A DNA stretch of 64,000 bases, taken from positions 75 to 64,074 of the forward strand of contig CP129472.1 in NCBI GenBank assembly GCA_030583725.1. Reading direction: 5' to 3'. The notes below the pieces were generated by a model. It saw nothing but the letters and a program-made list of their open reading frames with translations. It had not been told where the DNA came from and made no database searches. Position numbers and translations under genes: made by a program. Below are positions 1-64,000 of this stretch, in pieces (positions within the stretch are counted from its first letter, which is position 1; each line of letters opens with the position of its first letter). The DNA comes from a bacterium. GTDB lineage: Bacteria > Patescibacteriota > Microgenomatia > UBA8517.

Positions 1-800
1 CGGCAATAGAGGCAGGAATTAAAGCTGGGGATTTTATAGTTGGTATAACAGATACAGCAAAAGGAATTGACACGGGTACTGGGGGAATGACACTCTCAGA
101 TGCTGTTAAGTTAATTAGGGGTAAAGCAGGTACAAAAGTGACACTATTGCTTTTAAGAGATGGCTCGGAAGAACCCCTAAAGGTTGAAGTAACCAGAAAA
201 GCACTTGATGTTCCATCAGTCGTTGTTAGTCACCTTGACGATAGTAATATTGCCCATATTAAACTTTTGAAGTTTGGAGCAGATACAGAAAAAGAATGGC
301 AGAAAGCAGTTTCTCAAGTTGTCAGTCGTCAACCAAAAGTCACAGGATTAATTCTTGATCTTAGAAATAACCCAGGTGGTTATTTACAGGGGTCAGTTGA
401 TATTGCAGGTGAGTTTGTTAAAAAAGAATCAGTTGTAGTTATAGAGGATCGAGGTCTAATTAAAAATGAATTCAAAACAAGTAAAATAGGAAAATTTGGA
501 GACTACAAGGTTGTAATTTTAGTTAATGGTGGTAGTGCATCAGCCTCAGAAATTTTAGCAGGAGCATTATCTGAAATTAAGGGTTATAAACTGATAGGGG
601 AAACAACTTTTGGTAAAGGAACTATACAAGAACCATTACAACTTGATAAAGGGGCAGGATTACACATTACAACAGCAAAATGGTTAACACCAAAAGGAAA
701 TTGGGTAAATGAAAAAGGATTAACTCCTGATGTAGTTATTGTTGACAACCCAGATACTATAGAGGATGAACAACTTCAGGAAGCTATTAAAAACCTTTAA
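1..800 (+). CDS. C-terminal processing peptidase, S41 family (5' partial, continues upstream of window)
   Basis: Frame 3 is open from nt 3 (AIEAGIKAGDFIVGITD, PDZ-like). S41 signature LILDLRNNPGGYL and later VLVNGGSASASEI. Stop at 798-800. Confidence 0.8.
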   Translation, partial: AIEAGIKAGDFIVGITDTAKGIDTGTGGMTLSDAVKLIRGKAGTKVTLLLLRDGSEEPLKVEVTRKALDVPSVVVSHLDDSNIAHIKLLKFGADTEKEWQKAVSQVVSRQPKVTGLILDLRNNPGGYLQGSVDIAGEFVKKESVVVIEDRGLIKNEFKTSKIGKFGDYKVVILVNGGSASASEILAGALSEIKGYKLIGETTFGKGTIQEPLQLDKGAGLHITTAKWLTPKGNWVNEKGLTPDVVIVDNPDTIEDEQLQEAIKNL

Positions 801-809
801 TTGGTAATT

Positions 810-1511
810 CTAGAGAATATTTTTAGTAAGTTCAGTTACTTTTTCTAAATTTCCATCTACAATAACTTCTAAATTCCCCCATGATTTTCCCAATCTATGG
901 TCAGTAATTCTGTCTTGGGGATAGTTATATGTCCTAATTTTTTCAGATCTCATTCCTTTTCCAATTGCTGATCTATATCCAGCTACAGTTTTTAATTTTT
1001 CTTCTTCCTCTTTTTCCCAAAGCTTGGACCTTAATAGTGCCATTGCTAGAATTCTATTTTGTTCTTGAAATCTTTCTTCACGAGCCTGCACCACAATTCC
1101 TGATGGTATATGTTTTAGTCTTACAGCAGTTGATACCTTGTTTACGTTTTGCCCACCATGTCCACCAGCTGTTGTAAACTGCCACTCAAGGTCCTGTGGA
1201 TTGATTTTAACCTCTGTTTCTTTGATTTCCGGTAGTACAGCAACTGTTGCAGTTGATGTATGTATCCTACCTCTTTTTTCTGTTGTGGGGACTCTTTGAA
1301 CTCTGTGTACACCAGACTCATTCTTTAGTAAGTCGAAAACATCTAACCCTACAATTTTTAAAGTTAATTCATCAATTTGTGTTTGTTTCCAGTTTTTTTT
1401 AACAGCAAAACGTGAGTACATACGTAGTAGGTCTTGACCCCAAAGTTTAGCTTCATCTCCACCTGTGGCACCACGAATTTCAATGTAAGCAGTTTGATTT
1501 GTCGGATACAT
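810..1511 (-). CDS. prfA: Peptide chain release factor, class I (RF1-like), lacking N-terminal domain 1
   Basis: GGQ motif (TAGGHGGQNVNKV) and PxT-type tripeptide (RVPTTEKRGRIHTSTATVAVLPE) typical of RF1. Only 233 aa; start abuts rpmE, so no room for domain 1. Confidence 0.75.
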   Translation of the reverse strand: MYPTNQTAYIEIRGATGGDEAKLWGQDLLRMYSRFAVKKNWKQTQIDELTLKIVGLDVFDLLKNESGVHRVQRVPTTEKRGRIHTSTATVAVLPEIKETEVKINPQDLEWQFTTAGGHGGQNVNKVSTAVRLKHIPSGIVVQAREERFQEQNRILAMALLRSKLWEKEEEEKLKTVAGYRSAIGKGMRSEKIRTYNYPQDRITDHRLGKSWGNLEVIVDGNLEKVTELTKNIL

Positions 1512-1513
1512 AG

Positions 1514-1831
1514 TTATTTTTTGGTTGTTTTACGAAGTTCTGTAAGAGTGTCTGGTCGTGAAAGCTCTTCCTTAATTCTTTTTTCCTGTTTTATTTTTCT
1601 TTTCTCAGATTTTGAAATGACTTTCTTTGAAGCTTTAGACATTTTTGATTTAAAGGCTTCGACACGACCCGCAGCATCAAGATACTTCATTTGGCCAGTG
1701 TAGAAAGGGTGACACTTAGAACAAACCTCTACGTTTATTTCAGAAACCACAGCTCCTACAGAAAATGTGTTTCCGCAAGCACAAATTACCTTTGCTTCTT
1801 CGTACCATTGTGGATGTATTTTAGCTTTCAT
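1514..1831 (-). CDS. rpmE: 50S ribosomal protein L31
   Basis: MKAKIHPQWY...CxC...CSKCHPFYTG zinc-ribbon L31 signature, with a Lys-rich C-terminal extension. Confidence 0.85.
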   Translation of the reverse strand: MKAKIHPQWYEEAKVICACGNTFSVGAVVSEINVEVCSKCHPFYTGQMKYLDAAGRVEAFKSKMSKASKKVISKSEKRKIKQEKRIKEELSRPDTLTELRKTTKK

Positions 1832-1916
1832 ACTATTTAGAAGTTGTATTATAACAGACTTCGAGAATACCGTGAATAGTTAATTCACGGCTGAATTGAA
1901 CCTGATATATGAATTT

Positions 1917-2831
1917 TCAATTAATATATCTTTTTTTCTTGATCTCGGCAATGGCTACACCGATTGCAATTACAACTCCACCAATTATGTGGATTGTTGT
2001 AAACGTTTCTCCCAACCACAAAACTGCGAGTGGCAAAGAAAAAATAGGGTAGAGGTATGAGAATAATGATTGTTCTCCAATTTCAATAGTTTTTTGAGCT
2101 TTATTAGACAGCCAAAAGGCAAGTGTTCCTGATATTACTGCCATAAACCAAACTCCTGCGTGATAAATAGGTGCAGTGGTTAAAATTTGATCCCAAATAC
2201 CAAATAGCGATTTTGAGTACCAGATAAACGCAAAAAAACTAATAAAACCTATTATAAATGAGCTGTTGACTAGGGTAATGGGTTCTACGTTTTGCCTAAG
2301 TAACCTTTTTGCCAAAACTGCAGTTATTGTGGTACTTGCAACGTAACCCAGAATTAACAAGTTTCCAGATATTTTTAAACTAGCACCATTGTTGATGAAT
2401 AGTGGTTCAACTACAGTTAGAAGTGTTCCAATAATTGCAATACCTATACCAATCTTTTCTCTTTTGGTTACTTTTTCGTTTAAGAATATAACTCCTGCAG
2501 TGGACACAATCAATGGCATAAGTAAGGTTATTAATGTCATATCTAGTACAGTTGTGTTGTCCATACCAAAGAATAAAAGGCCAAGACCTACCACAGAATT
2601 TAAGAAAGCATAAACAATTAAGACAATAATTGTATTTAAGTTCCTAGGAAGTTTTAATCCAGCAAAAATAAAAATAACTATTGCCAGGAGTGTTGAGATA
2701 AAATATCTGTAAGTTAAAAAGATGTCAGGATCAAACGCTTGCAGTGTAAATTTGATAACTGGTGAGGCAACTCCCCAAATTGCAGAAACTGCAAGAAGCA
2801 TTAAGTAGGCTCGTAATCGGGCAGGGTTCAT
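1917..2831 (-). CDS. EamA/DMT family transporter (10 predicted TM helices)
   Basis: Highly hydrophobic 304-aa protein with two repeated five-helix halves typical of the drug/metabolite transporter fold. Confidence 0.6.
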   Translation of the reverse strand: MNPARLRAYLMLLAVSAIWGVASPVIKFTLQAFDPDIFLTYRYFISTLLAIVIFIFAGLKLPRNLNTIIVLIVYAFLNSVVGLGLLFFGMDNTTVLDMTLITLLMPLIVSTAGVIFLNEKVTKREKIGIGIAIIGTLLTVVEPLFINNGASLKISGNLLILGYVASTTITAVLAKRLLRQNVEPITLVNSSFIIGFISFFAFIWYSKSLFGIWDQILTTAPIYHAGVWFMAVISGTLAFWLSNKAQKTIEIGEQSLFSYLYPIFSLPLAVLWLGETFTTIHIIGGVVIAIGVAIAEIKKKRYIN

Positions 2832-2835
2832 ATAT

Positions 2836-3708
2836 TTAGCTTGTAAGTTCTATAATTCTGTCTATCCCAAAAGAAAATCCAACTGCAGGTATTTGACGAT
2901 TTGCAAACACACCTATTAAGTTATCATATCTTCCACCACCGCCAACAGATAAGTCTTCAGGTTTACCATTTAGTTTCATTTCAAAAACTGTTGAAGTGTA
3001 GTAATCCAAACCTCTTGCTAAAGTTGGGTCAAAGAAGAAATCCTTACCCTCCTTCAGTTTATAGTCATTCTCAAGTATTTTAAATATGCTGACAAGTCTT
3101 TTTGTTGGTTTTGTTTTTTCTATAAAATCAATTAAATTTTGAGGCATTTTGTCTTTTCCAATTTTATACATCTTGTCAATTAGTCTAATATCTTCTATAG
3201 ATAACCCATCAAAATTTTGTCTGTCGTTAATTGCAAGCATTGCTTTTTTAAAACCAATAGCCCGAATACCGTCAATTCCAGCAGCTATAACTTTTGCGTC
3301 ATCCGACTCACTGGTTGAACCCACAATATCACAGTCAAATTGTGTAAACTGTCTACTTCTGCCTTTTTGTGGTTTTTCACCCCTAAATACTTCACCAATT
3401 TGGTACCTTGCAAATGTTGGTTTTAAAAGTCCTAAATTGTTTGCTACAAACCTAGCAAGGGGAACTGTTAAATCATACCTTAAAGCCAATTTTCTCCCTC
3501 CTTTATCTTCAAATGTGTAAATTAGTTTTTCTTCCTCACCATATTTACCCAGAAGAGTATCTGCAAACTCAACAATTGGGGTTTCTAGGGGACTAAAACC
3601 ATATTTGTCCAAGACGACTGCTATTTTGCTTAAAAAGTCTTTTCTTTTCTTTGCAATATCTGGAAAAATATCATTAAAACCCTTTGGTGTCACTGGACCT
3701 TTTTGCAT
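2836..3708 (-). CDS. Histidyl-tRNA synthetase-like class II catalytic core (no anticodon-binding domain; HisZ-like)
   Basis: Motif 2-like RYDLTVPLARFVA, FRGEKPQKGRSRQFTQFDCDIVG, and motif 3-like GGGRYDNL...GFSFGIDRII. ORF ends right after motif 3; next gene overlaps. Confidence 0.6.
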   Translation of the reverse strand: MQKGPVTPKGFNDIFPDIAKKRKDFLSKIAVVLDKYGFSPLETPIVEFADTLLGKYGEEEKLIYTFEDKGGRKLALRYDLTVPLARFVANNLGLLKPTFARYQIGEVFRGEKPQKGRSRQFTQFDCDIVGSTSESDDAKVIAAGIDGIRAIGFKKAMLAINDRQNFDGLSIEDIRLIDKMYKIGKDKMPQNLIDFIEKTKPTKRLVSIFKILENDYKLKEGKDFFFDPTLARGLDYYTSTVFEMKLNGKPEDLSVGGGGRYDNLIGVFANRQIPAVGFSFGIDRIIELTS

Positions 3709-3716
3709 ATATAAAA

Positions 3717-4577
3717 TTATTCTACAGGAGTAAAGAGAGTTCTTAAAGAGTATGTTTCATCCTTTGTTATTCCAACTGTGATTATTCTTTGTCCCTCGGA
3801 CAAATCTTTTAATTCTGGTCCATTCCAAGTTTTTGGCATTGTTATTTCAAATGTTTCTCCATTTGGCCTTGTTAAAGTAATTTTATTTTTTACGATTGAC
3901 TGAATATTACCTGATATGATTTGATATTCATTTTCACTAATGGGACTTGAGATGAGCACTCTTTTGGATGCTAAAACTTTACCATTTTCTAGTCCTAAGG
4001 CTATTATGTAGTCACCAATTGCTAAGTCTTCCGACTTGACTAAAGCGTTTTTCTTGTTTGTATTTACAAAAACAGTATCTTCACTATATGACAACTGTTT
4101 TATTTCCCCATTATCTGACTTTACTTGTACTGCGTTAGCTGAGAGGTCGGTTACTGTGCCCGTGTAAGCTATGGCCTTTTGGCTGCTGTCATCTTCCAGT
4201 TTAATCTCTGTGGAGTAAACAAGTCTTAATTTTTGTTCGTTGATGTTAATTTCAGATAGTCCTGATGGTAACTCTATCTCAACCTCAAATTCGCCAAAAT
4301 TATTTGCTCTTGTGTAATAGTCCTTCTCGGTTGTAGAAAGTACAATTTCTGAGTCGGGCATACTAATACCCGAGACTAATAAGGGAAGTTCTGTTATGAC
4401 GTCGTAGGTTAATAGATTATTCAAGGTCAATCCAGCGTTTATAGGAGGGGGTAGTTTTTTGCTATCCTTAACAATTGGGTCTCTTTTAAATGATTGAGCC
4501 ACACGCCAGGCACCAAAAGCGATTAATAGCCCAATTGAAACCCCAGCCAAAATGGCAAAAAATACTTCTTTTCGCAT
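3717..4577 (-). CDS. Hypothetical membrane-anchored protein
   Basis: N-terminal TM helix (FFAILAGVSIGLLIAFGAW) followed by a soluble domain. No recognisable motif. Confidence 0.5.
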   Translation of the reverse strand: MRKEVFFAILAGVSIGLLIAFGAWRVAQSFKRDPIVKDSKKLPPPINAGLTLNNLLTYDVITELPLLVSGISMPDSEIVLSTTEKDYYTRANNFGEFEVEIELPSGLSEININEQKLRLVYSTEIKLEDDSSQKAIAYTGTVTDLSANAVQVKSDNGEIKQLSYSEDTVFVNTNKKNALVKSEDLAIGDYIIALGLENGKVLASKRVLISSPISENEYQIISGNIQSIVKNKITLTRPNGETFEITMPKTWNGPELKDLSEGQRIITVGITKDETYSLRTLFTPVE

Positions 4578-4653
4578 TGCGGAGTCAATTAAACCCTAGA
4601 AACTAGTGTCTTGTCAAGCTCTCACTACTTTGCTAGTATGCTAATTACAAGTT

Positions 4654-5148
4654 ATGGAAATTACATATAAAGACAAAGAGATAAGAATAAAGGGAAAAAC
4701 TGGAAGTTTATATCCAAAACAAAATGGTGTGTTGATTGAGTCATTAGATGGTAATTACAAAAAAGAATTGTACGGACCAGGTGAGTATGAGGTAAGTGGC
4801 ATCTCTGTTATTGGAATTAAAAACGATGAAGGTAATATTTTTGTGTATGAAGTTGATGGCGTCAGGATATGTAATTTAACAGAAGTTTCGAAAAAATTGA
4901 CTGATACAAAAGTTTCAACAATTGGTGATATTGATATATTACTACTCTCAGAGAATGGAGAAGAAGTTGAAATTTTGCAACAAGTTGAAAGCTATTACTG
5001 TCTACCTGTTAACTTTTCAACACAAGAGAGTTTAGATAAGTTTTTAAGAGAAAGTGGTTTGGTTGTGGAGACAGTTAATAAGTTTACAGTTAAAAAAGAT
5101 GATTTGATTGAAGATTCAGCTGCCCAAGTAATAGTATTGAGTACTTAA
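4654..5148 (+). CDS. Hypothetical protein
   Basis: Clean 164-aa ORF divergent from the upstream gene. No recognisable motif. Confidence 0.45.
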   Translation: MEITYKDKEIRIKGKTGSLYPKQNGVLIESLDGNYKKELYGPGEYEVSGISVIGIKNDEGNIFVYEVDGVRICNLTEVSKKLTDTKVSTIGDIDILLLSENGEEVEILQQVESYYCLPVNFSTQESLDKFLRESGLVVETVNKFTVKKDDLIEDSAAQVIVLST

Positions 5149-5185
5149 AAAGTACAAAGTATTTTGTATTTTAAAACTATTAATA

Positions 5186-7774
5186 ATGGCAGATACAAAC
5201 CTTAGGGTACCACCACATTCGAAAGAAGCAGAGGAAAGTGTTCTTGGAGCCTTGCTTCTAGATAAAGACGCGGTTATCGCTGTTGCAGAGTTTTTATTGC
5301 CAGAAGACTTCTATGATGAAAGAAACAAGGAGATATATGAAGCAATCCTTTCACTTTACGAAGAACGTACCCCGGTTGATGTTTTAACCGTCGCCGAGCG
5401 TCTAAAAAAACAAAAAAATTTAAAAAAAATCGGTGGTTCATCATACTTAACAGATATAGCAAATAAAGTTCCAACTGCTGCCCATGTTGAGCATTATGGA
5501 AAAATAGTTAAAGACCAATCTGTTAAAAGATCATTAATGAAAGCAGCTTCAAGATTGGTAGAGTTTTCTGTTGACGAGAGTATGTCATCTGGTGCTTTGT
5601 TAGATAGAGCAGAGTCTGAGGTTTTTTCCTTAACCCAGAAGCATCTAACCAAAGCTTTTACCTCAGTTCGCGATACTTTAGTGGAAAGTTTTGATAGGTT
5701 AGACGAACTTCATAAAATGGGAGATACTGGTTTACGTGGAATTGCCACAGGTTTTGATGATTTAGATAATGCATTGGCAGGACTTCAAAAAAGCAACCTT
5801 GTAATATTAGCAGCAAGACCTGGGGTTGGGAAAACAACCCTTGCTATGAACATCGCACAGAATGCTTCAGTTAAAAATAAAAAGAATATTGGTTACTTCT
5901 CACTGGAAATGAGCAAGGAAGAGCTAGTTGATAGATTGTTGGTGAACGAAGCTGATATTGATGCTTGGCGATTAAAGACAGGGAAGTTAAGTGAGGAAGA
6001 CTTTACAAAACTTAGTAATGCAATGGGTATTTTGGCTGAGGCTCCTTTATATATAGATGATACCCCCGCCCTTTCAATTCTTGAGATGAGAACCAAGGCC
6101 AGAAGACTACAAGTAGAACAGGGATTAGATATGATAATCGTAGATTATTTACAACTTGCCCGAAGTAGAAATTTAGAAAATAGGGTACAGGAAGTTTCAG
6201 AAATATCACAGGGTCTTAAGAACTTGGCAAGAGAGCTAAAAATCCCCGTTCTTGCTCTTTCTCAGTTGTCTCGTGGAGTTGAATCAAGAAACATTAAAAA
6301 ACCCCAACTATCTGATCTTCGCGAATCTGGCTGTTTATTAGGCGAAAGTTTAATAACTTTATTTCCGTCAGGAGAACGGGTTAGAATTGATTCGCTAATA
6401 GGTAAAACAAACTTTAGTATAATTTCATTAAATTCTAGTTTAAAACTAGAACCATCGCTTGTAAGTAAGGTTTTTCCAAGCGGGAGAAAGAAAGTTTATA
6501 GACTTCTTTTGAAAAGCGGTCGAGAAGTTATTGCTTCAGGAAATCATAAGTTTTTGAAACTAGATGAATGGATTAGGCTCGACAAACTTGAAGTTGGTGA
6601 CAGATTAGCGGTCCCAAGGACGTTGCCTGCGACGGGAAGTGAAAATGTATCAGATGATAGGCTGATAGTTCTAGCACACATGATAGGGGATGGTTGTTAT
6701 GTCAAAAGACAACCAATTCACTACACAAATTCTGATACAGAATTACTAGACATAGTCCAAAAGTCAGCCATAAAAGCCTTTTCGGTCGTTCCGAGAAAAG
6801 TTAAACAAGAAAATTGGTACCATCTTTACCTCTCTTCAAAAGATAAGTTAGCAAGGGGAATCAGGAACCCGATTGTTAAATGGTTTGATGAAGAATTAAA
6901 AATATATGGTCAACATTCTAGGGAAAAAATAATACCTGATCAAATTTTTAAACTTAACAATATTCAAATAAAACTTTTTTTAAATCATCTATGGGCAACA
7001 GATGGATGTATTCATACACAAATTGCTAAAAAATCAAAAGTATCTGTCTATTATGGGTCTGGAAGTAAACTTTTGGCTACTCAGGTTCAACATTTGCTAT
7101 TAAGACTTGGGATAATTTCTAAATTATCAAAATCATCTAAAATTGGTTACGAAGATATGTGGAATGTTCATATTCAGGGGAAGATTGAACAATTAAAGTT
7201 TCTAAGGGACGTGGGTTGTGTTGGTAAAAAGAAAGATGAAGTAACAAAGGCTATTAAATTTTTGAATTCAATCTCAGAAAATCCAAATAATGATGTAGTT
7301 CCAAAAGAAATATGGAATGAAATAAAAAAGATACTGATATCTAAAAATATAACTACGAGAGAATTTCATCAAAAAATGGATTGGGCATATAGCGGAACAC
7401 AAAGATATGGAAATGGAATTAGTAGGGCAAGACTTACTAAAGTTTACAAAATATTAAAGACAGATATTTTAGACAGATATGCACGATCTGACATTTATTG
7501 GGATGAGGTGAAATCAATCAACTATGTAGGAGTCAGAGAAGTTTATGATGCTACTGTTCCAAAAAATTCTAATTTTGTTGCCAATGACATCATTGTTCAT
7601 AACAGCATAGAGCAGGATGCTGACGTTGTTATGTTTTTATGGAGGGAAGACGACGAAAAGGGTGAAAACATTATGCTTGATATTGCCAAACACAGAAATG
7701 GACCTCTTGCCTCAGTGCCACTATTCTTCAAAGGGGATAGAATAAAATTCTTCTCAAGGGACACTAAACATTAA
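5186..7774 (+). CDS. dnaB: Replicative DNA helicase DnaB, interrupted by an in-frame intein
   Basis: DnaB N-terminal domain (SKEAEESVLGALLLD), Walker A ARPGVGKTTLAMNIA, Walker B IIVDYLQL, and C-terminus SIEQDADVVMFLWRED...AKHRNGP. 862 aa with a 424-aa insertion between RESG and SIEQDAD. Confidence 0.9.
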   Translation: MADTNLRVPPHSKEAEESVLGALLLDKDAVIAVAEFLLPEDFYDERNKEIYEAILSLYEERTPVDVLTVAERLKKQKNLKKIGGSSYLTDIANKVPTAAHVEHYGKIVKDQSVKRSLMKAASRLVEFSVDESMSSGALLDRAESEVFSLTQKHLTKAFTSVRDTLVESFDRLDELHKMGDTGLRGIATGFDDLDNALAGLQKSNLVILAARPGVGKTTLAMNIAQNASVKNKKNIGYFSLEMSKEELVDRLLVNEADIDAWRLKTGKLSEEDFTKLSNAMGILAEAPLYIDDTPALSILEMRTKARRLQVEQGLDMIIVDYLQLARSRNLENRVQEVSEISQGLKNLARELKIPVLALSQLSRGVESRNIKKPQLSDLRESGCLLGESLITLFPSGERVRIDSLIGKTNFSIISLNSSLKLEPSLVSKVFPSGRKKVYRLLLKSGREVIASGNHKFLKLDEWIRLDKLEVGDRLAVPRTLPATGSENVSDDRLIVLAHMIGDGCYVKRQPIHYTNSDTELLDIVQKSAIKAFSVVPRKVKQENWYHLYLSSKDKLARGIRNPIVKWFDEELKIYGQHSREKIIPDQIFKLNNIQIKLFLNHLWATDGCIHTQIAKKSKVSVYYGSGSKLLATQVQHLLLRLGIISKLSKSSKIGYEDMWNVHIQGKIEQLKFLRDVGCVGKKKDEVTKAIKFLNSISENPNNDVVPKEIWNEIKKILISKNITTREFHQKMDWAYSGTQRYGNGISRARLTKVYKILKTDILDRYARSDIYWDEVKSINYVGVREVYDATVPKNSNFVANDIIVHNSIEQDADVVMFLWREDDEKGENIMLDIAKHRNGPLASVPLFFKGDRIKFFSRDTKH
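6332..7603 (+). mobile_element. DnaB intein (424 aa) with Hint domain and LAGLIDADG homing endonuclease
   Basis: Begins with Cys right after LSDLRESG (CLLGESLITL) and ends NFVANDIIVHN followed by SIEQD. Two LAGLIDADG-like motifs (LIVLAHMIGDGCY, KLFLNHLWATDGCI). C-terminal block closely resembles the known Ssp DnaB intein. Confidence 0.85.
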
Positions 7775-8001
7775 TTTTGGGGGATATTTTTGTTTATTTT
7801 TTTATTAGTGAACATGGGTTTAGTAGCAAATCCTGACTCTGTCATACGTGTATATGTGCTACCATTTATGCTTAGGCTTCCGCCTATTTTAATATCGTGT
7901 TGTTCAAACAATTTTGATATTGATTCTTCTTCAAGACTTATTTGTTCCCAAGCGGTTTCAGTTGTTAGTGTAACACCGTTTTCACTTACTTCCTTTTTCA
8001 T
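7771..8001 (-). CDS. Small hypothetical protein (76 aa)
   Basis: Non-repetitive ORF in the dnaB-tRNA intergenic space. Weak RBS. Could be a spurious ORF. Confidence 0.25.
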   Translation of the reverse strand: MKKEVSENGVTLTTETAWEQISLEEESISKLFEQHDIKIGGSLSINGSTYTRMTESGFATKPMFTNKKINKNIPQN

Positions 8002-8041
8002 AGTTTAATATAAGTATTATATCATATTTGTCTAATTTTTG

Positions 8042-8124
8042 TGGCTGAGGAGAGAATCGAACTCTCATGGCTTTTATGCCACACGATTTTGAGTCGTGCG
8101 TGTCTACCGTTCCACCACCCAGCC
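8042..8124 (-). tRNA. tRNA-Leu (anticodon CAA), long variable arm, CCA not encoded
   Basis: Reverse complement reads GGCTGGGTGGTGGAACGGTAGACACGCACGA-CTCAAAA-TCGTGTGGCATAAAAGCCATGAGAGTTCGATTCTCTCCTCAGCCA. 7-bp acceptor stem, T-loop TTCGATT, anticodon loop CUCAAAA, extra arm. Confidence 0.8.
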
Positions 8125-8166
8125 TTGGATGTATTTTACCATAAATTAAGATATAATAGCTTCGAT

Positions 8167-8736
8167 ATGGCAAGTGTGAATGCAACAGAATTAAGGGCAG
8201 GTACAGCTTTTTTATATGAAAGCAAGCCTTTTAAAGTAACCAAATACCAGTTGATTAAAATGGGTAGGGGTGGTGCTACTGTGCGTGTTAACTGTGTTAA
8301 TTTGGAGAGTGGTGCAAATGTGGAACATGCATTTTCCAGCAATCTTTCATTTGACTTAATCACTTTAAGTAAGAGAAAACTTCAGTATTTATACAAAGAC
8401 GGAGATATGGCATATTTTATGAACCCTACAAGTTATGAACAAATAGAAGTTCCACTAACGATACTAGGCGATGATGTTGCCTATATCAAAGAGGGCGGAG
8501 AATGCGACATATTATTTTGGAGTGATCGTGCAATGTCGGTTGACTTACCTCCAAAAGTTGTTTTAGGGGTAGTTGAATGTGACCCAGGAGTAAAGGGTAA
8601 CTCTGCTAGTAATTTTTTAAAAAGCGCGAAAATGGAAAATGGTCTTGATGTTAAAGTTCCTTTGTTTATAAAAATGGGTGATAAAATTGTTGTCGATACG
8701 AGGTCGGGAGGCTATGTGGAACGTGCAAAGTTTTAG
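8167..8736 (+). CDS. efp: Elongation factor P
   Basis: MASVNATELRAGTAFLYESKPFKVTKYQLIKMGRGGATVRV. The conserved KxGRG loop carries Lys (beta-lysylation type). The ORF-track start at 8041 overlaps the tRNA and is rejected; ATG at 8167. Confidence 0.85.
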   Translation: MASVNATELRAGTAFLYESKPFKVTKYQLIKMGRGGATVRVNCVNLESGANVEHAFSSNLSFDLITLSKRKLQYLYKDGDMAYFMNPTSYEQIEVPLTILGDDVAYIKEGGECDILFWSDRAMSVDLPPKVVLGVVECDPGVKGNSASNFLKSAKMENGLDVKVPLFIKMGDKIVVDTRSGGYVERAKF

Positions 8737-8752
8737 AACCAAATTCGATTTA

Positions 8753-9217
8753 TTAAGTTAAAAATATCCAGTATAGTGAGGCTATGATAACTACAATTTG
8801 TGTCAACGATCCCCAGAAAATATTGGTGTCTACCTGAATAATTTTTTGAAATTTCATCCAAATGTTAATTGCTTTATTCTTATATCCCCAAAAAAAATAA
8901 GGTCCTTCAACCACATCGGGTGCAATAGAAGCGAAGGACGAAAGCAGAATGTTAAAAAACATTAGTGAGTCAGAACGAAAATAGTAAGCAATAGACCCTA
9001 CCAAAACAGTTGCGCAAGCTAAATCCAAACCTATTATTAATAGTGTTTTGTTGGTAAGTTTGCCATATTTTTTAGTCTCTGTGTTTAGGTGCGGATTCCA
9101 GTGGGGGGTCATATCAAGAAGAAAGTGGCTGGCAAAAGCTAGGGGTATTGAAATTAAAGGATTTGGTATGGCTACTGCAATTGCCGTGCCAAGTGCAACG
9201 TGAGGTGTTTCTAGCAT
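8753..9217 (-). CDS. Hypothetical integral membrane protein
   Basis: 154 aa, about 4 TM helices. No motif recognised. Confidence 0.45.
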   Translation of the reverse strand: MLETPHVALGTAIAVAIPNPLISIPLAFASHFLLDMTPHWNPHLNTETKKYGKLTNKTLLIIGLDLACATVLVGSIAYYFRSDSLMFFNILLSSFASIAPDVVEGPYFFWGYKNKAINIWMKFQKIIQVDTNIFWGSLTQIVVIIASLYWIFLT

Positions 9218-9243
9218 GTAGCATCTATGATATTATGTTTTAG

Positions 9244-9810
9244 ATGATAATTGCAAATTTATTAGGAATATTTCTCTTTTTGATGTTGTTGTGGAAGAAG
9301 CTCAAAGATGACTACCACTATGAAAAAATATTTAATTTTAGTTTTATCATACTTGGTGTTTTGCTCCTATTTAGTTTGATTGCTGTTAATCTGCTACCAA
9401 GCTATATATTTTGGATGCAGTTTGCAGGTGTTGGGGTTGGGTTTGGATTGGCAATGTACTTACAGAAGATAAAATTTTACGAATCATTTAATGCGCTAGT
9501 AATTTCCATTTTACCTTGGTTTAGTTTGAGTTATTTGAATCGTGCTATTATTAATTCCAACTTAAATGATTTTATAATTTTTTGGTTGGGATTATTCTTG
9601 GTGTTTACATTCTTCTTTATTGAATCTTACTACCGTAAGCTTATTTGGTATAAGTCTGGTAGGGTGGGGTTTAGTGGTTTATTGGTTTCTGGTATATTTT
9701 TTGCATTACAACTATTCTTTTTAGGTTCTTTGGTAGAAAAACTTATTTCAACCGCTATTGCTTTTGGCTTTTTTTTGCTATTATATAGATTATCAAAATC
9801 CAAAGAATGA
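9244..9810 (+). CDS. Hypothetical integral membrane protein
   Basis: 188 aa, multiple TM helices. No motif recognised. Confidence 0.45.
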   Translation: MIIANLLGIFLFLMLLWKKLKDDYHYEKIFNFSFIILGVLLLFSLIAVNLLPSYIFWMQFAGVGVGFGLAMYLQKIKFYESFNALVISILPWFSLSYLNRAIINSNLNDFIIFWLGLFLVFTFFFIESYYRKLIWYKSGRVGFSGLLVSGIFFALQLFFLGSLVEKLISTAIAFGFFLLLYRLSKSKE

Positions 9811-10178
9811 ATAACAACTTAAGATTTCCAAAAAGTTTACTTCTACCCGTTGGTGAGTTTTTAAGACAGAAGCTGTCACACCTACGTTTAAGCAAAAAGA
9901 AAATTGTTGCTGACGACCCATTTAACGATAAGACAAGGGATTTAAACAGTGCTGCTATTGACACTGAGGCTGAAGAGAAATTTGAGCACGCCAGAATACT
10001 TGCCATCAAACAAGAATTAAATAATAAAGCAAAACAAATTAAAAATGCTCTTTCTAGGGTCAATAAGGGCCAGTATGGTATTTGTGAAGTTTGTTCAAAA
10101 ATGATTGATACTGATAGACTTGCTGTTTTTCCTGAAGCTACAAAGTGTGTTAAGTGCGAGAAAAAGTCTGAAAAGTAA
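9807..10178 (+). CDS. TraR/DksA family C4-type zinc-finger protein
   Basis: C-terminal CxxC-(17)-CxxC (GICEVCSKMIDTDRLAVFPEATKCVKCEK) preceded by a coiled-coil region. Start overlaps the upstream gene's stop (ATGA). Confidence 0.65.
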   Translation: MNNNLRFPKSLLLPVGEFLRQKLSHLRLSKKKIVADDPFNDKTRDLNSAAIDTEAEEKFEHARILAIKQELNNKAKQIKNALSRVNKGQYGICEVCSKMIDTDRLAVFPEATKCVKCEKKSEK

Positions 10179-10191
10179 TATAATACCTTCT

Positions 10192-10887
10192 ATGGAGATT
10201 CCTAAAATTATATTTGAAGATGATTCGTTGATTGTGGTAGACAAACCTTCCGGATATATAACAAATGAAGCCGACACAACCACAAACCAGCCAGTACTTC
10301 AAACGTGGATTAAGACAAATTTTGACTATCCGCTTAAAGGGCAACGCGAAGCAAGAGATGGTATTGTTCATAGATTGGATAAAGAGACCTCAGGATTACT
10401 TCTTGTGGCAAAGACTATCGAAGCGTTTGAAGACCTGCAACGGCAGTTTAAAGAGCGTTTGGTACACAAAAGCTATATTGCATTAGTACATGGTCGAGTT
10501 GAATCTTCTAGTGGCACCATAGATGAAACAGTTGGAAGGCTTCCTTGGAGAAGAGATAGGTTTGGAGTACTTCCGGATGGAAGAGATGCTGTGACAGAAT
10601 ATACTAAAATCTCAGATCATAACATTGAAGAAAAAAATTTTAGTTTACTTGAACTTAAACCAAAAACAGGTCGTACGCACCAAATTAGAATTCATCTAAA
10701 ACATATTGGTCATCCAATAGTGGGTGATGAGTTCTACGCTGGCAGAAAAACCGCAAGAAATGATAGACGTTTTTGTCCAAGATTGTTTCTGCATGCTGGT
10801 GGTATTAGTTTTGTCCACCCTAAAACAAAAAAAAGAGTCGAATTTAACTCTCCACTTCCAATAAGTTTAACTGCTATACTTAAATAG
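10192..10887 (+). CDS. RluA-family pseudouridine synthase
   Basis: IVVDKPSGY, catalytic HRLDKETSGLLLVAKT, and C-terminal FLHA motif. ORF-track start at 10105 overlaps the previous gene; ATG at 10192 used. Confidence 0.8.
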   Translation: MEIPKIIFEDDSLIVVDKPSGYITNEADTTTNQPVLQTWIKTNFDYPLKGQREARDGIVHRLDKETSGLLLVAKTIEAFEDLQRQFKERLVHKSYIALVHGRVESSSGTIDETVGRLPWRRDRFGVLPDGRDAVTEYTKISDHNIEEKNFSLLELKPKTGRTHQIRIHLKHIGHPIVGDEFYAGRKTARNDRRFCPRLFLHAGGISFVHPKTKKRVEFNSPLPISLTAILK

Positions 10888-10888
10888 T

Positions 10889-12583
10889 ATGGACTTTGTG
10901 GGAATCTCATTACTCTTGGTAACCTCTGCAATATTTGGTGTTTTAGCAAAGTTTGCCAAGCAACCGTTATTGGTTGGATATTTATTTGCTGGTGCTACAG
11001 CTTCTTATTTTGGCTTATTGACTGATCACGGTTTGGTCGAGGCCTTAGGCAAGATAGGTGTCACGCTACTTTTATTTTTAGTTGGTCTAGAAATGAACCT
11101 TAAAGACCTTCCCACTGTTGGTAAAACTGCATTGGTTACTGGTGTTGGTCAGATTGCCTTCACACTATTATTTGGGTTTATATTATCTAGCTTTTTGGGT
11201 TTTTCAACTATTTCCTCATTGTATATCGGTGCGGCAATGGCATTTTCATCAACAATAATTATTATCAAACTTTTCTCTGAAAAGAAAGTTTTAGATAGTC
11301 TATATGGCAAGATATCTGTAGGTTTTTTATTGGTTCAGGACTTAGTTGCTGTTCTAGTTTTAATGTTTTTGGCGGGTTTGAAAGAAGATGGGTTTGGCGT
11401 AGGACCTATATTGTTAATGGTTTTTAAGGCCGTTTTAGTGTTTGCAGCAACTTGGTATTTGTCTAAAAAAATTCTACCTTTAATATTTGAAAGAATAGTT
11501 GGTCATTCCACAGAGCTTCTCTTTATTGTGAGTATTGCTTGGGCGTTAGGTGTATCAAGTTTAATGGGTGGTCCCTTGGGTTTTAGCTTTGAGATTGGAG
11601 GTTTTTTAGCGGGTCTGGCACTTTCAAATATTCCTGAACACTTAGGGGTAGCTTCAAGGACTAAACCTTTGCGTGATTTCTTTTTAACAATATTCTTTTT
11701 AAGTTTGGGTTCTCAGCTTTTAGTTGGAGATATTAGTTCTGTAATTGTACCATCAATATTTTTATCTCTCTTGGTAATTATTGGAAACCCAATAATTGTT
11801 ATGTCTATGCTTGGAATTTTAGGTTATAAAAAGAGAACTTCATTTTTTTCATCCGTTGCGGTTGCTCAGATTTCTGAATTTTCATTTATCTTAATGGCTA
11901 TGGGGTTGTCCCTTGGACATGTTACAAGTGAGGCGGTATCAACAGTTATATTAGTTGGAGCAATTACTATGACTTTATCAACGTATTTAATCTTGGGTAG
12001 TGAAAAGATTTTTAAGAAAATTCAAAATTTTATCTCCTTCTTTGAACGAAGGAAAACAAATGAGTCAGCATATACACAAGAAGTAGATTTCAGTGAGCAT
12101 GTTGTTCTTGTGGGATGTGACAAAATTGGCTCATCCATGCTTTCATATTTTAGACGTAGAAACATTCCTCTTGTTGTAATTGATTTTGATCCTGGCGTAT
12201 TTAAAAGACTATCGTCCGAAAATACAAGCGTTCTTTTGGGTGATGCCACAGATTCTGAAATATTGGAGCTTGCAAAAATAACATCTGCGAAGTTAATTAT
12301 TTGCACAATTCCAAACGTTGAAGAAAACTTGTCCATACTAGAGACTATAAAAAGTTCTAAAAATAAACCAATATATATCGGAAGCGCTCAAAGTAGGGAG
12401 GATTCCGTAAGGGTTTACGAGGCGGGTGCCGATTATGTTTTAAATCCAGACATTATTGCTGGTGAATTTTTAAGACATATTTTTTTACATCATGGATTTA
12501 GTGTCAATAAAATATCAAAAATGGGCAAAAACCATTTTAATCGTTTAATGTACTTAAAGCCAAATGCGAAGACAAAAATATAG
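10889..12583 (+). CDS. Cation:proton antiporter (CPA2/Kef-type) with C-terminal RCK/TrkA-N domain
   Basis: About 12 TM helices with a Kef-like N-terminus (LLLVTSAIFGVLAKFAKQPLLVGYLFAG). C-terminal Rossmann-like domain VVLVGCDKIGSSM...IPLVVID. Confidence 0.75.
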   Translation: MDFVGISLLLVTSAIFGVLAKFAKQPLLVGYLFAGATASYFGLLTDHGLVEALGKIGVTLLLFLVGLEMNLKDLPTVGKTALVTGVGQIAFTLLFGFILSSFLGFSTISSLYIGAAMAFSSTIIIIKLFSEKKVLDSLYGKISVGFLLVQDLVAVLVLMFLAGLKEDGFGVGPILLMVFKAVLVFAATWYLSKKILPLIFERIVGHSTELLFIVSIAWALGVSSLMGGPLGFSFEIGGFLAGLALSNIPEHLGVASRTKPLRDFFLTIFFLSLGSQLLVGDISSVIVPSIFLSLLVIIGNPIIVMSMLGILGYKKRTSFFSSVAVAQISEFSFILMAMGLSLGHVTSEAVSTVILVGAITMTLSTYLILGSEKIFKKIQNFISFFERRKTNESAYTQEVDFSEHVVLVGCDKIGSSMLSYFRRRNIPLVVIDFDPGVFKRLSSENTSVLLGDATDSEILELAKITSAKLIICTIPNVEENLSILETIKSSKNKPIYIGSAQSREDSVRVYEAGADYVLNPDIIAGEFLRHIFLHHGFSVNKISKMGKNHFNRLMYLKPNAKTKI

Positions 12584-13334
12584 ACAAAAGAAACATAATA
12601 ACGGTAAAAAGATGCTTTTACTTAGTTTGATCTTGTTATTCATATCAGTTATTTTTATATGGATTTATTTTGCAATATCAATACCACGACTTCAAAAGTT
12701 TATTTTTCTAAATAAGACTGTTGACGGTGGGGGAGAAGTAGTTATTGTCGGTTCCGAAACAGTTAGCAAATATCTAATTGATAGTCAAAAATTGTTGGTT
12801 TCAAGTAGAGGACTGGGGGAATATAAGCTTGATAGTTTATGGGTTTTGGGAGAGAAAGAAGGTTATTCAGGTATGCTTGCAGTAGAATCAGTTGCCAAAA
12901 ATTATTCAATACCAATTTATTTATGGAAAGATGGTAATAAATCAAATTTGAGTTTAAGTCAGGCAGTGAAACTCAAACTTGTTAAATTTAACAACATCAA
13001 GTTACTTGGTTCTTTTGAAAGTTTTGACCTACCGAAAGCTATTTTAGTTGAATTTGTGGATGATAGCATACAAGAACGAGGGGTTTTAGTTGAGGTTGAT
13101 GATTATACTGGTAGTCAAAGAACAATCGAAAGTGTATCCGCAATATTAGGTGTAATGGGAACTAAAATATCTGGTTATTCGAAAGGTAATGACGATAGTT
13201 TTGATTGTGTTGTTCTCGGAAGGGACAAGCTAGTTGTTAATAAAATAGCCTCGGTTTTTGGTTGTGAGCAAGATATTGAAAACCGTGACAATGTAAAAAT
13301 TCGCTTAGGAGGTAAATTCTCCGAACGATTCTAA
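12564..13334 (+). CDS. Hypothetical membrane-anchored protein
   Basis: Basic N-terminus then one TM helix (LLLSLILLFISVIFIWIYFAI). Start uncertain (alternative Met at 12609). Confidence 0.45.
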   Translation: MRRQKYRQKKHNNGKKMLLLSLILLFISVIFIWIYFAISIPRLQKFIFLNKTVDGGGEVVIVGSETVSKYLIDSQKLLVSSRGLGEYKLDSLWVLGEKEGYSGMLAVESVAKNYSIPIYLWKDGNKSNLSLSQAVKLKLVKFNNIKLLGSFESFDLPKAILVEFVDDSIQERGVLVEVDDYTGSQRTIESVSAILGVMGTKISGYSKGNDDSFDCVVLGRDKLVVNKIASVFGCEQDIENRDNVKIRLGGKFSERF

Positions 13335-13988
13335 GAGCTCCTTAGGAAATGATTTTGTATTTTCAAATCCCTTACCTCTTTGTGTTTCTTTAATAAATAT
13401 TTTTACTTCATCTTTGGTTACTGATTTAATTAAGACCCTATATTTATAGTTGTTTTTAATTAGCTTTTTAATAATTGCAGAAAGGTCATCAGGAAGTCTA
13501 CCAATATATTTGTTAGCCAGTGTTGTTACTGCCAGCCTGTGGCCGTTAGGTACAATTTTTACTTCATCACCTGCGTCAAGTGATGATATGACACTAGTAG
13601 AACTAATGTTTATTAAATTTGTTTGCTTGGTAATACCAGATTCTTCAATAAAGTCTGACGCGTTTATACTTTGGTCGTCAACATGATCTTTAGTTGACTT
13701 ATTTGCTTGATATTTTTTGTATTTATCAATTGCCTTAATTGCAATTTGGTTATTGTGATCTATCTTAATAACCTTGAGTGAAGTTTTCTTGGCAAGTGAT
13801 ATTTCACCACTCTCACAATAAGCCCTTGCAAGCCTGTTTAGAGCTTCAGTGTCATTAGGGTCAATTTTAATTAGTTTCTTGTTGGCAACAACTGCCACAT
13901 CCCACTTTCCCTTAAGTGCTGAGTTTACTGCGGTTTCGACTAAGTTGGTATCATCAGAATAATTGTCATTGTGGTGCATAAAAGTCAT
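13305..13988 (-). CDS. TPR-repeat protein
   Basis: Tetratricopeptide-like repeats (ALKGKWDVAVVANKKLIKIDPNDTEALNRLARAYCESGEISLAKK). Confidence 0.55.
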   Translation of the reverse strand: MTFMHHNDNYSDDTNLVETAVNSALKGKWDVAVVANKKLIKIDPNDTEALNRLARAYCESGEISLAKKTSLKVIKIDHNNQIAIKAIDKYKKYQANKSTKDHVDDQSINASDFIEESGITKQTNLINISSTSVISSLDAGDEVKIVPNGHRLAVTTLANKYIGRLPDDLSAIIKKLIKNNYKYRVLIKSVTKDEVKIFIKETQRGKGFENTKSFPKELLESFGEFTS

Positions 13989-14034
13989 TATAAAGATGGG
14001 ACTTAAGATGTCAATATAGTATAATAGGACTTAA

Positions 14035-14745
14035 ATGTCAGGTCATTCACATTTCGCAACAATTAAAAGACAAAAAGAAAGTAAAGATGCCGCAAAGGGT
14101 AATATTTTTGGCAAGTTATCTAAAACGATTTCTATTGCCATTAAAGCAGGGGGGGGTACAAATCCTGATATGAATTTTAAACTTAGGGTTGCAATTGATA
14201 AAGCAAGAGAATTTAATATGCCTAAAGATAATATAGATAGGATATTAAAAACAGCAGATCAGAAAATGGATTCCATCGAAGAAATAACCTATGAGGGCTT
14301 TGGACCACACAATCTGTCACTAATAGTAGAAACAGCAACAGATAACAAGAATAGAACAGCGCAAGAGATAAAAAGTTTATTTGAAAAAGGTGGGGGAGCA
14401 ATGGGTGGACCCAACTCAGTCGCCTATAACTTTGATCATAAAGGATATTTGCTAATTGAAAAAAAAGAAGATATTGATACTCAGACCTTGGCGTTAATTG
14501 ATTTGGGAGTGGAGGACATAGAAGATAATGAAGATGGAATAGTTGTATTTACGTCTCCATCTGAGTTAAAAGATGTCAGGGGTAGAGTGGCAGATGCAGG
14601 ATTTAGTATTCTAAAAACAGAGCTTACAATGATACCTAAAACATATCTTGAGGTCTCAGATACTACTCAAATTGAAAAAATTACTAAATTTATCGAAAGC
14701 TTTGAGAACCACGATGATGTTCAGAGGGTTTATCACAACTTTTAA
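14035..14745 (+). CDS. YebC/PmpR family DNA-binding regulator
   Basis: MSGHSHFATIKRQKESKDAAKGNIFGKLSKTISIAIKAGGG is the canonical YebC N-terminus. Confidence 0.85.
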   Translation: MSGHSHFATIKRQKESKDAAKGNIFGKLSKTISIAIKAGGGTNPDMNFKLRVAIDKAREFNMPKDNIDRILKTADQKMDSIEEITYEGFGPHNLSLIVETATDNKNRTAQEIKSLFEKGGGAMGGPNSVAYNFDHKGYLLIEKKEDIDTQTLALIDLGVEDIEDNEDGIVVFTSPSELKDVRGRVADAGFSILKTELTMIPKTYLEVSDTTQIEKITKFIESFENHDDVQRVYHNF

Positions 14746-14756
14746 AAATTAAAAAA

Positions 14757-15527
14757 ATGATTACTAAACGAATTAGATTTATACTTTCTGCAATTATTTT
14801 ATCTGTTGGGTTTGTTTGGACGCAGTTTCTGGATGACTCCTTTAAGTTTTTAGCAATTGGATTATTGGCGACTGGAACAGGGATTCTTTCCTTTTGGTCT
14901 TTTTATGAAGGTTTGGGTAAAGATATGACCTTACTTTCGTTAATTCTACCTGTTTTATTTACTTTAGGTGTTGGTATGTTTTGGTTTTTGTTGCCTACCA
15001 GTCTATACACACAAATTCCTATTGTTATTTTTTACGGTTTTGGTATCTATGTCCTGTCTTTAACGATGAACATTTATACAGTATCTTCCCAAAGGACCAT
15101 TGCACTCCTACGGGCAGCAAGAGGTGTTGGGTTTGTTTTAACCTTACTAACTGCCTTCCTAATATATGATGCCATTTTTTCAGTCAGATTAAACTTGATA
15201 ATCTCATCAACTTTAATATTTGTAACCTCAGTTCTTTTATTTTTACAAGGTTTTTGGTCGATAGAATTGGAAAAAAAGGCTGATTATAGCTTGATTTCAA
15301 TATCCTTAGTTTCGGCTCTTGCTGTAACACAGCTAGCCTTACTTATTTTTTTCTGGCCAGTTACGGTTGTTGTAGGCTCACTTTTTTTGACCAGTGGGGT
15401 ATACCTACTCTTGGGTTTAGGTCAAGCTAAGCTTGAAGACAGATTATTTCCAAATGTGGTGCGAGAGTATTTAACAGTAGGTTTGATTGTATTGGTGGGA
15501 ATGTTTTTTGCCACACGTTGGGGGTGA
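14757..15527 (+). CDS. Hypothetical integral membrane protein
   Basis: 256 aa, about 8 TM helices. Confidence 0.45.
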   Translation: MITKRIRFILSAIILSVGFVWTQFLDDSFKFLAIGLLATGTGILSFWSFYEGLGKDMTLLSLILPVLFTLGVGMFWFLLPTSLYTQIPIVIFYGFGIYVLSLTMNIYTVSSQRTIALLRAARGVGFVLTLLTAFLIYDAIFSVRLNLIISSTLIFVTSVLLFLQGFWSIELEKKADYSLISISLVSALAVTQLALLIFFWPVTVVVGSLFLTSGVYLLLGLGQAKLEDRLFPNVVREYLTVGLIVLVGMFFATRWG

Positions 15528-16290
15528 GGGGAGAGGGGGAAGTAACCCATAGTATCCTATAATTATTTACTTACTTTTCACGACGCATTATAAGTTTTCA
15601 CGAAATGATATAGTTTGATACGTATATTGTGGATATCTTATTTTACCTCTTTCAGAGAAGTGGGGTTATCAAGAGTTGGTATACATAAGTCACTTAACTT
15701 GCACTATGTTCTTTAGGATGATCATAGATAAGCAGATATGTTCTCTTTCAAATAACTCTGTTTAAGTATAACGTCGTACAATAATACTTTTACGACGTAA
15801 GTTATATTGTTGAGAGTAGTGGTGTAGTCTTCCTTATGAATAAAAAACTTTATAAATGTAGATTGTTATTGTTCTGTGTATAATTGTTTTTTTGTTACTT
15901 TTACTCCAGTTAATCTTTCTATGGAAATTTATCTACCTGTGCCTAAAATCCACACTCTAAGTCCCCTAGATTTTAGAAATTGGAGGAGTTATGTATTAGC
16001 CCGAAAATATGGGGATTATTTCAAATGGTCTAGTAGTCGTCTTTTGTTCTGGAAAGGCCTTAGAATTGATTACAGAAGGTCATATTAAGCTCATATTCTT
16101 AAAGGTCTTTATGGAGTGTTTGCTTATGTAACGTTTGTGATAATTTAGTGTTTCTTTGTGTGGTAATAGTATAGTTTAAATTTATTTACTTATTAAAAAT
16201 TTATTTTTATTACTACTTATCTAATTTATTAAAATAATCTTTTTTAGCCAAGTAATTTGTTGAGTGGGTCATTTTAAGATTTTTGCTTTA

Positions 16291-16316
16291 AAAATAGGGG
16301 ACTTCTCCCCTATTTT
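16291..16316. terminator. Perfect 11-bp stem / 4-nt loop hairpin (AAAATAGGGGA-CTTC-TCCCCTATTTT) followed by a T-run
   Basis: Palindrome read directly. A-run before and T-run after allow either orientation. Lies in a long non-coding region just upstream of the 16372 gene. Confidence 0.35.
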
Positions 16317-16337
16317 GTCTTTCACTCGTGAAAACTT

Positions 16338-16366
16338 TTGACAAATTAAATAATTGTTATATCATT
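16338..16366 (+). promoter_or_regulatory. Putative sigma70-like promoter (TTGACA-17 nt-ATCATT) placing the start at or next to the ATG (leaderless)
   Basis: TTGACA at 16338-16343, 17-nt spacer, ATCATT at 16361-16366, ATG at 16372 with no SD. Confidence 0.25.
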
Positions 16367-16371
16367 CAGGC

Positions 16372-17064
16372 ATGGCTGAACGTATTCAATCTGGCTTATC
16401 AGATCAATGGCGAGCAACTTTATCTTCGAAACGTGGTTGGAACAATTATGTTCCTAACCATTGGATTAAATGGGCAACAGATAATAAATTAGATCTAGAT
16501 ACCCATGAAATTAGAAAAAGTAAACAAAAAAAGCCAAAATCTACTACCTTACATGGCAAAGCAATCAAAGATATTTTTACATATAAGAAAAGATATGTGA
16601 GAAATGAATTTACTAAGTGGTATGAAAAAAGAGCCTTACCATCGACACACTGGACAATTATGGAATATAAATCGCATTTTAAGAGAAAACGTCCAGACTA
16701 CGCAAAAAGCTTTAACGAAAAAAAGGATAGCCATCAAAAATATAGATATAAAAACTCATTTCTTGTTCCAGAGTCATTTCGAACCTTAGATAACTGGTTT
16801 ATAGAAAGAGAAAAGCTACCTAAAGAGAAAAACCAGAAGAGAACTGTAATAGCCGAAAGAGTTTTTGATGCATCAGGAAAAATCAGAAGCGTTACCTTAC
16901 TACTTTTTGGAATGGATGTTTTGATTAGACAAGAAGACAAAACATCAAAACATAAGTGGTCAGTATCTGAAAGAAGAGAAATTAATATAAAAGAAGGACC
17001 ACAACAGATGATCAATTTAAAGGTTCCATGGTCTGTTCATATCCGTAGTGTCGTACAATATTGA
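16372..17064 (+). CDS. Hypothetical basic protein (Lys/Arg-rich)
   Basis: No recognisable domain. Immediately upstream of a tyrosine recombinase and downstream of an ~840-nt non-coding region. ATG at 16372 preferred over the TTG at 16354. Confidence 0.5.
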   Translation: MAERIQSGLSDQWRATLSSKRGWNNYVPNHWIKWATDNKLDLDTHEIRKSKQKKPKSTTLHGKAIKDIFTYKKRYVRNEFTKWYEKRALPSTHWTIMEYKSHFKRKRPDYAKSFNEKKDSHQKYRYKNSFLVPESFRTLDNWFIEREKLPKEKNQKRTVIAERVFDASGKIRSVTLLLFGMDVLIRQEDKTSKHKWSVSERREINIKEGPQQMINLKVPWSVHIRSVVQY

Positions 17065-17097
17065 CAGACTTCTCTAAAACATTTATAGTAATTATAG

Positions 17098-18030
17098 ATG
17101 GATTCTGCCCAAGGTAAAAATAGTGAAATATCAAAAAAAATAGATGAATTTTTAGATTATTTATCTGTTGAAAAAGGATGCTCCCCTCTTACAATTAGAA
17201 ATTACAAACACTATTTAAGTAGACTTCTTGGGTGGTTGATTACAAGTCATAAACATACAGATGTTAAATCTATAAACCAAGATACTGTTCATCACTTCAG
17301 AGCATATTTAGCAAAGCTTGGTTTGGGAAAAAAGACTCAAGGATATCACGCAATCGCACTACGATCGTTTCTTAAATGGCTTCTTCGCAACGACTATCAA
17401 GTAATGGCACCTGATAAGATTGAACTACCTAAAATACCAGATAGACAAGTTAAGTTTTTAAGTGGTGAACAGGTAGATAGATTACTAAATGCTCCTTCAA
17501 TGTCTGATATACAAGGTGTACGGGACAAAGCTATTTTAGAAGTTTTATTTTCTACAGGACTACGTGTATCTGAACTTACAGGTTTAAATATCGAAAAAAT
17601 TGATTTTGAAAGACGTGAGTTTGGTATTACAGGAAAAGGAGGAAGGGCTAGGGTTGTCTTCTTGTCATCTCGTGCAACTGAATATTTAAAAAAATATTTA
17701 AATGAAAGAAAAGATCATTTTAAACCTTTATTTATTAGACACAAGGGAAAGATGGATCCAACTACTCCAGACAATAAAATGCGTCTTACTCCCCGCTCGG
17801 TTGAGAGAATGTTAAAAAAATATGTTAGAAAGGTTAAACTTCCAGTTGAAGCTACTCCACACACAATGAGACACTCGTATGCAACTGATCTGTTGATAGC
17901 AGGAGCTGACATTCGGTCAGTACAAGAAATGTTGGGGCATAAAAATATATCAACTACACAGATTTATACTCATGTTACAAATAAACAACTTCATGACATC
18001 CACGAAACCTTCCATGGGAGGGGGAAGTGA
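17098..18030 (+). CDS. Tyrosine site-specific recombinase (XerC/XerD-like)
   Basis: N-terminal SAM-like core-binding domain (FLDYLSVEKGCSPLTIRNYKHYL). Catalytic domain with R (GLRVSEL), HTMRHSYAT, LGHKNISTTQIYTHV (nucleophile Tyr). Confidence 0.85.
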   Translation: MDSAQGKNSEISKKIDEFLDYLSVEKGCSPLTIRNYKHYLSRLLGWLITSHKHTDVKSINQDTVHHFRAYLAKLGLGKKTQGYHAIALRSFLKWLLRNDYQVMAPDKIELPKIPDRQVKFLSGEQVDRLLNAPSMSDIQGVRDKAILEVLFSTGLRVSELTGLNIEKIDFERREFGITGKGGRARVVFLSSRATEYLKKYLNERKDHFKPLFIRHKGKMDPTTPDNKMRLTPRSVERMLKKYVRKVKLPVEATPHTMRHSYATDLLIAGADIRSVQEMLGHKNISTTQIYTHVTNKQLHDIHETFHGRGK

Positions 18031-18036
18031 GTTAAA

Positions 18037-18324
18037 TCATTTTTCAAAAGTAACTGCGTAGTTTTGAAAAATTTGACTATACATTAAGGCATCTTCGGCT
18101 AAATGTAATTTGTCACTGTACATAAATGATTTTTCAAGAGAGTTAATATGATCAATCAAGTATGGTTTGACTGAAGTGGTATCTATTTCACTTTTACGTT
18201 TATTTGCCTCTATTATAAATCTTTCTCCAGTTTCATTTGATCCACTATGAAATGCCAAGGCTATTCTTTTTAAATCCATAGCCAGCGAACTGATTGCAAT
18301 ATAGTTATTTGTCATAAATTTCAC
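18037..18324 (-). CDS. Hypothetical protein (95 aa)
   Basis: Overlaps the next ORF by 20 nt on the same strand. The two may be one frameshifted gene. Confidence 0.35.
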   Translation of the reverse strand: MKFMTNNYIAISSLAMDLKRIALAFHSGSNETGERFIIEANKRKSEIDTTSVKPYLIDHINSLEKSFMYSDKLHLAEDALMYSQIFQNYAVTFEK

Positions 18325-18694
18325 TAAAAAAGAATTCTGTTAATCTTTTGTAGACTTTTCTAATTTCTTCAGATTGGATTTCGTTGCTGTTGTTATTATC
18401 GTTTGGTCTAATATTTATAAATGAGTTGAAATCAATTTCCATAGAGTTCAAATCTATTCCCCCACCCCAGAGATTGCTTTGTTTTGATCCTGAATCGAGA
18501 AGAACTTTTTCAGATTCAAAATGGCGATCTGCTCCTGCAGAACAAACTTTATTTTCAATATCGATTACAGTTTTAATATATGTCCCAAATTGTTCTTGTA
18601 GTTTTTCTATTTCATCCTTCGTAAACAGTTCTGATTTAGTAATGATCATAAACTTATTATACCAGATCAATATTTTGATATACTTAAACCTCAT
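18305..18694 (-). CDS. Hypothetical protein (129 aa)
   Basis: Same-strand partner of 18037-18324. No motif recognised. Confidence 0.35.
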   Translation of the reverse strand: MRFKYIKILIWYNKFMIITKSELFTKDEIEKLQEQFGTYIKTVIDIENKVCSAGADRHFESEKVLLDSGSKQSNLWGGGIDLNSMEIDFNSFINIRPNDNNNSNEIQSEEIRKVYKRLTEFFFSEIYDK

Positions 18695-19679
18695 GAGTGA
18701 GATTTTAAAAAATCCATATAAACTTTCAATTTTGATAGGCGCAATTTTTATATCTGGAATGCTTTTGGGTTCGTTTGGTTACTTAGGTTATTTGAAAGCT
18801 AATGCCCAGAATGATCCTCAACCCCAAACGTACAATACGGAGTTGCCTGAATTAATTGAAGAAGAAAGAGAAACTTCAGATGATGCAGACAGGTTTAACA
18901 TTTTATTAATGGGACACGGTGGTGCAGGCCATTCAGGTGGTGGTTTAATGGATGCTATTATGGTGGTTTCTGTTAACACAACGGACAAGAAAGCGAGTAT
19001 TATATCCATCCCTCGTGATTATTGGTTTTCAGGTCATAAATTAAACGCTGATCCTTCGATTCGTGATGCTGTTACTGCCATAACTGGTTTATTTATCACT
19101 AATCAGATAACAATTGATTTTAATAATTTTGTAAAAATGATTGATAATCTAAACGGCATAACGGTTGACGCCAAAAAAGCCTATGTCGATAATTTTTATC
19201 CCGTCAGGGGTAAAGAAAATGATTTGTGTGGATTTTCTAATGAAAAAATAGTCGAGGTGCATCAAAAATACACAGGTTTTGAATTAGAAAAACAATTTCT
19301 ATGTAGGTATGAGACCATATCATATGGCGTTGGGTTAAATAGTATGAATGGAGAAGAAGCTTTAAAATATGTTAGGAGTAGGCATGGCGATGGCGATTTT
19401 GGAAGAAGTATGCGTCAGTTTGAAGTATTAAAAGCTATACTTCAAAAGGGAAATATTTCTGTGGTGTCAAAGGCCTTATCCTTTGTTAAAACAGATTTAA
19501 ATAATGACAGTCTTAGCTTGTTAATAACTCAGATTGGAAACCCACTGGAATATAGTATTTCATATCTAGGACTATCTGATCAAAATGTACTTACAAACAG
19601 TAAGAGTTCACAGGGTGCATATATTTTGATACCAAAATCAGGAGTTAGTATAAAGGATTATATAAAAAACAGCATCTAA
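18693..19679 (+). CDS. LytR-CpsA-Psr (LCP) family cell-envelope protein
   Basis: N-terminal TM then RFNILLMGHGGAGHSGGGLMDAIMVVSVN...ASIISIPRDYW, the LCP core. ORF-track start at 18384 is antisense-overlapped; ATG at 18693 used. Confidence 0.75.
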   Translation: MSEILKNPYKLSILIGAIFISGMLLGSFGYLGYLKANAQNDPQPQTYNTELPELIEEERETSDDADRFNILLMGHGGAGHSGGGLMDAIMVVSVNTTDKKASIISIPRDYWFSGHKLNADPSIRDAVTAITGLFITNQITIDFNNFVKMIDNLNGITVDAKKAYVDNFYPVRGKENDLCGFSNEKIVEVHQKYTGFELEKQFLCRYETISYGVGLNSMNGEEALKYVRSRHGDGDFGRSMRQFEVLKAILQKGNISVVSKALSFVKTDLNNDSLSLLITQIGNPLEYSISYLGLSDQNVLTNSKSSQGAYILIPKSGVSIKDYIKNSI

Positions 19680-20422
19680 CGGATTTCATACGAGAGGCTT
19701 ATGGTAACTTCTATTTCTGTTTCTCCGGGGGTTATGTTTGCAATTGCTGGTTCAATTCCCACACCCATTTCGACTGACTTATCAAAAGTCATTGGTCTTG
19801 GATAATCAGTTCCAAAGCTTTCAGACACATTTATAATCTTACCCAAGGTTATTCCTGCAGCTTTAGCTAGTCCTTCAGCTTTGGTTTTAGCTTTTTTGAC
19901 TGCTTCTTCACGAGCAGTGTTTAATACTTCTTCTTTATCTTTTTCATTTATCTCAAAACTGATATTTCCAACTACGTTAGCACCAGATGAGGTGGCTAAT
20001 ATTAGAACTTCGTTTATAGCTTCAAAATTTGTAACTTTAATTTCGTAACTTGTTGAAACTCTGTATCCATTTATTCTGTATGGAGAACTTGAATAGTCAT
20101 ACTCTGGACTGACGTTGTAGTTAGTTGTTTTGATATCTTTTTCGTCAATCCCTAGTTTTTTAAGTGAGTCTGTGAGGTTTTTTGAGGTGGCGTTAACCTC
20201 ACCTTGAACCTGTTTCAGAGTCTGCCCTTGTTTTTCTATCCCAATTATTACCTTGGCAATATCAGGAACAATGGTAGCTTTACCAGTCTCTGTGACAACC
20301 AACGGTTCACCCTTAGTTTGAGTTAAAACAGAAATTGGAAGACTTGGACCCCACTTTGAGTATACGAAAAGAAGGATAAAAAAGATGATGATACTACCAA
20401 TAAATTCTACTCTACGCTCCAT
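19676..20422 (-). CDS. SIMPL-domain (DUF541) periplasmic protein
   Basis: N-terminal TM/signal. Pattern matches the 26-kDa periplasmic immunogenic protein family (ISFEINEKDKEEVLNTAREEAVKKAKTKAEGLAKAAG). Confidence 0.6.
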   Translation of the reverse strand: MERRVEFIGSIIIFFILLFVYSKWGPSLPISVLTQTKGEPLVVTETGKATIVPDIAKVIIGIEKQGQTLKQVQGEVNATSKNLTDSLKKLGIDEKDIKTTNYNVSPEYDYSSSPYRINGYRVSTSYEIKVTNFEAINEVLILATSSGANVVGNISFEINEKDKEEVLNTAREEAVKKAKTKAEGLAKAAGITLGKIINVSESFGTDYPRPMTFDKSVEMGVGIEPAIANITPGETEIEVTISLSYEIR

Positions 20423-20476
20423 ATATTTAACTATAGCTCAATTGACACAATTTTCAAGAAGTGATTTAATTAGCTT

Positions 20477-20800
20477 ATGGCATTAACAAATGAAGATAAG
20501 CAATTTATTACAGAAACTGTACAATCTACAGCTAAATCGATTTTTGTCGAGGACAGAAAACATTTAAAAGTCTATTTAGATGATCTTTTTGATACTAAAC
20601 TTGAGGAAAAGGTAAAACAATATGTTGGTAATTTGCCAACCAAAGATGAGTTTAATTCAAGAATGGATGAAATGATGGGAGAAATTAAAATTGTCAGAGA
20701 AGAACAGGCTGGATTATCGCAACACGATCGTGATCAATTTGATGCAATTGAAGCTTTACAAAAAATCCACCCAATGAACTCCCACCCCACCTTTGCTTGA
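20477..20800 (+). CDS. Hypothetical protein (107 aa)
   Basis: Charged, helical. No motif. Confidence 0.35.
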   Translation: MALTNEDKQFITETVQSTAKSIFVEDRKHLKVYLDDLFDTKLEEKVKQYVGNLPTKDEFNSRMDEMMGEIKIVREEQAGLSQHDRDQFDAIEALQKIHPMNSHPTFA

Positions 20801-21068
20801 CTTTTGGATAGGGGTAGTAGTAGACTATCAAAAAATGAAGGAAGTATTCGAAAAGATTGAAGCTCAAATTAAAAGAATTCAAGCAAGAAGTGGTAAAGCT
20901 GGACATACTGAGCCTCCAATGTCTGGGATTGATCAGGTATTGGTAGAAATGGCTATTCCAGTTAATATTAATAATAGAAAAATATCTGGAGGGTTGACAG
21001 ATGAAGAAGCAGCTTCATTATTAAACTTATCAAAAAAAGTTGGCCAAGAAATTAGTTCTCGGTTTTGA
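20793..21068 (+). CDS. Hypothetical protein (91 aa)
   Basis: Overlaps the previous ORF by 8 nt, suggesting coupling. No motif. Confidence 0.35.
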   Translation: MLDFWIGVVVDYQKMKEVFEKIEAQIKRIQARSGKAGHTEPPMSGIDQVLVEMAIPVNINNRKISGGLTDEEAASLLNLSKKVGQEISSRF

Positions 21069-21092
21069 TCGAAATTATAAACTTCTCGTCTA

Positions 21093-24000
21093 TTATTCTC
21101 CTTCTTCCTCATCCCCCGTCTTATCCATTACAGTAGCTGCAGCAATGGAGTCACCCTTGTTTGCAAATCTCATAATAATTACTCCTTGTGTTGCTCTACC
21201 TAGTTGTGGAATGTTTTTAACAGGTAGTTTAATTACTTGACCTTTTTTGGAAGTAATCACTAATTGGTCAGAGTTTTCAGTGACCAAGCAAGCACAGGCC
21301 AACTCCCCTGTTTTTTCTGTAATAATACAAGCTTTAACTCCTTTACCTGCTCTTTTTTGAATTGGAAATAGATCAAATTTAGTTCTTTTGCCGAGACCGT
21401 GAATCGAGAGAGTCAATATATCTCTAAAGACCTTTTTTCTTTTATCTGTTGGAACTACCAATTTATCAGGAAAAACTTCCATACCGATTATTTGGTCGTC
21501 CTTATCAAATTTCATACCAGTTACGCCAGTTGTTGCTCTGCCCATTGGTCTGACGTTGCTTTCGGGAAATCTTATAGACATTCCTTTTCTAGTAAGAAGC
21601 ATAATGTTGTCTGAACCGTAAGTTAAATGTGCAGAAATCAAACTATCATTGTTTTGAAGTTTTATAGCAATTAAACCACTTGCTCTTAAATTTTCAAATT
21701 GTTTTAACTCAGTTTTTTTAATTATTCCTGATGCAGTTGATAGAATTAGATTCTTTGCTCCAGATTCTCTATCCATTGGTAAAATTGACTTAACAATTTC
21801 ACCACTTTCAAGGTTTAAGAAATTTACTAAGGCTTGGCCCTTTGCTTGCCTACTACTTTCTGGTATTTCATAGGCTTTTGTTCCAAAAACACGACCTTTA
21901 TTTGTAAAAAATAAAATCTGATCATGTGTACTGGCGGTAACCAAGTGATCAATTTCGTCTTCTTCTTTTGTGGTCATTCCAATCACTCCCTTTCCTCCTC
22001 TTCTCTGAGCTTTATAGGTATTTTTTGAAACTCTTTTAATATAGCCAGTTTTTGTAACAGTTACCAAACAATCTTCTTTTGCAACCAAATCTTCTTCACT
22101 AAACTCCCCTATTTTACTTTTATATATTTTAGTTTTTCTTGAGTCTCCAAACTTTGCCTTAAGATCGGTTAACTCTTTGGTTATGATTTGAAGTATTCTC
22201 TTGGGGTCTTTTAAGATTGCGATCAACTCATCTATTATCTTCTTTATTTCCTGATACTCTTTTTCAATTTTTTCTCTTTCTAGAGCAGCAAGACGCCTAA
22301 GTTGCATATCAAGAATAGCGATACTCTGTATCTCAGATAGTTTAAACCTGCTTATTAAATTAGTTTTGGCTTCTTCTTGTGTTTTACTCTCTCTAATTGT
22401 TTTAATAACTGCGTCTAAATTATCTAGTGCAATTTTTAAACCTTCCAAAATATGCGCTCTTCTTTTTGCTTCAGTTAATTCAAATATTGTTCTTCTTACT
22501 ACCACCTTTTGTCTGTGTTTAATATATTCAACAAGAATTTGTTTTAGGTTTAAAGTGTGTGGTGTTCCATCAACCAACGCAACAAAGTTTGCAGGAAACG
22601 TTGTCTGGAGTCTTGTGTGTTTGTATAAGTTATTCAAAACTGACTTTGGCTTTGCATCTTTTTTAAGGTCAATTGCAACCCTCATACCATCTTTGTCCGA
22701 TTCGTCTCGAAGATCTGCTATACCTACCATCTTTTTGTCTTTGACAAGCTCTGCAATTTTAGCTACCATTTCCGCCTTGTTAACTTGATATGGAATTTCA
22801 GAAATTATTATTTGAGATTTTTTACCATTATCAACTATTTCTGCTATACCACGGACCACAATTCTACCCCGCCCGGTTGCATATACTTCTTTTAGTGACA
22901 TGGAGTCGTATATTGCGCCACCCGTAGGAAAGTCAGGACCTGGTAAAACTTCAGTAATTTCATCCACTGTTGCATCCGTCTCGAACGAAATTGACTTTGG
23001 ATCTACTTCCTCTTGAGTAAATGCTTTCTCTGCTCCTGATGCAATTAAATTAATCTTTTTGATAACAAACTCATTTTCTTTTTGATGCTGGTCTTGATTC
23101 TCAATAGTGACTTTACCTTTTGCAATCATCATAAAAATTGCGTCAATAACTTCAGTTAGATTGTGTGGAGGAATCTTGGTGGCCATACCAACAGCAATTC
23201 CCTCAGAGCCCATAAGTAGTAAGTTTGGCAAAAGAGCTGGTAAAAATACTGGTTCTTTTAGGGTGGTATCAAAGTTATCAACGTAGTCAACAGTATCCTT
23301 TTCCATATCTGCAAGGATATATTCAGAGATTGGAGAAAGCTTAGCCTCAGTATAACGCATGGCTGCTGCTGAGTCACCATCCACTGAGTTGTGGACAAAT
23401 ATGCCAGAGTCAAGCGCAAAGTTATGCCATGGGGCTATTGTTAAATCGTAAACGTCTTCAATCTCAGAGAGGTATTTAACTTTTAGTATTTTGTGGTTGT
23501 ATAGTTTTGCTTGATTTACGACTTCGGAAAAATTTGTAAAATATTTCAGTGTATTTTCTAGATTTGGTATACCATTTCTTCTCTCTTTTTCGTAAATTGT
23601 TTCTGTTAGGTGGTCGTATCTTACTAGAAGATGAGAAGTATAACTCAATATTTTGGCTTTAACCATCTTTTCTCTAGATTTAGGATTAATCCATTGTAAT
23701 CTTGCTTTATTTCTATGAAGCGCTACAATTTTTTCATCTGACCAAAGGGCTTGGGCCATTTTTTTGAAATGGTTTTTAGGGTATTTTGCACGATACTCCT
23801 CGTTTTGCCATAATAGTTTTGAAGACTTACTCTGTTTTTCTTTCCAGTCCTTTTTGTTTGTCAACTCCTTTATTATTCTTGACATGTGTTCTCTATGTTC
23901 AGGTTTGTTCCATAATTCAAGAGATGTCTTTCGCATATGTTCACTCATCACTTTTCTGTATTCTTCGTCCTGCCATCTTTTCTTCATCTCTTTTGATTTA

Positions 24001-25148
24001 AGTATGCTCATTATTTTTTGGAATTCACTACTTTTCCACATTTCCTTAAGTTTTTTACTAGAAATGTCTGACATGAATTTTTTATAATTTTCATCTTCCC
24101 ACAACTTCTTAACTCGGAGAGAATGTCTTTTTATAAATTCAGGATCTTTCCAAAGTTTCTTGTTTAAGTTTTTTGCACGTTCTGAGAGAATATCGTGTGC
24201 ATCAGACAAGAACTTATCCCTACCTTCTTTTATTTTTTTAACGTACAATGGATCATTTTTGTGTCTCCAACTGGCCATTTTATAATGAAGCTTCCAGTGA
24301 TCTTCCCAGCCCATTCTTTGAATATTGTCAGGATTGTTATTGAGTTTATTAAAGTCTATGTGGTGACGAACACGACCCGCTGATTTTTTATAACTTTTGT
24401 TATTTAAGTTCCAAAGATCCGCCAAATGGTGGATAAACTCAGAATTATTACTAAGTGGCTGGTGAATCATCTCATAACCTTTTAAGTTCTTATCCAAAGA
24501 CCCATCGCTTTTGGTTATGTAAAGTGGCATTAAGGATTGTCCAGACGTCAAGTCTTTAGCTTTTTTGTATTTTCCGTTTCTAAGTAAGAACTTATGGTCA
24601 GGTGTACAACGTATTTTTTCACCGTTATCTAGAGTTACCTCCACCAATTCAGCACTTTTACGAGTCAGTCTAGGGTTTTTAATTTCAGAAATTTCAATAA
24701 CTTTATTTTTAGTATTAAAGGTAAATCCCCAGTGTCGACTTCCCTTTTTTTGCTCTTTTATTAATTCTCCAAAGTTTAGACTTCTTCCGTCTGCAAGTTT
24801 AATTTTTGTGTCTTTTGTAAAACAACCAAAGTTACCCTGACCGCGAACAAGTGGGTATCTCATCGAAAAGTCTTGGGCAAGTCTAACCATTGTGTCATAG
24901 ACTGCGCTGTCACCGTGTGGGTGGTACTTTCCTAACACCTCACCTACAACCTTGGCAGACTTTGTAAAGCTAGCTGTATGTTTAAGTCCCATCTGCGCCA
25001 TGGCATACAAAATTCTTCTGTGAACTGGTTTTAAACCGTCTCTAACATCTGGAAGTGCACGAGCAACAATGACACTCATTGCATAATCAACGTACGACTT
25101 AGATAACTCTGAAGTTATTTCTATTTGTTGAAGTTTTCCAATATCCAT
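21093..25148 (-). CDS. gyrA: DNA gyrase subunit A, interrupted by an in-frame intein
   Basis: RALPDVRDGLKPVHRRILYAM, GKYHPHGDSAVYDTMVRLAQDFS, then GQGNFG|[intein]|SVDGDSAAAMRYTEAKL (active-site Tyr). C-terminal beta-pinwheel repeats. 1351 aa including a 479-aa insertion. Confidence 0.9.
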   Translation of the reverse strand: MDIGKLQQIEITSELSKSYVDYAMSVIVARALPDVRDGLKPVHRRILYAMAQMGLKHTASFTKSAKVVGEVLGKYHPHGDSAVYDTMVRLAQDFSMRYPLVRGQGNFGCFTKDTKIKLADGRSLNFGELIKEQKKGSRHWGFTFNTKNKVIEISEIKNPRLTRKSAELVEVTLDNGEKIRCTPDHKFLLRNGKYKKAKDLTSGQSLMPLYITKSDGSLDKNLKGYEMIHQPLSNNSEFIHHLADLWNLNNKSYKKSAGRVRHHIDFNKLNNNPDNIQRMGWEDHWKLHYKMASWRHKNDPLYVKKIKEGRDKFLSDAHDILSERAKNLNKKLWKDPEFIKRHSLRVKKLWEDENYKKFMSDISSKKLKEMWKSSEFQKIMSILKSKEMKKRWQDEEYRKVMSEHMRKTSLELWNKPEHREHMSRIIKELTNKKDWKEKQSKSSKLLWQNEEYRAKYPKNHFKKMAQALWSDEKIVALHRNKARLQWINPKSREKMVKAKILSYTSHLLVRYDHLTETIYEKERRNGIPNLENTLKYFTNFSEVVNQAKLYNHKILKVKYLSEIEDVYDLTIAPWHNFALDSGIFVHNSVDGDSAAAMRYTEAKLSPISEYILADMEKDTVDYVDNFDTTLKEPVFLPALLPNLLLMGSEGIAVGMATKIPPHNLTEVIDAIFMMIAKGKVTIENQDQHQKENEFVIKKINLIASGAEKAFTQEEVDPKSISFETDATVDEITEVLPGPDFPTGGAIYDSMSLKEVYATGRGRIVVRGIAEIVDNGKKSQIIISEIPYQVNKAEMVAKIAELVKDKKMVGIADLRDESDKDGMRVAIDLKKDAKPKSVLNNLYKHTRLQTTFPANFVALVDGTPHTLNLKQILVEYIKHRQKVVVRRTIFELTEAKRRAHILEGLKIALDNLDAVIKTIRESKTQEEAKTNLISRFKLSEIQSIAILDMQLRRLAALEREKIEKEYQEIKKIIDELIAILKDPKRILQIITKELTDLKAKFGDSRKTKIYKSKIGEFSEEDLVAKEDCLVTVTKTGYIKRVSKNTYKAQRRGGKGVIGMTTKEEDEIDHLVTASTHDQILFFTNKGRVFGTKAYEIPESSRQAKGQALVNFLNLESGEIVKSILPMDRESGAKNLILSTASGIIKKTELKQFENLRASGLIAIKLQNNDSLISAHLTYGSDNIMLLTRKGMSIRFPESNVRPMGRATTGVTGMKFDKDDQIIGMEVFPDKLVVPTDKRKKVFRDILTLSIHGLGKRTKFDLFPIQKRAGKGVKACIITEKTGELACACLVTENSDQLVITSKKGQVIKLPVKNIPQLGRATQGVIIMRFANKGDSIAAATVMDKTGDEEEGE
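23388..24824 (-). mobile_element. GyrA intein (479 aa) with HNH-type homing endonuclease and NUMOD-like tandem helical repeats
   Basis: Starts with Cys after GQGNFG (CFTKDTKIKLADGRSL, block A) and ends IFVHN before SVDGD. HNH motif RHHIDFNKLNNNPDNIQRMGWEDHWKLH. About 9 tandem repeats of an ~17-aa unit (LWxDxEYxKxMSxxxxKK). Confidence 0.8.
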
Positions 25149-25325
25149 ATTTATTTAAAAATTATATAAGGCCTGTTAAGAAACAAAAAACGACTATCAA
25201 CTAGCCTTGATCATTCTATCGTGTTTTATATGCCTAAAGCAAGTAGAAAGTAATAAGATATCTAATCTGTGTGGAGGAGTGCATAGATCAAGATAGCTTA
25301 ACACTATTATGGGGTATATTTATGT

Positions 25326-25646
25326 TTATGAATATTTCAACCGCTTCTTCTTTTTTGGTCTAAATAAATAGTTGAAGACGTAGTCTGCGGAGGTATATAA
25401 TGGGGGCTTTGATTCAGTTTCAACTGCCTGATTAAATATATTTGGGTTATCCTCTCCACTTTTTTGCATCTCTTTATGCCACTCTTCAATTGTTAGACCT
25501 AATGTCTCTGCCTCGACATTATTTTGTTTGCGGACTTTATTTAGAGTCTCTTCAGTTGCTGATTTGGCAGCGTGTATTTGATTATTATAATAATTAACTT
25601 TTTGTTCGAAGTTCAAAACAAGTAGAATGATAAAAGTTAAAATCAA
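25326..25646 (-). CDS. Hypothetical protein with N-terminal TM helix
   Basis: 106 aa. No motif. Confidence 0.35.
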   Translation of the reverse strand: MILTFIILLVLNFEQKVNYYNNQIHAAKSATEETLNKVRKQNNVEAETLGLTIEEWHKEMQKSGEDNPNIFNQAVETESKPPLYTSADYVFNYLFRPKKKKRLKYS

Positions 25647-25682
25647 CTATTTTCAACTATCAAAATTCTGGTAGAATAACAA

Positions 25683-26459
25683 TTACCCCCTAGGAAACCA
25701 AGGTATGAGTGCTGAAGTTTTTTTCTTGTAGTTTTCAAATTCCTTGTTGCCTTCATACTTTTTCTCAAGCAATGGAACACCTGAAACTTTTACTAAAAGG
25801 TAGGTAATTGTTAGAGGTCCAACCAGTCCCAAAAGATAATAAGTTGAGCCAAAAGTTAATATCCATACTCCCCACCACATAGTTATCTCTCCAAAATAGT
25901 TCGGGTGTCTTGAATATTTCCAAAGACCAGACTTTAAAATCCCCCCTTTGTTTTTAGGATCTTTTTTGAAAAAATACATTTCTAAGTCCCCTACTGTTTC
26001 AAAGTAAAAACCAATAACCCAGATAATCAATCCAATAAAACCATAGAAACTTACGCCTCCTCCAAATCTGTTATATAAATTTGGAGCTAGTGAGATTAAA
26101 AACATAAAAAAACCTTGAACCAAAAATACGTTTATATAGCTTTTTAGAATAGCATTCTTTCCCCACTTTTCTTTCCACTCTTTATATCTAAAGTCTTCTG
26201 ACTTACCCCAATTCCTTAATGTTATATAGCCTGTTAACCTTAAGCCCCACAAAAAAATTAAAATGGTGATGATAATCTTTGTTCTTTGAAAATCACCGGA
26301 CATAAAAAGATTGAAAATAGCCAAAACTATAAACCCCATACCCCAAGCCGAATCTGCAATATCGTTTCTCTTTAGTTTAATTGAAAGCAAAAAGAACAAG
26401 TTCATAAAGAAGAATATAACTAACGTATTTTGCCAAGAAAAATTGAATAATTCCAACAT
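25683..26459 (-). CDS. DUF1295 / isoprenylcysteine-methyltransferase-like (steroid-reductase fold) membrane protein
   Basis: Polytopic membrane protein with C-terminal YSRHPNYFGEITMWWGVWIL motif. Confidence 0.55.
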   Translation of the reverse strand: MLELFNFSWQNTLVIFFFMNLFFLLSIKLKRNDIADSAWGMGFIVLAIFNLFMSGDFQRTKIIITILIFLWGLRLTGYITLRNWGKSEDFRYKEWKEKWGKNAILKSYINVFLVQGFFMFLISLAPNLYNRFGGGVSFYGFIGLIIWVIGFYFETVGDLEMYFFKKDPKNKGGILKSGLWKYSRHPNYFGEITMWWGVWILTFGSTYYLLGLVGPLTITYLLVKVSGVPLLEKKYEGNKEFENYKKKTSALIPWFPRG

Positions 26460-26460
26460 T

Positions 26461-26847
26461 TTAAGAAATCTTTTGTATTATGGTTAAGGCAAAGTATGCA
26501 GTGGTTAAACATAGTATACCTCCCCAGATTATGTCGACTATTGTCATTTGAACAGACCAGCCTTTAAGTGTTGCTAGGTTTGTTAGATCATAAACTGCAT
26601 AGGCACAAACACCGTAAACAAATGCATCAATTAAGGCCTTTGTTGTTGGGCCATTATCTATATGCCTACTAATTACAAGCCAAAATAAACCAAGGGGAAT
26701 GAATATATAAACTAGTAAAACAGCAGGCCAGTTAACCACTCTTTCGAAGTTGACAAGCCATTTGTCGTAGGTATTTTTCATTAAAAACAGCCAGATAATA
26801 TCTAATGGAAGCATTACTAGTAGAGTGATGAATAAATTTTTAAACAT
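26461..26847 (-). CDS. Small integral membrane protein (4 TM)
   Basis: 128 aa hydrophobic protein. 1-nt gap to the downstream gene (operonic). Confidence 0.45.
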   Translation of the reverse strand: MFKNLFITLLVMLPLDIIWLFLMKNTYDKWLVNFERVVNWPAVLLVYIFIPLGLFWLVISRHIDNGPTTKALIDAFVYGVCAYAVYDLTNLATLKGWSVQMTIVDIIWGGILCLTTAYFALTIIQKIS

Positions 26848-26864
26848 ATTATTTCTAATAATTA

Positions 26865-27983
26865 TTATACTATAGATTTTGCAACTATTTTTGCCACATT
26901 TTTATCAAACGCACTTGGGATTATTTTTTTAGGTGTTGGATTTTTAACTAACTTTGACAAGTTTACTGCAGCCCTAATTAACATTTTATTGGTAATTCTT
27001 TTTACTTTATTATCTAGTGCCCCCCTAAAAATACCGGGGAAAGCCAAAACATTATTAATTTGATTTTCGAAATCACTTCTTCCTGTTGCTACAATCTTTG
27101 CTCCGCCTAGTTTTGCATCCTCAGGCATTATCTCAGGAATGGGGTTTGCCATTGCAAAAATAATTGCATTACTTTTCATTTGAGAGACATCATTTTTATC
27201 TAATAGGTTTCCACTACTAAGGCCTATGAATACATCTTTATTTTTAATAATCTTTTTAATATCACCATCTTCAGTATTTTTATTTGTGGTGTTAGCAAGA
27301 CTAAGTTTTTCTCGGTTTAAATCCTTCCTCAATGTTGATATTGCGCCTTGCGAATCACAAATGACAATATTTTTAAAACCGTATTCCAAGAGCAGTTTAC
27401 AAACAGCAGTACCAGCTGCTCCTGAGCCATTTATTACTATTTCAACACTTAAGTCCTTTTTAACCACCTTAATTGCGTTTATCAAAGCAGAAAGCACTAC
27501 CACAGCTGTTCCATGCTGATCGTCGTGCATAACAGGAATATCCAATTCCTTGATAAGTCTTCTTTCTATTTCAAAGCATTTGGGAGCTTTAATATCTTCT
27601 AAATTTATTCCCCCGAAAACAGGTGCAATGTTTTTGACTATCTCTACAATTTCATCACTATTTTGAGTGTTTAAGCAAATAGGAAAGGCGTCAACATTTC
27701 CAAATCTTTTGAAAAGTGCAGCTTTTCCTTCCATCACGGGGATTGCTCCATATGCTCCGATATTTCCTAACCCTAAGACTGCTGAACCGTCTGAAACAAC
27801 AGCAATAGTGTTTGATTTTAGAGAAAGTTCAGAAGCCCTTTTGTTGTTTTTGGCAAGTTCTTTGCTAACTTCGGCTACCCCTGGAGTATATGCTAGAGAC
27901 AGGTCAACCTTATCTTTAATTGGAGATTTTAGTTCAGTTCCAATTTTCCCTTTATATTTTTTGTGATATGAAATTGAGTCCAT
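26865..27983 (-). CDS. NAD(P)-dependent malic enzyme (short prokaryotic type)
   Basis: LSLAYTPGVAEVSKELAKN, NAD-binding INGSGAAGTAVCKLL. ATG at 27983 chosen; the ORF-track start at 28046 overlaps the divergent gene. Confidence 0.8.
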   Translation of the reverse strand: MDSISYHKKYKGKIGTELKSPIKDKVDLSLAYTPGVAEVSKELAKNNKRASELSLKSNTIAVVSDGSAVLGLGNIGAYGAIPVMEGKAALFKRFGNVDAFPICLNTQNSDEIVEIVKNIAPVFGGINLEDIKAPKCFEIERRLIKELDIPVMHDDQHGTAVVVLSALINAIKVVKKDLSVEIVINGSGAAGTAVCKLLLEYGFKNIVICDSQGAISTLRKDLNREKLSLANTTNKNTEDGDIKKIIKNKDVFIGLSSGNLLDKNDVSQMKSNAIIFAMANPIPEIMPEDAKLGGAKIVATGRSDFENQINNVLAFPGIFRGALDNKVKRITNKMLIRAAVNLSKLVKNPTPKKIIPSAFDKNVAKIVAKSIV

Positions 27984-28012
27984 TTGTAAACATTGTATAA
28001 TGACTTCTATAT

Positions 28013-28624
28013 ATGTACAACGAGGTGATTTTTGATCTGGAAACACAAAGATTTTTTGATGATATAGAGGGATTTAATCCAGCTGATTTGGGAGTTTCAA
28101 TTCTGTCTATCTATGTCAGAAAGATTGACCACAATTACAGTGAGATTGAGGGTCAAACGATATCTTTTTATGAACCTGATTTACTAAAGTCATGGGAATA
28201 TTTCAAAAACGCAGATAGAATTATTGGCTTTAACTCAAAAAGATTTGATGTCCCAGCCTTAAAACCTTACTTGTCAAGTGACATTGGTAAAATTCCTCAT
28301 CTGGATATATTAGAACATATTAAAGAGGTCAATGGAAAACGTGTTTCATTAAACGCAGTCGTTAAGGAGACCTTAGGTGATCACAAGGCAGATGACCCCC
28401 AAAATGCAATTCTTTACTGGCAGAAAAGAGATGAAGAAAGTTTAAAAAAATTAAAATTCTATTGTGAGGAAGACGTAAGACTAACCAAAGAAGTCTATGA
28501 CTATGGATTAAAGAACAAAAAGCTTCATTTCAAAGATTTTTGGAATGATATAAAAACGATTGATGTTGATTTTAGTTACCCAGTGCTGGAAAAAGAAATT
28601 GAAAAACAGGAGAGTCTATTTTAA
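28013..28624 (+). CDS. Putative DEDD-type 3'-5' exonuclease-like protein
   Basis: Exo-I-like VIFDLETQ, GFNSKRFDVP, C-terminal YCEEDVRLTKEVYDYG. Pattern-based only. Confidence 0.4.
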   Translation: MYNEVIFDLETQRFFDDIEGFNPADLGVSILSIYVRKIDHNYSEIEGQTISFYEPDLLKSWEYFKNADRIIGFNSKRFDVPALKPYLSSDIGKIPHLDILEHIKEVNGKRVSLNAVVKETLGDHKADDPQNAILYWQKRDEESLKKLKFYCEEDVRLTKEVYDYGLKNKKLHFKDFWNDIKTIDVDFSYPVLEKEIEKQESLF

Positions 28625-28627
28625 AAG

Positions 28628-29158
28628 CTACTTAAATTTTGAAAGGTAGGCAGAATTACTTGCCATTATTATTTTCCAAGCTTCATCTTTGTTACCCCAA
28701 CCTTCAACTTTTGTACTTCCTGGTTTTTTTAAGTCTTTGTAGTGTGCAAAATGATGTTCAAGTTTGTTTTTCCAAGTTTCTGTTAAGTCACTGATATCAG
28801 TTATTACACTTCCTGTATTTCTATCGTCCTCTGGAACACAAATTATTTTGTGATCATTTTCCCCGTCATCAACAAAATTTAAAACGCCAACAACTTTTAC
28901 TTTCACCATTATGCCTGTTGGCAATGGTTCGTCTGTTATAATTAACGTGTCAAGTGGGTCATTGTCTTCATCCCAGGTTTGAGGGATAAAACCATAGTTT
29001 ACTGGTTTTGCAAAAATCTCCGGCTCTACCCTATCAAGGACAAATATATTTGGTTCGTAATTATATTCAATCTTATTTCTTGAACCTCTTGATATTTCAA
29101 CAAAAGTATTTAAATACTCTCCCTCTTTCCCAAATTCGATGTCGTGTAGTAAGTTCAT
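28628..29158 (-). CDS. ppa: Inorganic pyrophosphatase (family I)
   Basis: DPLDTLIITDEPLPTGIMVKVKVVGVLNFVDDGENDHKIICVP is the family I PPase core. Confidence 0.85.
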   Translation of the reverse strand: MNLLHDIEFGKEGEYLNTFVEISRGSRNKIEYNYEPNIFVLDRVEPEIFAKPVNYGFIPQTWDEDNDPLDTLIITDEPLPTGIMVKVKVVGVLNFVDDGENDHKIICVPEDDRNTGSVITDISDLTETWKNKLEHHFAHYKDLKKPGSTKVEGWGNKDEAWKIIMASNSAYLSKFK

Positions 29159-29183
29159 AAATATTAGTATATAACTTTAATTT

Positions 29184-31686
<2,503 letters not shown>

Positions 31687-31844
31687 ATATTTAATTTTAA
31701 ACGAATTCAGTTGTTTTATACAGCTACGATAATTTACTATTCAATTACTTAAAAAAGAATAATAATGTATTTTATACCTTTTACCTTGATTGTCATGGAC
31801 AAGTTAATGATGATTAGCAATTTATAGGTAACTTAGTGTAAAAT

Positions 31845-32342
31845 TTGACTATGGCAAAGAAAAAGGTAATTAAAAAATTTAAGCTCAATAAATGGATTAA
31901 AATTTTATTACCTCTGCTTGTATTAGTAATAGGTTCGATGTTTATTCTAAGTAAGTCAACTAGCGAAATTAGCTTTAATGGATGTGGAACAGACTTTCCT
32001 AATTATAAGTATAGTTTGAAGTTTCCATTTTTGTGGACATTTAAGCAAACCGTTCTAGATTCAACAAGCAGTTATTATGAGGTTAGTGGGCCAAATAGTG
32101 TTTTTACTGTAAGCTGTACAAACCAGGGTGTTGGTGGAGGATGTAATAAAGATTATTGGACTACAATTAATGTAAATGGAAGGCAATATGATGCATGTCT
32201 TCAAAAGATTGATGGTACGTGGAATATGAGTAATGTAAATTTTTCAGATACTTCTGTAGAAAACATAATTGTTTCATTTTGGTCTGAAGGGCTTGATAAA
32301 ATTGAAATTGAAAAAATTCTCTCTTCTTTTAAGCGTTTATAA
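31845..32342 (+). CDS. Hypothetical secreted/membrane-anchored protein
   Basis: N-terminal signal/TM (ILLPLLVLVIGSMFIL). Cys-containing. No motif. Confidence 0.4.
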   Translation: MTMAKKKVIKKFKLNKWIKILLPLLVLVIGSMFILSKSTSEISFNGCGTDFPNYKYSLKFPFLWTFKQTVLDSTSSYYEVSGPNSVFTVSCTNQGVGGGCNKDYWTTINVNGRQYDACLQKIDGTWNMSNVNFSDTSVENIIVSFWSEGLDKIEIEKILSSFKRL

Positions 32343-32411
32343 AAAAAACAAAGCAGGATACTTTTTCAGAGTTAGACTCTAAAATTTCTCCTGCTTTTTA
32401 TTAAATTTTAC

Positions 32412-34391
32412 TTACTTAATCCATCCCCATTTACAAAACCAACTCATTGGCCACGAATATTGACTGCATTTGTCAACCTGTGGTGTTGTGATTGATGTTG
32501 ATGGTACTGGTGTTTCAATTGTTACTGCGGGCATATGGATGATATTCATGCAATCTGGATTGACATGTACGTTATTATGGTTGCGAACCCAATTCGACTC
32601 TGTGACACGAATCGATCCATCCTCATTCAATCCTTGGAAAATCGCCACATGTCCTGCGTTAAAATTAGCAGATTCACAACTTGTACCCCCATTTTGAGAT
32701 GCTGGATTCCATGTAACGATGTCACCTTGTTTGGCAGTTGAAAAATCATTTGTTACCGTCCATCCACAGGTGCCACTTTTGTCCGGATCATTTGCCCAAT
32801 CATCCCAGAGACCGCCGTTAGGGAATGATTTACCCCAGCATTTTTCTACTTCTGCATTCACTCTGGCTACATAGTTTGTGCATTGTTCCATTGCTCCGAC
32901 ATCTGGAGGATTAAATGGATTCCACCATTGTCCCGTTGCAAGTTCGTCACATCCTGTATCAACAAGTGGACTTACCTCAGAAGTTGCAGGATCAGGAACT
33001 ATTGGAACTGTGACAATCAACGTTGCTTCAGCTTGTGAAATTACAGTAGCAACTGGCTGTACTGCAACAATAGGATACATATGGTATTCCCCACCTGTTC
33101 CTACTTCTGCAGCCCAACCTTGTACCCCTTTGTACTCCACAATGAACCATCTGACTTCTTGTTTACACTTTGGTCCATCAACCACCTTAACCTCACTGTA
33201 GTTAGGCATTATTGTTAATGGATCAGTGTTTACGTTTGGTCTCGGCCGGAGATTCAAATCTTTTCTTGCAATTTGTGCATTACCTCCAACAGTTAATACC
33301 GCAGGAGAAGCAGGGCATTCACCATCACTTGCTAAACCTTGTGGGCCATTTGGAATTACTTGCACTTGGCCCACAATTGATGGCACTGTTGTTGAACCTT
33401 GATTAGGAACAATCGGTGTTGTATTTGGGAAATATCGATTCTTGAAGTCGATAAATCCGTTGTAATCTCGATTAACATCGGGGATGTCTGATCCATGATG
33501 AATCGATTTTAAATCAGAGTTACTCCACCCTTTGTTATCAATCCAAGATCTTGGAATTCCCAAAGCATCCAAAGTATCAGGATTTGGAATTAGTCTTCTT
33601 TCCATTGAACCGTTTTTGATAACGATGACGAAAAGGTTTCCATTTATATCAATGATGCTACTTGTTACAAATGGAAAAGAAGGTTCTGCAGGTTGCTGAT
33701 TGGGGGCAAGAACAGAGACTATGATGCTTCCTGATTTTCCTGCATAATCCCAATTGTTATCTCCTTGTCCTGCGACCCACAAGCTTAGTTTATGGTTACC
33801 AGTAGGAAATCCTGATGTGTTCCATGTCCATGACAGACTGGGCGCACCAATTTCATACAGGTCTACACCATTAACTTTCACTTTCATAGCTCTTACTTGA
33901 ACATTACATGACCCACTACCTGAGATTTGGATTTGTTCCCCAACAATTACATTCCTTGGCCACGCATCAAATGTATCTATACTGCATGAAGGATTTTGTG
34001 GAGCGGGCGGGGCTGTAAGTTGATATCCAAAATCAACACAATTTTGCTCCTGCCAATTTGGATCGTCTGATGCCTTGGTGCAAATGTTTATGTTTGCATT
34101 GCCAACGGGGCAATCACCAGTACGCCAGCTTGAATCAAATTCCACTTCTGATGTTTCACCTTTGGTTACTCCACCACAACTTACATTGATTCTTGTGGCT
34201 CCAGGATTTGTCGAATCAACCTTAATATGAATGTTTACATCATAGCCGACTTGAGCATTTCCTTGTGGATTGAAGCTCGCATTGAAATTTGGTCCGCGAG
34301 TATGTAAAGACTCTGCAACCACAGGACTAGTGATTAGGGCAAGCAGTATTACTGCCTTAATCAAAGCCATCCAACAAATTTTCTTAAACAT
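32412..34391 (-). CDS. Large secreted Cys-rich protein with C-terminal CHAP-like amidase/peptidase domain
   Basis: Signal peptide (MALIKAVILLALITSPVVA). C-terminal CTNYVARVN...GHVAIFQG...ESNW, consistent with a CHAP Cys/His pair. Divergent from pilB. Confidence 0.5.
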   Translation of the reverse strand: MFKKICWMALIKAVILLALITSPVVAESLHTRGPNFNASFNPQGNAQVGYDVNIHIKVDSTNPGATRINVSCGGVTKGETSEVEFDSSWRTGDCPVGNANINICTKASDDPNWQEQNCVDFGYQLTAPPAPQNPSCSIDTFDAWPRNVIVGEQIQISGSGSCNVQVRAMKVKVNGVDLYEIGAPSLSWTWNTSGFPTGNHKLSLWVAGQGDNNWDYAGKSGSIIVSVLAPNQQPAEPSFPFVTSSIIDINGNLFVIVIKNGSMERRLIPNPDTLDALGIPRSWIDNKGWSNSDLKSIHHGSDIPDVNRDYNGFIDFKNRYFPNTTPIVPNQGSTTVPSIVGQVQVIPNGPQGLASDGECPASPAVLTVGGNAQIARKDLNLRPRPNVNTDPLTIMPNYSEVKVVDGPKCKQEVRWFIVEYKGVQGWAAEVGTGGEYHMYPIVAVQPVATVISQAEATLIVTVPIVPDPATSEVSPLVDTGCDELATGQWWNPFNPPDVGAMEQCTNYVARVNAEVEKCWGKSFPNGGLWDDWANDPDKSGTCGWTVTNDFSTAKQGDIVTWNPASQNGGTSCESANFNAGHVAIFQGLNEDGSIRVTESNWVRNHNNVHVNPDCMNIIHMPAVTIETPVPSTSITTPQVDKCSQYSWPMSWFCKWGWIK

Positions 34392-34584
34392 TTAACACAC
34401 TCCTTCTCCTCTATTAAGAGGTCTAATATGGATTTGTAAGTCAAAGAACGACTCAAAACTATCGGGTGTATTATAACATAAAATAGGCCGTCCCTACATT
34501 CTAACTCTCCTTTTTCTTTTAAGTTTTGTGTTGATATCCAGATTTGCACTTTCTTTTTTGCTCGTAACTGACTATTATTAAGGT

Positions 34585-36318
34585 ATGCCCAATACTGCCA
34601 CTGCCAATGTAAATAAAACTGCGACGGGAAATAATCTTGCCGATATCTTAGTTTCTATGGGAGTTTTAGATAAGACCAGAGCTGACCAAGTTAAAATGGC
34701 TGAGGTCCAGTATGGTACTACTCAGGAGGAAATAATCAAAAAACAAAATCTAGTTAATAACACTGATCTTGTTAAGGCTAAGGCTACTTTTTATAACGTC
34801 CCCTTTGTAGATTTGGCAACTAGTCCTTCCTCCCCTGAGGCAATGTCAATACTTTCTCAAGAAGTTTCGAACAAATTTAATATATTTCCACTTGCAGTTG
34901 ATAAAACAGCCAAGAATATTACTCTGGCTATGGCCGATCCCCTTGATTTGACGGCTATAGAGTTTGTAGAGAGAAAAACAGGTTTAAGGGTTAAACCCGT
35001 AGCCGTTGAGGAAGATAAATTGGAAGATATTATTACAACTAGATATGCAAGTTCATTGTCGCAAGAGGTTACAGAAGCTTTAAAAGATGTAGCTCCAGAT
35101 AAAAAGGTAAGTACTAGTGAGAACCTTAAAATTGGTTTCATTAGAGAAGAAAAAATATCAGAAATTGTAACTCATATTTTGGAATTTGCAGTTAAGTCTC
35201 GTTCATCTGATATACATATTGAGCCTGAAGAAAGAGCGACTAGGGTTCGTTACAGGGTTGATGGAATATTGGTTGAAAAGTTGACTATTCCCAGAGAGCT
35301 TCACGAATCTTTAACATCGAGAATAAAAATACTTTCTGGTATGAAAATTGATGAAAAAAGAATACCACAAGACGGAAGGTTTAATTTTAAGGCTGCAAAT
35401 GAAGATACTGACCTTCGTGTTTCTTCACTTCCCACAGCATGGGGAGAAAAGATTGTTATGCGTTTGTTGAAAAAAACTGGTGGTGTTCCAGATTTACCAA
35501 CTCTTGGTCTTCGTGGCAAAGCCTTGAAAAACCTACAGGATGCAATTTTAAGACCTCATGGCATTATTTTAATTTGTGGACCAACTGGATCTGGTAAGAC
35601 CACAACACTTTACTCAATTATTAGTAAAATTAATACACCAAAGGTAAATATTGTAACTTTGGAAGACCCAATTGAATATAAAATGGTTGGTGTCAATCAG
35701 GTACAAATTAATCCAGCAGTTGGTTTAACATTTGCTTCTGGTTTAAAAGCTTTTTTAAGACAAGACCCCAACGTTATATTAGTTGGAGAAATACGTGATC
35801 AAGAAACTGCAGATCTTGCAATTCAAGCCTCATTAACAGGGCACTTAGTTTTTTCTACTCTTCACACCAATAACGCAGCAGGAGCACTTCCTAGGATGCT
35901 TGATATGGGTGCTGAACCTTACCTTTTAACATCGTCAATGACAGCAATAATGGCCCAGAGGGTTGCAAGAAAAATACACGAGGATTGTAAAGAGGAATTT
36001 ACTCCTGACCCCAAAATAGTTGAAGATATGAAAACAGTACTAGGACCACTTTGGCCAACAAATTCTGTTGGTAAAACATATAGAGGTAAAGGGTGCCAGG
36101 CCTGTGGAAATACTGGCTATTATGGCAGGGTTGGTATTTTTGAAGTTTTGCCAGTTTCTGATTCGATAGGTAAAATGATATTGGGAAGGTCACCTGCTGT
36201 TGAAATTGAAAAGAAAGCCAAAGAAGAAGGTATGATAACATTAAAACAGGATGGTTATTTAAAAGTTTTAGCAGGAGAAACGACGATTGAAGAAGTGTTA
36301 AGGGTGGCTCAAGAATAG
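34585..36318 (+). CDS. pilB: Type IV pilus assembly ATPase PilB (GspE family)
   Basis: GspII_E N-terminal region. Walker A GPTGSGKTT, Asp box, Walker B ILVGEIRD, His box, tetracysteine CxxC...CxxC (CQACGNTGYYGR). Confidence 0.9.
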   Translation: MPNTATANVNKTATGNNLADILVSMGVLDKTRADQVKMAEVQYGTTQEEIIKKQNLVNNTDLVKAKATFYNVPFVDLATSPSSPEAMSILSQEVSNKFNIFPLAVDKTAKNITLAMADPLDLTAIEFVERKTGLRVKPVAVEEDKLEDIITTRYASSLSQEVTEALKDVAPDKKVSTSENLKIGFIREEKISEIVTHILEFAVKSRSSDIHIEPEERATRVRYRVDGILVEKLTIPRELHESLTSRIKILSGMKIDEKRIPQDGRFNFKAANEDTDLRVSSLPTAWGEKIVMRLLKKTGGVPDLPTLGLRGKALKNLQDAILRPHGIILICGPTGSGKTTTLYSIISKINTPKVNIVTLEDPIEYKMVGVNQVQINPAVGLTFASGLKAFLRQDPNVILVGEIRDQETADLAIQASLTGHLVFSTLHTNNAAGALPRMLDMGAEPYLLTSSMTAIMAQRVARKIHEDCKEEFTPDPKIVEDMKTVLGPLWPTNSVGKTYRGKGCQACGNTGYYGRVGIFEVLPVSDSIGKMILGRSPAVEIEKKAKEEGMITLKQDGYLKVLAGETTIEEVLRVAQE

Positions 36319-36349
36319 TCTAAGGAATTTAAGTAAGAAAAATAAAAAT

Positions 36350-37414
36350 ATGATAAACCTAAAACATTTGTTACAACAAACGATTGACTTAAAGTCATCA
36401 GATCTACACCTTGTTGCGGGTGTTCCTCCAACTGTCAGAATTGATGGTGAACTTAAATCTTTGCCGGATACAGGACTTTTGACACCTGAGTTGGTTGCTG
36501 AAGGATTAAAACAAGTTATGACTTCAGAGCAAATTGAAAGATTAACAGTCAATAAAGAACTTGATTTCTCACTTTCTTTTGATGACAGGGCAAGGTTTAG
36601 GGTTAATGCATATACTCAGAAAGGATCTTTGGCTGCTGCTTTTAGAAGAATTCCACTTGAGATTCCCGAGATTGATAAATTAAATCTACCTAAGATAACA
36701 AGGAGCTTTACAGGTTTAAGACAAGGTTTGGTTTTAGTGACTGGTCCCACTGGACACGGCAAGTCAACAACCTTGGCTGCAATAATTAATGAAATCAATA
36801 AAAACAGGTCTTGCCACATAGTAACAATTGAAGATCCAGTCGAATTTGTTTTTAAACCTATCAAGTCAATTATTTCTCAGCGAGAGATGAGATCAGATAC
36901 TCACTCGTGGCAAGTTGCACTACGTTCTGTTTTGCGTGAAGACCCAGATGTTGTTTTAGTTGGCGAAATGAGAGATTTTGAAACAATTTCAGCAGCTTTA
37001 ACAATTGCTGAAACAGGCCATTTAGTTTTTGGAACCTTGCATACTAACTCAGCAGCTCAAACTATTGATAGAATTGTGGATGTTTTCCCAGAAGACCAAC
37101 AGGCCCAAGTCAGACTTCAGTTGTCATCTGTCTTAGAAGCAGTTTTCTCTCAAAGATTAATAACCGCTGTTGCTGGAGGAAGGGTTGTGGCCCATGAAGT
37201 GATGTTAGGGACAACTGCGATTAAAACTTCAATCAGAGAAGGTAAAACACATCAAATAGACTCAATTATTCAGACTTCTTTAGAAGTTGGTATGTCTACC
37301 CTTGAACATTCACTATCTGCATTGGTTAAGCAAGGAATAATTTCTATTGAAACTGCACAAGAGTGGACAGTAAGACCTGATGAGTTGAACAGGTTGATTA
37401 AAGGTACAAAATAA
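36350..37414 (+). CDS. pilT: Twitching-motility retraction ATPase PilT
   Basis: ASDLHL, Walker A GPTGHGKST, VLVGEMRD, GHLVFGTLHTNSA. Size 354 aa. Confidence 0.9.
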   Translation: MINLKHLLQQTIDLKSSDLHLVAGVPPTVRIDGELKSLPDTGLLTPELVAEGLKQVMTSEQIERLTVNKELDFSLSFDDRARFRVNAYTQKGSLAAAFRRIPLEIPEIDKLNLPKITRSFTGLRQGLVLVTGPTGHGKSTTLAAIINEINKNRSCHIVTIEDPVEFVFKPIKSIISQREMRSDTHSWQVALRSVLREDPDVVLVGEMRDFETISAALTIAETGHLVFGTLHTNSAAQTIDRIVDVFPEDQQAQVRLQLSSVLEAVFSQRLITAVAGGRVVAHEVMLGTTAIKTSIREGKTHQIDSIIQTSLEVGMSTLEHSLSALVKQGIISIETAQEWTVRPDELNRLIKGTK

Positions 37415-37430
37415 CATACAAGCTGCGTTT

Positions 37431-38636
37431 ATGAAAAGGTTTAACTACAAGGCAAAAGACAAATCCGGTAAATTAGTTACAGGAGAAGTGGAAGCTGTTA
37501 ATGATATGTTGGCGGCCAAGCTAGTTCGTGGAAAAGGACTTCTTGTCCTCTCAATTAAACAAACATATGAAAGCCCCATAACCTTTATCAGAAATCTAAA
37601 AAATAGAATAACACCTTCAGATGTTGCTACTTTTACAAGACAGTTGGCAACAATGGTCAATGCTGGTTTACCAATAACTGAGTCGTTAATTATATTAAAG
37701 TCTCAAGCTAAAGGGTCAATGGGTAAAGTAGTATCTCAAATACTTGCAGACATTGAGGGTGGCGAGTCAGTTTCAAAGGCGTTCGTGAAGCATCCAACTG
37801 TTTTTACTCCAACCTATATAGCTTTGGTTAAGTCAGGTGAGGCAGGAGGGGTTTTAGATACTGTTTTGGCTCGTCTTGCAGACGATATGGAAAAACAACA
37901 GGAATTTAAAGGTAAAGTTAAGGGAGCTTTAATTTATCCTACAATAATTATTATTGGTATGGTTATAGTTGCTTTTATAATGATGATTTTTGTTATCCCT
38001 CGCTTGACTTCGCTTTATGATGAGTTTAATGCAGAACTTCCCCTTCCTACAAAAATATTAATTGGTGTTTCTGATGCTGTTATAAAATTTTGGCCTGTTA
38101 CAATTGCTTTGGTTGTTGGGGCTGTTTATTCGTTTCAAGCGTATAGGAAAACGACACAAGGAAGACTGAAAACAGATCAACTACAGTTTAAAATACCAAT
38201 TTTTGGCGAGCTTCAAAAACAAGTTATATTAACAGAATTAACAAGTACGCTCTCTTTAATGACTGGTGCTGGTGTTTCAATTTTAGAAGGTTTAAATATT
38301 ACTGCAGACGTTGTCGGTAATGTGGTTATCAAAAATGCTATTAAGGATGTTGCGGTTCAGGTTGAGAAAGGATTTCCAGTTTCATTTGCATTCGCCAAAC
38401 ACCCAGAAGCTTTTCCTTTCATCCTTTCTCAAATGGTAGCAGTGGGAGAAGAAACTGGAAAAATGGAAGAGGTTTTGGGCAAAGTTAGTCATGTTTTTGC
38501 TGTTGAGTCAGATCAAAAGGTCAAAAGTTTAACTTCTGCAATTGAACCAATTGTTATGGTTATTTTGGGTTTGGGCGTAGGTTTTTTGGTAATTGCAATA
38601 ATTTTACCTATTTATAACTTGACTTCTCAATTCTAA
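37431..38636 (+). CDS. pilC: Type IV pilus platform protein PilC (GspF family)
   Basis: Two T2SSF repeats (QLATMVNAGLPITESL, LSLMTGAGVSILEGL) and 3 TM segments. 401 aa. Confidence 0.85.
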   Translation: MKRFNYKAKDKSGKLVTGEVEAVNDMLAAKLVRGKGLLVLSIKQTYESPITFIRNLKNRITPSDVATFTRQLATMVNAGLPITESLIILKSQAKGSMGKVVSQILADIEGGESVSKAFVKHPTVFTPTYIALVKSGEAGGVLDTVLARLADDMEKQQEFKGKVKGALIYPTIIIIGMVIVAFIMMIFVIPRLTSLYDEFNAELPLPTKILIGVSDAVIKFWPVTIALVVGAVYSFQAYRKTTQGRLKTDQLQFKIPIFGELQKQVILTELTSTLSLMTGAGVSILEGLNITADVVGNVVIKNAIKDVAVQVEKGFPVSFAFAKHPEAFPFILSQMVAVGEETGKMEEVLGKVSHVFAVESDQKVKSLTSAIEPIVMVILGLGVGFLVIAIILPIYNLTSQF

Positions 38637-38674
38637 AGATAGATTATTATATGTAAGGGAGGTGAACTAAAATA

Positions 38675-39307
38675 ATAAATAAATTAAAAACAAAAAACAA
38701 AAAAGGTTTTACCTTGGTAGAACTTTTGATTGTAATTGGTTTACTTGGAGCAATTGCCTTAATTGTTATTGCTGCTATTAATCCTATTGAACAAGCAAAC
38801 AGAGCTCGCGACACAAGGTTTAAGTCAGATGCTGGTCAACTGATTTCCGCAATAGACAGATATTTTGCAGCTAATTCTAGATTTCCTTGGATGACAGTTA
38901 CACCTACTTACTCAACAGAAGACGAGTTTGGATTTGTAACCTCTTCCAGTCAAGAAGTCGGTCTTTGTGGTGCAACTTGTGCTGTCAATGGAGTCTTAAT
39001 AACCACCAATGAACTAAAAACAGAGTTTAGAAATAGAGATTTTGTTCAGGATGGTGGAGCAGGTGCAACACTAGATGAACAAATATTAATAGGTAAAGAG
39101 CAAGGTTCATCTGCATCAGTCTATGGTTGTTTTGTTCCTTTGGCTAATTCAACAAAACAAGTTGCAGTTACCGAAGGTAATGTTTACCAACCAAATACAT
39201 CAACTGGCGAAAAAGGTACTCCTGTTACAACTTGTGATGGAGCAGCAGGCGACGGAGCGGGTGTAAATTGGGTAACCAACGGTTGTTATGTTTGTATACC
39301 TCAGTAG
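38675..39307 (+). CDS. Type IV (pseudo)pilin, first of tandem array; probable non-ATG (ATA) initiation
   Basis: Class III signal ...KNKKG|FTLVELLIVIGLLGAIALI with Glu+5. The in-frame leader extends upstream of the only canonical start (TTG 38714) to a TGA at 38663-38665. AGGGAGGTGA lies 9 nt before ATA at 38675. Start coordinate uncertain. Confidence 0.6.
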   Translation: MNKLKTKNKKGFTLVELLIVIGLLGAIALIVIAAINPIEQANRARDTRFKSDAGQLISAIDRYFAANSRFPWMTVTPTYSTEDEFGFVTSSSQEVGLCGATCAVNGVLITTNELKTEFRNRDFVQDGGAGATLDEQILIGKEQGSSASVYGCFVPLANSTKQVAVTEGNVYQPNTSTGEKGTPVTTCDGAAGDGAGVNWVTNGCYVCIPQ

Positions 39308-39314
39308 TATAAGT

Positions 39315-40022
39315 ATGGAAGTTTATTTCATACTTATACTATTGGTTTTGGTAGCTTTGGCAATTGGCTCTTTTGTGTCAGCAGTCAGCTACCGTATTCC
39401 CAGAGATTTAAATTTTTCTAAAGGAAGATCTTTTTGTGACTTATGTCAGAAATACTTAAAATGGTATGACAATATTCCTTTATTTTCATACTTTTTTTAC
39501 TTTGGAAAATCAAGATGTTGTGGTCAAAAGATATCTATACGCTATCCACTAATTGAAGCCGCCTCAGTATTAGGAGCTTGTATTTTGTTTTTATTATTTC
39601 CGTTTTTAGAATTTATTCTTTACTATTCCCTCTTTGTTACATTACTTACAATATTGGTCATTGATATCGAGCATCAAATTATTCCTGATGAGCTTGTTTG
39701 GCTAACGTTACTAATTTCTATTTTAATAGTTAACACCTCACTTTTAACTACTTTGTTTTTTGCATTTCTTTTTTCAACGTTTCTCTTAAGTATCTATATA
39801 CTTACATCAGGAAAAGGTATGGGTTTGGGTGACGTAAAACTTGCAATTCCTTTAGGGTTAGTCTTAGGGCAAGAAAAAGGTTTAGTATGGTTATTGTCAA
39901 CTTTCATAATTGGTGGAATAGTAGCTTTATTCTTGCTAGTATTAAAGAAGGCAAAGTTAAAGACTAAAATTGCGTTTGGACCGTTCATGATAGTAGCTTT
40001 TTGGATTACGTTAATGTTATGA
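39315..40022 (+). CDS. pilD: Prepilin peptidase PilD (A24 family)
   Basis: N-terminal TM, zinc-binding tetracysteine motif CDLCQKYL...CCGQ, and about 6 TM with the catalytic-Asp region. ATG at 39315. Confidence 0.8.
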   Translation: MEVYFILILLVLVALAIGSFVSAVSYRIPRDLNFSKGRSFCDLCQKYLKWYDNIPLFSYFFYFGKSRCCGQKISIRYPLIEAASVLGACILFLLFPFLEFILYYSLFVTLLTILVIDIEHQIIPDELVWLTLLISILIVNTSLLTTLFFAFLFSTFLLSIYILTSGKGMGLGDVKLAIPLGLVLGQEKGLVWLLSTFIIGGIVALFLLVLKKAKLKTKIAFGPFMIVAFWITLML

Positions 40023-40660
40023 AAAAAAATATTAAAGGCTTTACTCTAACAGAGCTGTTAATAGTTGTGGGCTTGCTCTCATTTTTAGCGCTTCTAATTA
40101 TTCTCTTTTTAAGAAATCAAGTTCACAAGGGAAATGACGCTAGAAGAAAAGCTGAGATCAAAAGAATTGGTATTGCTGCAGAGGAATATGAAAAAGATAA
40201 CGATTGCTATCCCCTTTCAAGTCTTGTGGCCTGCAATCCTGGTAGTGGTTTATTACCATATTTGGATAAAATCCCTTGTGATCCTGTAACTAAGGCCTCT
40301 TATCTCTATGAACATGAAGATTCAAGTTGTCCAAAGTGGTATAGGATTTATGGCAGACTTGATAATGAGTCAGACGTAGATAGTACCCCTTATATTGGTC
40401 CTAACTCTGCATTTGACTATGTTTACTCAAGTCCAAATGCACCCGGAGTTGTTCCGGATGTACCAGCGCCTACAGCTAGTGGCGGAGGTGGAGGTGGAGC
40501 AGGTCAAACTACTTTCTATGGCTGTTTTAGTGGGTCTTGTATGGTCGTCCAATGGGATGTATCAAGGCCTGGTCCTGCTTGTGATCCGAACTTTCAAAAC
40601 CCAACCTGCTATGGACAATGTTCAAATTTAAATAACGAATGTCAACCTTGGAATCAATAA
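40019..40660 (+). CDS. Prepilin-type protein with Gly-rich C-terminal region
   Basis: MKKNIKG|FTLTELLIVVGLL. Start overlaps the pilD stop (ATGA). SGGGGGGAGQ and a Cys-rich tail. Confidence 0.65.
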   Translation: MKKNIKGFTLTELLIVVGLLSFLALLIILFLRNQVHKGNDARRKAEIKRIGIAAEEYEKDNDCYPLSSLVACNPGSGLLPYLDKIPCDPVTKASYLYEHEDSSCPKWYRIYGRLDNESDVDSTPYIGPNSAFDYVYSSPNAPGVVPDVPAPTASGGGGGGAGQTTFYGCFSGSCMVVQWDVSRPGPACDPNFQNPTCYGQCSNLNNECQPWNQ

Positions 40661-40670
40661 ATAAGTCTTA

Positions 40671-41177
40671 ATGAAAATCAAACCATTTACATTAGTTGAA
40701 ACAAAACTATTAGCATTTATATTTTTGGTGTTGTTTGTGGTTATTGGGTTTAATATGTCAATTTCTTTAAGGCGCGGTAGGGATGCCACAAGAAAAAATG
40801 ATATTTCAGCAATTCAAAAGGGATTAGATACCTACTATCAAAAGTATCGTATTTATCCCCAATCTACATCTGATGGAAAAATGATTGGATGTTTTACTGA
40901 AGAAGCTGTGACAGACATACTAACTGGATTACCATTAAATGTGGAGGTTTGTAATTGGGGTGAATCTAATTTTGAGGGTATGTCCCCTATGCCTAGGGAT
41001 CCAAGTGATAAAAAAGGTGTAAGTTACAAGTATGTTTCAGACGAGAAAAGCTATGGTTTTTATGTTTCTTTAGAAGGTAAGGATGAACCTGAATATAATT
41101 TAGGAACACAACAATTAGGATTGCAATGTGGCACTAAAGTATGCAATTATGGAAGAGTAGTTGAAAATGAAATATAG
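40671..41177 (+). CDS. Prepilin-like protein (atypical leader MKIKP|FTLVETKLL)
   Basis: N-terminal hydrophobic helix and Glu+5-like arrangement. RGRDATRKNDIS motif shared with neighbours. Confidence 0.55.
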   Translation: MKIKPFTLVETKLLAFIFLVLFVVIGFNMSISLRRGRDATRKNDISAIQKGLDTYYQKYRIYPQSTSDGKMIGCFTEEAVTDILTGLPLNVEVCNWGESNFEGMSPMPRDPSDKKGVSYKYVSDEKSYGFYVSLEGKDEPEYNLGTQQLGLQCGTKVCNYGRVVENEI

Positions 41178-41622
41178 TAAGCAAAACTTGGCCAGTAAAA
41201 CTGGTAAAAAAGGATTTACATTAGTTGAACTTTTAGTAGCAATGGCAATTATTGGAGTTTTGGCTGCAATGGCTGTTGGTAGTTTTAGAACTGCACAATT
41301 AAGGGGTAGGGATACACAGAGAAAGTCTGATCTAAAACAGGTTTCAAATGCTTTAGAACTTTATTATGCTGATTATGGAAGGTATCCTGATAGTTTGACT
41401 TGGGGTGGAGAGTTTACTGATGGCAGAACAATTTACTTTAAGGTTTTACCAACTGACCCATCTGGTGGTGTATACACCTATACTCTAGTTGGTGCTTCTA
41501 CCCAAAAATACCAGCTTTTTGCAAGACTTGAAAATACTGAAGATCAAGACTGTATACAAGACAACTGTGCGCAGAATCCCAATTTTGCAGTTACTAGTGC
41601 TAATACAACAGCAACAGAGTAA
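41161..41622 (+). CDS. Type IV pilin / GspG-like pseudopilin
   Basis: KKG|FTLVELLVAMAIIGVLAA...RGRDTQRKSDLKQVSNALELYYADYGRYPD (GspG-like). Confidence 0.75.
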   Translation: MKMKYSKQNLASKTGKKGFTLVELLVAMAIIGVLAAMAVGSFRTAQLRGRDTQRKSDLKQVSNALELYYADYGRYPDSLTWGGEFTDGRTIYFKVLPTDPSGGVYTYTLVGASTQKYQLFARLENTEDQDCIQDNCAQNPNFAVTSANTTATE

Positions 41623-41668
41623 GCATAGCTTGCCACTAAAGTGGTAATATATAATTAAAGTCAAAGTT

Positions 41669-42121
41669 ATGAACAACAAAACAAAAAAAGGTTTTACCTT
41701 AGTCGAATTACTGGTCGTAGTTTCTTTAATTGGAGTTTTGGCAACTTTAGTTATTGCAAATATGAACTCAGCCAGAGAAAGGGCTAGAGATACTCAAAGA
41801 AAATCAGATTTTAGGAATATCCAAACAGCATTAAGGCTTTATTACAATGATAATGGAGGCTATCCAACCAGTAGTACAGATAATATTGTTGGCTGCGATG
41901 GTAATTGTGTATGGGGAGAGTCTTGGGTGAATGATGACGTGACTTATATGAACATATTGCCTGATGATCCCCTATCAAACCAGATATATAAATATACCTA
42001 TATAGATGATGATGATTATATACTTGAGGCTTGTCTTGAAAATGTCAGTGATGACAAAGGAATTGCAACCACTGACCTGGATTGGTGCCCGACTGGTTGG
42101 AAGTATGAAGTAAAACCATAA
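41669..42121 (+). CDS. Type IV pilin / GspG-like pseudopilin
   Basis: MNNKTKKG|FTLVELLVVVSLIGVLA...RARDTQRKSDFRNIQTALRLYYNDNGGYP. Confidence 0.75.
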   Translation: MNNKTKKGFTLVELLVVVSLIGVLATLVIANMNSARERARDTQRKSDFRNIQTALRLYYNDNGGYPTSSTDNIVGCDGNCVWGESWVNDDVTYMNILPDDPLSNQIYKYTYIDDDDYILEACLENVSDDKGIATTDLDWCPTGWKYEVKP

Positions 42122-42594
42122 TGAAAAAAACATTAACAACCAAAAATAAAATACAACAAATGGGTTTTACATTAGTAGAGATGCTTGTCGTCATCTCTTT
42201 AATAGGAATTTTGGCTGCCTTAGCACTTGTTTCATTTGGGTCATCTCAAAAACAAGCAAGAGATTCACAAAGAAAGTCTGATTTGAAACAATTTCAGACA
42301 ACAATTGAAAATTATGCGAGTCTAAATTCTGGACTTTATCCTGTTTACACAACTACGTTACAAATCGACTCTTCTGATAGTAATTTTTGTACCGATGAAT
42401 TAAATTTAACATCTTGCCCAATAGATCCTAAAAACACTGAGAATTTAGTTTATAAATACGTTTCAAATGCCACAGGAACCAGTTTTGTTCTCTGGACAGG
42501 TCTTGAAAATAAGGAAGTGTTTTGGGTAATTTGTAGTAGTGGTAGAAATGGAGAAAGTGATATTGCACCAAGTTCTAGTACCTGTCCTATCTAA
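42121..42594 (+). CDS. Type IV pilin / GspG-like pseudopilin
   Basis: QQMG|FTLVEMLVVISLIGILAA...QARDSQRKSDLKQFQTTIENY. TAATG overlap with the previous gene. Confidence 0.75.
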   Translation: MKKTLTTKNKIQQMGFTLVEMLVVISLIGILAALALVSFGSSQKQARDSQRKSDLKQFQTTIENYASLNSGLYPVYTTTLQIDSSDSNFCTDELNLTSCPIDPKNTENLVYKYVSNATGTSFVLWTGLENKEVFWVICSSGRNGESDIAPSSSTCPI

Positions 42595-42605
42595 ATTTTT
42601 TAATT

Positions 42606-43061
42606 ATGAATAAAAATGACAATTTTCGTTTGAAATCCAAAGGTTTTACCCTCATTGAGCTGTTGGTTGTTATATCAATTATTGGGATAGTTGTGGCAAT
42701 ATCAATTTTTGGACTATCAGGAGCTCGTGAATCTGCAAGAGACGCAAGGAGAAAGTCAGACCTTGAACTTATTAAATCTGGACTTGAAATATATAGAGCT
42801 GATTGTAATGCATATCCTGCCAATTTAAATACCTCCCCTCTTATTGGTACTGGAACACCTTCAAGTTGTGCTGTTTCAAATACGTACATTGAACTAATAC
42901 CTGAGGACCCAATTCCAGAGTCTAAAACATATAGATATGCTACAACGGCAAGTGGATATGAGCTTTGTGCTTCATTGGAACAGTCAGGATTGACTACAGT
43001 GACCTGTGGTGGCTCTTCAGACTGTGGTACCAGTTGTAATTATAGAGTGACAAATCCATGA
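42606..43061 (+). CDS. Type IV pilin / GspG-like pseudopilin
   Basis: KSKG|FTLIELLVVISIIGIVVA...SARDARRKSDLELIKSGLEIYRAD. Confidence 0.75.
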   Translation: MNKNDNFRLKSKGFTLIELLVVISIIGIVVAISIFGLSGARESARDARRKSDLELIKSGLEIYRADCNAYPANLNTSPLIGTGTPSSCAVSNTYIELIPEDPIPESKTYRYATTASGYELCASLEQSGLTTVTCGGSSDCGTSCNYRVTNP

Positions 43062-43528
43062 TTAAAAAAAACATAGGAAACAGTGGTTACACATTAATTG
43101 AACTTTTGGTTGGAATATCAATAATAGGTATTGTTTTTAGTATTGGTCTTGCAGGTTACAGAGAATTTTCAAGAAGACAGGAGTTGGTGGGGGTTATAAA
43201 AAGGATTGTTGCTGACTTAAGACTTTCCCAACAACTTGCAATTGGAGGTCAAAAACCAGAGGGTGAAGTTTGTAATGTTTTGGATGGCTACAGTTTCTCA
43301 AGAATCAGCCAAACAGAATATAATTTAATTGCCAATTGTTCAAATGCCAATCATATTATTAAGGTTGTTGAGTTACCTAGTAATGTAAGTTTAACCCAAG
43401 GTTCAGTAATGTTTAAAGCTTTGGGACAAGGCACTAATCTTGAGGAAAACTTAACTTTTACGGTTACAAATGTAGTTAGTAGCAGTACTGGTACTGTAAC
43501 AATTGGAGTAGGAGGAAATGTTGAATAA
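43058..43528 (+). CDS. Prepilin-type minor pilin (GspH/PilE-like)
   Basis: GNSG|YTLIELLVGISIIGIVF. ATGA overlap with the previous gene. Confidence 0.65.
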   Translation: MIKKNIGNSGYTLIELLVGISIIGIVFSIGLAGYREFSRRQELVGVIKRIVADLRLSQQLAIGGQKPEGEVCNVLDGYSFSRISQTEYNLIANCSNANHIIKVVELPSNVSLTQGSVMFKALGQGTNLEENLTFTVTNVVSSSTGTVTIGVGGNVE

Positions 43529-43964
43529 TAATCGAGGCCAATCAATGTTTGAAGTTGTGTTGGCTTTATTTATTATAACTATGATTATTGTAGCTGTTGT
43601 TATACTTTCAACTAATTCGATATCAAACTCACTTTTTTCAAAAAATAAAACACTTGCTGGTAGGTATTCACAGGAGGCGGTAGAGTGGCTAAGGTCAGAA
43701 AGAGAAAGTAATTTCAATAATTTTTCAGCATATGCAGATCTTCCAACATATTGTCTAGACAGTCTTAGCTTTTTAAATACTGGTTTGTGTAGTGAAAGCG
43801 AAACAATATCAGATACTGTCTTTGAAAGAACACTTTACTTCACAAAACAAGTGTCATCAGGTAAAACTATAATTGATGCAACTGTGGTCACCACATGGAC
43901 TGATTCCAAAGGTGTGCACTCATCAAGATCAGTTACAAGTTTTAATGACATTCGTGAACGATGA
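43518..43964 (+). CDS. Prepilin-type minor pilin
   Basis: NNNRG|QSMFEVVLALFIITMIIVAV with Glu+5. Confidence 0.55.
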   Translation: MLNNNRGQSMFEVVLALFIITMIIVAVVILSTNSISNSLFSKNKTLAGRYSQEAVEWLRSERESNFNNFSAYADLPTYCLDSLSFLNTGLCSESETISDTVFERTLYFTKQVSSGKTIIDATVVTTWTDSKGVHSSRSVTSFNDIRER

Positions 43965-43991
43965 TGTGATCAATAGAAAAAAATAATAATT

Positions 43992-44486
43992 ATGAAGAAG
44001 AAATTAATCAAGGGTTTAAGTTTAGTTGAAATATTAATAGTAATTTCAATCTTTGCAGTTATTGGCCTACTTTCTACAAGATCTGTGTTTTTAACATTAA
44101 GAGGTGCTAAAAAAAGTGATTCATTAGTTCGTGTTCGTGAGAATATCAATTATTCACTTGCAGTTATGGAAAGACAGATAAGAAGTGCCCAAAGTGTAAC
44201 TTGCCCTAATTTATCACCTACGGTTTTAGATTATGTTTCTATTGAAGGTAGCCAAACCTCATTTTCATGTACTTTGACAGGAAGTGACAGATATATAGCT
44301 TCAGGGTCTGCCAGATTAACATCAAATGACGTTTCTTTATTGTCTTGTAATTTTAGTTGTACACAGGATGACATAAATACACCACCTGTAGTTAGAATAC
44401 TGTTGGAGGCAACTGATTCTCAAATTACATCTGTTGAAGCAGGAACAGTTACTGCACAGACAGAAATAGTTTTGAGGAATTATTAA
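43992..44486 (+). CDS. Prepilin-type minor pilin (PilW/GspJ-like)
   Basis: MKKKLIKG|LSLVEILIVISIFAVIG with Glu+5. Confidence 0.6.
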   Translation: MKKKLIKGLSLVEILIVISIFAVIGLLSTRSVFLTLRGAKKSDSLVRVRENINYSLAVMERQIRSAQSVTCPNLSPTVLDYVSIEGSQTSFSCTLTGSDRYIASGSARLTSNDVSLLSCNFSCTQDDINTPPVVRILLEATDSQITSVEAGTVTAQTEIVLRNY

Positions 44487-45130
44487 GTCTTAAGCATAGC
44501 CAGTTGGTACTTTTTAACCTCATTTGTAATTACTGTTTTTGCTTCTTGCCATGAAAAATTGGGATCAAGTAACTTAATTGACCTTTTGGTTTCTTTACCT
44601 TCAGCATCATCATAATAAGTTAATGCACGTAGTATCAAATACTCATTAAAATTTTTGTACTTTCGATATGCGAAAGTCATCATCTCTTCAAGGCTAAAAT
44701 TATTTAATAAGTAAAAAATATCAATATAGTCCCTTTTTGCTGGTCTATGACTAACTGAGAGTAGTTTCATTGCTGCGATATCTTTTAGGCCTGCGAGATT
44801 TATGCCTATTTCTGTTTTTACCTTATCTATAAGAGGATACTGGTACCAAAAAAAAGAACATTCAACATCTTTTATTATTACAAATACCGTGTCTTTTTCT
44901 ATTAATGTCACTTTAGCGTCTGATCCAAAAACTTTACTTATTTTGTCTACTAGTTTGGCTGAGTCAAAATGTTTTTGAATAAAAAAGTCAAAATCTACTG
45001 ATGTTCTATGGCCAATTAATAAAGCAAGTGATGTCCCCCCTGCTAGATAGAATCCGTCGTTTGATAAAAATTTTAGCTTTGGCAAGACTTCTTGCTGGTT
45101 TTTATTCAAAATTGAAGTAAAAAATTTCAT
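44483..45130 (-). CDS. Nucleotidyltransferase AbiEii/AbiGii-like toxin family protein
   Basis: N-terminal FYLAGGTSLALLIGHRTSVDFDFF pattern typical of the AbiEii minimal nucleotidyltransferase fold. Convergent with the last pilin, with a 4-nt overlap. Confidence 0.55.
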   Translation of the reverse strand: MKFFTSILNKNQQEVLPKLKFLSNDGFYLAGGTSLALLIGHRTSVDFDFFIQKHFDSAKLVDKISKVFGSDAKVTLIEKDTVFVIIKDVECSFFWYQYPLIDKVKTEIGINLAGLKDIAAMKLLSVSHRPAKRDYIDIFYLLNNFSLEEMMTFAYRKYKNFNEYLILRALTYYDDAEGKETKRSIKLLDPNFSWQEAKTVITNEVKKYQLAMLKT

Positions 45131-45155
45131 AGTATTTAATACTGAATTTCATAAG

Positions 45156-45446
45156 TTAAGCCTCGAGGCTTATAATTGCCTTTTCAAATTTATTTTTTGA
45201 TAGGCTAATTTCAAATATATTCAACCAATACTTCAAGACACTACTCATCCAATATCCACGCAGGGGTGAGGCTACTGCATTTTTAATATCTCTCTTTGAA
45301 TAATTTTCTGTTAACCAGCGAAGAGCTTTACCATCCCCTTTATTTAATATCTCTGTAATAATTATCTCTCTGTCATTAACAATATCAAGTTGACTCAGAT
45401 CGTAAGAAGCTAAATATGGTTTTAAGTGTGAAGGTATGTTTGGCAT
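45156..45446 (-). CDS. Small hypothetical protein upstream of AbiEii-like gene (possible cognate partner/antitoxin)
   Basis: 96 aa, same strand, 25-nt gap to the toxin-like gene. No HTH recognised. Confidence 0.4.
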   Translation of the reverse strand: MPNIPSHLKPYLASYDLSQLDIVNDREIIITEILNKGDGKALRWLTENYSKRDIKNAVASPLRGYWMSSVLKYWLNIFEISLSKNKFEKAIISLEA

Positions 45447-45465
45447 ACAGTGTTATTATACCACA

Positions 45466-45506
45466 TTATGGTGCCACCTTAAGCCCATTTGGCCCTTTTG
45501 AATTGG
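45466..45506. repeat. Copy 1 of ~41-46 nt conserved element TTATGGTGCCACYTNNRGYCCATTTGRCYNNTTTNAAYTG
   Basis: Direct comparison with the copies at 47522 and 48049. Confidence 0.7.
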
Positions 45507-45744
45507 GAGCAAAACTATTCAATAATTCATGTTGTGCGTATAGGCGCAATATTTAATTAGTTCCTTGAACTTGAGGTTTTGTAATTGAATATTTTTCTTG
45601 TTTCTTATCTGTTAATTTATTGCCGGCTGGAGTGTTTAGATCTTTTATTGTAATGTTATCTCCTTTTCGCTGTGGAACAGAGATTTTCTCAAGATTTGGA
45701 TCAATAGGATTGTTTTTCTTTTCTATCATATTTGATATTGTATA

Positions 45745-46926
45745 TCACTTTATGAAATTTTGTATAATTGTTGAAAGTGCCACTGCATGAGGAAGATTAG
45801 AAAATGGCTTACTAATTATGAGGTTGTCGAGAATATATGATCTGTTTCTAAGTTCATTTGATCCTCTAAAACATTTATTAAATATTGAGGCGTAAACACT
45901 ATCGAAATCTAGATTAGGTTTTCTGTATATTTCTATTTCAAACAAAACCCTATGAAAGACTTTCAGAAATTCTCCGAAAATAGAATTATATACTTCGGTC
46001 GAAATTACCTTCAGAATATCCAATTCTATCTTTGTGGTTTGTAGTTCGTTAAAATATGAGCCCTTTTCCTCTGGTAAAATTTCATTTTTATAACATCCAA
46101 TACGATGAATTATATGAGATAATTCGTGAATAAGGTCAATTGACTGATGTTTTAAATTTTGATTTTTATCTATCTGCACCTTAAACCTATCAGTTTCTTT
46201 TATATAATTCGACTGTGAGAAGTCGCCAAATTCGATATCAACTTTTGATTTATACATACTAATAACAACGTTATTGCTTGACATATAATGTGTTACATCA
46301 CCTAAATTACCGAATGGAAAGTTTTTTAGATTACATAAAGAGCAATGATTTCCAAATTCGGAAAAAAAGTCTTTCTCTAGATTATTGTGTGTTGTATGAC
46401 TGTTACAAAATTCAATAACTTTATTATTATTTCTAATGAAATCCTTATAGACTGATTTAGGAATCTTATATAAATCCAGATAATAATCGACAAACACTTC
46501 GTATCCTTTTGCAAAGACTAACTCTTTCCTTTGCGCTATCAAGTTGGAAAATGATTCTTCAATTCTTTTGTACGGCAACCTAAATTTTTCCCAAACACCA
46601 CCTCTTTTTTCAGGTTGAGAACCCCAAATCTCATTTTGTAATTTAGTTCGAAGCTCGGGGTGGTAAGTAATAAAAAAATCCACAGATGCCTGGTAACTTG
46701 ATGGATTTATATTTTTAAATTCAACTTCTGCTCTATCGCGAACCTTTACATCGTATATCCAATTCCTAATATATAATTCTTCAGACATTAATTTTGGAGC
46801 TGCTAACTTTCTATATTTAATTCTTGCCTGTTTTGTAGATTCACTCACAAGGATATTCATGTCTATATTATATAAGGTAAATCGGAGAAAAGGTAATACG
46901 TGTGTATTTAAAGTGCTGGTGCACAC
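45745..46926 (-). CDS. Hypothetical protein with HExxH zinc-metallopeptidase motif
   Basis: LIHELSHIIHRIG. No other family assignment. N-terminal start uncertain. Confidence 0.45.
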   Translation of the reverse strand: MCTSTLNTHVLPFLRFTLYNIDMNILVSESTKQARIKYRKLAAPKLMSEELYIRNWIYDVKVRDRAEVEFKNINPSSYQASVDFFITYHPELRTKLQNEIWGSQPEKRGGVWEKFRLPYKRIEESFSNLIAQRKELVFAKGYEVFVDYYLDLYKIPKSVYKDFIRNNNKVIEFCNSHTTHNNLEKDFFSEFGNHCSLCNLKNFPFGNLGDVTHYMSSNNVVISMYKSKVDIEFGDFSQSNYIKETDRFKVQIDKNQNLKHQSIDLIHELSHIIHRIGCYKNEILPEEKGSYFNELQTTKIELDILKVISTEVYNSIFGEFLKVFHRVLFEIEIYRKPNLDFDSVYASIFNKCFRGSNELRNRSYILDNLIISKPFSNLPHAVALSTIIQNFIK

Positions 46927-46962
46927 CTTTTCTCCTTCCAGAAATCTATTTAATTGTTAGAA

Positions 46963-47214
46963 CTACCAACCGCCACCACCAAAATCTGGTGGAGGTACTC
47001 TGTCAGCATCTTGATTGCATCCACCACTACCGCCGCGACTGTAGTCACTTTCAATTCCTTGGTTGGAATTGATAGCGCCACCAGGGGTGTTGTGCAGATT
47101 TCCTTGCAGGTCTGGATACATGATCCGACCTCCTACGGGAATACCGCCTTGTGGAATTTGCTGGTCAGATTGATTGGCATCATTCGGATCGGGTAAACCA
47201 TTTGGTCCACTCAT
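46963..47214 (-). CDS. Small Gly/Pro/Asn-rich protein ending GGGGW
   Basis: 83-aa low-complexity ORF (GGIPVGGRIMYPDLQGNLHNTPGGAINSNQG...SRGGSGGCNQD...PPPDFGGGGW). No signal peptide. Could be a spurious ORF. Confidence 0.3.
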   Translation of the reverse strand: MSGPNGLPDPNDANQSDQQIPQGGIPVGGRIMYPDLQGNLHNTPGGAINSNQGIESDYSRGGSGGCNQDADRVPPPDFGGGGW

Positions 47215-47521
47215 GTGCCATTCTCCTTTTTGCGAAAAGTAAAATCCGCATACGTGCGGTCTGCGATGACTTAAATTTTTGGTGTTGTTACCAATTTTTA
47301 ATCAGTTCCAGTTTGACAACTCGGTTTGGATTTTTAAACCACGCACTATGTGGAATCCAGTGGTCGAAAATGGAATACAGATCTACTGAAGGTTTCAAAA
47401 CCTCAACTTAAGGATCTTCCTCGTGATGTTGTACATCACACCTAATTTAAAGGTGCAAGCAGAACTATATCAGAAATGATCAAATTGTCAATGAAGCTTT
47501 GATAGTTTAGCGTGGCTGAGT

Positions 47522-47567
47522 TTATGGTGCCACTTTAAGTCCATTTGACTGGTTTAAACTGAAGTTG
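47522..47567. repeat. Copy 2 of conserved ~45-nt element
   Basis: 14 nt downstream of the stop of minus-strand gene 47584-48015. Confidence 0.7.
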
Positions 47568-47583
47568 TTAACGCAAACTCAAC

Positions 47584-48015
47584 TTAAGCGCCAAAATCCA
47601 TTATAGGTAATCCAACATATTTTTGAATTGATTGAATATTATGTATTACTTTAATATTTTGCTTATCGTGAAAATCAAAATCTTTTTCGACTACTTTTTT
47701 AACTTTTTTAACATCTGTCTTTACAGATGTCATGTCTTTTTGTAATTTCTCTACACCATCTTTAAGTCCTGACACGTCAGTTTTAAGTCCTGACACGTCA
47801 GTTTTAAGTCCTGACACGTCAGTTTTAAGTCCTGACACGTCAGTTTTAAGTCCTGACACGTCAGTTTTAAGTTCTGACACGTCAGTTTTAAGTCCTGACA
47901 CGTCAGTTTTAAGTCCTGCTGTATCAGTTTTTAATATCTTTATATCAGATATAATTGGCTTCAGCTTAGTATCGAGTACTTCACTAATAGAATTTAGATC
48001 TTGTTTAGTTAACAT
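47584..48015 (-). CDS. Tandem heptad-repeat protein (LKTDVSG x about 9), coiled-coil-like
   Basis: Encoded by 8 tandem copies of a 21-bp unit. Flanking sequence is non-repetitive. Confidence 0.55.
   Translation of the reverse strand: MLTKQDLNSISEVLDTKLKPIISDIKILKTDTAGLKTDVSGLKTDVSELKTDVSGLKTDVSGLKTDVSGLKTDVSGLKTDVSGLKDGVEKLQKDMTSVKTDVKKVKKVVEKDFDFHDKQNIKVIHNIQSIQKYVGLPIMDFGA
47762..47929. repeat. Tandem repeat, 21-bp unit TTAAGTCCTGACACGTCAGTT x8 (6 perfect, 2 variant)
   Basis: Read directly from sequence. In-frame within CDS 47584-48015. Confidence 0.9.
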
Positions 48016-48048
48016 ATTTTAATAATACACTGTGTACAAAAGCTGTCA

Positions 48049-48093
48049 ATTATGGTGCCACTTCTGCCCATTTGGCCCTTTTGAATTGAAGTT
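48049..48093. repeat. Copy 3 of conserved ~45-nt element (forms the last 12 codons and stop of CDS 48050-49675)
   Basis: Reverse complement encodes ...LQFKRAKWAEVAP*. Confidence 0.7.
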
Positions 48094-49675
48094 GATTTGG
48101 GAAAAGCATCATTTGATCAGGTGCAAATTCAACAAGTTCTGCAGGAGTTGAGTTGTCTAGTAGTTCTCTTTCTAGCAATACACTACCATATGAGGCCAAG
48201 GATCCTCTTAAGTGCAGTTGTGTATCCCCTGCCCCTGTTGATATATTATTATCAGCCATATAAATTCCTTCAATCGCAGGACTACCACTAACTGCAGAAT
48301 CAATTGTTATATTTCCATTTACAAAGCTTGCAAAAAAACCAACTCCATCTGTTAGGTTTATATTACCGTTGATATTAAAGTTGCCTTCTTCAACAAACAA
48401 GACTACTTTTCTGGTAGTTATATCAATATCCCCCACAGTATCTAAGTTGCCAACAACCTTGTACCACTCATATCCATTTGAATCAACAACTACTCCCCCA
48501 CTTGGTAAGTCATTAATGTCATTAAAAACAATATCGTTAGGTATTAAATTTTCAAAATAACTATAATTAAATATTCTACTTAATGTTGAAGTAGTATTAG
48601 CATTCCAAATATTAACAGATATCCTTTCAGGAGTGTCTAAGTATAAATTAAGAGAAGTACCATAGACTGCAACACCTGAAAAACCACCTAAGCCATCACT
48701 TAAGAAATAATTACCAGCGGGAACTAAAGAACTTAATACCCCATTTGTTGTAACATCACCATCCATTACTTGCCACCATGGCTCGTTTGCAACAGGTGTT
48801 AAAAAACTATAATTTGTAGAAGAAGAACAACTTACACTTTGATAATTAACAATTTTTACAAAGTAAATGGTATCAGGAAGTAGGGGTGAAACAAAAGGAT
48901 AGAAGTCAGTACTACTTGCCAAATTTGCATTAACAGTACAACTAGTTCCTGTACCACAATTATTAGTTACATCGCTTTGCGTAGTTGAAACATATAAATT
49001 TTGAGACGCTCCATTAGTACCAGTTGTCCAAGTTAATAAATCATCACTAAAACTTACAGCAGAAGGTGCTGTGGTATTACAAGTAGAAAGACACTCATAG
49101 GTGTTGGCTGTGCGTCCGCTACATGTTGTAGTAGCAGGCCAACAATCCCATCTAATACAACTAGTTCTACCCGTATTTGGGTTGGTCCAATACTGTTCAC
49201 ATTCTCCACAACCTGCGGGTGTTGTTGTACATCCACACTCTGATCCTTCACTTTGTGCCGATCCTAGTTGAAACCATCCATTACAATGCCAGATCGAACC
49301 CTTACTTACACACTGTGAACCAATCAGATTATTTGTCTTTACTGTCCCCGAAGGACAGTTTACGACCCATGTGGGGTTGCATTGCGACTCACAACTTCTA
49401 CAACTCCCATTATTCGTCGTCCCGCACGGGCACGCGCTAGGGGGTGGAGTTGCACTACCACCACAGTTATCACCCCAAAGTGTGCAGGATGGTGATGAAC
49501 CACCAGAACAGTTGTCTGCTCCGCCACATGTACAATCACCACTTGCTTCTGAGCCACTTGAGGTTACACATATACAATCATCCAAACATTGAGCATTTAC
49601 ATCTTTTGTGGAAAAACCAAAAAGAAAAAAAATTGCAAAAATTAGAAATAATATAATTTTAAATATTTTTGACAT
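48050..49675 (-). CDS. Large secreted Cys-rich hypothetical protein
   Basis: Signal peptide (MSKIFKIILFLIFAIFFLFGFS). About 40 Cys in the N-terminal 200 aa. No domain recognised. Confidence 0.55.
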   Translation of the reverse strand: MSKIFKIILFLIFAIFFLFGFSTKDVNAQCLDDCICVTSSGSEASGDCTCGGADNCSGGSSPSCTLWGDNCGGSATPPPSACPCGTTNNGSCRSCESQCNPTWVVNCPSGTVKTNNLIGSQCVSKGSIWHCNGWFQLGSAQSEGSECGCTTTPAGCGECEQYWTNPNTGRTSCIRWDCWPATTTCSGRTANTYECLSTCNTTAPSAVSFSDDLLTWTTGTNGASQNLYVSTTQSDVTNNCGTGTSCTVNANLASSTDFYPFVSPLLPDTIYFVKIVNYQSVSCSSSTNYSFLTPVANEPWWQVMDGDVTTNGVLSSLVPAGNYFLSDGLGGFSGVAVYGTSLNLYLDTPERISVNIWNANTTSTLSRIFNYSYFENLIPNDIVFNDINDLPSGGVVVDSNGYEWYKVVGNLDTVGDIDITTRKVVLFVEEGNFNINGNINLTDGVGFFASFVNGNITIDSAVSGSPAIEGIYMADNNISTGAGDTQLHLRGSLASYGSVLLERELLDNSTPAELVEFAPDQMMLFPNQLQFKRAKWAEVAP

Positions 49676-50147
49676 ATATTGGTAATTTGAAAAAATTATT
49701 AAACTGATTTTGTTGTGTTACTTCTTCCTTTCCTTGATAGAATTGAATTACATTTAAAGTATATTCTTTAATTTGATGTTCTGCATCACTAGATCTTAAA
49801 ACATTTTCTGATACGTAAATATAAATCAAAACCTCGTTTAAACTTAATATGTCAATTGTTGATCCAAAGTCTATTTTTTGATTGTCATCTATATATTGAT
49901 AACTTGGTCTTACTTTGTCTGTATAGACTATCGCAATGGACTTGGGTTTAATTCCTTTAATTAAAAATTTGTTTAATTTTAAAGAAAAATTTAAGTAAAT
50001 ATCAAGAATTATAGGGTTCTTGTTTTCAATCCTCAAAGACCCAATTCTTGAGTTGAAAAAAACTGGCGTGGAAGTTAATTTTAAATAAAAAACAACTGAA
50101 GCCAAAAACAAAACAAACAAACTTGAAAAAATAATTAACTTTTTCAT
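49659..50147 (-). CDS. Hypothetical membrane-anchored protein
   Basis: N-terminal TM helix. 162 aa. Overlaps the downstream gene by 17 nt. Confidence 0.45.
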   Translation of the reverse strand: MKKLIIFSSLFVLFLASVVFYLKLTSTPVFFNSRIGSLRIENKNPIILDIYLNFSLKLNKFLIKGIKPKSIAIVYTDKVRPSYQYIDDNQKIDFGSTIDILSLNEVLIYIYVSENVLRSSDAEHQIKEYTLNVIQFYQGKEEVTQQNQFNNFFKLPIYVKNI

Positions 50148-50175
50148 TCTAATTAAAGACTACACTATTTTGAAG

Positions 50176-51891
50176 TTATTGTGAAGGGTCTTTGAAATTT
50201 ATTCCCTCGATTTCTAAAAAGTTCCGTGATTGACGGGCATATGATCTTAAATTTGATTTACCAGCGACCATCATTCCCATAGAATCAAATATTCTGTATA
50301 CAACTTGAGCTTCGTAGAAGTCAGTTATCATTTTTCTATCAGAATCATTTAATGTGTGGCTATCATTATTGTATCCCCAACGTTCTGCTGCTGTTGATAT
50401 AGAGTAGATGACTATCTGTCCATTTGGTTTGGTCCATAATAAATAACCAAAGGTACTATCGACAATTGTATTTTTAGATTTTTGATCATTAATTAAATCA
50501 TTTTTAATTTCATCTGGTAGTGAATTATATTCATCCGCAGTCATTATCGTTCTAATTTCTATTGGTAGATTAAAATTTGCAGGGTGCTCCAGTGATTTCA
50601 TCTTGGAAGTCGCATACGGATCAGATCTAACGCCATAGGCAACTTTAAAGTTAAATATTCCATCATTTTTAACCATTACATGCTCAAATGCTTGTTCTGG
50701 GGTGGCAAAACCCAATTGATGTGCCAGTGAGTTCCACATATTGGCGTCATTTTTGCCTTCTGGCATTCCTACAATTCCTTTTGAGGTTCGGTCAGTAACT
50801 GAAAAAATACCAGTAGAACTCCATTTTGGATCAATGTAAGTATAGAAACTATGGTCATTACCTTCACCGTCTTTGACAATATGTTCCCCCACTCTTGTCA
50901 TCCTCATTTGTCCATCAATTTCCATTTCCATAGCAATAACTTGTTTAGTTTCATCACTCTTAATGCCATATATAACTTTAGTATCAACCCCATTTACTTG
51001 TTTTACACCATATTCAAACGTTTCAAATTGATTTTTATATTTATCTGTCATTTCAGCTGGAAATACAACGCCCCCAACAGGCACCTCAACTTTAACAAGT
51101 GAGGCCATTTTTACATTGAATATCTCTTGTGGTGACACAAGTAAACCTCCTGGTATGAAAAGTATATCTCGTGCCTCAATTTCTTCATTGGTCATCTGTG
51201 AAAGTTCAACTTCTGTCAACTCCGTGTTAAAAATCATAATAGATTTATCCAAATCCGCACCCGTAGCTGGATCCTGAGTTATACCAAGTCCTACTCTTCC
51301 TTCGGCATCAATAATCCTGTTTAAAACAATATAGATAACTTCACCCTGGTCTCCGCCAAAGATCATTGCTGTTCTACTTTTTTCTTCAACTTCAGAAGTG
51401 GCATTAAAGAATACATAAGTTGTTTCTTTTCCAGTAATGTCAACTGTTTTAACTCCAGATGCGGAGTATTCAATTGTGCTTGGATCTTCAAAAAGGTCTT
51501 TTATTCGTTGGTCCTCACCAAAGGCTCTAAACGGACCAGGTAGTTTGGAAATTATTTCGGATTCTTCAACAAACTCATAGGACATTGTAGCGTTGACTTC
51601 ACTAGTGGAAGTTGGAATTACAAACGGTTTTTCTGTTGGGGCAATTTCAGTCGTATTTTGATTATTTGATGATGTTACTTCAGGATTTATACCGTTTTTT
51701 ATACATGCCAATGATGTCCCAGCTATTGCTGCAGTGAGACTACCCCTGATAAACAATTTTGTTGTGTCTGTTAATCTATCGCTCATATTTAATTTATCAA
51801 CTTGTTTTTCTATTATTCCCTCAACACCAATATTCCATAAATCTGATTGACTAATTCTTCTCCCTAACCGTATTATTCTATCCTTATTCAT
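50176..51891 (-). CDS. Large hypothetical protein (571 aa), probably exported
   Basis: Weak signal-like segment (SLTAAIAGTSLACIKNG, lipobox-like). No domain recognised. Confidence 0.5.
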   Translation of the reverse strand: MNKDRIIRLGRRISQSDLWNIGVEGIIEKQVDKLNMSDRLTDTTKLFIRGSLTAAIAGTSLACIKNGINPEVTSSNNQNTTEIAPTEKPFVIPTSTSEVNATMSYEFVEESEIISKLPGPFRAFGEDQRIKDLFEDPSTIEYSASGVKTVDITGKETTYVFFNATSEVEEKSRTAMIFGGDQGEVIYIVLNRIIDAEGRVGLGITQDPATGADLDKSIMIFNTELTEVELSQMTNEEIEARDILFIPGGLLVSPQEIFNVKMASLVKVEVPVGGVVFPAEMTDKYKNQFETFEYGVKQVNGVDTKVIYGIKSDETKQVIAMEMEIDGQMRMTRVGEHIVKDGEGNDHSFYTYIDPKWSSTGIFSVTDRTSKGIVGMPEGKNDANMWNSLAHQLGFATPEQAFEHVMVKNDGIFNFKVAYGVRSDPYATSKMKSLEHPANFNLPIEIRTIMTADEYNSLPDEIKNDLINDQKSKNTIVDSTFGYLLWTKPNGQIVIYSISTAAERWGYNNDSHTLNDSDRKMITDFYEAQVVYRIFDSMGMMVAGKSNLRSYARQSRNFLEIEGINFKDPSQ

Positions 51892-52075
51892 TTATAGATC
51901 TTAACCTAAAACCTACAAATTTTCAAGGCTAGACAATATACTACAGGATATAATTTTGTTTGTCAAGTTGGTTGGGAGGGGTAAAGAAAAAGGGTTAGAA
52001 ACAAATTGTGAATATTTTTTACTAATTCTCACATTTTAATTGTACCATATTTTAAATTTATGATATATTTAGAAT

Positions 52076-52897
52076 ATGACAAGAAAGAACCAAAAAGGTC
52101 AGGCTGTTTTAGTTGTTCTTTTGTCATTGTCTGTAGTTTTGATTATAGTTTTGTTCATCCTCTCTCGTTCAATTACTGATATTTCCCTTTCAACTAAAGA
52201 AGAAGACTCACTTCGTGCTTTTTCTGCAGCTGAAGCTGGTGTTGAGAGGGCTTTGGTTATTGGTAATAGTAGTGGAAGTCTAGATGATGCTGAGTTTAGT
52301 GCTTTGGTTACTCAATTTGCCAGTGGGGCTGATCAAGTTACCTACCCACTTGCCTTAAAGTCTGGTGAAAATGCCGTTTTCTGGTTTAAAAGAGCTGGAG
52401 AGGTAACTCAGTTTAATGGAAGTAATATTAGATTCTGCTGGGGAAATGCTGGTACTAACCCTGCAGACAGTGATACTCCTGCCTTGGAAGTTACTTTTTA
52501 CTACACTACCCTACCTGATGATATGACAACCCTACAAATTGAAAGGGCTGTCTATGACCCCAATGTTTCAAGGGTTACTGCAAACCGTTTTGATAATGCA
52601 CAAATTTCAAGTTGTACAATAGGACAAGATAGTTTTGCTTTTCAAGCAACTATTGACACTCCTACTGGTACCTTAGAATATGCAACTGCAAAACTTTTGT
52701 ACAACACCACAAATGCACATAAAGTGGGTATAAATGTGGCTTCAACTGGCTCAATTCTTCCTTCTCAGGGTGAAAAAGTTGAGTCTGCAGGTTCATATGG
52801 GGATGCAAACAGAAGTATAGAAGTATATCAATTGCATCCTGAAACCCCACCCATTTTTGCTAATGCAATCTTTAGCGCAAATGGTATAGTTAAGTAA
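52076..52897 (+). CDS. PilX-like type IV pilus assembly protein
   Basis: N-terminal QKGQAVLVVLLSLSVVLIIVLFILS followed by AFSAAEAGVERAL matches the PilX N-terminal pattern. Directly upstream of pilMNO. Confidence 0.55.
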   Translation: MTRKNQKGQAVLVVLLSLSVVLIIVLFILSRSITDISLSTKEEDSLRAFSAAEAGVERALVIGNSSGSLDDAEFSALVTQFASGADQVTYPLALKSGENAVFWFKRAGEVTQFNGSNIRFCWGNAGTNPADSDTPALEVTFYYTTLPDDMTTLQIERAVYDPNVSRVTANRFDNAQISSCTIGQDSFAFQATIDTPTGTLEYATAKLLYNTTNAHKVGINVASTGSILPSQGEKVESAGSYGDANRSIEVYQLHPETPPIFANAIFSANGIVK

Positions 52898-52913
52898 TTA
52901 GGAAAAACTGCCC

Positions 52914-53921
52914 ATGGTCGGAATAGATATAGGAACAAAAAGTATTAAAATTATTGAACTTGCCCAAAGTGGCAATTCTTGGGTGTTAAAAGCTTCAGGG
53001 GCAGTTGGTTATGCTGGTGTTTCTCCTGATAAGGCACAAACAGATGAAGAATTAAATGCAGTTTCAGAAGTTTTAAAAAAAATTATTAACCAGATAGGTG
53101 TTAACACAAAGGACGTTAACTTGTCTTTGCCTGAATCCTTAGTTTTTACCCGTGTCATTAAGTTTCCATTACTTTCAGATGAAGAAGTATCAGCTGCAGT
53201 TAAGTGGGAAGCTGAACAATATATACCTATACCCACCGCAGAAGCTGTCATCCAATATACAGTTTTAAGTAGAAATGAAACCACTTCCCAAACATCAGTC
53301 CTTCTAGTTGCAGCCCCAAAGGCAATTGTTGAAAAATATGTCAAAGTGGCAAGACTTGCAGGCTTAACACCTGTTGCTGCAGAAACTGAACTAACTGCCA
53401 TGGCAAGGTCACTCTCACCTGATAAAGGTGTATCTCTTCTTTTAGACTTAGGTTCATCTGCGACTGATATGTCAATTGTCAAAGATACAAAAGTAGTTTT
53501 TACAAGATCCATACCTGTTGCTGGTGAAGCTTTTACAAGAGCGGTCTCACAAGGTTTGGGTATTAATGCCCAACAGGCTGAGGAGTACAAAAAAACATAT
53601 GGACTATCAACAGATCAATTAGAAGGAAAGGTAAGGCAAGCACTTGAACCTATTTTTAAAATGGTAATTGATGAAATCAAAAAAGCAATTCATTTCTATC
53701 AGTCTGAGGAAAAAGGAGATACTCCAACTTCAGTAATTATCACAGGGGGTGCTTCAACAATGCCTGATATTGTTACCTATTTAACAGAAAGCTTAGGAAT
53801 TGAAACAGTTGTAGGTAGTCCGTTTGCAAAAATAAATCTTGACTCTGAAACCTTGAAAGGTTTAGCTCCATATGCTTCAATCTATGCTGCAGCTGTGGGG
53901 CTAGCTATGCGCAATGAATAA
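52914..53921 (+). CDS. pilM: Type IV pilus assembly protein PilM (actin-like ATPase fold)
   Basis: MVGIDIGTKSIKIIELAQ, LLLDLGSSATDMSIV, IITGGAST. Confidence 0.85.
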   Translation: MVGIDIGTKSIKIIELAQSGNSWVLKASGAVGYAGVSPDKAQTDEELNAVSEVLKKIINQIGVNTKDVNLSLPESLVFTRVIKFPLLSDEEVSAAVKWEAEQYIPIPTAEAVIQYTVLSRNETTSQTSVLLVAAPKAIVEKYVKVARLAGLTPVAAETELTAMARSLSPDKGVSLLLDLGSSATDMSIVKDTKVVFTRSIPVAGEAFTRAVSQGLGINAQQAEEYKKTYGLSTDQLEGKVRQALEPIFKMVIDEIKKAIHFYQSEEKGDTPTSVIITGGASTMPDIVTYLTESLGIETVVGSPFAKINLDSETLKGLAPYASIYAAAVGLAMRNE

Positions 53922-54489
53922 TACTATGGAAAATCAAAGCTTGCCAGTTCGTGGTAAAAATATAAACTTAATTCCAACAGAAATGGCAGTACCTGCACGT
54001 GCTGTCAAAGTGGCTAAAGTAATATCTAAATTTTCAGTAGTTGGTTCGATTGTACTTTTGCTAGTAATCCTCTCTTTAGGTTCATATTATATTTATTTGC
54101 GCTTAGAAAATGAGAAAGTTACTTCAAGCGTTAACACTTTAAAGCAAACCATTTCAGACTTGAGCCAAAACGAACAAAAATTAATTTTGGCAAAAGATAG
54201 ATTATCAAAAATAACTGTGGTCAGAAAAGCAGAATCTGCAAATTCTGAGGTTAAAAGATATCAAAATTTTTTAAGTCAAGTTGTTGGCACTGTGGGTACT
54301 CAAATTACAGAGGCAACCCTTACCACCAAAGGAACTGAGATTACTATAACAGCAGATAGTTCTCAAAATTTGTCAGGGATACTTAAAACAATATCAAATG
54401 TGCTGGAGTACGAAAGAATAGTTGTATCATCCTTAGCTTATAATCCTGGGTCAGGTTTTGTAGCGAACATCCTATTCGAAAATAAGTAA
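53914..54489 (+). CDS. pilN: PilN-like type IV pilus assembly protein
   Basis: Short cytoplasmic N-terminus, single TM (VVGSIVLLLVILSLGSYYIYL), periplasmic coiled coil. Overlaps pilM by 8 nt. Confidence 0.6.
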   Translation: MNNTMENQSLPVRGKNINLIPTEMAVPARAVKVAKVISKFSVVGSIVLLLVILSLGSYYIYLRLENEKVTSSVNTLKQTISDLSQNEQKLILAKDRLSKITVVRKAESANSEVKRYQNFLSQVVGTVGTQITEATLTTKGTEITITADSSQNLSGILKTISNVLEYERIVVSSLAYNPGSGFVANILFENK

Positions 54490-54494
54490 ACAAT

Positions 54495-55172
54495 ATGAAC
54501 ACAAATACTAAAAACGAAATCAACTTTCTTTTAAAGCCTGTAATTATTTTTTCTTCAGTTTTAATTCTAATTATTTTTTCTTTTGTTATTGGTTTAAGAA
54601 ATATATCCAATTTGCAAAGCAATATAACAGCAAACAAGACAACAGAAAACACATTGTCTAAAAAAGTATTGGCTTTAGAAACTGTTAGTAGGACCCTACC
54701 AGGAGATGTTACTTTTTTGGATGTGGTTTTACCAAGTAAAGGTTCAGTTTTATATGCTCTAAGTCAGATCAGAACACAATCTTTAAATAATAATTTAAAC
54801 GTTTCAAACCTAAAAACAGGAAATGTAATACCTGAAAGTTCTGGAGTCATGAAGTCTTCAGTTAGCTTCGAGGTAGAAGGTCAAGAGTCTGACGTTTTTA
54901 CTTTTTTAAGTTCTTTGGGTACAGTACTCCCTTTAATTAATATTGATAAAGTTAGTTTTAATAGCTCTCTTGGATTATCAAGGGCTAATATATCAGTTAA
55001 TGTCTATTCAGCAGAACTTCCTAAAACAATACCATCTTTAACAGGTGTTGTTAGTGAGTTAACAAGTCAAGACATCACTCTTTTAAATGAGTTGGCAGGG
55101 TATACTTTGCCACAATTTATAGAACCAACAATTGAAGAAGCTCCATCACAGAAAACTGATCCATTTAACTAA
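54495..55172 (+). CDS. pilO: PilO-like type IV pilus assembly protein
   Basis: Single TM (VIIFSSVLILIIFSFVIG) then periplasmic domain. Position after pilM/pilN. Confidence 0.55.
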   Translation: MNTNTKNEINFLLKPVIIFSSVLILIIFSFVIGLRNISNLQSNITANKTTENTLSKKVLALETVSRTLPGDVTFLDVVLPSKGSVLYALSQIRTQSLNNNLNVSNLKTGNVIPESSGVMKSSVSFEVEGQESDVFTFLSSLGTVLPLINIDKVSFNSSLGLSRANISVNVYSAELPKTIPSLTGVVSELTSQDITLLNELAGYTLPQFIEPTIEEAPSQKTDPFN

Positions 55173-55187
55173 AAAAACACCTATATT

Positions 55188-55424
55188 TTAATTAGTTGGA
55201 TTAACTAGAAGAATAATCTTTTTCTTTTCTAAAGTTGCTTTAATGCGAAGTAGATTCCTAATCGCTTTAATAATTTTTCCTTGTTTTCCAATGACCATTC
55301 CCCCATCTTCGTCACTTGTCTTAACTGTTAAAGTAACTACAGATCCATTGTCATCTTCTATAATTTCATATTTAGAATCTTTACTTAATATATTTTTAAT
55401 GATGAAGTCTAGTAAATCTTTCAT
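55188..55424 (-). CDS. KH-domain RNA-binding protein (YlqC/UPF0109 family)
   Basis: MVIGKQGKIIKAIRNLL (GxxG KH loop). 78 aa, next to rpsP as is typical. Confidence 0.75.
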   Translation of the reverse strand: MKDLLDFIIKNILSKDSKYEIIEDDNGSVVTLTVKTSDEDGGMVIGKQGKIIKAIRNLLRIKATLEKKKIILLVNPTN

Positions 55425-55427
55425 AAA

Positions 55428-55658
55428 TTACTTTTTAAGTTCTAATACCTTTTTGACACCACTAGTCACGATTGCACCTTTTTTAACCCAATCATCAAAT
55501 TTTTTCTTGTCAATTTTTGAAGTTTTTTCCTTTGGATCATAGCTACCAATAATATCCAAGTTTTTCCCATCAACCTTGCTTCTTGTTGGAGCAATAATTA
55601 CTCTATAAAAAGCACTTTTCTTTGCACCCACACGTGATAATTTAATTGAAACTGACAT
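55428..55658 (-). CDS. rpsP: 30S ribosomal protein S16
   Basis: MSVSIKLSRVGAKKSAFYRVIIAPTRSKVDGKNLDIIGSYDP. Confidence 0.9.
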   Translation of the reverse strand: MSVSIKLSRVGAKKSAFYRVIIAPTRSKVDGKNLDIIGSYDPKEKTSKIDKKKFDDWVKKGAIVTSGVKKVLELKK

Positions 55659-55664
55659 ATATAG

Positions 55665-56321
55665 TTACGATGATACCATATTTTGAAGCGCGTTTGAAGC
55701 AGCATCTTGTTCTGCCTCTGATTTACTTCTTCCCACACCTAGTGCATTTATTTTGCCATTAATGATAACTTCAATTGTAAATTGCTTGTTATGATCAGGT
55801 CCTTCCTCTGATTTGACTTGGTACTTTGGAGCTGGCATATTACTTGCCTGAACCTTTTCCTGTAGTAGACTTTTAGGGTCTTTAAGTGGCATTTTTGCTT
55901 TCTGGTCCACATCTATAAGTATGTTTTGGTCTATAAACTCTTTTGCTTTAGTAATACCTTGATCTAAGTAAAGAGCACCTATTACTGCTTCAACAGTGTC
56001 GGCAAGTAGTGAGGAGTTGTTTCTACCCCCACCGTCTTCTTCACCTTTTGATAGGAATATTTCTTGACCCAGATTTAACTTTTCTGCCACTTGGCTCAGG
56101 TTTTTAGTGTTAACCAGGTTTGAACGAAGGGCTGTTAAGTACCCCTCTTCTTCATTTGGAAATCGATTATAAATTTCTTCTGAAACTACAAATTCTAAAA
56201 TTGCATCTCCTAAAAACTCAAGTCTTTCATTAGTTCCCCTAGCCTTATCATTTTCATTAACCCAACTTCTGTGGGTTAAGCTTTGTAAATATAAATTTTT
56301 ATCTTTAAAGTGTTTTTTCAT
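55665..56321 (-). CDS. rnc: Ribonuclease III
   Basis: RNase III signature ERLEFLGDAILEFVVSE and C-terminal dsRBD. Confidence 0.9.
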   Translation of the reverse strand: MKKHFKDKNLYLQSLTHRSWVNENDKARGTNERLEFLGDAILEFVVSEEIYNRFPNEEEGYLTALRSNLVNTKNLSQVAEKLNLGQEIFLSKGEEDGGGRNNSSLLADTVEAVIGALYLDQGITKAKEFIDQNILIDVDQKAKMPLKDPKSLLQEKVQASNMPAPKYQVKSEEGPDHNKQFTIEVIINGKINALGVGRSKSEAEQDAASNALQNMVSS

Positions 56322-56658
56322 ATACCGTTCCTAATACTCCATTTACAAAAGAACCTGATGATTCAGAACCGAATTCTTTTGCTAATTCTACAGCTTCATC
56401 AATAATTACTTTGGGTGGAGTATCTTCATTTTTTAATTCATAAATAGCAAGATGTAGTATAGCTAAATCTATTTTGTTTATCTTTTCAATTGGCCATGTC
56501 GGAGCTGAATCAACAATTATCTTGTTTAACTTTTTTTCCTGCTTTTTAATTTTTACAACTAATTCAGGTAACCTTTCTTGTTTAGTAAAACTTTCAGCAA
56601 AAAGAAACCTAACAGCTTCCCTACGTCTTAAGTGTCTTGGGTCAGTTGCAGTCTTCAT
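56305..56658 (-). CDS. nusB: Transcription antitermination factor NusB
   Basis: RRREAVRFLFAESF...IDEAVELAKEFGSESSGSFVNGVLG. Confidence 0.8.
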   Translation of the reverse strand: MKTATDPRHLRRREAVRFLFAESFTKQERLPELVVKIKKQEKKLNKIIVDSAPTWPIEKINKIDLAILHLAIYELKNEDTPPKVIIDEAVELAKEFGSESSGSFVNGVLGTVYEKTL

Positions 56659-56668
56659 GAGTCAATTA

Positions 56669-56824
56669 TTATTTGTATGTTCCACAATGAGGACAGGCCT
56701 TGTGAGGTTCACGAAGTTTGCCACATGATTTACATTTAGATACAGCAGAGAGGGAAGCCTTAAAAGTACTTCTCCTTCTAGTTGTTCGTCCGTGACTATG
56801 TTTCTTCTTTGGTAATGGTGCCAT
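56669..56824 (-). CDS. rpmF: 50S ribosomal protein L32
   Basis: Reverse complement encodes MAPLPKKKHSHGRTTRRRSTFKASLSAVSKCKSCGKLREPHKACPHCGTYK* (51 aa, CxxC...CxxC). Below the ORF-track threshold; a 77-aa shadow ORF in another frame is listed there. Confidence 0.8.
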   Translation of the reverse strand: MAPLPKKKHSHGRTTRRRSTFKASLSAVSKCKSCGKLREPHKACPHCGTYK

Positions 56825-56833
56825 ACATCATGA

Positions 56834-56947
56834 TTATACATTGTTGATAGCTTCTGATGCAAGCTTGATAATTTCAGTTTGTGACCAGTCTGCAATTTTT
56901 AAGTTTCCAAAACCACTTTGCTTTGTTCCCAGTACATCTCCAGCCCT
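56834..56947 (-). pseudogene. Duplicated 3'-terminal fragment of recG (about 100 nt, about 94% identical to 59346-59445); direct repeat
   Basis: Nucleotide alignment GATAATTTCAGTTTGTGACCAGTCTGCAATTTTTAAGTTTCCAAAACCACTTTG... in both places. Encodes ...AGDVLGTKQSGFGNLKIADWSQTEIIKLASEAINNV*, versus the recG C-terminus ...GAGDVLGTKQSGFGNLKIADWSQTEIIKQASEAVNLTH*. Confidence 0.8.
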
Positions 56948-57007
56948 ATAAAGTTTTTGCAACAATTCTCTATTGAATATAGCAATCAAAAGCTTGACAA
57001 TAAGATG

Positions 57008-57013
57008 TATAAT
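57008..57013 (+). promoter_or_regulatory. TATAAT -10 box 8 nt upstream of the rSAM start codon with no SD (possible leaderless transcript)
   Basis: TATAAT at 57008-57013, ATG at 57022, no AGGAGG-like sequence between. TTGACA at 56991-56996 is too close (8-nt spacer) to be a canonical -35. Confidence 0.25.
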
Positions 57014-57021
57014 TACAAGAA

Positions 57022-58392
57022 ATGTCTTCCGAATATAAACCAGAGATAAAAGAGCTTCTGTCTTATGGAAAATATTTTCTAAAATCTGGAGTATTTTTGG
57101 TTGAGGGTCATTCAAGATGTGCGTTATACGATATAAATTCAGGAAATGTTTATTCGTTAGATAAAAATGCACAAAATGTTTTAACTGGTCAATCTGAAAA
57201 TGCTAACTTCTGGGAAAAATTAGTAGGAATGGGATTGTGTGCAGATAACAATTCTAATGAGAAACCAGTATTAAACGAATTAGAAAGCAAATCTACTCTA
57301 CAATTTGCTTGGTTTGAAATAGTTTCAAAGGATTGTAACGAAAGATGTTTACATTGTTACGGTGACTTTATGCCTCCAATTTTTCAAGAAAAAACAACTC
57401 AAAACGATGAAGTTGGGTTGACTTTCAATCAATGGAAAAATCAAATTAAAAATGTTTACGATTTGGGTTGTGAAACATGTCAATTTATAGGTGGTGAACC
57501 CTTTTTGTATAGAGGTGAAGGTGGAGAAACTGTTTTAGAATTAGCAGAATATGCAAAACAATTAGGTTTCAAATTTATTGAAATTTTTACAAACGGAACA
57601 TTACTTACTCAAGAAAAAATTGATCGTATAAAAGATTTAGGAATTAATATTGCTGTTTCTTTATATTCTACTGCTCCTGAAATTCACGACAAAATTACAA
57701 GAACACGAGGAAGTCATAAAAAGACTATGGAAGCCTTAGAAAGGCTCAAAGAAACAGGAGTACCTGTTAGGGTTGAAACTATACTAATGAAACAGAATGA
57801 AGAAAGTGCTGAAGAAACGCAAAAGTTAGTAGACCAAATGGGATTTTCTCACAAAAGGCTTGATGTTTTAAGACAAAATGGTAGAGGAGATAATCTTAAT
57901 TTATTGCCAAGTAATAGATCATTATTAAAAAATGGAATTATGACTGCACCAAATTTTTATATAAATAAGGAGATGTTGTCAAAAAACTTACACAACAATA
58001 GTTGTTTATCTGGAAAAATTGCAATCACAGATAATGGAGATGTTTTACCTTGTGTTTTCTCAAGAGATCAAGTAGTTGGTAATGTTCTTGAAAAATCACT
58101 CTTGCAAATTATAGATGAAGTTAAATTAAAAAGTGTTTGGGATAATACAAAAGATAGTGTTCAAGTTTGTAAAGATTGTGAATTTAGATATTGTTGTACA
58201 GATTGCAGACCCTCATCATTAGGGGCAAATCAAAATACTGGAGAATATCTAACTGCTCCTTATCCAAAATGTGCTTACAATCCATATGATGGAAAATGGG
58301 GAAAGGGATATTGGAAATTAGATTTTGAAGGAAAACCTATATATATTAATATTTTGAAAGGAGGTGAAGAAATAATTGAAAGCAGAACTTAA
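57022..58392 (+). CDS. Radical SAM / SPASM-type peptide-modifying enzyme with N-terminal RRE (PqqD-like) region
   Basis: CX3CX2C cluster CNERCLHC near aa 105-112. Gly-rich SAM-binding motif FIGGEPFLY. C-terminal auxiliary-cluster cysteines (CLSGK...PCVFSRD...VCKDCEFRYCCTDCRP...KCAY). N-terminal ~95 aa resembles a leader-peptide recognition element. Confidence 0.8.
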   Translation: MSSEYKPEIKELLSYGKYFLKSGVFLVEGHSRCALYDINSGNVYSLDKNAQNVLTGQSENANFWEKLVGMGLCADNNSNEKPVLNELESKSTLQFAWFEIVSKDCNERCLHCYGDFMPPIFQEKTTQNDEVGLTFNQWKNQIKNVYDLGCETCQFIGGEPFLYRGEGGETVLELAEYAKQLGFKFIEIFTNGTLLTQEKIDRIKDLGINIAVSLYSTAPEIHDKITRTRGSHKKTMEALERLKETGVPVRVETILMKQNEESAEETQKLVDQMGFSHKRLDVLRQNGRGDNLNLLPSNRSLLKNGIMTAPNFYINKEMLSKNLHNNSCLSGKIAITDNGDVLPCVFSRDQVVGNVLEKSLLQIIDEVKLKSVWDNTKDSVQVCKDCEFRYCCTDCRPSSLGANQNTGEYLTAPYPKCAYNPYDGKWGKGYWKLDFEGKPIYINILKGGEEIIESRT

Positions 58393-58627
58393 TTTAGAAC
58401 CAGAAATTGTTTTAGTAACAGCACAAGGTGCAACTGATGGGGTAATAGTAGCACCATGTACACCAAGTGCTTGTACACCAAATGTTGCATGTAATCCTAA
58501 CACTAATTGTGCACCGTTTAATTGTGCACCAGCGTTAAGACCATGTATGCCAGATTGTGCTCCTGCAACTCCTTGTTATCCAACACAAGGACCATGTGCA
58601 CCAGCATCAAGCTGTTATCCTCGTTAA
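58376..58627 (+). CDS. Cys/Pro-rich precursor-like peptide (83 aa), candidate RiPP substrate
   Basis: TTG start 8 nt after AAGGAGGTGA, overlapping the rSAM gene by 17 nt. 27-aa Cys-free leader then a core with 10 Cys, every one in a C-x-P triplet (CTP, CTP, CNP, CAP, CAP, CMP, CAP, CYP, CAP, CYP). Confidence 0.7.
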   Translation: MKAELNLEPEIVLVTAQGATDGVIVAPCTPSACTPNVACNPNTNCAPFNCAPALRPCMPDCAPATPCYPTQGPCAPASSCYPR

Positions 58628-58628
58628 G

Positions 58629-59297
58629 TTAACTTGGATTAGTGGTGAGTAGATAATCAGGCCAATTATTTGGGTATTTAGTAATTATTTTAGTTGTGTT
58701 TATTATTGCAAAATAATGTTGGTCATTATTTTTAAATAATGATTTGTTTAAGTTAATAAAAAATTTGTCCAGATTTTGTTTATGGTTTGGCCAAAAGATC
58801 TTACTCGCCGAATATTCAGAACATGAAGCAAAAAGTTCTCCATATTTGTCTAATCTATCAGAATAGACATGTCCAAACTCATGTAAAATAGTTGCATAAT
58901 AGCTTTCTTTTGTATGATATGGGTCATTTAAAGTTTTAGAATATTCGTTATGTATTTTAGTAAATGGAGTTAGTAATCCTCCACAAGGACCATTTATGTT
59001 TTTACCAGTTTTTTGTTTCAAAATATTTTTAAACTCTTCGATGTATATACCAGACATCCAAACCTTATGAGATAGATCATCTATTTTTTTAATATTGTGT
59101 AAAAATTTAGATAGCTTGTATTTATTATTAGTTCTTAACCAAACATAAAGATATCTTGAGTCAAAACTGATTACAGGAATATTTTTGATTCTATCTTTGC
59201 ACTTAAATATGTAATTCAATTTTGGATTCCAAAGTGTTTTTAAAGCATTTTCTATTGCAAGTAAGTCATTTTGTGAAGCAATATAGCATTCGAACAT
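58629..59297 (-). CDS. Putative zinc metallopeptidase (HEFGH motif), candidate leader peptidase
   Basis: ATILHEFGHVYSDRL HExxH motif. 222 aa. Convergent, 1-nt gap from the peptide gene. Inside the repeat-flanked insert. Confidence 0.5.
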   Translation of the reverse strand: MFECYIASQNDLLAIENALKTLWNPKLNYIFKCKDRIKNIPVISFDSRYLYVWLRTNNKYKLSKFLHNIKKIDDLSHKVWMSGIYIEEFKNILKQKTGKNINGPCGGLLTPFTKIHNEYSKTLNDPYHTKESYYATILHEFGHVYSDRLDKYGELFASCSEYSASKIFWPNHKQNLDKFFINLNKSLFKNNDQHYFAIINTTKIITKYPNNWPDYLLTTNPS

Positions 59298-59327
59298 GAT
59301 TATATTATACCAAATTTATTGCATAAC

Positions 59328-59445
59328 TCAGTGCGTAAGATTTACAGCTTCTGAAGCTTGTTTGATAATTTCAGTTTGTGACCAGTCTGCAATTTTTAAG
59401 TTTCCAAAACCACTTTGTTTTGTTCCTAGTACATCACCAGCCCCA
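59328..59445. repeat. recG 3'-end copy of the ~100-nt direct repeat (partner at 56834-56947)
   Basis: See the pseudogene fragment entry. The two copies flank 56948-59327. Confidence 0.8.
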
Positions 59446-61256
59446 CGCAGTTTTAGATCAAGTTCTGCAAGTTCAAACCCTGAAGTTGTCTTAGTTAGTG
59501 CTGTAAGCCGTTTAGTTGCCTTGTCTGAGTCGTTCTCTGTGAACAATAGACAATATGACTCTTTTTCACCTCTCCCTACCCTACCTCTAAGTTGGTGGAG
59601 TTGGGCAAGGCCAAATCTATCTGCACCTTCTATTAACATAATAGTTGCATTTGGGATATCTATTCCTACCTCAACAACTGGGGTTGAGAGTAGAATGTCT
59701 AGTTTTTTACTTTTAAATTCATCAAGTACTTTATTTTTTTCAACTTCTTTCAATTTTCCATGAAGTAGTCCAATTTCAAGTTGTGGAAAAATAACCTTTA
59801 AGTTTTCATATTCCTTTTTTACAGACTTAACTGATTTTAGTGTTTCTGCTTCTGACTCTTCAACTAATGGACATATGATAAATGCTTGAGAACTATTGTC
59901 TTTAATAGTTTTTTTAATCCAGTCATATGCTTTCTCTCTTTTGTCATTTGGAACAAGCCATGTTTTTATTTTCTGTCTGTTTTTGGGCAACTCATCTAAA
60001 ATGGACAAATCCATATCAGAAAATAAAGTTTGGGCAATCGTTCTTGGTATAGGTGTAGCTGTCATTGTTAATAAATGTGGATTAATTTTTTGCATAAAGT
60101 TAACTTGTTTGACTCCGAACTTGTGCTGTTCATCAATTACTAATAGCCCAACTTTTTCAAAAGTTTTATTTAATAGCGCATGTGTTCCTACAATTATGTC
60201 ATTAACGCCTAGGTCTGATTTTACTACTGTACCTGTTATTAAAGATATTCTAATGGGGAGATTTTTAAATAGTTCCTTTAGTGTTTGATAGTGTTGGTTT
60301 GCAAGTATCTGGGTTGGAGCAAGAAAGACAGTCTGAAACCCAGAAAGAAAAGTTGTGTAGGCTGAAATTGCAGAGACTATTGTTTTTCCACTACCAACGT
60401 CACCCTGTAGTAGCCTATTCATTGGGGTGTTTTTGGATAGGTCATTAAATATTTCATCTAAATTTTTAACCTGTGAATTAGTCAACTTAAAAGGTAAGGA
60501 TTTGATAAAAGTATCAATCAACTTTTTGTTTACTTTAATTACTACTCCCCTTTTCTTAATTAGTTTGTTTTTTCTTTCTCTAGCTTTAACAAGTAGGTCA
60601 AAGAATTCATTAAAGGCTAGTCGCTCTTTTGCCTTCTCAGAACTTTTCAGGTTTTTAGGAAAATGAATATTATAAATCGCTTCTTTAAAACTTATCAGAT
60701 CGTTTTTGCTTAAAATGTCTTGACTTAAAAAGTCTTTAACTTCAATTCTATCTAGTGCATATTTAATTCTTGCCTTTAGCCACTTTGAAGTTAAGCCTGC
60801 AGTTTCAGGATATACCCCTACAATTTTAGCAGTGTGAATTGTTTCTTGGTTTTGATCAATCCTCTCAAATTGTGGTGAGAAAAAAGCAAGTTTTCTGTTA
60901 AACCAACTAGGTTTACCAGATATCATAAGTTTGATACCTGGGTAAAGCATTTTGGTTAGATAGGACTGGTTAAACCAGACCAAGTAAATACTTCCGGTTG
61001 TATCTTTAATTTGTCCAATTTGCATTGATCTTCCTGTTTTTGTTGGTTGGTTTTTAATTGAAGTTACTTCCCCAAAAACTGATACTATTTCATCAACTTT
61101 TAAGTCGTTAATTTTTGTAACCTTGCTAAAATCCAAATATCTGTGTGGAATGTGATGAAGTAAATTAGATACTGTTTCAATCCCCAGTATTTTTAATTTT
61201 TTTTGATAATTTGGTCCAACAAATGGAAGATCAGATACGGAGTCTGTAAGATTCAT
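59328..61256 (-). CDS. recG: ATP-dependent DNA helicase RecG
   Basis: Wedge/OB N-terminus, Walker A LLQGDVGSGKT, DEQH box, helicase C-terminal LRGRVGRG, C-terminal GDVLGTKQSG. 642 aa. Confidence 0.9.
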   Translation of the reverse strand: MNLTDSVSDLPFVGPNYQKKLKILGIETVSNLLHHIPHRYLDFSKVTKINDLKVDEIVSVFGEVTSIKNQPTKTGRSMQIGQIKDTTGSIYLVWFNQSYLTKMLYPGIKLMISGKPSWFNRKLAFFSPQFERIDQNQETIHTAKIVGVYPETAGLTSKWLKARIKYALDRIEVKDFLSQDILSKNDLISFKEAIYNIHFPKNLKSSEKAKERLAFNEFFDLLVKARERKNKLIKKRGVVIKVNKKLIDTFIKSLPFKLTNSQVKNLDEIFNDLSKNTPMNRLLQGDVGSGKTIVSAISAYTTFLSGFQTVFLAPTQILANQHYQTLKELFKNLPIRISLITGTVVKSDLGVNDIIVGTHALLNKTFEKVGLLVIDEQHKFGVKQVNFMQKINPHLLTMTATPIPRTIAQTLFSDMDLSILDELPKNRQKIKTWLVPNDKREKAYDWIKKTIKDNSSQAFIICPLVEESEAETLKSVKSVKKEYENLKVIFPQLEIGLLHGKLKEVEKNKVLDEFKSKKLDILLSTPVVEVGIDIPNATIMLIEGADRFGLAQLHQLRGRVGRGEKESYCLLFTENDSDKATKRLTALTKTTSGFELAELDLKLRGAGDVLGTKQSGFGNLKIADWSQTEIIKQASEAVNLTH

Positions 61257-61262
61257 ATGTTT

Positions 61263-61364
61263 TTAAAGATATATCAAAAGTGGCATAAAGGTTCCTGCTA
61301 AAAGTGCAAGACCTGCAATAACTGCCAAGACCTTAAATATTCTTTTATGTTTTCTTGTAATCAT
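61263..61364 (-). CDS. Small single-TM protein (33 aa)
   Basis: MITRKHKRIFKVLAVIAGLALLAGTFMPLLIYL*. Start overlaps the tyrS stop (TAATG). Ends 6 nt before the recG start. Confidence 0.35.
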   Translation of the reverse strand: MITRKHKRIFKVLAVIAGLALLAGTFMPLLIYL

Positions 61365-62524
61365 TATACTAGTGTACCAAATATTTTCTTCCCAATTTTT
61401 ATTTTATCACCCTTTTTAAGTTTATAGTTTACATCAGAAACAACATCTCCATTTATTGTTAGCCCACCTTGTTGAATTAAACGTTTTGCATCACTTGCAG
61501 ATTTTAAATTTGTAAATGGTGCTATTGTTTCTGCTAATGATTTTAATTTTTTAATTTTAAGTTTATATTCTGGATCATGTTTTGCAAACGATTTTTCAAA
61601 ATTATTTTTTGCCTTGATGGCTTGTCTCTTATTTGTTAGTTGAGTTGCAATAATTAAGGCCAATTCTTTCTTTATTTGAATTGGGTTAACCCCACTTTTT
61701 AATGCTTTTTTAAAATCATTGATTTTGGTAGATTCTAAGTCTGTTGCATTTTCAAGATACTCAGGTATTAAATTGTCAGGTAAAGACATAGTCTTACCAT
61801 ATATCTCTTCAGCACTATCTGTCATCCAAATTGCATTTCCCCAACTTTTACTCATTTTTCTACCATCTGTGCCTGTTAAATATCCGGTAACAAGGATAAA
61901 TGACTCTTTATTTCTAAGGCTTGATTGAAGCGACCTCCCTGCTTGCATATTAAATGTTTGATCTGCCCCCCCAATTTGAATATCGGTGTCCATTATATAA
62001 CTATCATAGCCTTGCATTACAGGATAAAGTGCTTCGTGGAGTCCTACTTTCTTTTTGTCACTCAAACGTTTCTTGATTAATTCTCTACCCGCAAACTCAC
62101 CAAAAGAAAACTCTTGGGCAAGTCTAACTATATCTGCAAATTTTAATTTTGAAAGCCATGTACTATTAAATTTAACCTTAACTTTACTAAAATCTAATAT
62201 TTTACTTGCTTGTTTTTTATAGGTTTTTAAATTTTGTCTTATTTCTTGGTATGTTAGTACCGGACGTTCTTTATCTTTGTCTGATGTATCTCCAATCAAA
62301 GCAGTAAAATCACCAATCAAAAATGTAACATTGTGGCCTAATTCTACAAACTCTTGAAGCTTTCTTAAAGCCACTGCGTGGCCTATATGAATTCTTGTGG
62401 CCGTTGGGTCAATTCCCAAATAGACATTTAATTTTTTTCCAGAATTTAAAAGCTTTGATAATTTAACGTTGTCTGGAATTATGTTTGTAACCCTTCTTGT
62501 TATAACTTCGTCAATTTTACTCAT
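61364..62524 (-). CDS. tyrS: Tyrosyl-tRNA synthetase
   Basis: HIGH motif (TATRIHIGHAVAL), KMSKS, C-terminal S4 domain (RLIQQGGLTINGDVVSD). Confidence 0.9.
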   Translation of the reverse strand: MSKIDEVITRRVTNIIPDNVKLSKLLNSGKKLNVYLGIDPTATRIHIGHAVALRKLQEFVELGHNVTFLIGDFTALIGDTSDKDKERPVLTYQEIRQNLKTYKKQASKILDFSKVKVKFNSTWLSKLKFADIVRLAQEFSFGEFAGRELIKKRLSDKKKVGLHEALYPVMQGYDSYIMDTDIQIGGADQTFNMQAGRSLQSSLRNKESFILVTGYLTGTDGRKMSKSWGNAIWMTDSAEEIYGKTMSLPDNLIPEYLENATDLESTKINDFKKALKSGVNPIQIKKELALIIATQLTNKRQAIKAKNNFEKSFAKHDPEYKLKIKKLKSLAETIAPFTNLKSASDAKRLIQQGGLTINGDVVSDVNYKLKKGDKIKIGKKIFGTLV

Positions 62525-62622
62525 AATATGATTCTAATGCTTTTGGAGTAATTAATCAAAGATTTTTTTAAAGAAGACTTTTAGGAATACGTCTTTTGTT
62601 TAATAGTGACCATTGTGCTAAT

Positions 62623-64000
62623 ATGAGACATATGTGGAGAGAGAGGAGAAGAATAAGATTTAGCCAAAGAGCTTCAGGTTTAACTAAATCTAGAAATATA
62701 GTAAAAATTGCGAAACTTTTGCTTTTAGGTGTATTGGCTTTGACAGTTTTATTGATTATAGTTTTACCACTTCTATCATTTGGTTTACCTTCTCCAGATG
62801 AGGTTATTCGAAGAGAGGGTTTTTCAACAAAGATTTTAGACAGAAATGGAAAAGCTTTATATGATATTTTTGAAAATGAAAGAAGGACTCCAATTAAAAT
62901 TGATGAAGTTCCACTCTATTTAAAACAAGCAACTATAGCAATTGAAGATAAAAACTTTTATTCCCACAACGGTTTTGATATTTTAGGTACTTTGCGTGGT
63001 CTTTCCAGATTCTTCACTCGTGGCTATGCTCAAGGGGGTTCTACCTTAACCCAGCAATTGGTTAAGAATGTTTTGCTTTCATCAGAGCGAAGTATATTTC
63101 GAAAAGTTAAAGAATTTATTTTAGCTGTTCAAATAGAGAGAAAATACACCAAAGATGAAATTTTACAGATGTATTTAAATGAAGCTCCCTATGGTGGAAC
63201 TGCTTGGGGTGTTGAGTCAGCCTCAGAAACCTATTTTGGTAAAAATGCTAGAGACTTAAACTTAGTTGAATCTGCCATACTTTCAGGCATGCCCCAATTA
63301 CCATCTAGGTACTCTCCATATTCGTCTACACCAAAGGCCTATATAGACAGAACTACAAATGTATTAAGAAGGATGAGAGAAGATGGATATATAACTAAAG
63401 ATCAAGAAGAAGCTGCTTTGGCAGAACTTCCTGAATTTAAATTTCAAGCCAAAGGTTCATCTTTTAAAGCTCCTCATTTTGTCCAATATGTACAAAAACT
63501 ACTTGAAGAAAGGTATGGTGAAAAAGTAATTGAACAAGGAGGTTTAAGAGTAACCACAACCTTGGACTTGGAATTACAAGAAAAGGCACAAAATATAGTA
63601 GCTGAAGAGATTTCTAAGGTTGAAGCTCAAAAAATCACAAATGGTGGTGTTGTTGTAATGAATCCTGAAACTGGAGAAATACTTGCAATGGTGGGTAGTA
63701 AAAGATTTGATGACCCAGACTATGATGGTCAAGTCAACGTAACCGTCGCCTTAAGGCAACCAGGATCATCATTTAAGCCATTTACCTATGTTACTGCATT
63801 AAAACAAGGTTATACCGCATCCACCATGGTAATGGATGTTTCAACTGTTTTTCCTGTTACTGGTCAGGCTGATTATATTCCAGTTAATTACGATGGTAAG
63901 TATAAGGGGCCTGTTCAAATGAGATATGCCTTAGGTAATTCTCTAAATATTCCAGCTGTCAAGTTTATTGCTATGGTTGGAATTAAAGAGGTATTGGAAA
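62623..64000 (+). CDS. Class A penicillin-binding protein (transglycosylase + transpeptidase), 3' partial
   Basis: Not in the ORF track (no stop within the window). N-terminal TM, GT51 motifs AIEDKNFYSHNGFD and RGYAQGGSTLTQQLVKN, transpeptidase SxxK (RQPGSSFKPFTY). Runs to the window end. Confidence 0.85.
   Translation, partial: MRHMWRERRRIRFSQRASGLTKSRNIVKIAKLLLLGVLALTVLLIIVLPLLSFGLPSPDEVIRREGFSTKILDRNGKALYDIFENERRTPIKIDEVPLYLKQATIAIEDKNFYSHNGFDILGTLRGLSRFFTRGYAQGGSTLTQQLVKNVLLSSERSIFRKVKEFILAVQIERKYTKDEILQMYLNEAPYGGTAWGVESASETYFGKNARDLNLVESAILSGMPQLPSRYSPYSSTPKAYIDRTTNVLRRMREDGYITKDQEEAALAELPEFKFQAKGSSFKAPHFVQYVQKLLEERYGEKVIEQGGLRVTTTLDLELQEKAQNIVAEEISKVEAQKITNGGVVVMNPETGEILAMVGSKRFDDPDYDGQVNVTVALRQPGSSFKPFTYVTALKQGYTASTMVMDVSTVFPVTGQADYIPVNYDGKYKGPVQMRYALGNSLNIPAVKFIAMVGIKEVLE

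Follow-up and report, generated by a model that had tools for sequence, protein, structure and literature searches.

A class-1 intein with an HNH-like nuclease domain and a basic tandem-repeat array in the gyrA gene of a candidate phyla radiation bacterium

The gyrA gene considered here lies on contig CP129472.1 (GenBank assembly GCA_030583725.1), within a stretch of 64,000 nucleotides (positions 75 to 64,074, hereafter the window) from a Woesebacteria/Microgenomates-like bacterium of the candidate phyla radiation. Its open reading frame (21093-25148, minus strand) encodes 1351 amino acids, intein included, and is recognized as GyrA by TIGR01063 (1034 bits) and PF00521 (2e-143). The N-extein (residues 1-108; 24825..25148, minus strand) ends in ...RYPLVRGQGNFG and matches DNA_topoisoIV and TIGR01063, while the C-extein (21093..23387, minus strand, stop codon included) starts with SVDGDSAAAMRYTE and shows DNA_topoisoIV as well as six DNA_gyraseA_C blades. 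Between them is an in-frame insertion of exactly 479 residues (23388-24824, minus strand; precursor residues 109-587), which opens with CFTKDT and closes with FVHN just before a serine. The insertion point corresponds to Gly108/Ser109 in mature GyrA, within the conserved loop GQGNFG|S(V/I)DGD (here GQGNFG|SVDGD), and the initial annotation was right to place a 479-residue insertion after GQGNFG. It had however counted 13 residues from there to the active-site tyrosine; the gap is actually 11, the catalytic tyrosine being residue +12 of the C-extein. In a relative whose GyrA is 87% identical, an intein-free allele is colinear over the junction, with 74 of 90 nucleotides identical.

The two ends of the insertion make up a HINT domain. 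Its N-terminal half (aa 1-105; 24510..24824, minus strand) contains Cys1 (block A) and the block B sequence RCTPDH with T74 and H77, and is identified by Foldseek, by TIGR01445 intein_Nterm (7.5e-13, 49.3 bits against a cut-off of 24.5) and by Pfam Intein_splicing PF14890 (1.6e-25, 90.1 bits against a cut-off of 35.8). The latter match reaches residue 479, the last of the C-terminal half (aa 441-479; 23388..23504, minus strand). This half carries blocks F and G, ends in GIFVHN, and matches the corresponding parts of the DnaE and RadA inteins; TIGR01443 intein_Cterm matches it weakly, under its own cut-off. In an AlphaFold2 model of the intein (pLDDT 91.5, with a pTM of only 0.44-0.64), the HINT part matches solved inteins (NrdJ-1, DnaE, DnaB) in Foldseek, with E-values down to 8e-7. 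Across 57 related sequences, the nucleophile Cys1 immediately after GQGNFG is nearly invariant, T74 and H77 are invariant, and the terminal H478-N479 and the Ser+1 of the C-extein, presumably the splicing nucleophile, are conserved. The HINT fold, the full set of splicing residues, and the existence of intein-free alleles at a conserved host site thus support the identification of the insertion as a class-1 intein, as had been proposed. Could it instead be a permanent extra domain of GyrA that is never removed? This is extremely improbable: every splicing residue is present and conserved, the insertion interrupts a catalytic loop in an essential enzyme, none of the 120 closest homologs has it, and the same intein module is found in unrelated host proteins.

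Inside the HINT domain sits a region that had been annotated as an HNH nuclease (aa 106-190; 24255..24509, minus strand). In the model it starts with a pair of short strands plus a helix (aa 118-141), followed by a strand-strand-helix nuclease core (strands 152-155 and 168-171, helix 173-190) with a local pLDDT of at least 95. Y117, H132, D136, and N139 are invariant. The core motif VRHHIDFNKLNNNPDNIQRMGWEDHWKLHY (aa 152-181; 24282..24371, minus strand), read from the sequence, coincides with invariant columns and with the modeled strands and helix; the string HHIDFNKLNNNPDNIQRMGWEDHWKLH occupies residues 154-180. Every residue of the pattern H154-H155-x-D157...N162-N163-x-P-x-N167...H176...H180 is invariant or at least 90% conserved, and H155, N163, N167, H176, and H180 show little or no variation across the family. 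H155, at the end of the first strand, is proposed to be the general base and N163/N167 structural asparagines, with H176/H180 carried on the helix.

Profile searches give a more nuanced picture. The PHROG HNH-endonuclease family 7545 (phrog_7545) matches the intein at 3.7e-7, while PF01844 (HNH) has no match in it in the Pfam search, and HNH_3 (PF13392) scores 12.2-15.3 bits over 15 aligned residues against a gathering threshold of 24.8. HNH_3 is nevertheless the sole nuclease Pfam family to match members of the intein family, 17 of 57 at E<=0.05 (best 6e-4), and it reaches 25.9 bits in the intein fragment P0282. When the model is compared with viral structures by Foldseek, the matches are almost all phage proteins of the HNH or homing endonuclease type (under the names HNH endonuclease, I-HmuI, or NUMOD4), over 77-130 aligned columns of unspecified range, with rmsd mostly of 2-10 Å and modest E-values (1.5e-4 to 0.07). 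The central domain has no Foldseek match in the PDB, and the family HNH profile, used as a sequence query, retrieves no HNH protein of solved structure. The phage family, the conserved residues, the modeled fold, and the viral structures support an I-HmuI/HNH_3-like HNH nuclease, at scores below the curated thresholds; the nuclease assignment stands on these, but the PF01844 match expected of it did not appear.

The nuclease is followed by a strongly basic helical repeat array (aa 191-400; 23625..24254, minus strand; net charge +25, pI 10.0), modeled as consecutive helices of 14-22 residues separated by turns of one or two residues at W-x-D-P. Nine units led by a tryptophan can be delimited (23640..24155, minus strand): aa 224-240, 241-261, 262-282, 283-303, 304-325, 326-337 (weak), 338-359, 360-376 (weak), and 377-395. 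The distances from one tryptophan to the next are 17, 21, 21, 21, 22, 12, 22, and 17 residues. The family consensus is LWQDPEYREKMSEALSKRNKK, with the unit W-x-D-P-E-[YF]-R-x-K-M-S. A repeat HMM (21 columns, 97 units) trained solely on other family members recognizes seven units in the intein at a domain E<0.01, for a total of 69 bits, while 300 shuffles of the same region average -5.7 bits, peak at 12.3 bits, and yield at most one unit each. Two units (326-337 and 360-376) are degenerate, with negative scores. At the DNA level, no repeat is detectable. The protein repeats are genuine, and go beyond mere composition; of the earlier count of about nine tandem repeats of some 17 residues, the nine segments stand, seven of them with statistical support, but the usual period is 21 (range 17-22). 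A short helical linker (aa 401-440; 23505..23624, minus strand; model helices 408-414, 422-425, and 432-440), which aligns with the equivalent segment of relatives, brings the chain back to the HINT domain.

Repeats of the W-x-D-P type are also found in complete free-standing genes, where an HNH domain is fused at either side of them. Other free-standing partners are Phage_endo_I (T7-endonuclease-I-like), Vsr/DUF559, and PD-(D/E)XK plus Mom. The helical unit thus stands beside several unrelated nuclease domains, and its partners are nucleases or DNA-modifying enzymes in all cases examined. Repeat number correlates with intein length (r=0.78). Taken together, these associations suggest that the array behaves like a nuclease-associated DNA-binding module for which Pfam and NCBIfam hold no model.

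The GerD central core (PF17898) scores 22-23 bits in the intein, against a gathering threshold of 29.5. This identity was rejected, as the match is sub-threshold, lies in a gyrA intein of a non-sporulating lineage, and rests on the W-x-D-P-E helix-cap pattern. Some relatives do exceed the GerD cut-off (P0261, 46 bits) or match STI1-HOP_DP, and the high pLDDT of the model suggests that the helices form a folded body and not a loose string, so that a GerD/STI1 DP-like array acting as structural spacer, protein-interaction, or oligomerization domain without binding DNA has to be weighed. We consider this quite improbable, given the basic charge of the array and the nature of its partners; the GerD, STI1, nitrile-hydratase, and lantibiotic-leader matches all rest on a short W/x-D-P-E-F helix-cap pattern, and the proteins bearing GerD/STI1-type matches have no spore or chaperone context.

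The likeness to NUMOD3 that had been noted for these repeats is a more delicate matter. Like the NUMOD3 elements of I-TevI, I-BmoI, and I-HmuI, they are short, basic, repeated helical units with a [KR]-x-K-[IM]-S-E core, located beside differing nucleases, and companionship with several nuclease families is the defining habit of NUMODs. The core D-P-E-Y-R-x-K-M-S-E fits the register of I-TevI S183-D-I-T-K-S-K-I-S191-E, in which S191 touches the DNA backbone (PMC2853131). The best local alignment of the repeat HMM in I-TevI falls exactly on that helix (residues 187-195), and the array of the free-standing relative P0262 ends with ...RMSGENNPNWRGG, resembling the G-x-N-N that precedes the I-TevI helix. 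Against this, the alignment to I-TevI is not significant (-1.6 bits, E=0.28 for a single target sequence), while the NUMOD3 profile (PF07460), which does detect I-TevI as a positive control at 19.3 bits, finds nothing in the gyrA intein (E<=1), in its repeat region searched separately (E<=10), or in the 57 relatives. The Trp and Asp-Pro frame that sets the repeats apart is missing from the I-TevI NUMOD3 segment, and the conserved His/Gly frame of NUMOD3 is absent from the W-x-D-P repeats. Copy number differs as well: the repeats reach about 11 units, whereas I-TevI and I-BmoI are reported to have 1-3 NUMOD3 copies (PMC2853131). The analogy therefore survives in the company the repeats keep, the profile check being negative, and it is unlikely that they are true, very divergent NUMOD3 copies that share ancestry with the helix placed in the minor groove by I-TevI and I-HmuI. 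A broader proposal, which we put forward tentatively, is that the unit of about 21 residues may represent a hitherto undescribed DNA-binding repeat that accompanies nucleases, either as another module of the NUMOD type or as a NUMOD3 that has diverged very far. The number of tandem copies, from 0 to about 11, would then determine how much DNA is contacted. Shuffling would have brought the unit into HNH inteins, free-standing HNH enzymes, nucleases resembling T7 endonuclease I or Vsr, and a DNA modifier of the Mom type. Should each helix read a short DNA segment, such an array might serve as a recognition scaffold that is modular by nature.

How widespread is the element? Relatives of the intein occur in at least 566 species genomes. 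Of the best 80, which include Patescibacteria, Omnitrophota, DPANN archaea, and others, about 75 have the GyrA insertion site occupied. Sister inteins are hosted by GyrB, RtcB, and dCTP deaminase. Family sizes range from 163 to 542 residues, with mini-inteins of 163-193 residues at the same GyrA site, the commonest class being one of 391-394 residues with 3-4 repeats, which is conserved. The rarity first ascribed to the HNH-plus-repeat architecture was accordingly overestimated: public metagenome data already contain the gyrA HNH intein in abundance, and it illustrates a known kind well rather than adding a new one. In the survey of related gyrA genes that had been suggested, on the other hand, all 120 closest GyrA proteins (59-91% identity) are uninterrupted at the insertion site. 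The closest inteins (about 50% identity) are hosted by GyrA proteins just 58% identical or so. The absence from the closest proteins fits a mobile element and, because these GyrA relatives lack it, the intein was probably acquired horizontally.

Several known systems help to situate the element. According to PMC5050341, which cites Dalgaard et al. 1997, the GyrB intein of Synechocystis was the first in which an HNH endonuclease was reported, and the haloarchaeal and cyanobacterial gyrB intein allele is treated in PMC4071816. GyrB HNH inteins, including ones from Halobellus and Halorubrum genomes, align end to end with the gyrA intein at 31-37% identity, and share its HINT sequence type, HNH motif, and repeats. 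They differ in host protein, in insertion site (EGDSAGG|SAKQGR rather than GQGNFG|SVDGD), and in repeat number (2-4 detected, against 7-9 here). Over its first 102 residues the gyrA intein shares 49% identity with the N-terminus of the Ssp GyrB intein, a value that serves as a lead only. The Mxe and Mle GyrA inteins (gyrA-a) share the GyrA host and the catalytic region around the active-site tyrosine. They are of mini or LAGLIDADG types, and their site lies directly after the tyrosine (RY|TE), 12 residues downstream of the present one; the two sites are thus distinct, as had been stated. The Mxe GyrA structure is absent among the sequence and fold matches listed for the present intein, which therefore looks like an independent invasion. 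With I-HmuI and the HNH_3 phage homing endonucleases, the nuclease shares an N-terminal strand region, an HHxD...NN..N...H core, and a helical DNA-binding extension. Those enzymes are however intron-encoded or free-standing, whereas this one sits inside an intein, and its predicted DNA-binding part is a long tandem array, unlike the two helices plus helix-turn-helix of I-HmuI. A further parallel is found in Aeromonas phage phiA8-29, whose annotated homing endonuclease (YP_009833045) also has W-x-D-P-E-Y-R repeats (two units, E about 1e-9 to 1e-10). Its gene stands free, flanked by those for the medium and large subunits of topoisomerase II, and the protein has a classical N-terminal HNH motif (HHIVPR...N...H) and no HINT domain.

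The element is thus very probably a class-1 intein with its own homing endonuclease, lodged in the gyrA loop just ahead of the catalytic tyrosine. The HINT domain would excise itself via Cys1, T74/H77, H478-N479, and Ser+1 to leave an intact GyrA. The freed basic protein of 479 residues (pI 9.8) would then recognize intein-free gyrA at about GGnCArGGnAAyTTyGGn|TCnrTnGAyGGnGAy, with some 9-11 basic helices, in units of about 21 residues, laid along the DNA in an extended footprint. The I-HmuI/HNH_3-type strand-strand-helix fold and its motif, presumably a metal nuclease (H155, N167, H180), would nick or cut this target, and recombinational repair templated by the intein-containing copy would allow the element to spread.

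Is the endonuclease still fully active? The intein is about 44 residues shorter than the class of 521-528 residues, the missing segment lying near the end of the array, where roughly two distal repeats are gone, and these lost repeats together with the two degenerate units suggest that the endonuclease could be weakened. It is conceivable, though rather doubtful, that the intein still splices while its endonuclease decays, at a late stage of the homing cycle, and is kept only since precise deletion is rare. Decay is known in the family from repeat-free mini-inteins of 163-263 residues at the same GyrA site. All family-invariant HNH residues are nonetheless intact and the frame is open throughout; as the commonest, conserved size class has just 3-4 repeats, fewer repeats do not necessarily mean inactivity. 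The favored reading remains that of an intein equipped with its own homing endonuclease.

The window contains a second intein, also announced by the initial annotation and borne out here, in a DnaB gene (5186-7774, plus strand) that matches Intein_splicing (3e-28) and LAGLIDADG_3 (2e-20).

The gene for the A subunit of DNA gyrase lies at 21093-25148 on the minus strand and encodes a precursor of 1351 aa (TIGR01063, 1034 bits; DNA_topoisoIV, 2e-143), in which a domain profile search finds six gyrase C-terminal blades. As the initial annotation had it, the frame is interrupted between GQGNFG and SVDGDSAAAMRYTE by an insertion of exactly 479 aa, at 23388-24824 on the minus strand (precursor residues 109-587). 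The insertion begins with Cys, ends with His-Asn and is followed by Ser. GyrA without it is a mature enzyme of 872 aa, and the locus is to be annotated as one intein-containing gyrA. Counted from the junction, the catalytic Tyr is C-extein residue +12, with 11 residues in between and not 13, as had been stated. In E. coli GyrA numbering the junction is Gly110|Ser111, just beyond the quinolone-resistance region. Mycobacterial gyrA-a inteins, which are also GyrA inteins, are positioned directly after the Tyr, whereas the present one precedes it; the two sites therefore differ, as had been proposed.

The insertion scores 90 bits with the Pfam Intein_splicing profile (cut-off 35.8) and 49 bits with TIGR01445. 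An AlphaFold2 model, built on 57 related inteins and with a mean pLDDT of 91.5, has strand-rich N- and C-terminal parts that Foldseek matches to the solved NrdJ-1, DnaE, DnaB and RecA inteins, and the whole intein returns HINT matches only against the PDB. The splicing residues (Cys1, the block B motif T74-x-x-H77 and the terminal HN with Ser+1) are conserved across the family. In addition, the insertion is absent from a metagenomic relative with 87% GyrA identity, the DNA of which is colinear with the spliced gene over the junction (74 of 90 nucleotides identical). By sequence and model together, then, the insertion is an intein, and we infer that it is spliced out: within the catalytic loop of an essential enzyme there is hardly another option. 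Base composition gives no sign of a recent foreign origin (33.5% GC in the intein, 36.5% in the extein and 34.6% in the window). The family conserves not only the catalytic Cys1 but also, at 90% or more, Cys73 (24606-24608, minus strand), which directly precedes block B (RC73TPDH); a disulfide between the two could in principle render splicing sensitive to redox state.

The intein has many relatives. An intein search yielded 288 proteins, most of them GyrA fragments interrupted exactly at GQGN[FWYM]G|S, and the matches at this site came from Patescibacteria, Omnitrophota, Nanoarchaeota, Acidobacteria, Syntrophales, Nitrosotalea and others, some of which NCBI already lists as "intein-containing DNA gyrase subunit A". 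When one genome per species was scanned, at least 566 relatives were confirmed; about 75 of the best 80 loci carry the intein at the present GyrA site, with sizes clustering at 390-394 and 521-528 aa. The element, whose architecture was initially held to be less common, is far commoner than supposed. Full-length relatives of 31-37% identity occupy GyrB at EGDSAGG|SAKQGR, including those of the cultured Halobellus and Halorubrum, and more distant ones occur in RtcB and dCTP deaminase. The first HNH intein to be reported is said to be that of Synechocystis GyrB, and what we take to be its N-terminal sequence is 49% identical to that of the present intein, a figure that is a lead only. That first report dates from 1997 (Dalgaard et al., as cited in PMC5050341), and the GyrB allele common to haloarchaea and cyanobacteria has been described (PMC4071816). 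Novikova et al. resolve GyrA inteins by phylum only, and the papers that could be searched contain no description of the present GyrA site or of inteins in CPR/Patescibacteria. The present element thus falls into a known family, the HNH inteins of type II topoisomerase genes, and occupies a GyrA site that is heavily populated in public data. Repeat period, Tyr distance, NUMOD3 assignment and rarity apart, the initial description and reading of the insertion were essentially right.

Among the closest relatives of the host protein the site is empty: the best 120 matches to the spliced GyrA (59-91% identical) are all uninterrupted here, and those with names belong to Woesebacteria or Microgenomates and other Patescibacteria. 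The present intein shares only about 50% identity with its nearest relatives, and the GyrA proteins hosting these reach only about 58%. Such patchiness, along with a spread of sizes from mini-inteins to full-size copies, is what a homing cycle usually leaves behind. The target reconstructed from 66 loci reads GGnCAaGGnAATTTtGGn|TCnaTnGAtGGnGAt, with codon positions 1 and 2 fixed and position 3 free. The family offers a large one-site series for the gain, trimming and loss of a homing endonuclease, from mini-inteins through 391 and 479 aa to 521-542 aa.

Between the HINT halves, the central domain opens in the model with two short strands and a helix (intein residues 118-141), followed by VRHHIDFNKLNNNPDNIQRMGWEDHWKLHY, which is modelled as strands 152-155 and 168-171 and a helix at 173-190. 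H155, N163, P165, N167 and H180 are invariant in the relatives, while for H154, D157, N162, R170 and H176 conservation is complete or no lower than 90%. An HNH nuclease had been recognized here by its motif. A Pfam search of the intein gave no match to HNH (PF01844), and HNH_3 aligned over 15 residues only, scoring 12-15 bits where its cut-off is 24.8. Run against PDB sequences, the family HNH profile found no solved HNH structure, the matches being chance ones (an oxygenase beta subunit and ribosomal protein S14), and Foldseek found nothing significant in the PDB for the central-domain model (pLDDT 95.6; best E=5.5). Other results do support the nuclease reading: the intein matches PHROG family 7545, which bears the annotation "HNH endonuclease", at 3.7e-7, HNH_3 matches 17 of the 57 relatives, and the same model, compared by Foldseek with predicted viral structures, retrieves nearly exclusively phage HNH or homing endonucleases, some of which carry the labels I-HmuI and NUMOD4. 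We take the central domain to be a putative I-HmuI/HNH_3-type nuclease, to which the curated profiles point weakly. This type includes several phage nickases.

In the AlphaFold2 model, residues ~186-400 form a run of helices of 14-22 residues each, joined by turns of one or two residues. Nine Trp-led segments are found, with Trp spacings of 17, 21, 21, 21, 22, 12, 22 and 17 residues; the usual period is 21 residues in place of the about 17 initially given. Could the repeats merely reflect composition? A repeat HMM made of 97 units, all from other family members (consensus LWQDPEYREKMSEALSKRNKK), detects seven units at E<0.01 in the intein and scores 69 bits, against a mean of -5.7 and a maximum of 12.3 for shuffles of the region, so that the repeats are not compositional but real, ancient and diverged. 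No tandem repeats were found in the region at the DNA level. Its net charge is +25 and its pI 10.0. Across the family the detected units track intein length (r=0.78), with none in mini-inteins of 163-263 aa, 2-4 (usually 3-4) in the 391-394 aa class, seven in the present 479 aa, 4-5 in relatives of 520-521 aa and 8-11 in those of 523-542 aa. Compared with the 521-528 aa class, the present intein chiefly lacks about 44 aa towards the distal end of the array.

The repeats had been likened to NUMOD3, the nuclease-associated motif of I-TevI. The corresponding profile, PF07460, matches neither the intein, nor the repeat region alone (E<=10), nor any of the 57 relatives; the same Pfam library does detect NUMOD3 in I-TevI. 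In that enzyme, S183-D-I-T-K-S-K-I-S191-E is the minor-groove helix, with S191 touching the backbone (PMC2853131). The repeat D-P-E-Y-R-x-K-M-S-E can be placed on this stretch, and the best local alignment of the repeat HMM in I-TevI falls on the same helix (-1.6 bits, not significant), a likeness at the level of motif.

A search of 1.84 billion representative proteins gathered 728 clusters of central-domain relatives. Among 140 of these, 99 show HINT signals and 41 show none, the latter including complete genes inside contigs. In these complete genes the repeats are joined to an HNH_3 domain at the N-terminus (P0358, P0374), an HNH domain at the C-terminus (P0262, P0265, P0287), a zinc finger with a T7-endonuclease-I-like domain (P0261, P0273), a Vsr/DUF559 domain (P0354), or a PD-(D/E)XK nuclease-like domain (REase_MTES_1575) with a Mom-family DNA-modification domain at 68 bits (P0272, 748 aa). 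Pairing with varied nucleases is the defining habit of nuclease-associated modular DNA-binding domains (PMC3239194), and it is mainly because the repeats adjoin several nuclease types, as NUMODs do, that the array is read as the DNA-binding part. From domain context and charge, we infer that it is a shuffled DNA-binding module missing from Pfam and NCBIfam, and this is the part of the work with some freshness. The partner domains of P0272 are not those of a simple homing nuclease. Another protein, P0282, was considered as a free-standing HNH-plus-repeat protein and rejected as an intein fragment.

No Pfam or NCBIfam model covers the array, which draws sub-threshold and sometimes supra-threshold matches to GerD, STI1 DP, nitrile-hydratase and lantibiotic-leader models, all sharing a W-x-D-P-E-F helix cap. 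In the intein, matches to GerD, GemA and an insect allergen were rejected as below-threshold pattern matches. In P0261, P0263, P0272, P0276, P0287, P0314 and P0336, the repeats bring three models above or near their cut-offs: GerD (cut-off 29.5 bits, scores of up to 46), STI1-HOP_DP and the mersacidin leader of NCBIfam; as these proteins are evidently nucleases, automatic annotation may go astray with false positives, which a dedicated repeat model would clean up.

In cultured phages the module is rare, being found in Bacillus phage SP-15 and Aeromonas phage phiA8-29. The SP-15 "hypothetical protein" gp022 (phage locus L087, 1853-3472) contains an unannotated intein with the layout of the present one, HINT-N, HNH, repeats and HINT-C (local HMM matches of 4.5e-22, 1.1e-16 and 3e-15); its C-extein starts with CVTGGIGLGKST, P-loop-like in appearance. 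In phiA8-29 an annotated, free-standing homing endonuclease (phage locus L086, 1414-2373; NC_048660.1, 51278-52237) combines a classical HNH motif with W-x-D-P-E-Y-R repeats like those of the present intein, and its gene sits between those of the topoisomerase II medium and large subunits. This position links the module to type IIA topoisomerase genes outside inteins too. The association, as GyrA and GyrB inteins and as a free-standing phage gene, is a small lead on how endonuclease specificity shifts between the two lifestyles.

Elsewhere in the window, GyrB (29184-31121, minus strand) has no intein, though it is a common host for the family, and two large minus-strand ORFs (48050-49675, 541 aa; 50176-51891, 571 aa) are without a Pfam match at E<=1e-5. 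Rfam finds nothing in the intein region, its sole match being a distant tRNA at 8042-8124. As announced initially, there is a second intein, unrelated to the first, in the 862-aa DnaB helicase (5186-7774, plus strand) at precursor residues ~391-806 (Intein_splicing, 3e-28; LAGLIDADG_3 endonuclease, 2e-20). Finally, relative to what we take to be the E. coli GyrA sequence, the GyrA extein carries some 45-60 extra residues, KGKVTIENQDQHQKENEFVIKKINLIASGAEKAFTQEEVDPKSISFETDATVDEITEV, at about residues 200-262 (~22900-23090, minus strand), between the PPHNL and GPDFPTGG motifs; the nearest homologues of Woesebacteria type align with the whole query (100%) and thus appear to share this stretch.

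Follow-up and report, generated by a model that had tools for sequence, protein, structure and literature searches.

A minus-strand block of genes divides the type IV pilus (T4P) locus of an ultrasmall Candidatus Woesebacteria bacterium (Microgenomates, CPR/Patescibacteria), which raises the question of what kind of pilus the locus encodes and how it came to be split. We analyzed a 64,000-nucleotide stretch (the window) of this metagenome-assembled genome, whose lineage was assigned from named homologues and the titles of related loci. In the window, positions 34585-55172 carry, in order on the plus strand, genes for PilB, PilT, PilC, pilin 1, PilD, nine further pilin-like proteins, a PilX_N-type protein, and PilM, PilN and PilO. 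A first-pass annotation had placed all core T4P genes, including both pilB and pilT, on the plus strand, with pilD directly behind the first pilin gene and pilX/pilMNO set apart by a minus-strand block. This layout was borne out in gene order, coordinates and strand, and 7.6 kb separate the stop codon of pilin 10 (44486) from the start of pilX (52076). The ATGA/TAATG-type overlaps that it described are also present, and distances between genes range from −11 to +46 nt. The best explanation of the data, taken whole, is a complete, secretin-less (monoderm-type), retractile type IVa-like pilus whose locus is split by an old insertion, and we hold this reading with high confidence.

Machinery genes

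The PilB-type extension ATPase (34585..36318, 577 aa) matches the Pfam domains T2SSE (E = 4.7e-127) and MshEN. Its top NCBIfam match is type_IV_pilB (560 bits, under the 675-bit equivalog cut-off), with GspE at 553 bits. The PilT-type retraction ATPase (36350..37414, 354 aa) scores 444 bits against the 319-bit cut-off of TIGR01420 (pilT_fam) and has the motif AIKTSIREGK, comparable to AIRNLIRE. Read directly from the sequences, the Walker A motifs are GPTGSGKTT in PilB and GPTGHGKST in PilT. The PilC platform protein (37431..38636, 401 aa) contains two T2SSF stretches (E = 1.8e-61) and scores 346 bits with the NCBIfam GspF model and 327 bits with the PilC model. PilD, the prepilin peptidase/N-methyltransferase (39315..40022), matches A24_N_bact (E = 6e-26) and Peptidase_A24 (E = 3.8e-14), and its sequence has the Asp motifs IDIEHQIIPD and GLGDVKL and four N-terminal Cys residues. 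Its ORF is open from 39288, and the gene callers' start is 39315.

Beyond the block, the plus strand resumes with a PilX_N-type (GspK/PilX-like) minor pilin (52076..52897) that has a G|QAVLV leader without Glu+5 and matches the GspK N-terminal model weakly (E = 0.0083). Its orthologues in relatives (55-81% identity) adjoin pilM on its upstream side, and 11 of 21 match PilX_N (best E = 6.9e-5). PilM (52914..53921) matches PilM_2 (E = 1.3e-52) and TIGR01175 (190 bits vs a cut-off of 133). The window's PilN and PilO proteins had no match in Pfam searches, and a PDB sequence search with PilN also gave none. PilN (53914..54489) has INLxP near its N-terminus, followed by a TM helix and a coiled coil; in this motif L19 and P21 are invariant and I17 and N18 at least 90% conserved, and 6 of 22 orthologues (34-69% identity) match Pfam PilN (best E = 4.3e-7). 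PilO (54495..55172; 43-68% identity to orthologues) was recognized by comparing its orthologue profile to Myxococcus xanthus PilO (3jc8, E = 2.7e-8); the value for Pseudomonas aeruginosa PilO (2rjz) was 0.065.

No secretin was found in the 64 kb of genome covered. In CPR bacteria PilB/T/C/M/N/O/D are reported to be co-localised, PilQ being absent (PMC6744442), and T4P locus 1 of TM7x has the same parts list as the Woesebacteria locus (PMC11623550). The cluster is complete and usual for its lineage: Woesebacteria loci have 5-12 pilins each, with exactly one pilin before pilD in 31 of 34. Thus the embedded pilD and the ten pilins that the first-pass annotation singled out are real, but they are the standard layout of Woesebacteria. 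The novelties are minor, namely a pilin family without Gly-1 and a recurrent gene cassette.

Pilins and the hairpin behind pilin 1

Class III leaders had been proposed for all ten pilins. Nine have the canonical Gly-1 and fit G|[FYLQ]xxxE; the exception is pilin 3 (40671..41177), which has Pro at −1 (MKIKP|FTLVE) and had no match in a Pfam search. Judged from an alignment of its family (A11, MKxF[ST]KxE), in which F+1 is near-invariant, E+5 is invariant and Gly never occurs at −1, pilin 3 is a member of a conserved non-canonical pilin family. The RxRDxxRK[SN]D motif reported as shared by several pilins occurs in pilins 1 and 3-7, with a degenerate version in pilin 2 (40019..40660; G|FTLTELL, N_methyl E = 1.4e-5), which has 10 Cys residues and a Gly-rich linker. 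Pilins 4 (41167..41622), 5 (41669..42121) and 7 (42606..43061) are GspG-like, with matches to N_methyl (E = 4.6e-10, 7e-8 and 7.4e-9) and T2SSG (E = 1.4e-5, 3.6e-5 and 1.9e-5). Pilin 6 (42121..42594; N_methyl E = 1.3e-6) is a GspG-like paralogue with 32-38% identity to pilins 4, 5 and 7.

The last three pilins before the block resemble minor pilins. Pilin 8 (43058..43528) is GspH/FimU-like and matches N_methyl; it is present in 29 of 29 loci, and 8 of 19 orthologues match Pfam GspH (best E = 4.9e-6). Pilin 9 (43518..43964; G|QSMFE) has a weak N_methyl match (16.6 bits vs a cut-off of 21.2); 16 of its 21 orthologues match N_methyl, and all 21 orthologues of pilin 10 (43992..44486; G|LSLVE) match this model. 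For both proteins typing reached the N-terminal helix and no further, so that pilin 9 is GspI/PilV-like, and pilin 10 GspJ/PilW-like, by position only.

Pilin 1 (38675..39307, leader MNKLKTKNKKG|FTLVELL) is probably the major pilin. It has orthologues in 29 of 29 complete loci, and its share of Gly, Ala, Ser and Thr is the highest among the pilins, pilin 7 excepted. Between the in-frame TGA at 38663 and G|FTLVELL, the reading frame contains no ATG, GTG or TTG, and the only candidate starts are ATA codons at 38672 and 38675, preceded by a Shine-Dalgarno sequence (GGAGGTG, 38659-38665). NCBI/PGAP places the start at ATA 38675 (WKZ26128.1, a 210-aa product), and the DNA of this region is identical in two other, independent assemblies. 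ATA is a weak initiator, which is odd for a supposedly abundant major pilin.

Behind pilin 1 lies a 20-bp hairpin with a U-rich stretch after it (39301..39345, plus strand); it overlaps the stop codon of pilin 1 as well as the ATG of PilD (39315). Its minimum free energy is −29.1 kcal/mol (z = −6.4), and none of 200 shuffled sequences folded as well. Strong hairpins are also frequent 3' of pilin 1 orthologues in relatives (n = 38), where the minimum free energy averages −16.8 behind pilin 1, compared with −11.9 behind PilD and −10.2 behind PilC. The hairpin is probably an attenuator or terminator.

The interposed minus-strand block

The first-pass annotation had suspected that the segment at 44.5-52 kb, which cuts the locus, is an insertion. 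The direction of this suspicion was right, because 43 of 65 informative related Woesebacteria loci have one contiguous operon (pilB-T-C, pilin1, pilD, pilins, pilX, pilMNO), which makes the minus-strand block the derived state. It is not a recent cut, since the closest relatives share it: all informative members of the PilM clade to which the window belongs have a homologous block, or at least its cassette, at this place. In eight loci the block separates pilin 10 from pilX (L003, L004, L005, L010, L011, L013, L014 and L018), and in L015 and L017 it is found on the upstream side of pilX, where pilins are absent within 10 kb. Among informative loci, a minus-strand block at this junction is confined to the window's PilM clade. 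The insertion that splits the locus in two is therefore old and clade-wide.

The core of the block, about half of it (48050-51891), is a co-oriented cassette of three genes: the first encodes a probable lipoprotein of large size and mosaic make-up, the second a small membrane protein, and the third a secreted protein whose beta-rich C-terminal domain is conserved. Gene 1 (big571, 50176..51891, minus strand) is divergent from pilX and has the sequence ...AGTSLA|C. Among 1.84e9 representatives big571 had only 35 matches, its N-half and C-half matching different proteins, and it is tied to the proteins of L003, L004 and L005 by single-linkage BLAST only. Its structural model has a pLDDT of 80, with two domains above 90, and Foldseek found no match to it in PDB or BFVD. 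Gene 2 (49659..50147, minus strand) encodes a protein with an N-terminal TM helix and overlaps gene 3 by 17 nt; a co-oriented ORF of 140-270 aa lies immediately 5' of big541 in 38 loci, with highly divergent sequences. Gene 3 (big541, 48050..49675, minus strand) has a signal peptide, a Cys-rich variable region, a beta-sandwich and, at its C-terminus, a conserved domain (roughly residues 295-541; pLDDT 80-96 over residues 371-530). Pfam and NCBIfam searches with big541 found no family match. Its orthologues at the same position in L003, L004 and L005 are 41-42% identical, and the family as a whole is conserved towards the C-terminus but variable towards the N-terminus.

Could the cassette be a functional part of the pilus, such as a non-pilin adhesin or host-recognition module presented by, or cooperating with, the pilin 8-9-10/PilX tip? 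An analogue would be PilY1, which is encoded within the fimU-pilVWXY1 minor-pilin operon, and the cassette too sits between minor pilin genes, exactly between the J-like and K-like ones throughout the clade. It also occurs at a second junction, pilX|pilM (L130, L141, L148 and L155), and in both orientations (plus strand in L050 and L059), which suggests repeated placement. Export is predicted for each of the three products, and big571 resembles a receptor-binding protein in its mosaic build and fast evolution. Of 45 long loci with the big541 domain, an unbiased sample, 17 lie within a T4P locus, a figure inflated by vertical inheritance; the other side of this count is that 28 of the 45 long metagenome loci have no T4P gene within 10 kb of the cassette, and so we consider the cassette autonomous. 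Moreover, the 43 contiguous Woesebacteria loci lack it, so the pilus works without it, and the junction also gathers toxin-antitoxin genes (AbiEii/DUF6922, HicAB, Fic, HepT/MNT), as in a permissive hotspot. No similarity in structure between a cassette protein and PilY1 or any solved adhesin was found. On balance a role in the pilus seems unlikely.

Type of pilus and history of the locus

A type II secretion or competence (Com-type) pseudopilus, in place of a retractile surface pilus, is very improbable. Pilins 3-7 are indeed GspG-like (T2SSG matches; PulG in some sources), PilC has its top score with GspF and PilB scores almost as high with GspE as with PilB, pilin 4 just touches the ComP_DUS cut-off (27.4 vs 27.3 bits), and CPR bacteria are thought likely to scavenge DNA (PMC6744442, PMC10633639). 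But a bona fide PilT well above its cut-off lies between pilB and pilC, PilM/N/O are present instead of GspL/M/C, the 64 kb covered showed no secretin, the ComGA and ComGB models stay under their cut-offs, and the first pilin (199 aa, six Cys) is unlike ComGC/GspG major subunits. DNA uptake through a retractile T4P fits our main explanation and needs no separate machine.

In such a retractile pilus, PilD would process nine prepilins by cutting off their short basic leaders behind Gly-1, and PilB, acting on the PilC platform and held by a PilM-PilN-PilO alignment complex, would polymerise the major subunit, pilin 1. The filament may be primed and capped by pilins 8, 9 and 10 with PilX, in GspH-I-J-K order, and PilT would retract the fibre. 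The GspG-like paralogues (pilins 2 and 4-7), whose copy number differs among relatives, may be alternative or low-abundance subunits. Pilin 1 has its own strong Shine-Dalgarno sequence, and the stable hairpin behind it would also sequester the pilD start, so that much pilin and little downstream product would be made. By analogy with Saccharibacteria, the proposed roles are host or surface attachment, twitching and/or DNA capture.

As for the history of the locus, the ancestor of Woesebacteria had all pilus genes in one co-directional operon, and an autonomous three-gene operon entered between pilin 10 and pilX in the ancestor of the subclade. As a result, pilX-pilMNO would be transcribed from the divergent intergenic region (51892-52075), in which a promoter scan gave 96 sites vs 66 expected and was not discriminating. 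Afterwards this junction also gained a toxin-antitoxin pair (AbiEii/DUF6922) and genes for a 393-aa orphan protein and a coiled-coil protein.

These genes occupy 44483-48015, a segment that is a later accretion, consistent with the lower GC content at 44-47 kb (0.316-0.318). The AbiEii-family nucleotidyltransferase toxin (44483..45130, minus strand; Pfam AbiEii E = 1.2e-14; PADLOC AbiEii) overlaps pilin 10 convergently by 4 nt. The DUF6922 protein beside it (45156..45446, minus strand; PF21956, E = 3.8e-7), presumably its partner, adjoins AbiEii in 9 related loci. The 393-aa orphan (45745..46926, minus strand) has a HELSH motif and is possibly a metallopeptidase; Pfam, PHROG and PADLOC searches gave no match, and there is no homologue in relatives from the genome collection, including all members of the window's clade (L003-L005 among them). 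Homologues do occur in three metagenome loci; in L095 and L163 they adjoin the cassette, and in L141 they are close to it. The 143-aa coiled-coil protein (47584..48015, minus strand) contains about nine LKTDVSG heptad repeats, has family matches of coiled-coil type only, and is preceded directly by a promoter-like site (11/12 positions, 48049-48022). That the whole 7.6-kb block is instead a recent mobile-element insertion, leaving pilX-pilMNO unexpressed and the pilus non-functional, is scarcely credible despite its opposite strand, its toxin-antitoxin module, its reduced GC and the tail-to-tail overlap of pilin 10 and AbiEii, which leaves no space for a terminator: the block showed no integrase, transposase or repeat boundaries (PHROG matches were only coiled-coil noise), the pilus ORFs on both flanks are intact and conserved, which indicates continued selection, and the idea is largely refuted by synteny, the core of the block being common to all informative relatives with 63-86% PilM identity.

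Pilus machinery and its layout in Woesebacteria

The first-pass annotation described a split type IV pilus (T4P) super-locus at 34585-55172 of the window, and its gene calls and coordinates proved correct, by Pfam and NCBIfam matches and, for PilN, PilO and PilX, by orthologue alignments. On the plus strand, 14 tightly packed genes (34585-44486, spacing -11 to +46 nt) code for PilB, PilT, PilC, pilin 1, PilD and nine more pilin-like proteins, in that order. Beyond a minus-strand block (44483-51891), four further plus-strand genes code for a 273-aa PilX_N-type protein (52076-52897, called PilX here), PilM, PilN and PilO. Rfam and ARAGORN found no RNA genes in the locus. PilB has T2SSE (E = 4.7e-127) and MshEN domains, and its top NCBIfam match is type_IV_pilB at 560 bits, below the equivalog cut-off of 675, with GspE at 553. 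PilT matches TIGR01420 over its full length (4-344; 444 bits, cut-off 319), PilC has two T2SSF stretches (PF00482, E = 1.8e-61), PilD matches A24_N_bact (E = 6e-26) and Peptidase_A24 (E = 3.8e-14) with both Asp motifs visible in its sequence, and PilM matches PilM_2 (E = 1.3e-52) and TIGR01175 (190, cut-off 133). The two small bitopic proteins of the window have no direct Pfam match and were identified as PilN and PilO from orthologue alignments. An INLxP motif is conserved in the PilN alignment, with L19 and P21 invariant and I17 and N18 at 90% or more, Pfam PilN is matched by 6 of 22 orthologues (best E = 4.3e-7), and a PilO orthologue profile matches Myxococcus xanthus PilO (3jc8, E = 2.7e-8). 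PilX_N is matched by 11 of the 21 PilX orthologues; the window's PilX has Gly-1 but Val at +5, so it is without Glu+5. Profile searches against PDB sequences returned nothing for PilN or PilX.

Judged by its genes, the Woesebacteria system is a monoderm-type T4aP, for which we found every defining feature that could be tested, and it is predicted to make a retractable surface filament. A type II secretion system fails as a description, because no secretin (PilQ/GspD) and no GspC, GspL or GspM was found among the ORFs scanned (18-58 kb of the window, itself 64 kb of the genome) and PilT is present. A Com system fails likewise, because the ComGA and ComGB models score 257 and 129 bits, under their cut-offs of 300 and 240. 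By analogy with Saccharibacteria, the filament may act in attachment, motility and/or DNA capture. Monoderm T4a pili, such as those of the Clostridium and Streptococcus sanguinis pil loci, use a secretin-less PilB/T/C/D/M/N/O set with several pilins in one operon. The window shares this set and the retraction ATPase with them, but its pilin complement is larger, its GspH-I-J-K-like set ends in a PilX_N protein, and the sequences are distant.

PilM homologues of the window are named as Patescibacteria or Candidatus Woesebacteria. A PilM profile scan of GTDB species representatives gave 80 loci, almost all from Woesebacteria/Microgenomates, which we annotated with the window's proteins and with profiles. 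Gene order is constant in the 29 complete contiguous loci (pilB-pilT-pilC, pilin 1, pilD, pilins, pilX, pilM-pilN-pilO), and the stretch from pilC to pilX contains 5-12 pilin genes. Pilins 1, 8, 9 and 10 occur in 28-29 of these loci, pilins 6, 3 and 7 in 25-28, and pilins 2, 4 and 5 in only 16-17, and in 31 of 34 loci a single pilin gene precedes pilD. The first-pass description is essentially right. Its super-locus features are those of the lineage, and ten pilins with an embedded pilD are therefore the standard Woesebacteria design and not a peculiarity of this genome. The pilus locus is real, complete and well conserved. Together with the approximately 80 related loci it provides a clean reference architecture for the Woesebacteria pilus: pilin 1 and the pilin 8-9-10-PilX set form an invariant core, pilin 3 is near-universal (in 25 of the 29 complete loci), and the GspG-like paralogues make up a variable block.

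Many of the Woesebacteria-like MAG contigs in this set (L007-L086) are titled 'uncultured Gammaproteobacteria bacterium', and single records go under Alphaproteobacteria, Bdellovibrionales or Bathyarchaeia, apparently through mislabelling by the submitters. Divergent from pilB, a minus-strand gene (32412-34391) codes for a 659-aa secreted CHAP + SH3 + Big_7 protein, a putative peptidoglycan hydrolase that could serve in host-wall attack or pilus passage. Farther upstream on the minus strand are the genes for GyrB (29184-31121) and GyrA (21093-25148; 1351 aa), the latter carrying an intein (Intein_splicing, residues 117-587).

The pilin array

Pilin 1 (38675-39307) has no ATG, GTG or TTG between an in-frame TGA at 38663 and its G|FTLVELL cleavage site. 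Its only candidate starts are ATA 38672 and ATA 38675, lying 6 and 9 nt past a strong Shine-Dalgarno sequence, GGAGGTG (38659-38665), the only strong one in the array. NCBI starts the protein at ATA 38675 (WKZ26128.1, 210 aa, 'prepilin-type N-terminal cleavage/methylation domain-containing protein'), and several pilin 1 orthologues have TTG or GTG starts. We ruled out a sequencing error behind the missing start codon, because the DNA of the start region (38659-38716) is identical in three assemblies (the window's own and two independent ones from other samples). Genetic code 25 (UGA = Gly), suggested by the upstream in-frame TGA, was ruled out because the other genes all read normally under code 11.

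Across the pilin 1 stop codon and the pilD ATG lies a perfect 20-bp hairpin with a U-rich tail (39301-39345; MFE -29.1 kcal/mol, z = -6.4). Comparable hairpins follow pilin 1 orthologues in many relatives, where several resemble intrinsic terminators, and mean MFE is -16.8 after pilin 1 but weaker after pilD (-11.9) and pilC (-10.2; n = 38). This hairpin was the sole standout of a sigma-70/terminator scan, which gave 96 sites, scarcely more than the shuffled expectation of 66 +/- 8, and defined no promoters for pilX-pilMNO. A pilin gene followed by a hairpin is the classic layout for overproducing a major pilin relative to downstream genes. From its place as the universal first pilin, its Shine-Dalgarno sequence, its high content of Gly, Ala, Ser and Thr (38.5%) and the downstream hairpin, we infer that pilin 1 is the bulk subunit, with the ATA start arguing for caution. 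An ATA-initiated probable major pilin with a hairpin after its gene is modestly new.

All ten array genes had been credited with class III leaders. With the N-termini anchored on the cleavage motif, Gly-1 and Glu+5 are indeed present in nine, the exception being pilin 3 (40671-41177), whose leader reads MKIKP|FTLVE and so has Pro-1. The pilin 3 orthologues from approximately 45 loci and 64 database homologues all start MK-x-F-[ST]-K-x-E: Phe+1 is nearly invariant and Glu+5 invariant, while position -1 is P, F, L, K, Q, S or R but never Gly. Pro-1 is therefore no local mutation. The family also has four invariant Cys residues, and its gene is located after pilD in the 25 complete Woesebacteria loci that have it. 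Gly-1 is the one residue that prepilin peptidases require, so this conserved pilin-like family probably escapes canonical processing. As a pilin-like subunit it may join or control the pilus without being cut by PilD, and could be an uncleaved, membrane-retained anchor or terminator of assembly. We regard this G-less family, too, as modestly new.

The shared RxRDxxRK[SN]D motif noted in the first-pass annotation occurs in pilins 1 and 3-7, with a degenerate form in pilin 2; pilins 2-7 are mutual paralogues (25-44% identity). At the far end of the array, Pfam GspH is matched by 8 of 19 orthologues of pilin 8, whereas pilins 9 and 10 (the latter at 43992-44486) match only as a generic N-terminal helix, and PDB sequence profile searches with pilins 8-10 hit this shared helix and nothing beyond it. 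The proteobacterial minor-pilin operon is fimU-pilV-pilW-pilX-pilY1-pilE, and the tip complex of type II secretion systems is GspH-I-J-K. Because pilin 8 is GspH-like and the last gene codes for a PilX_N/GspK-like protein without Glu+5, the terminal four pilin-like genes of the window probably follow the H-I-J-K order, with pilins 9 and 10 assigned to I and J by position only.

Among CPR bacteria, no host-contact organelle is better supported than the type IV pilus, and to our knowledge experimental work on it within the CPR is confined to the class Saccharibacteria. Across the CPR, PilB, PilT, PilC, PilM, PilN, PilO and PilD are co-localised without PilQ (Méheust et al., PMC6744442). For cultivated Saccharibacteria the pili are essential, serving in host attachment and twitching (PMC10633639, PMC9894109), and T4P locus 1 of Nanosynbacter lyticus TM7x has the same gene set with five pilins, and PilX-type pilins without a PilD signal (PMC11623550). 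With these pili the window shares the co-localised set with several pilins and no PilQ (PMC11623550, PMC9894109, PMC10633639, PMC6744442), a large pilin of the PilX type that lacks the canonical PilD signal, a number of minor pilins similar to T2SS pseudopilins, and a CPR host lineage. It differs in having ten pilins in one array instead of five pilin genes, a fixed order (pilB-T-C, pilin, pilD, pilins, pilX, pilMNO), the conserved Gly-1-less family, and an interruption of the locus by a surface-protein cassette. Woesebacteria also belong to another CPR class, Microgenomates, and the globular domains of their pilins are unrelated in sequence to those of TM7x.

The interposed cassette

The conserved core of the minus-strand block, the cassette (48050-51891), comprises three co-oriented, partly overlapping genes transcribed away from pilX. 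The first, big571 (50176-51891), codes for a probable lipoprotein (signal ...AGTSLA|C), and its counterparts in relatives have clearer lipoboxes or Tat motifs. Only 35 matches to it were found among 1.84 billion representative proteins, and its N-terminal and C-terminal halves match different proteins, so it is a mosaic. Direct BLAST of big571 against the proteins in the same slot of three relatives (L003-L005) found no similarity; they are linked by single-linkage clustering alone. Given that clustering and the mosaic match pattern, replacement by an unrelated gene is at most a tentative reading of this slot. The AlphaFold model of big571 is confident (pLDDT 80, two domains above 90), but Foldseek found nothing credible in PDB (best probability 0.33, TM <= 0.1) or BFVD. 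The second gene (49659-50147) codes for a small protein with one N-terminal transmembrane helix, whose counterparts elsewhere are extremely divergent. The third, big541 (48050-49675), codes for a protein that starts with a Sec signal, followed by a disordered Cys-rich region, then a beta-sandwich and finally a conserved C-terminal part of approximately 245 residues, within which residues 371-530 reach pLDDT 80-96 in the model. Its orthologues at this place in L003, L004 and L005 share 41-42% identity with it, and family members elsewhere have TSP1, Hint or Ig-like N-terminal domains instead. Searches with its model gave generic FN3 matches and weak matches to ice-binding/pectate-lyase beta-helices (E >= 0.02). 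What is modestly new here is a recurrent cassette whose large protein is confidently modelled with no structural match.

The first-pass annotation asked whether 44.5-52 kb is an insertion. Among 65 informative loci, pilin 10 and pilX are contiguous in 43 and separated by one small extra gene in two. A block containing big541 lies between them on the minus strand in eight (L003, L004, L005, L010, L011, L013, L014 and L018) and on the plus strand in two. In four loci, L015 and L017 among them, big541 is upstream of pilX with no pilins within 10 kb, and the last six simply have no pilin in the 10 kb upstream. A PilM tree built by neighbour joining places the window with L003-L018, a clade in which every informative member has the cassette upstream of pilX, and nearly all other clades are contiguous. 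Because contiguity prevails and the block is confined nearly to the window's clade, the split is derived. The interposed DNA is thus inserted, but not recently: its cassette is shared across the clade, and the split is older than the divergence of relatives whose PilM is only 63-86% identical.

The cassette is enriched at the pilus locus but does not depend on it. In a scan of metagenome contigs with a big541 profile, which is unbiased by pilus genes, we annotated 45 loci of at least 6 kb. T4P genes lie within 10 kb of the cassette in 17, where it is always at the minor-pilin end, usually between pilin 10 and pilX, though four loci (L130, L141, L148 and L155) have it between pilX and pilM. In L050 and L059 the cassette is on the plus strand. 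The other 28 loci have the large-small-big541 unit with no pilus gene nearby, so the cassette is autonomous. Our main reading is of an accessory surface-protein operon in a permissive junction that also gathers toxin-antitoxin (TA) genes; the split is an old, clade-level insertion of this autonomous cassette, with TA accretion afterwards. The consistent position of the cassette in the 17 pilus-bearing loci keeps alive a minority view, that it is a pilus-associated adhesin module, but the 28 loci without a pilus gene and the 43 pilus loci that manage without a cassette make this unlikely. As in the fimU-pilE operon, large non-pilin genes are embedded beside pilX, but here they are on the opposite strand, their products have no similarity to PilY1, and they also occur away from pili.

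A conceivable role for the cassette is that of a portable host-recognition module, plugged repeatedly by Woesebacteria into the minor-pilin end of the operon; in that case pilus tip and hypervariable surface receptor would be passed on and exchanged as a unit. That the G-less pilin 3 family and a portable cassette both represent new biology is a joint reading that we consider improbable. The overall picture of CPR pili is unchanged by this locus, which shows where accessory genes are tolerated or attracted; the G-less family and the fast-evolving cassette are candidate host-specificity determinants in uncultivated Microgenomates.

The remaining four genes, in 3.5 kb between the cassette and pilin 10, have the lowest GC content of the region (0.316-0.318). 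This part is missing from the closest relatives except for an AbiEii/DUF6922 pair in L005, which suggests that it is a later accretion. The AbiEii toxin gene (44483-45130, minus strand; Pfam E = 1.2e-14, also detected by PADLOC) has, like the AbiE type IV TA (abortive infection) systems, a nucleotidyltransferase domain and a small upstream partner gene. The partner's product, a putative antitoxin by position, is DUF6922 and not a recognisable AbiEi, and has no PADLOC match. The pair occurs at the pilin 10/pilX junction in nine related loci, and other relatives instead carry genes for Fic, HepT/MNT, HicAB, ParE or KilA-N, placed at the array or within it. Searches of the seven block proteins against PHROGs and PADLOC returned only AbiEii and coiled-coil noise, with no sign of a prophage and no known defence system beyond the TA pair.

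Some relatives have toxin or accessory genes inserted in pilin arrays that are otherwise undisrupted: KilA-N in L003 and L091, and ParE with a small partner in L005. In the window, a minus-strand gene at 47584-48015 codes for a 143-aa coiled-coil protein with approximately nine tandem LKTDVSG heptads. It has its own near-consensus promoter-like site (48049-48022, 11 of 12 positions), and its one weak match among the relatives examined is downstream of the pilus locus in L005. Next to it are 657 bp (46927-47583) with no ORF of at least 90 aa and no Rfam match, and then a gene for a 393-aa orphan protein with a HELSH motif (45745-46926, minus strand). A strong promoter-like site at 47491-47464, also on the minus strand, matches at 11 of 12 positions, has an extended -10 TG and is oriented toward this orphan gene.

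Follow-up and report, generated by a model that had tools for sequence, protein, structure and literature searches.

A probably composite gene block in a Woesebacteria-like type IV pilus locus, with a gene end as putative landing site for exchangeable cassettes

Introduction

Short cassettes between direct, site-like repeats beside a fixed anchor characterize integron arrays and CALINs (clusters of attC sites without an integrase), whose cargo is rich in toxin-antitoxin (TA) pairs and small unknown genes and whose content varies between strains. The pdif modules and IMEX exploit host XerC/D; they have no recombinase of their own, are bounded by short sites and often carry TA cargo. The dif-like site of Xer modules is 28 nt long, with a XerC and a XerD arm around a spacer of 6–8 nt. 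At capsule and O-antigen loci and among the Pseudomonas pilA accessory genes, exchange proceeds by homologous recombination in conserved flanks. ICESt1 at fda is an example of CIME/ICE accretion. Together with ICEs or IMEs, CIMEs, which lack an integrase, accrete at target-gene 3' ends (PMC5704250). PilY1-type pilus tip adhesins are encoded together with minor pilins (PMC7541494).

The window analyzed here, a stretch of 64,000 nucleotides from contig CP129472.1, comes from an ultra-small, Woesebacteria-like bacterium. It contains a type IV pilus locus, in which a block of minus-strand genes (44483–51891) lies between the last pilin gene and pilX. The block contains a cassette array with directly repeated sites, and it resembles integrons and CALINs in this layout, in its cargo and in its strain-variable content. 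It differs from them in that IntI is absent, the repeats reproduce the coding 3' end of the anchor gene and are not attC hairpins, and the cassettes carry their own promoters and lie either way round. No Phage_integrase domain was found in or next to the arrays, and ten repeat copies folded as single-stranded DNA showed no structure (z-scores from −1.46 to +0.96, about −1.5 to +1.0). As in CIME/ICE accretion, the direct repeats hold the end of a conserved gene, the tandem elements lack integration genes, and a displaced copy of the gene end lies beside the original flank; however, the units here are far smaller, neither repeat length nor breakpoints are constant, and a search of loci from genomes (23) and metagenomes (60) found no cognate integrase-bearing element at the gene-end site. 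With pdif modules and IMEX the locus shares recombinase-less modules, short sites, TA cargo and the presence of a host Xer-like gene, but the copies are all direct and not alternating, and the repeat has no recognizable pair of dif-like arms. Inspection of the aligned copies found no 28-nt dif-like site, with a partial ...CATAA resemblance in some, and the stop codon and right flank of the copies vary. Like the flank-exchange loci, the block holds a variable slot beside surface-structure genes that appears to be swapped through crossovers in a conserved flank, although this flank is only about 45 nt long and is itself reiterated, giving a multi-cassette array.

Results

All eight minus-strand ORFs of the original prediction were recovered from the ORF list, as were a 21-bp tandem array (47761–47918, 7.5 units, 98% matches), a repeat of about 45 nt in three copies (C, 48050–48094; B, 47522–47567; A, 45466–45507) and a real 4-nt overlap, at their stops, between the last pilin gene (43992–44486, plus strand) and the AbiEii gene (44483–45130, minus strand). 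A ninth ORF of 58 aa (45553–45729) was missing from that list. The prediction had proposed that the whole block is horizontally acquired cargo, and had named conservation at the same position in relatives, with similar composition, as the observation that would speak against this. GC, GC3 and codon usage fall within the range of the window, the short Gly-rich ORF excepted; only 45447–48049 is variable, and conservation at the same position in relatives applies to about half of the block. The earlier interpretation thus seems only partly right, because the block is probably a composite of three layers and not one acquired island. These layers would be a resident, outward-facing surface module of three genes (48050–51891), a DUF6922-AbiEii TA pair (44483–45446), and two inserted cassettes (45447–48049). 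All block features described below are on the minus strand.

The product of the first module gene (50176–51891), 571 aa long, is an exported protein or a lipoprotein whose Tat-type signal is degenerate. This protein had no Pfam, NCBIfam, PHROG or PADLOC match, and its AF2 model (pLDDT 57) had no PDB fold match; homologues carry the Tat motif SRRDFLK or, in one case, PF10518, and homologues occupy the same position in L002 and L013. The second gene (49659–50147) encodes a 162-aa protein with an N-terminal hydrophobic membrane anchor, and in most related loci inspected its position is taken by a protein of 160–255 aa with a hydrophobic N-terminus, without detectable sequence similarity of these proteins to one another. 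The third gene (48050–49675), the anchor gene of the cassette array, encodes a 541-aa secreted protein that contains 28 Cys and begins with a signal-peptide-like sequence. The N-terminal part varies, and the C-terminal ~250 aa form a conserved domain with the last residues KWAEVAP. The protein had no Pfam or NCBIfam match; in its AF2 model (pLDDT 63) the middle domain is FN3-like and the C-terminal part is beta-rich and confidently modeled, and the fold search returned weak matches to ice-binding-protein-like and beta-helix folds.

We named the uncharacterized family to which this protein belongs the KWxEVAP family, defined by invariant W, G, R and E positions and the ending W-x-E-[VI]-A-P, all of which the 541-aa protein has. 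The family comprises 3107 cluster representatives at E ≤ 1e-3, with variable N-termini (TSP1, HINT, Big_2), and the KWxEVAP domain is C-terminal in nearly all among the 150 matches listed. In at least ten loci (L004, L006–L010, L013, L030 and others) the module is found on the opposite strand, flanked by pilX and the last pilin, and it is a fixed part of the pilus locus in one Woesebacteria lineage; more distant family members and three-gene units occur outside pilus loci. We infer that the module acts at the cell surface, possibly with the pilus, to which synteny links it. The proposal that the block encodes surface or adhesion proteins used together with the pilus is a reasonable one for these three genes, and it misfits the cassette genes because these lack export signals. 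In sequence features and synteny, the 541-aa protein is comparable to PilY1: it is large, exported and encoded amid minor pilin genes, and its C-terminal domain is conserved while the N-terminal part varies. It differs in its opposite strand and in that the three-gene unit is also found away from pilus genes; Pfam, NCBIfam and fold searches found no C-terminal beta-propeller of the PilY1 type in the 541-aa or the 571-aa protein.

At the other end of the block, the AbiEii-family nucleotidyltransferase toxin gene (44483–45130; PF08843, E = 1.2e-14, 55 bits against a cut-off of 22.5) also matches the PADLOC AbiEii models. Upstream of it, the gene at 45156–45446 encodes a DUF6922 protein (PF21956, E = 3.8e-7), the presumed antitoxin partner. 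Both the nucleotidyltransferase domain and the tightly linked small upstream partner recall AbiE, the AbiEi/AbiEii type IV TA system of abortive infection, but the toxin here is short (215 aa) and the 96-aa partner matched DUF6922 alone and no AbiEi-type antitoxin or regulator. The two genes are adjacent in at least eight loci, among them L008, L009, L013, L042 (twice), L081, L089 and L094. The pair stands beside the last pilin in L008 and L009 and immediately after the family gene in L008 and L081, and its ancestral place would have been directly after the 541-aa gene.

What had been described as an anonymous 45-nt repeat does occur three times, but it is the 3' end of the 541-aa gene, coding ...QFKRAKWAEVAP and the stop codon. 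Copy C is the functional end of that gene (...NQLQFKRAKWAEVAP and stop), copy B is a displaced, decayed end with an in-frame TAA, about 80% identical to the resident gene end, and copy A is a displaced, decaying end that directly precedes a promoter (TGTGGTATAAT) and the DUF6922 gene. Unlike C, the other two copies are non-coding, with the stop codon as right boundary in all three. A 14-mer shared by the repeats gave 5 matches at ≤2 mismatches, compared with 0.58 expected from shuffles. Copy A aligns with the intact gene end of L008 followed by TGTAGTATAAT and the DUF6922 start, and thereby appears to lie at the ancestral position, where the gene end sits in relatives. Copy B is followed (47505–47521) by a variant of the 16-nt motif GATTCAGCTACGCTAT, which also comes after the stop in L003, L036, L037 and L042. 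The two best promoter matches of the block stand directly after copies C and B. The first, TTGACA-16-TATTAT (48022–48049; 11/12, joint best match in the block), begins right after the copy C stop codon and would drive cassette 1.

The cargo of cassette 1 (47584–48015) is a 143-aa coiled-coil protein with LKTDVSG heptads, in whose gene the 21-bp array is located. A homologue in L092 has only 3 heptads and follows a repeat copy, abutting the last pilin. Cassette 2 opens with a segment (47233–47491) made up of the promoter TTGACA-16-TATAGT (47464–47491), found in the promoter/terminator scan, and a leader, a conserved non-coding stretch or small RNA of ~230 nt that ends in the hairpin CCGCACGTATGCGG and a T-run (47246–47259). 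The leader is ~90% similar to its L003 counterpart, as judged by eye on the alignment, and leader and Gly-rich ORF together match L003 at 80% over 560 nt (blastn), with the adjacent HExxH protein only 60% identical. A second copy was found in L003 and others in L028/L029. The leader is a candidate structured RNA; it had no Rfam match. The Gly-rich peptide itself (46963–47214; 83 aa, 18 of them G) has homologues upstream of HExxH genes in L003, L063 and L028/29. Its ORF is probably a real gene, because differences from the L003 homologue, read from the alignment, are mainly at third codon positions.

A conserved hairpin (46884–46935) with an 11-bp stem (GGAGAAAAGGT / ACCTTTTCTCC) separates the peptide gene from the HExxH gene. 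The HExxH gene (45745–46860) encodes a 371-aa protein with the motif HELSH, of a small uncharacterized family. Its ORF as listed runs from a GTG start (45745–46926), whose first 22 codons overlap the conserved hairpin, and the NCBI record (QY322_00285) has 371 aa; the start is probably the ATG at 46860. The family occurs in unrelated genomic contexts in L025–L029, and a repeat copy follows the HExxH gene in L003 and L063. The last cargo gene is the conserved 58-aa ORF (45553–45729), whose L052 homologue is 55% identical over 56 aa. At the position of 45447–48049, the relatives L004, L007 and L030 have an empty site, with the gene end 0–60 nt from the pilin.

Besides the window, at least 13 CPR loci have copies of the 3' end downstream of a KWxEVAP family member, and the direct repeats there number as many as six: L002, L003 (3), L005, L011, L012, L015, L016, L042 (5), L050, L052/L094, L054, L063, L092 and L093. 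The total number of direct repeats was 3 in the window, 6 in L042, 4 in L003 and 3 in L093. Fifty-one loci had both an intact gene and 1.5 kb or more of sequence beyond it; 10 of them had at least one downstream copy, and all copies were direct. The distal copy abuts the pilin in L002 and L050, as the gene end does in empty sites. Cargo lies in either orientation between the repeats and includes TA pairs, MNT-HepT, HicAB, DUF433-DUF5615 and AbiEii genes, Fic and AAA_14/DUF4143 ATPase genes, as well as nucleotidyltransferases, NUDIX, glycosyltransferases and a YcaO (RiPP) cluster. Cassettes mostly measure 0.3–1.5 kb, the shortest 319–560 nt; some "cassettes" span 4–6 kb with housekeeping-like genes (isoprenoid genes in L012). 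The repeats range from about 25 to 135 nt and end where coding conservation ends. Copies of 87–105 nt in L012, L005 and L052 are 94–100% identical, which indicates recent duplication. A donor-like repeat type encoding ...LGFRxTRWSEVAP recurs as a remnant in L002, L003 and L042 and matches the intact end of another family member, P0107. Across about 75 loci no integrase was located inside or consistently beside any array; the only Phage_integrase-domain matches were Xer-like genes 4–30 kb away, in the window (17098–18030), L014 and L063.

Aquifer strains have near-identical family genes followed by unrelated DNA. Over the final ~870 nt of the gene, L036 and L037 disagree at 3 sites, but their downstream DNA is unrelated, that of L036 being the same as in L003 (0/300 mismatches) and that of L037 the same as in L038. 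At sites −52, −27 and −4 all four allele combinations are present, and the breakpoints therefore lie inside the last ~50 nt of the gene, in at least two different intervals.

Discussion

Our favored account, which we regard as probable, is that of a three-layer block in which a gene end serves as landing site and homology arm for cassette exchange. Recombination within the final ~45 nt of the 541-aa gene would have introduced two cassettes, one with the heptad protein and the other with the leader RNA, the Gly-rich peptide, the HExxH protein and the 58-aa ORF, each with its own promoter at the start and a copy of the gene 3' end at its close. Copy A would be the displaced copy left at the old position of the gene end. 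The conserved 3' end would act as a landing site and, once duplicated, also as a portable homology arm, so that DNA between two copies could be gained, lost and exchanged between strains. We infer that this exchange is mainly driven by homology, through RecA-type recombination on the short end after DNA uptake and not by a dedicated integrase. Homology is preferred over a fixed core because the repeats vary in length, end with coding conservation and form no single-stranded structure. Against this account, no recombinase or circular intermediate was observed, some "cassettes" are large and carry housekeeping-like genes, and some copies share only 12–25 identical nt with the resident end, which is short for RecA-type recombination unless the copies decayed after insertion. 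Copy B, nearest to the gene, is more diverged than copy A, which contradicts a simple order in which the newest copy is closest, unless B came with a cassette from another donor. Left boundaries are often clustered at −40 to −50, which together with the 16-nt motif hints at a site-specific component, and homologous exchange alone does not explain the first duplication.

Such a component could amount to the whole mechanism if the repeats were att sites at which cassettes without an integrase, similar to CIMEs or integron cassettes, are integrated and accreted by a tyrosine recombinase acting from another locus, such as the host Xer-like enzyme. Direct repeats around cargo in either orientation, arrays of up to six sites, the clustered left boundaries with an identical core at the stop codon, the recurrent motif after it, the Xer-like genes in the window and near two other arrays, and the precedent of CIME accretion at the 3' ends of target genes (PMC5704250) would all fit. 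We nevertheless consider it rather unlikely, given the lack of an integrase in or consistently beside the arrays of about 75 loci, the variation in repeat length, breakpoints in at least two intervals and the missing attC-like folding; by eye, moreover, there is no dif-like XerC/XerD arm pair, and the stop codon is TAA, TGA or TAG.

The repeats might instead be the last pieces of tandem paralogues of the 541-aa gene, with unrelated genes arriving later. L020 and L021 have full-length tandem paralogues, and the L015 remnant consists of two pieces with an internal deletion, like a pseudogene. Almost every remnant, however, is the extreme 3' end alone and always reaches the stop codon, cassettes of 319–560 nt are too short for a former gene, intact cargo with its own promoters lies exactly between copies, near-identical strains differ by whole cassettes, and the long copies in L012, L005 and L052 are nearly or fully identical, all of which make decay of paralogues very unlikely. 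Equally hard to sustain, and in our estimate highly improbable, is a single surface or adhesion island, acquired horizontally with all eight genes and inserted in the pilus locus. The strand of the block genes, opposite to that of the pilus genes, the export of several products and the poorly conserved or unrecognizable first two module proteins across genomes would agree with it, but the synteny of module and TA pair across many relatives already contradicts it, composition and codon usage are not deviant, internal repeats split the block into separate units, and the cassette products lack export signals.

The exchange of cassettes at a gene end, which we prefer to these alternatives, bears on how CPR (Patescibacteria) gain and shuffle accessory genes, about which little is known in these tiny genomes; full-text searches of the literature yielded no description of such integron-like arrays for CPR. 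Tentatively, Woesebacteria and related Microgenomates may possess a cassette-capture platform in which the last ~45 nt of a KWxEVAP gene is the attachment site and then the reiterated boundary. It would build integron-like arrays of defense, TA and surface-modification genes without a linked integrase. Either a trans-acting recombinase or, once DNA had been taken up by means of the pilus, short-homology recombination would drive the platform. The locus also draws attention to three uncharacterized items: the pilus-locus KWxEVAP family, the conserved module of peptide and HExxH protein, and the candidate structured RNA. Further arrays could be located by searching for the reiterated short KWxEVAP-coding gene end, and a recurrent, sequence-defined hot spot that gathers genes for TA systems, Fic, nucleotidyltransferases, glycosyltransferases and RiPPs would give gene flux in these bacteria a concrete route that can be tested.

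Gene content and composition of the minus-strand block

The type IV pilus locus lies in a window of low GC (about 0.35) and comprises pilB, pilT, pilC, a pilin gene, pilD and about ten pilin genes on the plus strand (34585–44486), with a pilX-like gene and pilM/N/O (52076–55172) beyond the minus-strand block at 44483–51891. All eight minus-strand ORFs of the original prediction were present, and their descriptions held. The AbiEii-like toxin matched Pfam PF08843 (E = 1.2e-14), its small partner ORF was assigned to DUF6922, the motif of the HExxH protein reads HELSH, and the Gly-rich peptide is encoded by an 83-aa ORF. The heptad-repeat gene contains the 21-bp tandem array (7.5 units, 47761–47918), the Cys-rich 541-aa protein, predicted to be secreted, has 28 cysteines and a signal-like N-terminus, the 162-aa membrane protein is anchored at its N-terminus, and homologues of the exported 571-aa protein bear Tat signals. 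The block's first gene and the last pilin gene overlap convergently by 4 nt, and the ~45-nt repeat occurs in three copies, C (48050–48094), B (47522–47567) and A (45466–45507). Two corrections were made: the most probable start of the HExxH gene is at 46860, giving a 371-aa protein, and a ninth ORF of 58 aa lies at 45553–45729, with a homologue in the related locus L052.

The block had been interpreted as horizontally acquired cargo. GC, GC3 and codon-usage distance of its genes fell within the window's distribution, with the exception of the short Gly-rich ORF, whose GC of 0.50 was an outlier; the overall GC of the 162-aa gene was low (0.24). A foreign origin based on composition or codon usage was rejected, as there was no such signal. 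Elsewhere in the window, gyrA (21093–25148, minus strand) encodes 1351 aa including an intein (Intein_splicing, E = 2.5e-25), and a 456-aa radical SAM/SPASM protein, which may be a peptide-modifying enzyme, is encoded just past the pilus locus (57022–58392, plus strand).

A resident module ending in the KWxEVAP family gene

The upstream half of the block (48050–51891), a module of the 571-aa, 162-aa and 541-aa genes, is resident and not acquired. In related genome and metagenome loci (L004, L006, L007, L008, L009, L010, L013, L030 and others) the same module, again on the opposite strand, occupies the interval between pilX and the last pilin gene, and NusB, RNase III, S16 and KH genes lie past pilO. 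As both the module (in L004, L006–L010 and others) and the toxin-antitoxin (TA) pair recur at the same position in relatives, the acquired-cargo interpretation failed for both; it stood for the inserted segment at 45508–48049.

The 541-aa protein is identical to QY322_00300, a protein of an NCBI metagenome-assembled genome (MAG) on an 841,695-bp contig, and its relatives were found in Woesebacteria/Microgenomates MAGs. Its 29 close homologues terminate in K/R-W-x-E-V/I-A-P. When the ~250 C-terminal aa, which define the KWxEVAP family, were used as a search profile, 3107 cluster representatives matched with E ≤ 1e-3, of which 1858 had E ≤ 1e-10; in almost all of the 150 matches listed this domain closes the protein, behind N-terminal regions varying greatly in length. 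No model for this domain was found in Pfam or NCBIfam. Within the variable N-terminal part, some members (P0018, P0021, P0029) carry HINT or pretoxin-HINT domains (PF07591, PF14890), and others TSP1 or Big_2 domains.

Upstream of the family gene there are usually genes for a ~160–255-aa and a ~450–800-aa protein (23 species-representative genome loci and 60 metagenome loci). Both upstream proteins are conserved in position and divergent in sequence across loci, and most of the smaller ones inspected have a hydrophobic N-terminus. In more distant members of the family the three genes are still arranged in this way, but away from pilus loci; the link to the pilus is thus a matter of lineage-specific synteny and does not prove that the products act together. 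With its variable N-terminus, conserved C-terminus and place among minor pilins, the 541-aa protein resembles PilY1-type tip adhesins (PMC7541494), but it shows no defining feature of the PilY1 family.

The AF2 model of the 541-aa protein (mean pLDDT 63) has an FN3-like domain at about residues 190–295 and a confident beta-rich C-terminal domain (residues 370–500) that weakly resembles ice-binding-protein/beta-helix folds (PDB profile E = 0.029, Foldseek E above 0.01). With every E-value above 0.001, these FN3-like and ice-binding/beta-helix matches were rejected as a fold identity. For the 571-aa protein (pLDDT 57), the fold search returned no match with E below 0.3. Searches of the block proteins with NCBIfam, PHROGs and PADLOC returned only AbiEii and non-specific coiled-coil matches.

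A second variable slot was observed at the pilX–module junction, holding MNT-HepT and Fic in L030 (6783–8061) and DUF6922-AbiEii in L013 (4226–5147); TA genes thus gather at both module junctions.

Repeat copies and cassettes in the window

Copy C is the coding end of the 541-aa gene, whose final peptide, NQLQFKRAKWAEVAP followed by the stop, is the conserved C-terminus of the family. Copies B and A are non-coding, with an internal stop and an indel, and all three copies end at the same TAA. The DUF6922-AbiEii genes, a recurrent pair and, judging by sequence, probably a TA or abortive-infection module, directly follow the family gene in L008 and L081 and adjoin the last pilin gene in L009. In the window, the ~60 nt before the DUF6922 gene consist of copy A, TGTGGTATAAT and ATG, and align with the intact gene end of L008, TGTAGTATAAT and ATG. 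Copy A is therefore a former gene end, and ~2.5 kb (45508–48049) have been inserted between the functional gene end and the old one.

The insertion holds two minus-strand cassettes. Cassette 1 (48049 to 47522), whose first base directly follows the stop codon of copy C, consists of a near-consensus promoter (TTGACA-16-TATTAT), the heptad gene and copy B. Its LKTDVSG heptads number about 9.5 in the window as against three in the L092 homologue (197–487), so the copy number of the 21-bp array differs among relatives; the Logan contig L001 breaks within the window's array. Cassette 2 (47521 to 45466) contains a variant of a 16-nt motif, a second near-consensus promoter, a leader, the Gly-rich gene, a hairpin, the HExxH gene, the 58-aa ORF and copy A.

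The leader (47233–47491, minus strand) is a non-coding element of ~230 nt with the near-consensus promoter and a terminator-like hairpin. It is about 90% identical to its L003 counterpart by eye (blastn, 80% over 560 nt) and thus more conserved than the adjacent HExxH protein (60% at the amino acid level). Copies were located in L003 (1200–1500 and 5160–5460) and L028/L029 (7350–7680), the second L003 copy lying upstream of an MNT-HepT pair and not of Gly/HExxH genes. One compensatory change was seen in the terminator stem. Consensus folding drew on only four, highly similar sequences, and Rfam gave no match in the leader or repeats (44000–52500 searched). The leader may be a small RNA or a riboswitch-like element.

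Between the Gly-rich and HExxH genes lies a hairpin with a perfect 11-bp stem, GGAGAAAAGGT...ACCTTTTCTCC (46884–46935, minus strand), which is kept in L003 and L028 and resembles the attenuators behind precursor genes in peptide operons. The unit of Gly-rich peptide, hairpin and HExxH protein is conserved in unrelated contexts (L028/29, L063), and by analogy its layout would resemble a precursor-peptide/processing-enzyme operon.

Cassette arrays in related loci

At least 13 further related loci, drawn from assemblies of genomes and metagenomes, show the same arrangement. Copies of the 3′ end downstream of the family gene were in direct orientation without exception, and at least one was present in 10 of the 51 loci that had an intact family gene and at least 1.5 kb downstream. 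Repeat-to-repeat intervals ranged from 319 to 5769 nt.

The cargo was diverse. L002 carries a 5-kb island of PIG-L, WbqC, NAGPA and NUDIX genes, with its distal copy 13 nt from a pilin gene, and L050 a C39 peptidase and an AMP-binding enzyme, with the distal copy 7 nt from the pilin gene. L003 has three copies and encodes MNT-HepT (twice), Fic, CYTH, HIT, the Gly and HExxH pair, NUDIX, a family-2 glycosyltransferase and a polysaccharide deacetylase. Five copies in L042 delimit cassettes of 319–1450 nt, including an AAA_14/DUF4143 ATPase and two DUF6922-AbiEii pairs, one inverted. L093 holds a HicAB and a DUF433-DUF5615 cassette, L011 MNT, L012 an isoprenoid gene set and L016 DUF5674, and a downstream 3′-end copy is present in L015. 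In L052/L094 AbiEii runs into the repeat, ending in ...HWKEVAP; in L054 a peptidase-MA-like ORF runs into the repeat, and the pilin gene comes next. The order is Gly and HExxH, repeat, Fic in L063, and repeat, heptad homologue (three heptads), pilin in L092. L005 encodes a small Cys-rich peptide (putative precursor), a YcaO protein and a putative dehydrogenase. This complete-looking thiazole/oxazole-type peptide cluster (641–4677) forms one unit from the gene end to a 91-nt copy of it; the YcaO protein was confirmed by Pfam, and the Cys-rich 75-aa precursor, SagB-like dehydrogenase, phosphatase and kinase were named by sequence inspection alone.

The 16-nt motif GATTCAGCTACGCTAT directly follows the stop in L003 (three times: 1176, 7855, 10998), L036 (3336), L037 (in tandem: 9906, 9924) and L042 (14402), with the window variant next to copy B (47505–47521). 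In L002 (19141–19156, minus strand) it follows a pilin gene stop at the edge of a two-gene insertion within the pilin cluster. Since about eight chance matches with up to three mismatches are expected in 1.1 Mb, only the positional pattern is of note; the motif is a possible marker of cassette ends or of recombination sites.

Exchange was visible at the strain level among Hainich aquifer contigs, which represent four haplotypes. Over the final ~870 nt of the gene, three positions separate L036 from L037, yet the sequences that follow the gene are unrelated: that of L036 is identical to L003 over 300 nt, and that of L037 corresponds to L038 over 4.5 kb. All four pairwise allele combinations occur at the polymorphic sites −52, −27 and −4, and site −4 is linked to the downstream type. 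Breakpoints therefore map to the gene's final ~50 nt and to two or more intervals there.

Recombinase and phage searches

The Phage_integrase domain was absent from every array, and an integrase search of 95 ORFs from array-bearing loci detected just two Xer-like genes, both in L063 and outside the array. A motif screen of the window, which was not an exhaustive domain scan, yielded a single XerC/D-like tyrosine recombinase (310 aa; 17098–18030, plus strand). It has a 68%-identical homologue in L014, 4 kb downstream of the family gene, and two tandem homologues in L063; the distances to the arrays are 30 kb in the window, 4 kb in L014 and 4–6 kb in L063. As single-stranded DNA, the repeats folded no more stably than shuffled sequences, and attC-like folding was not found. 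A dif-like site was considered, and none was recognisable in the repeat copies.

Viral contigs scanned for the 3′-end motif, as for an attP-bearing phage, gave three matches, a number at or below a rough chance estimate; all were in high-GC phages and none was a family member. One, a 154-aa protein (L032, 12490–12954) beside a 905-aa ORF, ends in ...PPEFIEFPEYLL...KWPEVAP and resembles the family's C-terminal ~30 residues; this likeness is probably due to chance, given the way the match was selected.

Proposed mechanism of cassette exchange

We favour homology-driven exchange, because repeat length varies (about 25 to 135 nt), the right boundary of the repeat is the end of coding conservation, the breakpoints are not fixed and no integrase is linked. 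The conserved gene end would be the recombination substrate: a linear donor fragment of gene body, cassette and repeat would enter a naive recipient through an ordinary double crossover, its two arms matching adjoining parts of the recipient gene. The displaced gene-end copy would remain at its original flank, each unit would consist of promoter, cargo and gene-end copy, and cassettes could then be lost through the direct repeats. Pilus machinery of the kind carried by these organisms has a role in DNA uptake in other bacteria. By analogy, uptake by this pilus is a putative step of the exchange model; roles of CPR pili are discussed elsewhere (PMC11623550).

A serious rival to homology-driven exchange is a site-specific recombinase acting in trans. 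Boundaries cluster at −40 to −50, the identical cores of some copies measure just 12–25 nt, and the 16-nt motif directly follows the stop in L003, L036, L037 and L042, with its variant at window copy B; a precedent exists in CIMEs, integrase-less elements that accrete at the 3′ ends of genes (PMC5704250). The view that the copies are remnants of decayed paralogues explains little, as nearly all remnants are the extreme 3′ end only, the shortest cassettes measure 319 nt and several copies are 94–100% identical to the resident end.

The array resembles an integron, but without a linked integrase and with a reiterated gene end as its repeat; in the searchable literature on CPR cassette arrays or integrons, nothing relevant and no published description of the arrangement were found. 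The observation behind the original prediction is thus confirmed and its interpretation partly supported: the block is of interest for its reiterated gene end, around which cassettes are arrayed as in an integron but with no integrase linked to them, and not as cargo that interrupts a pilus locus.
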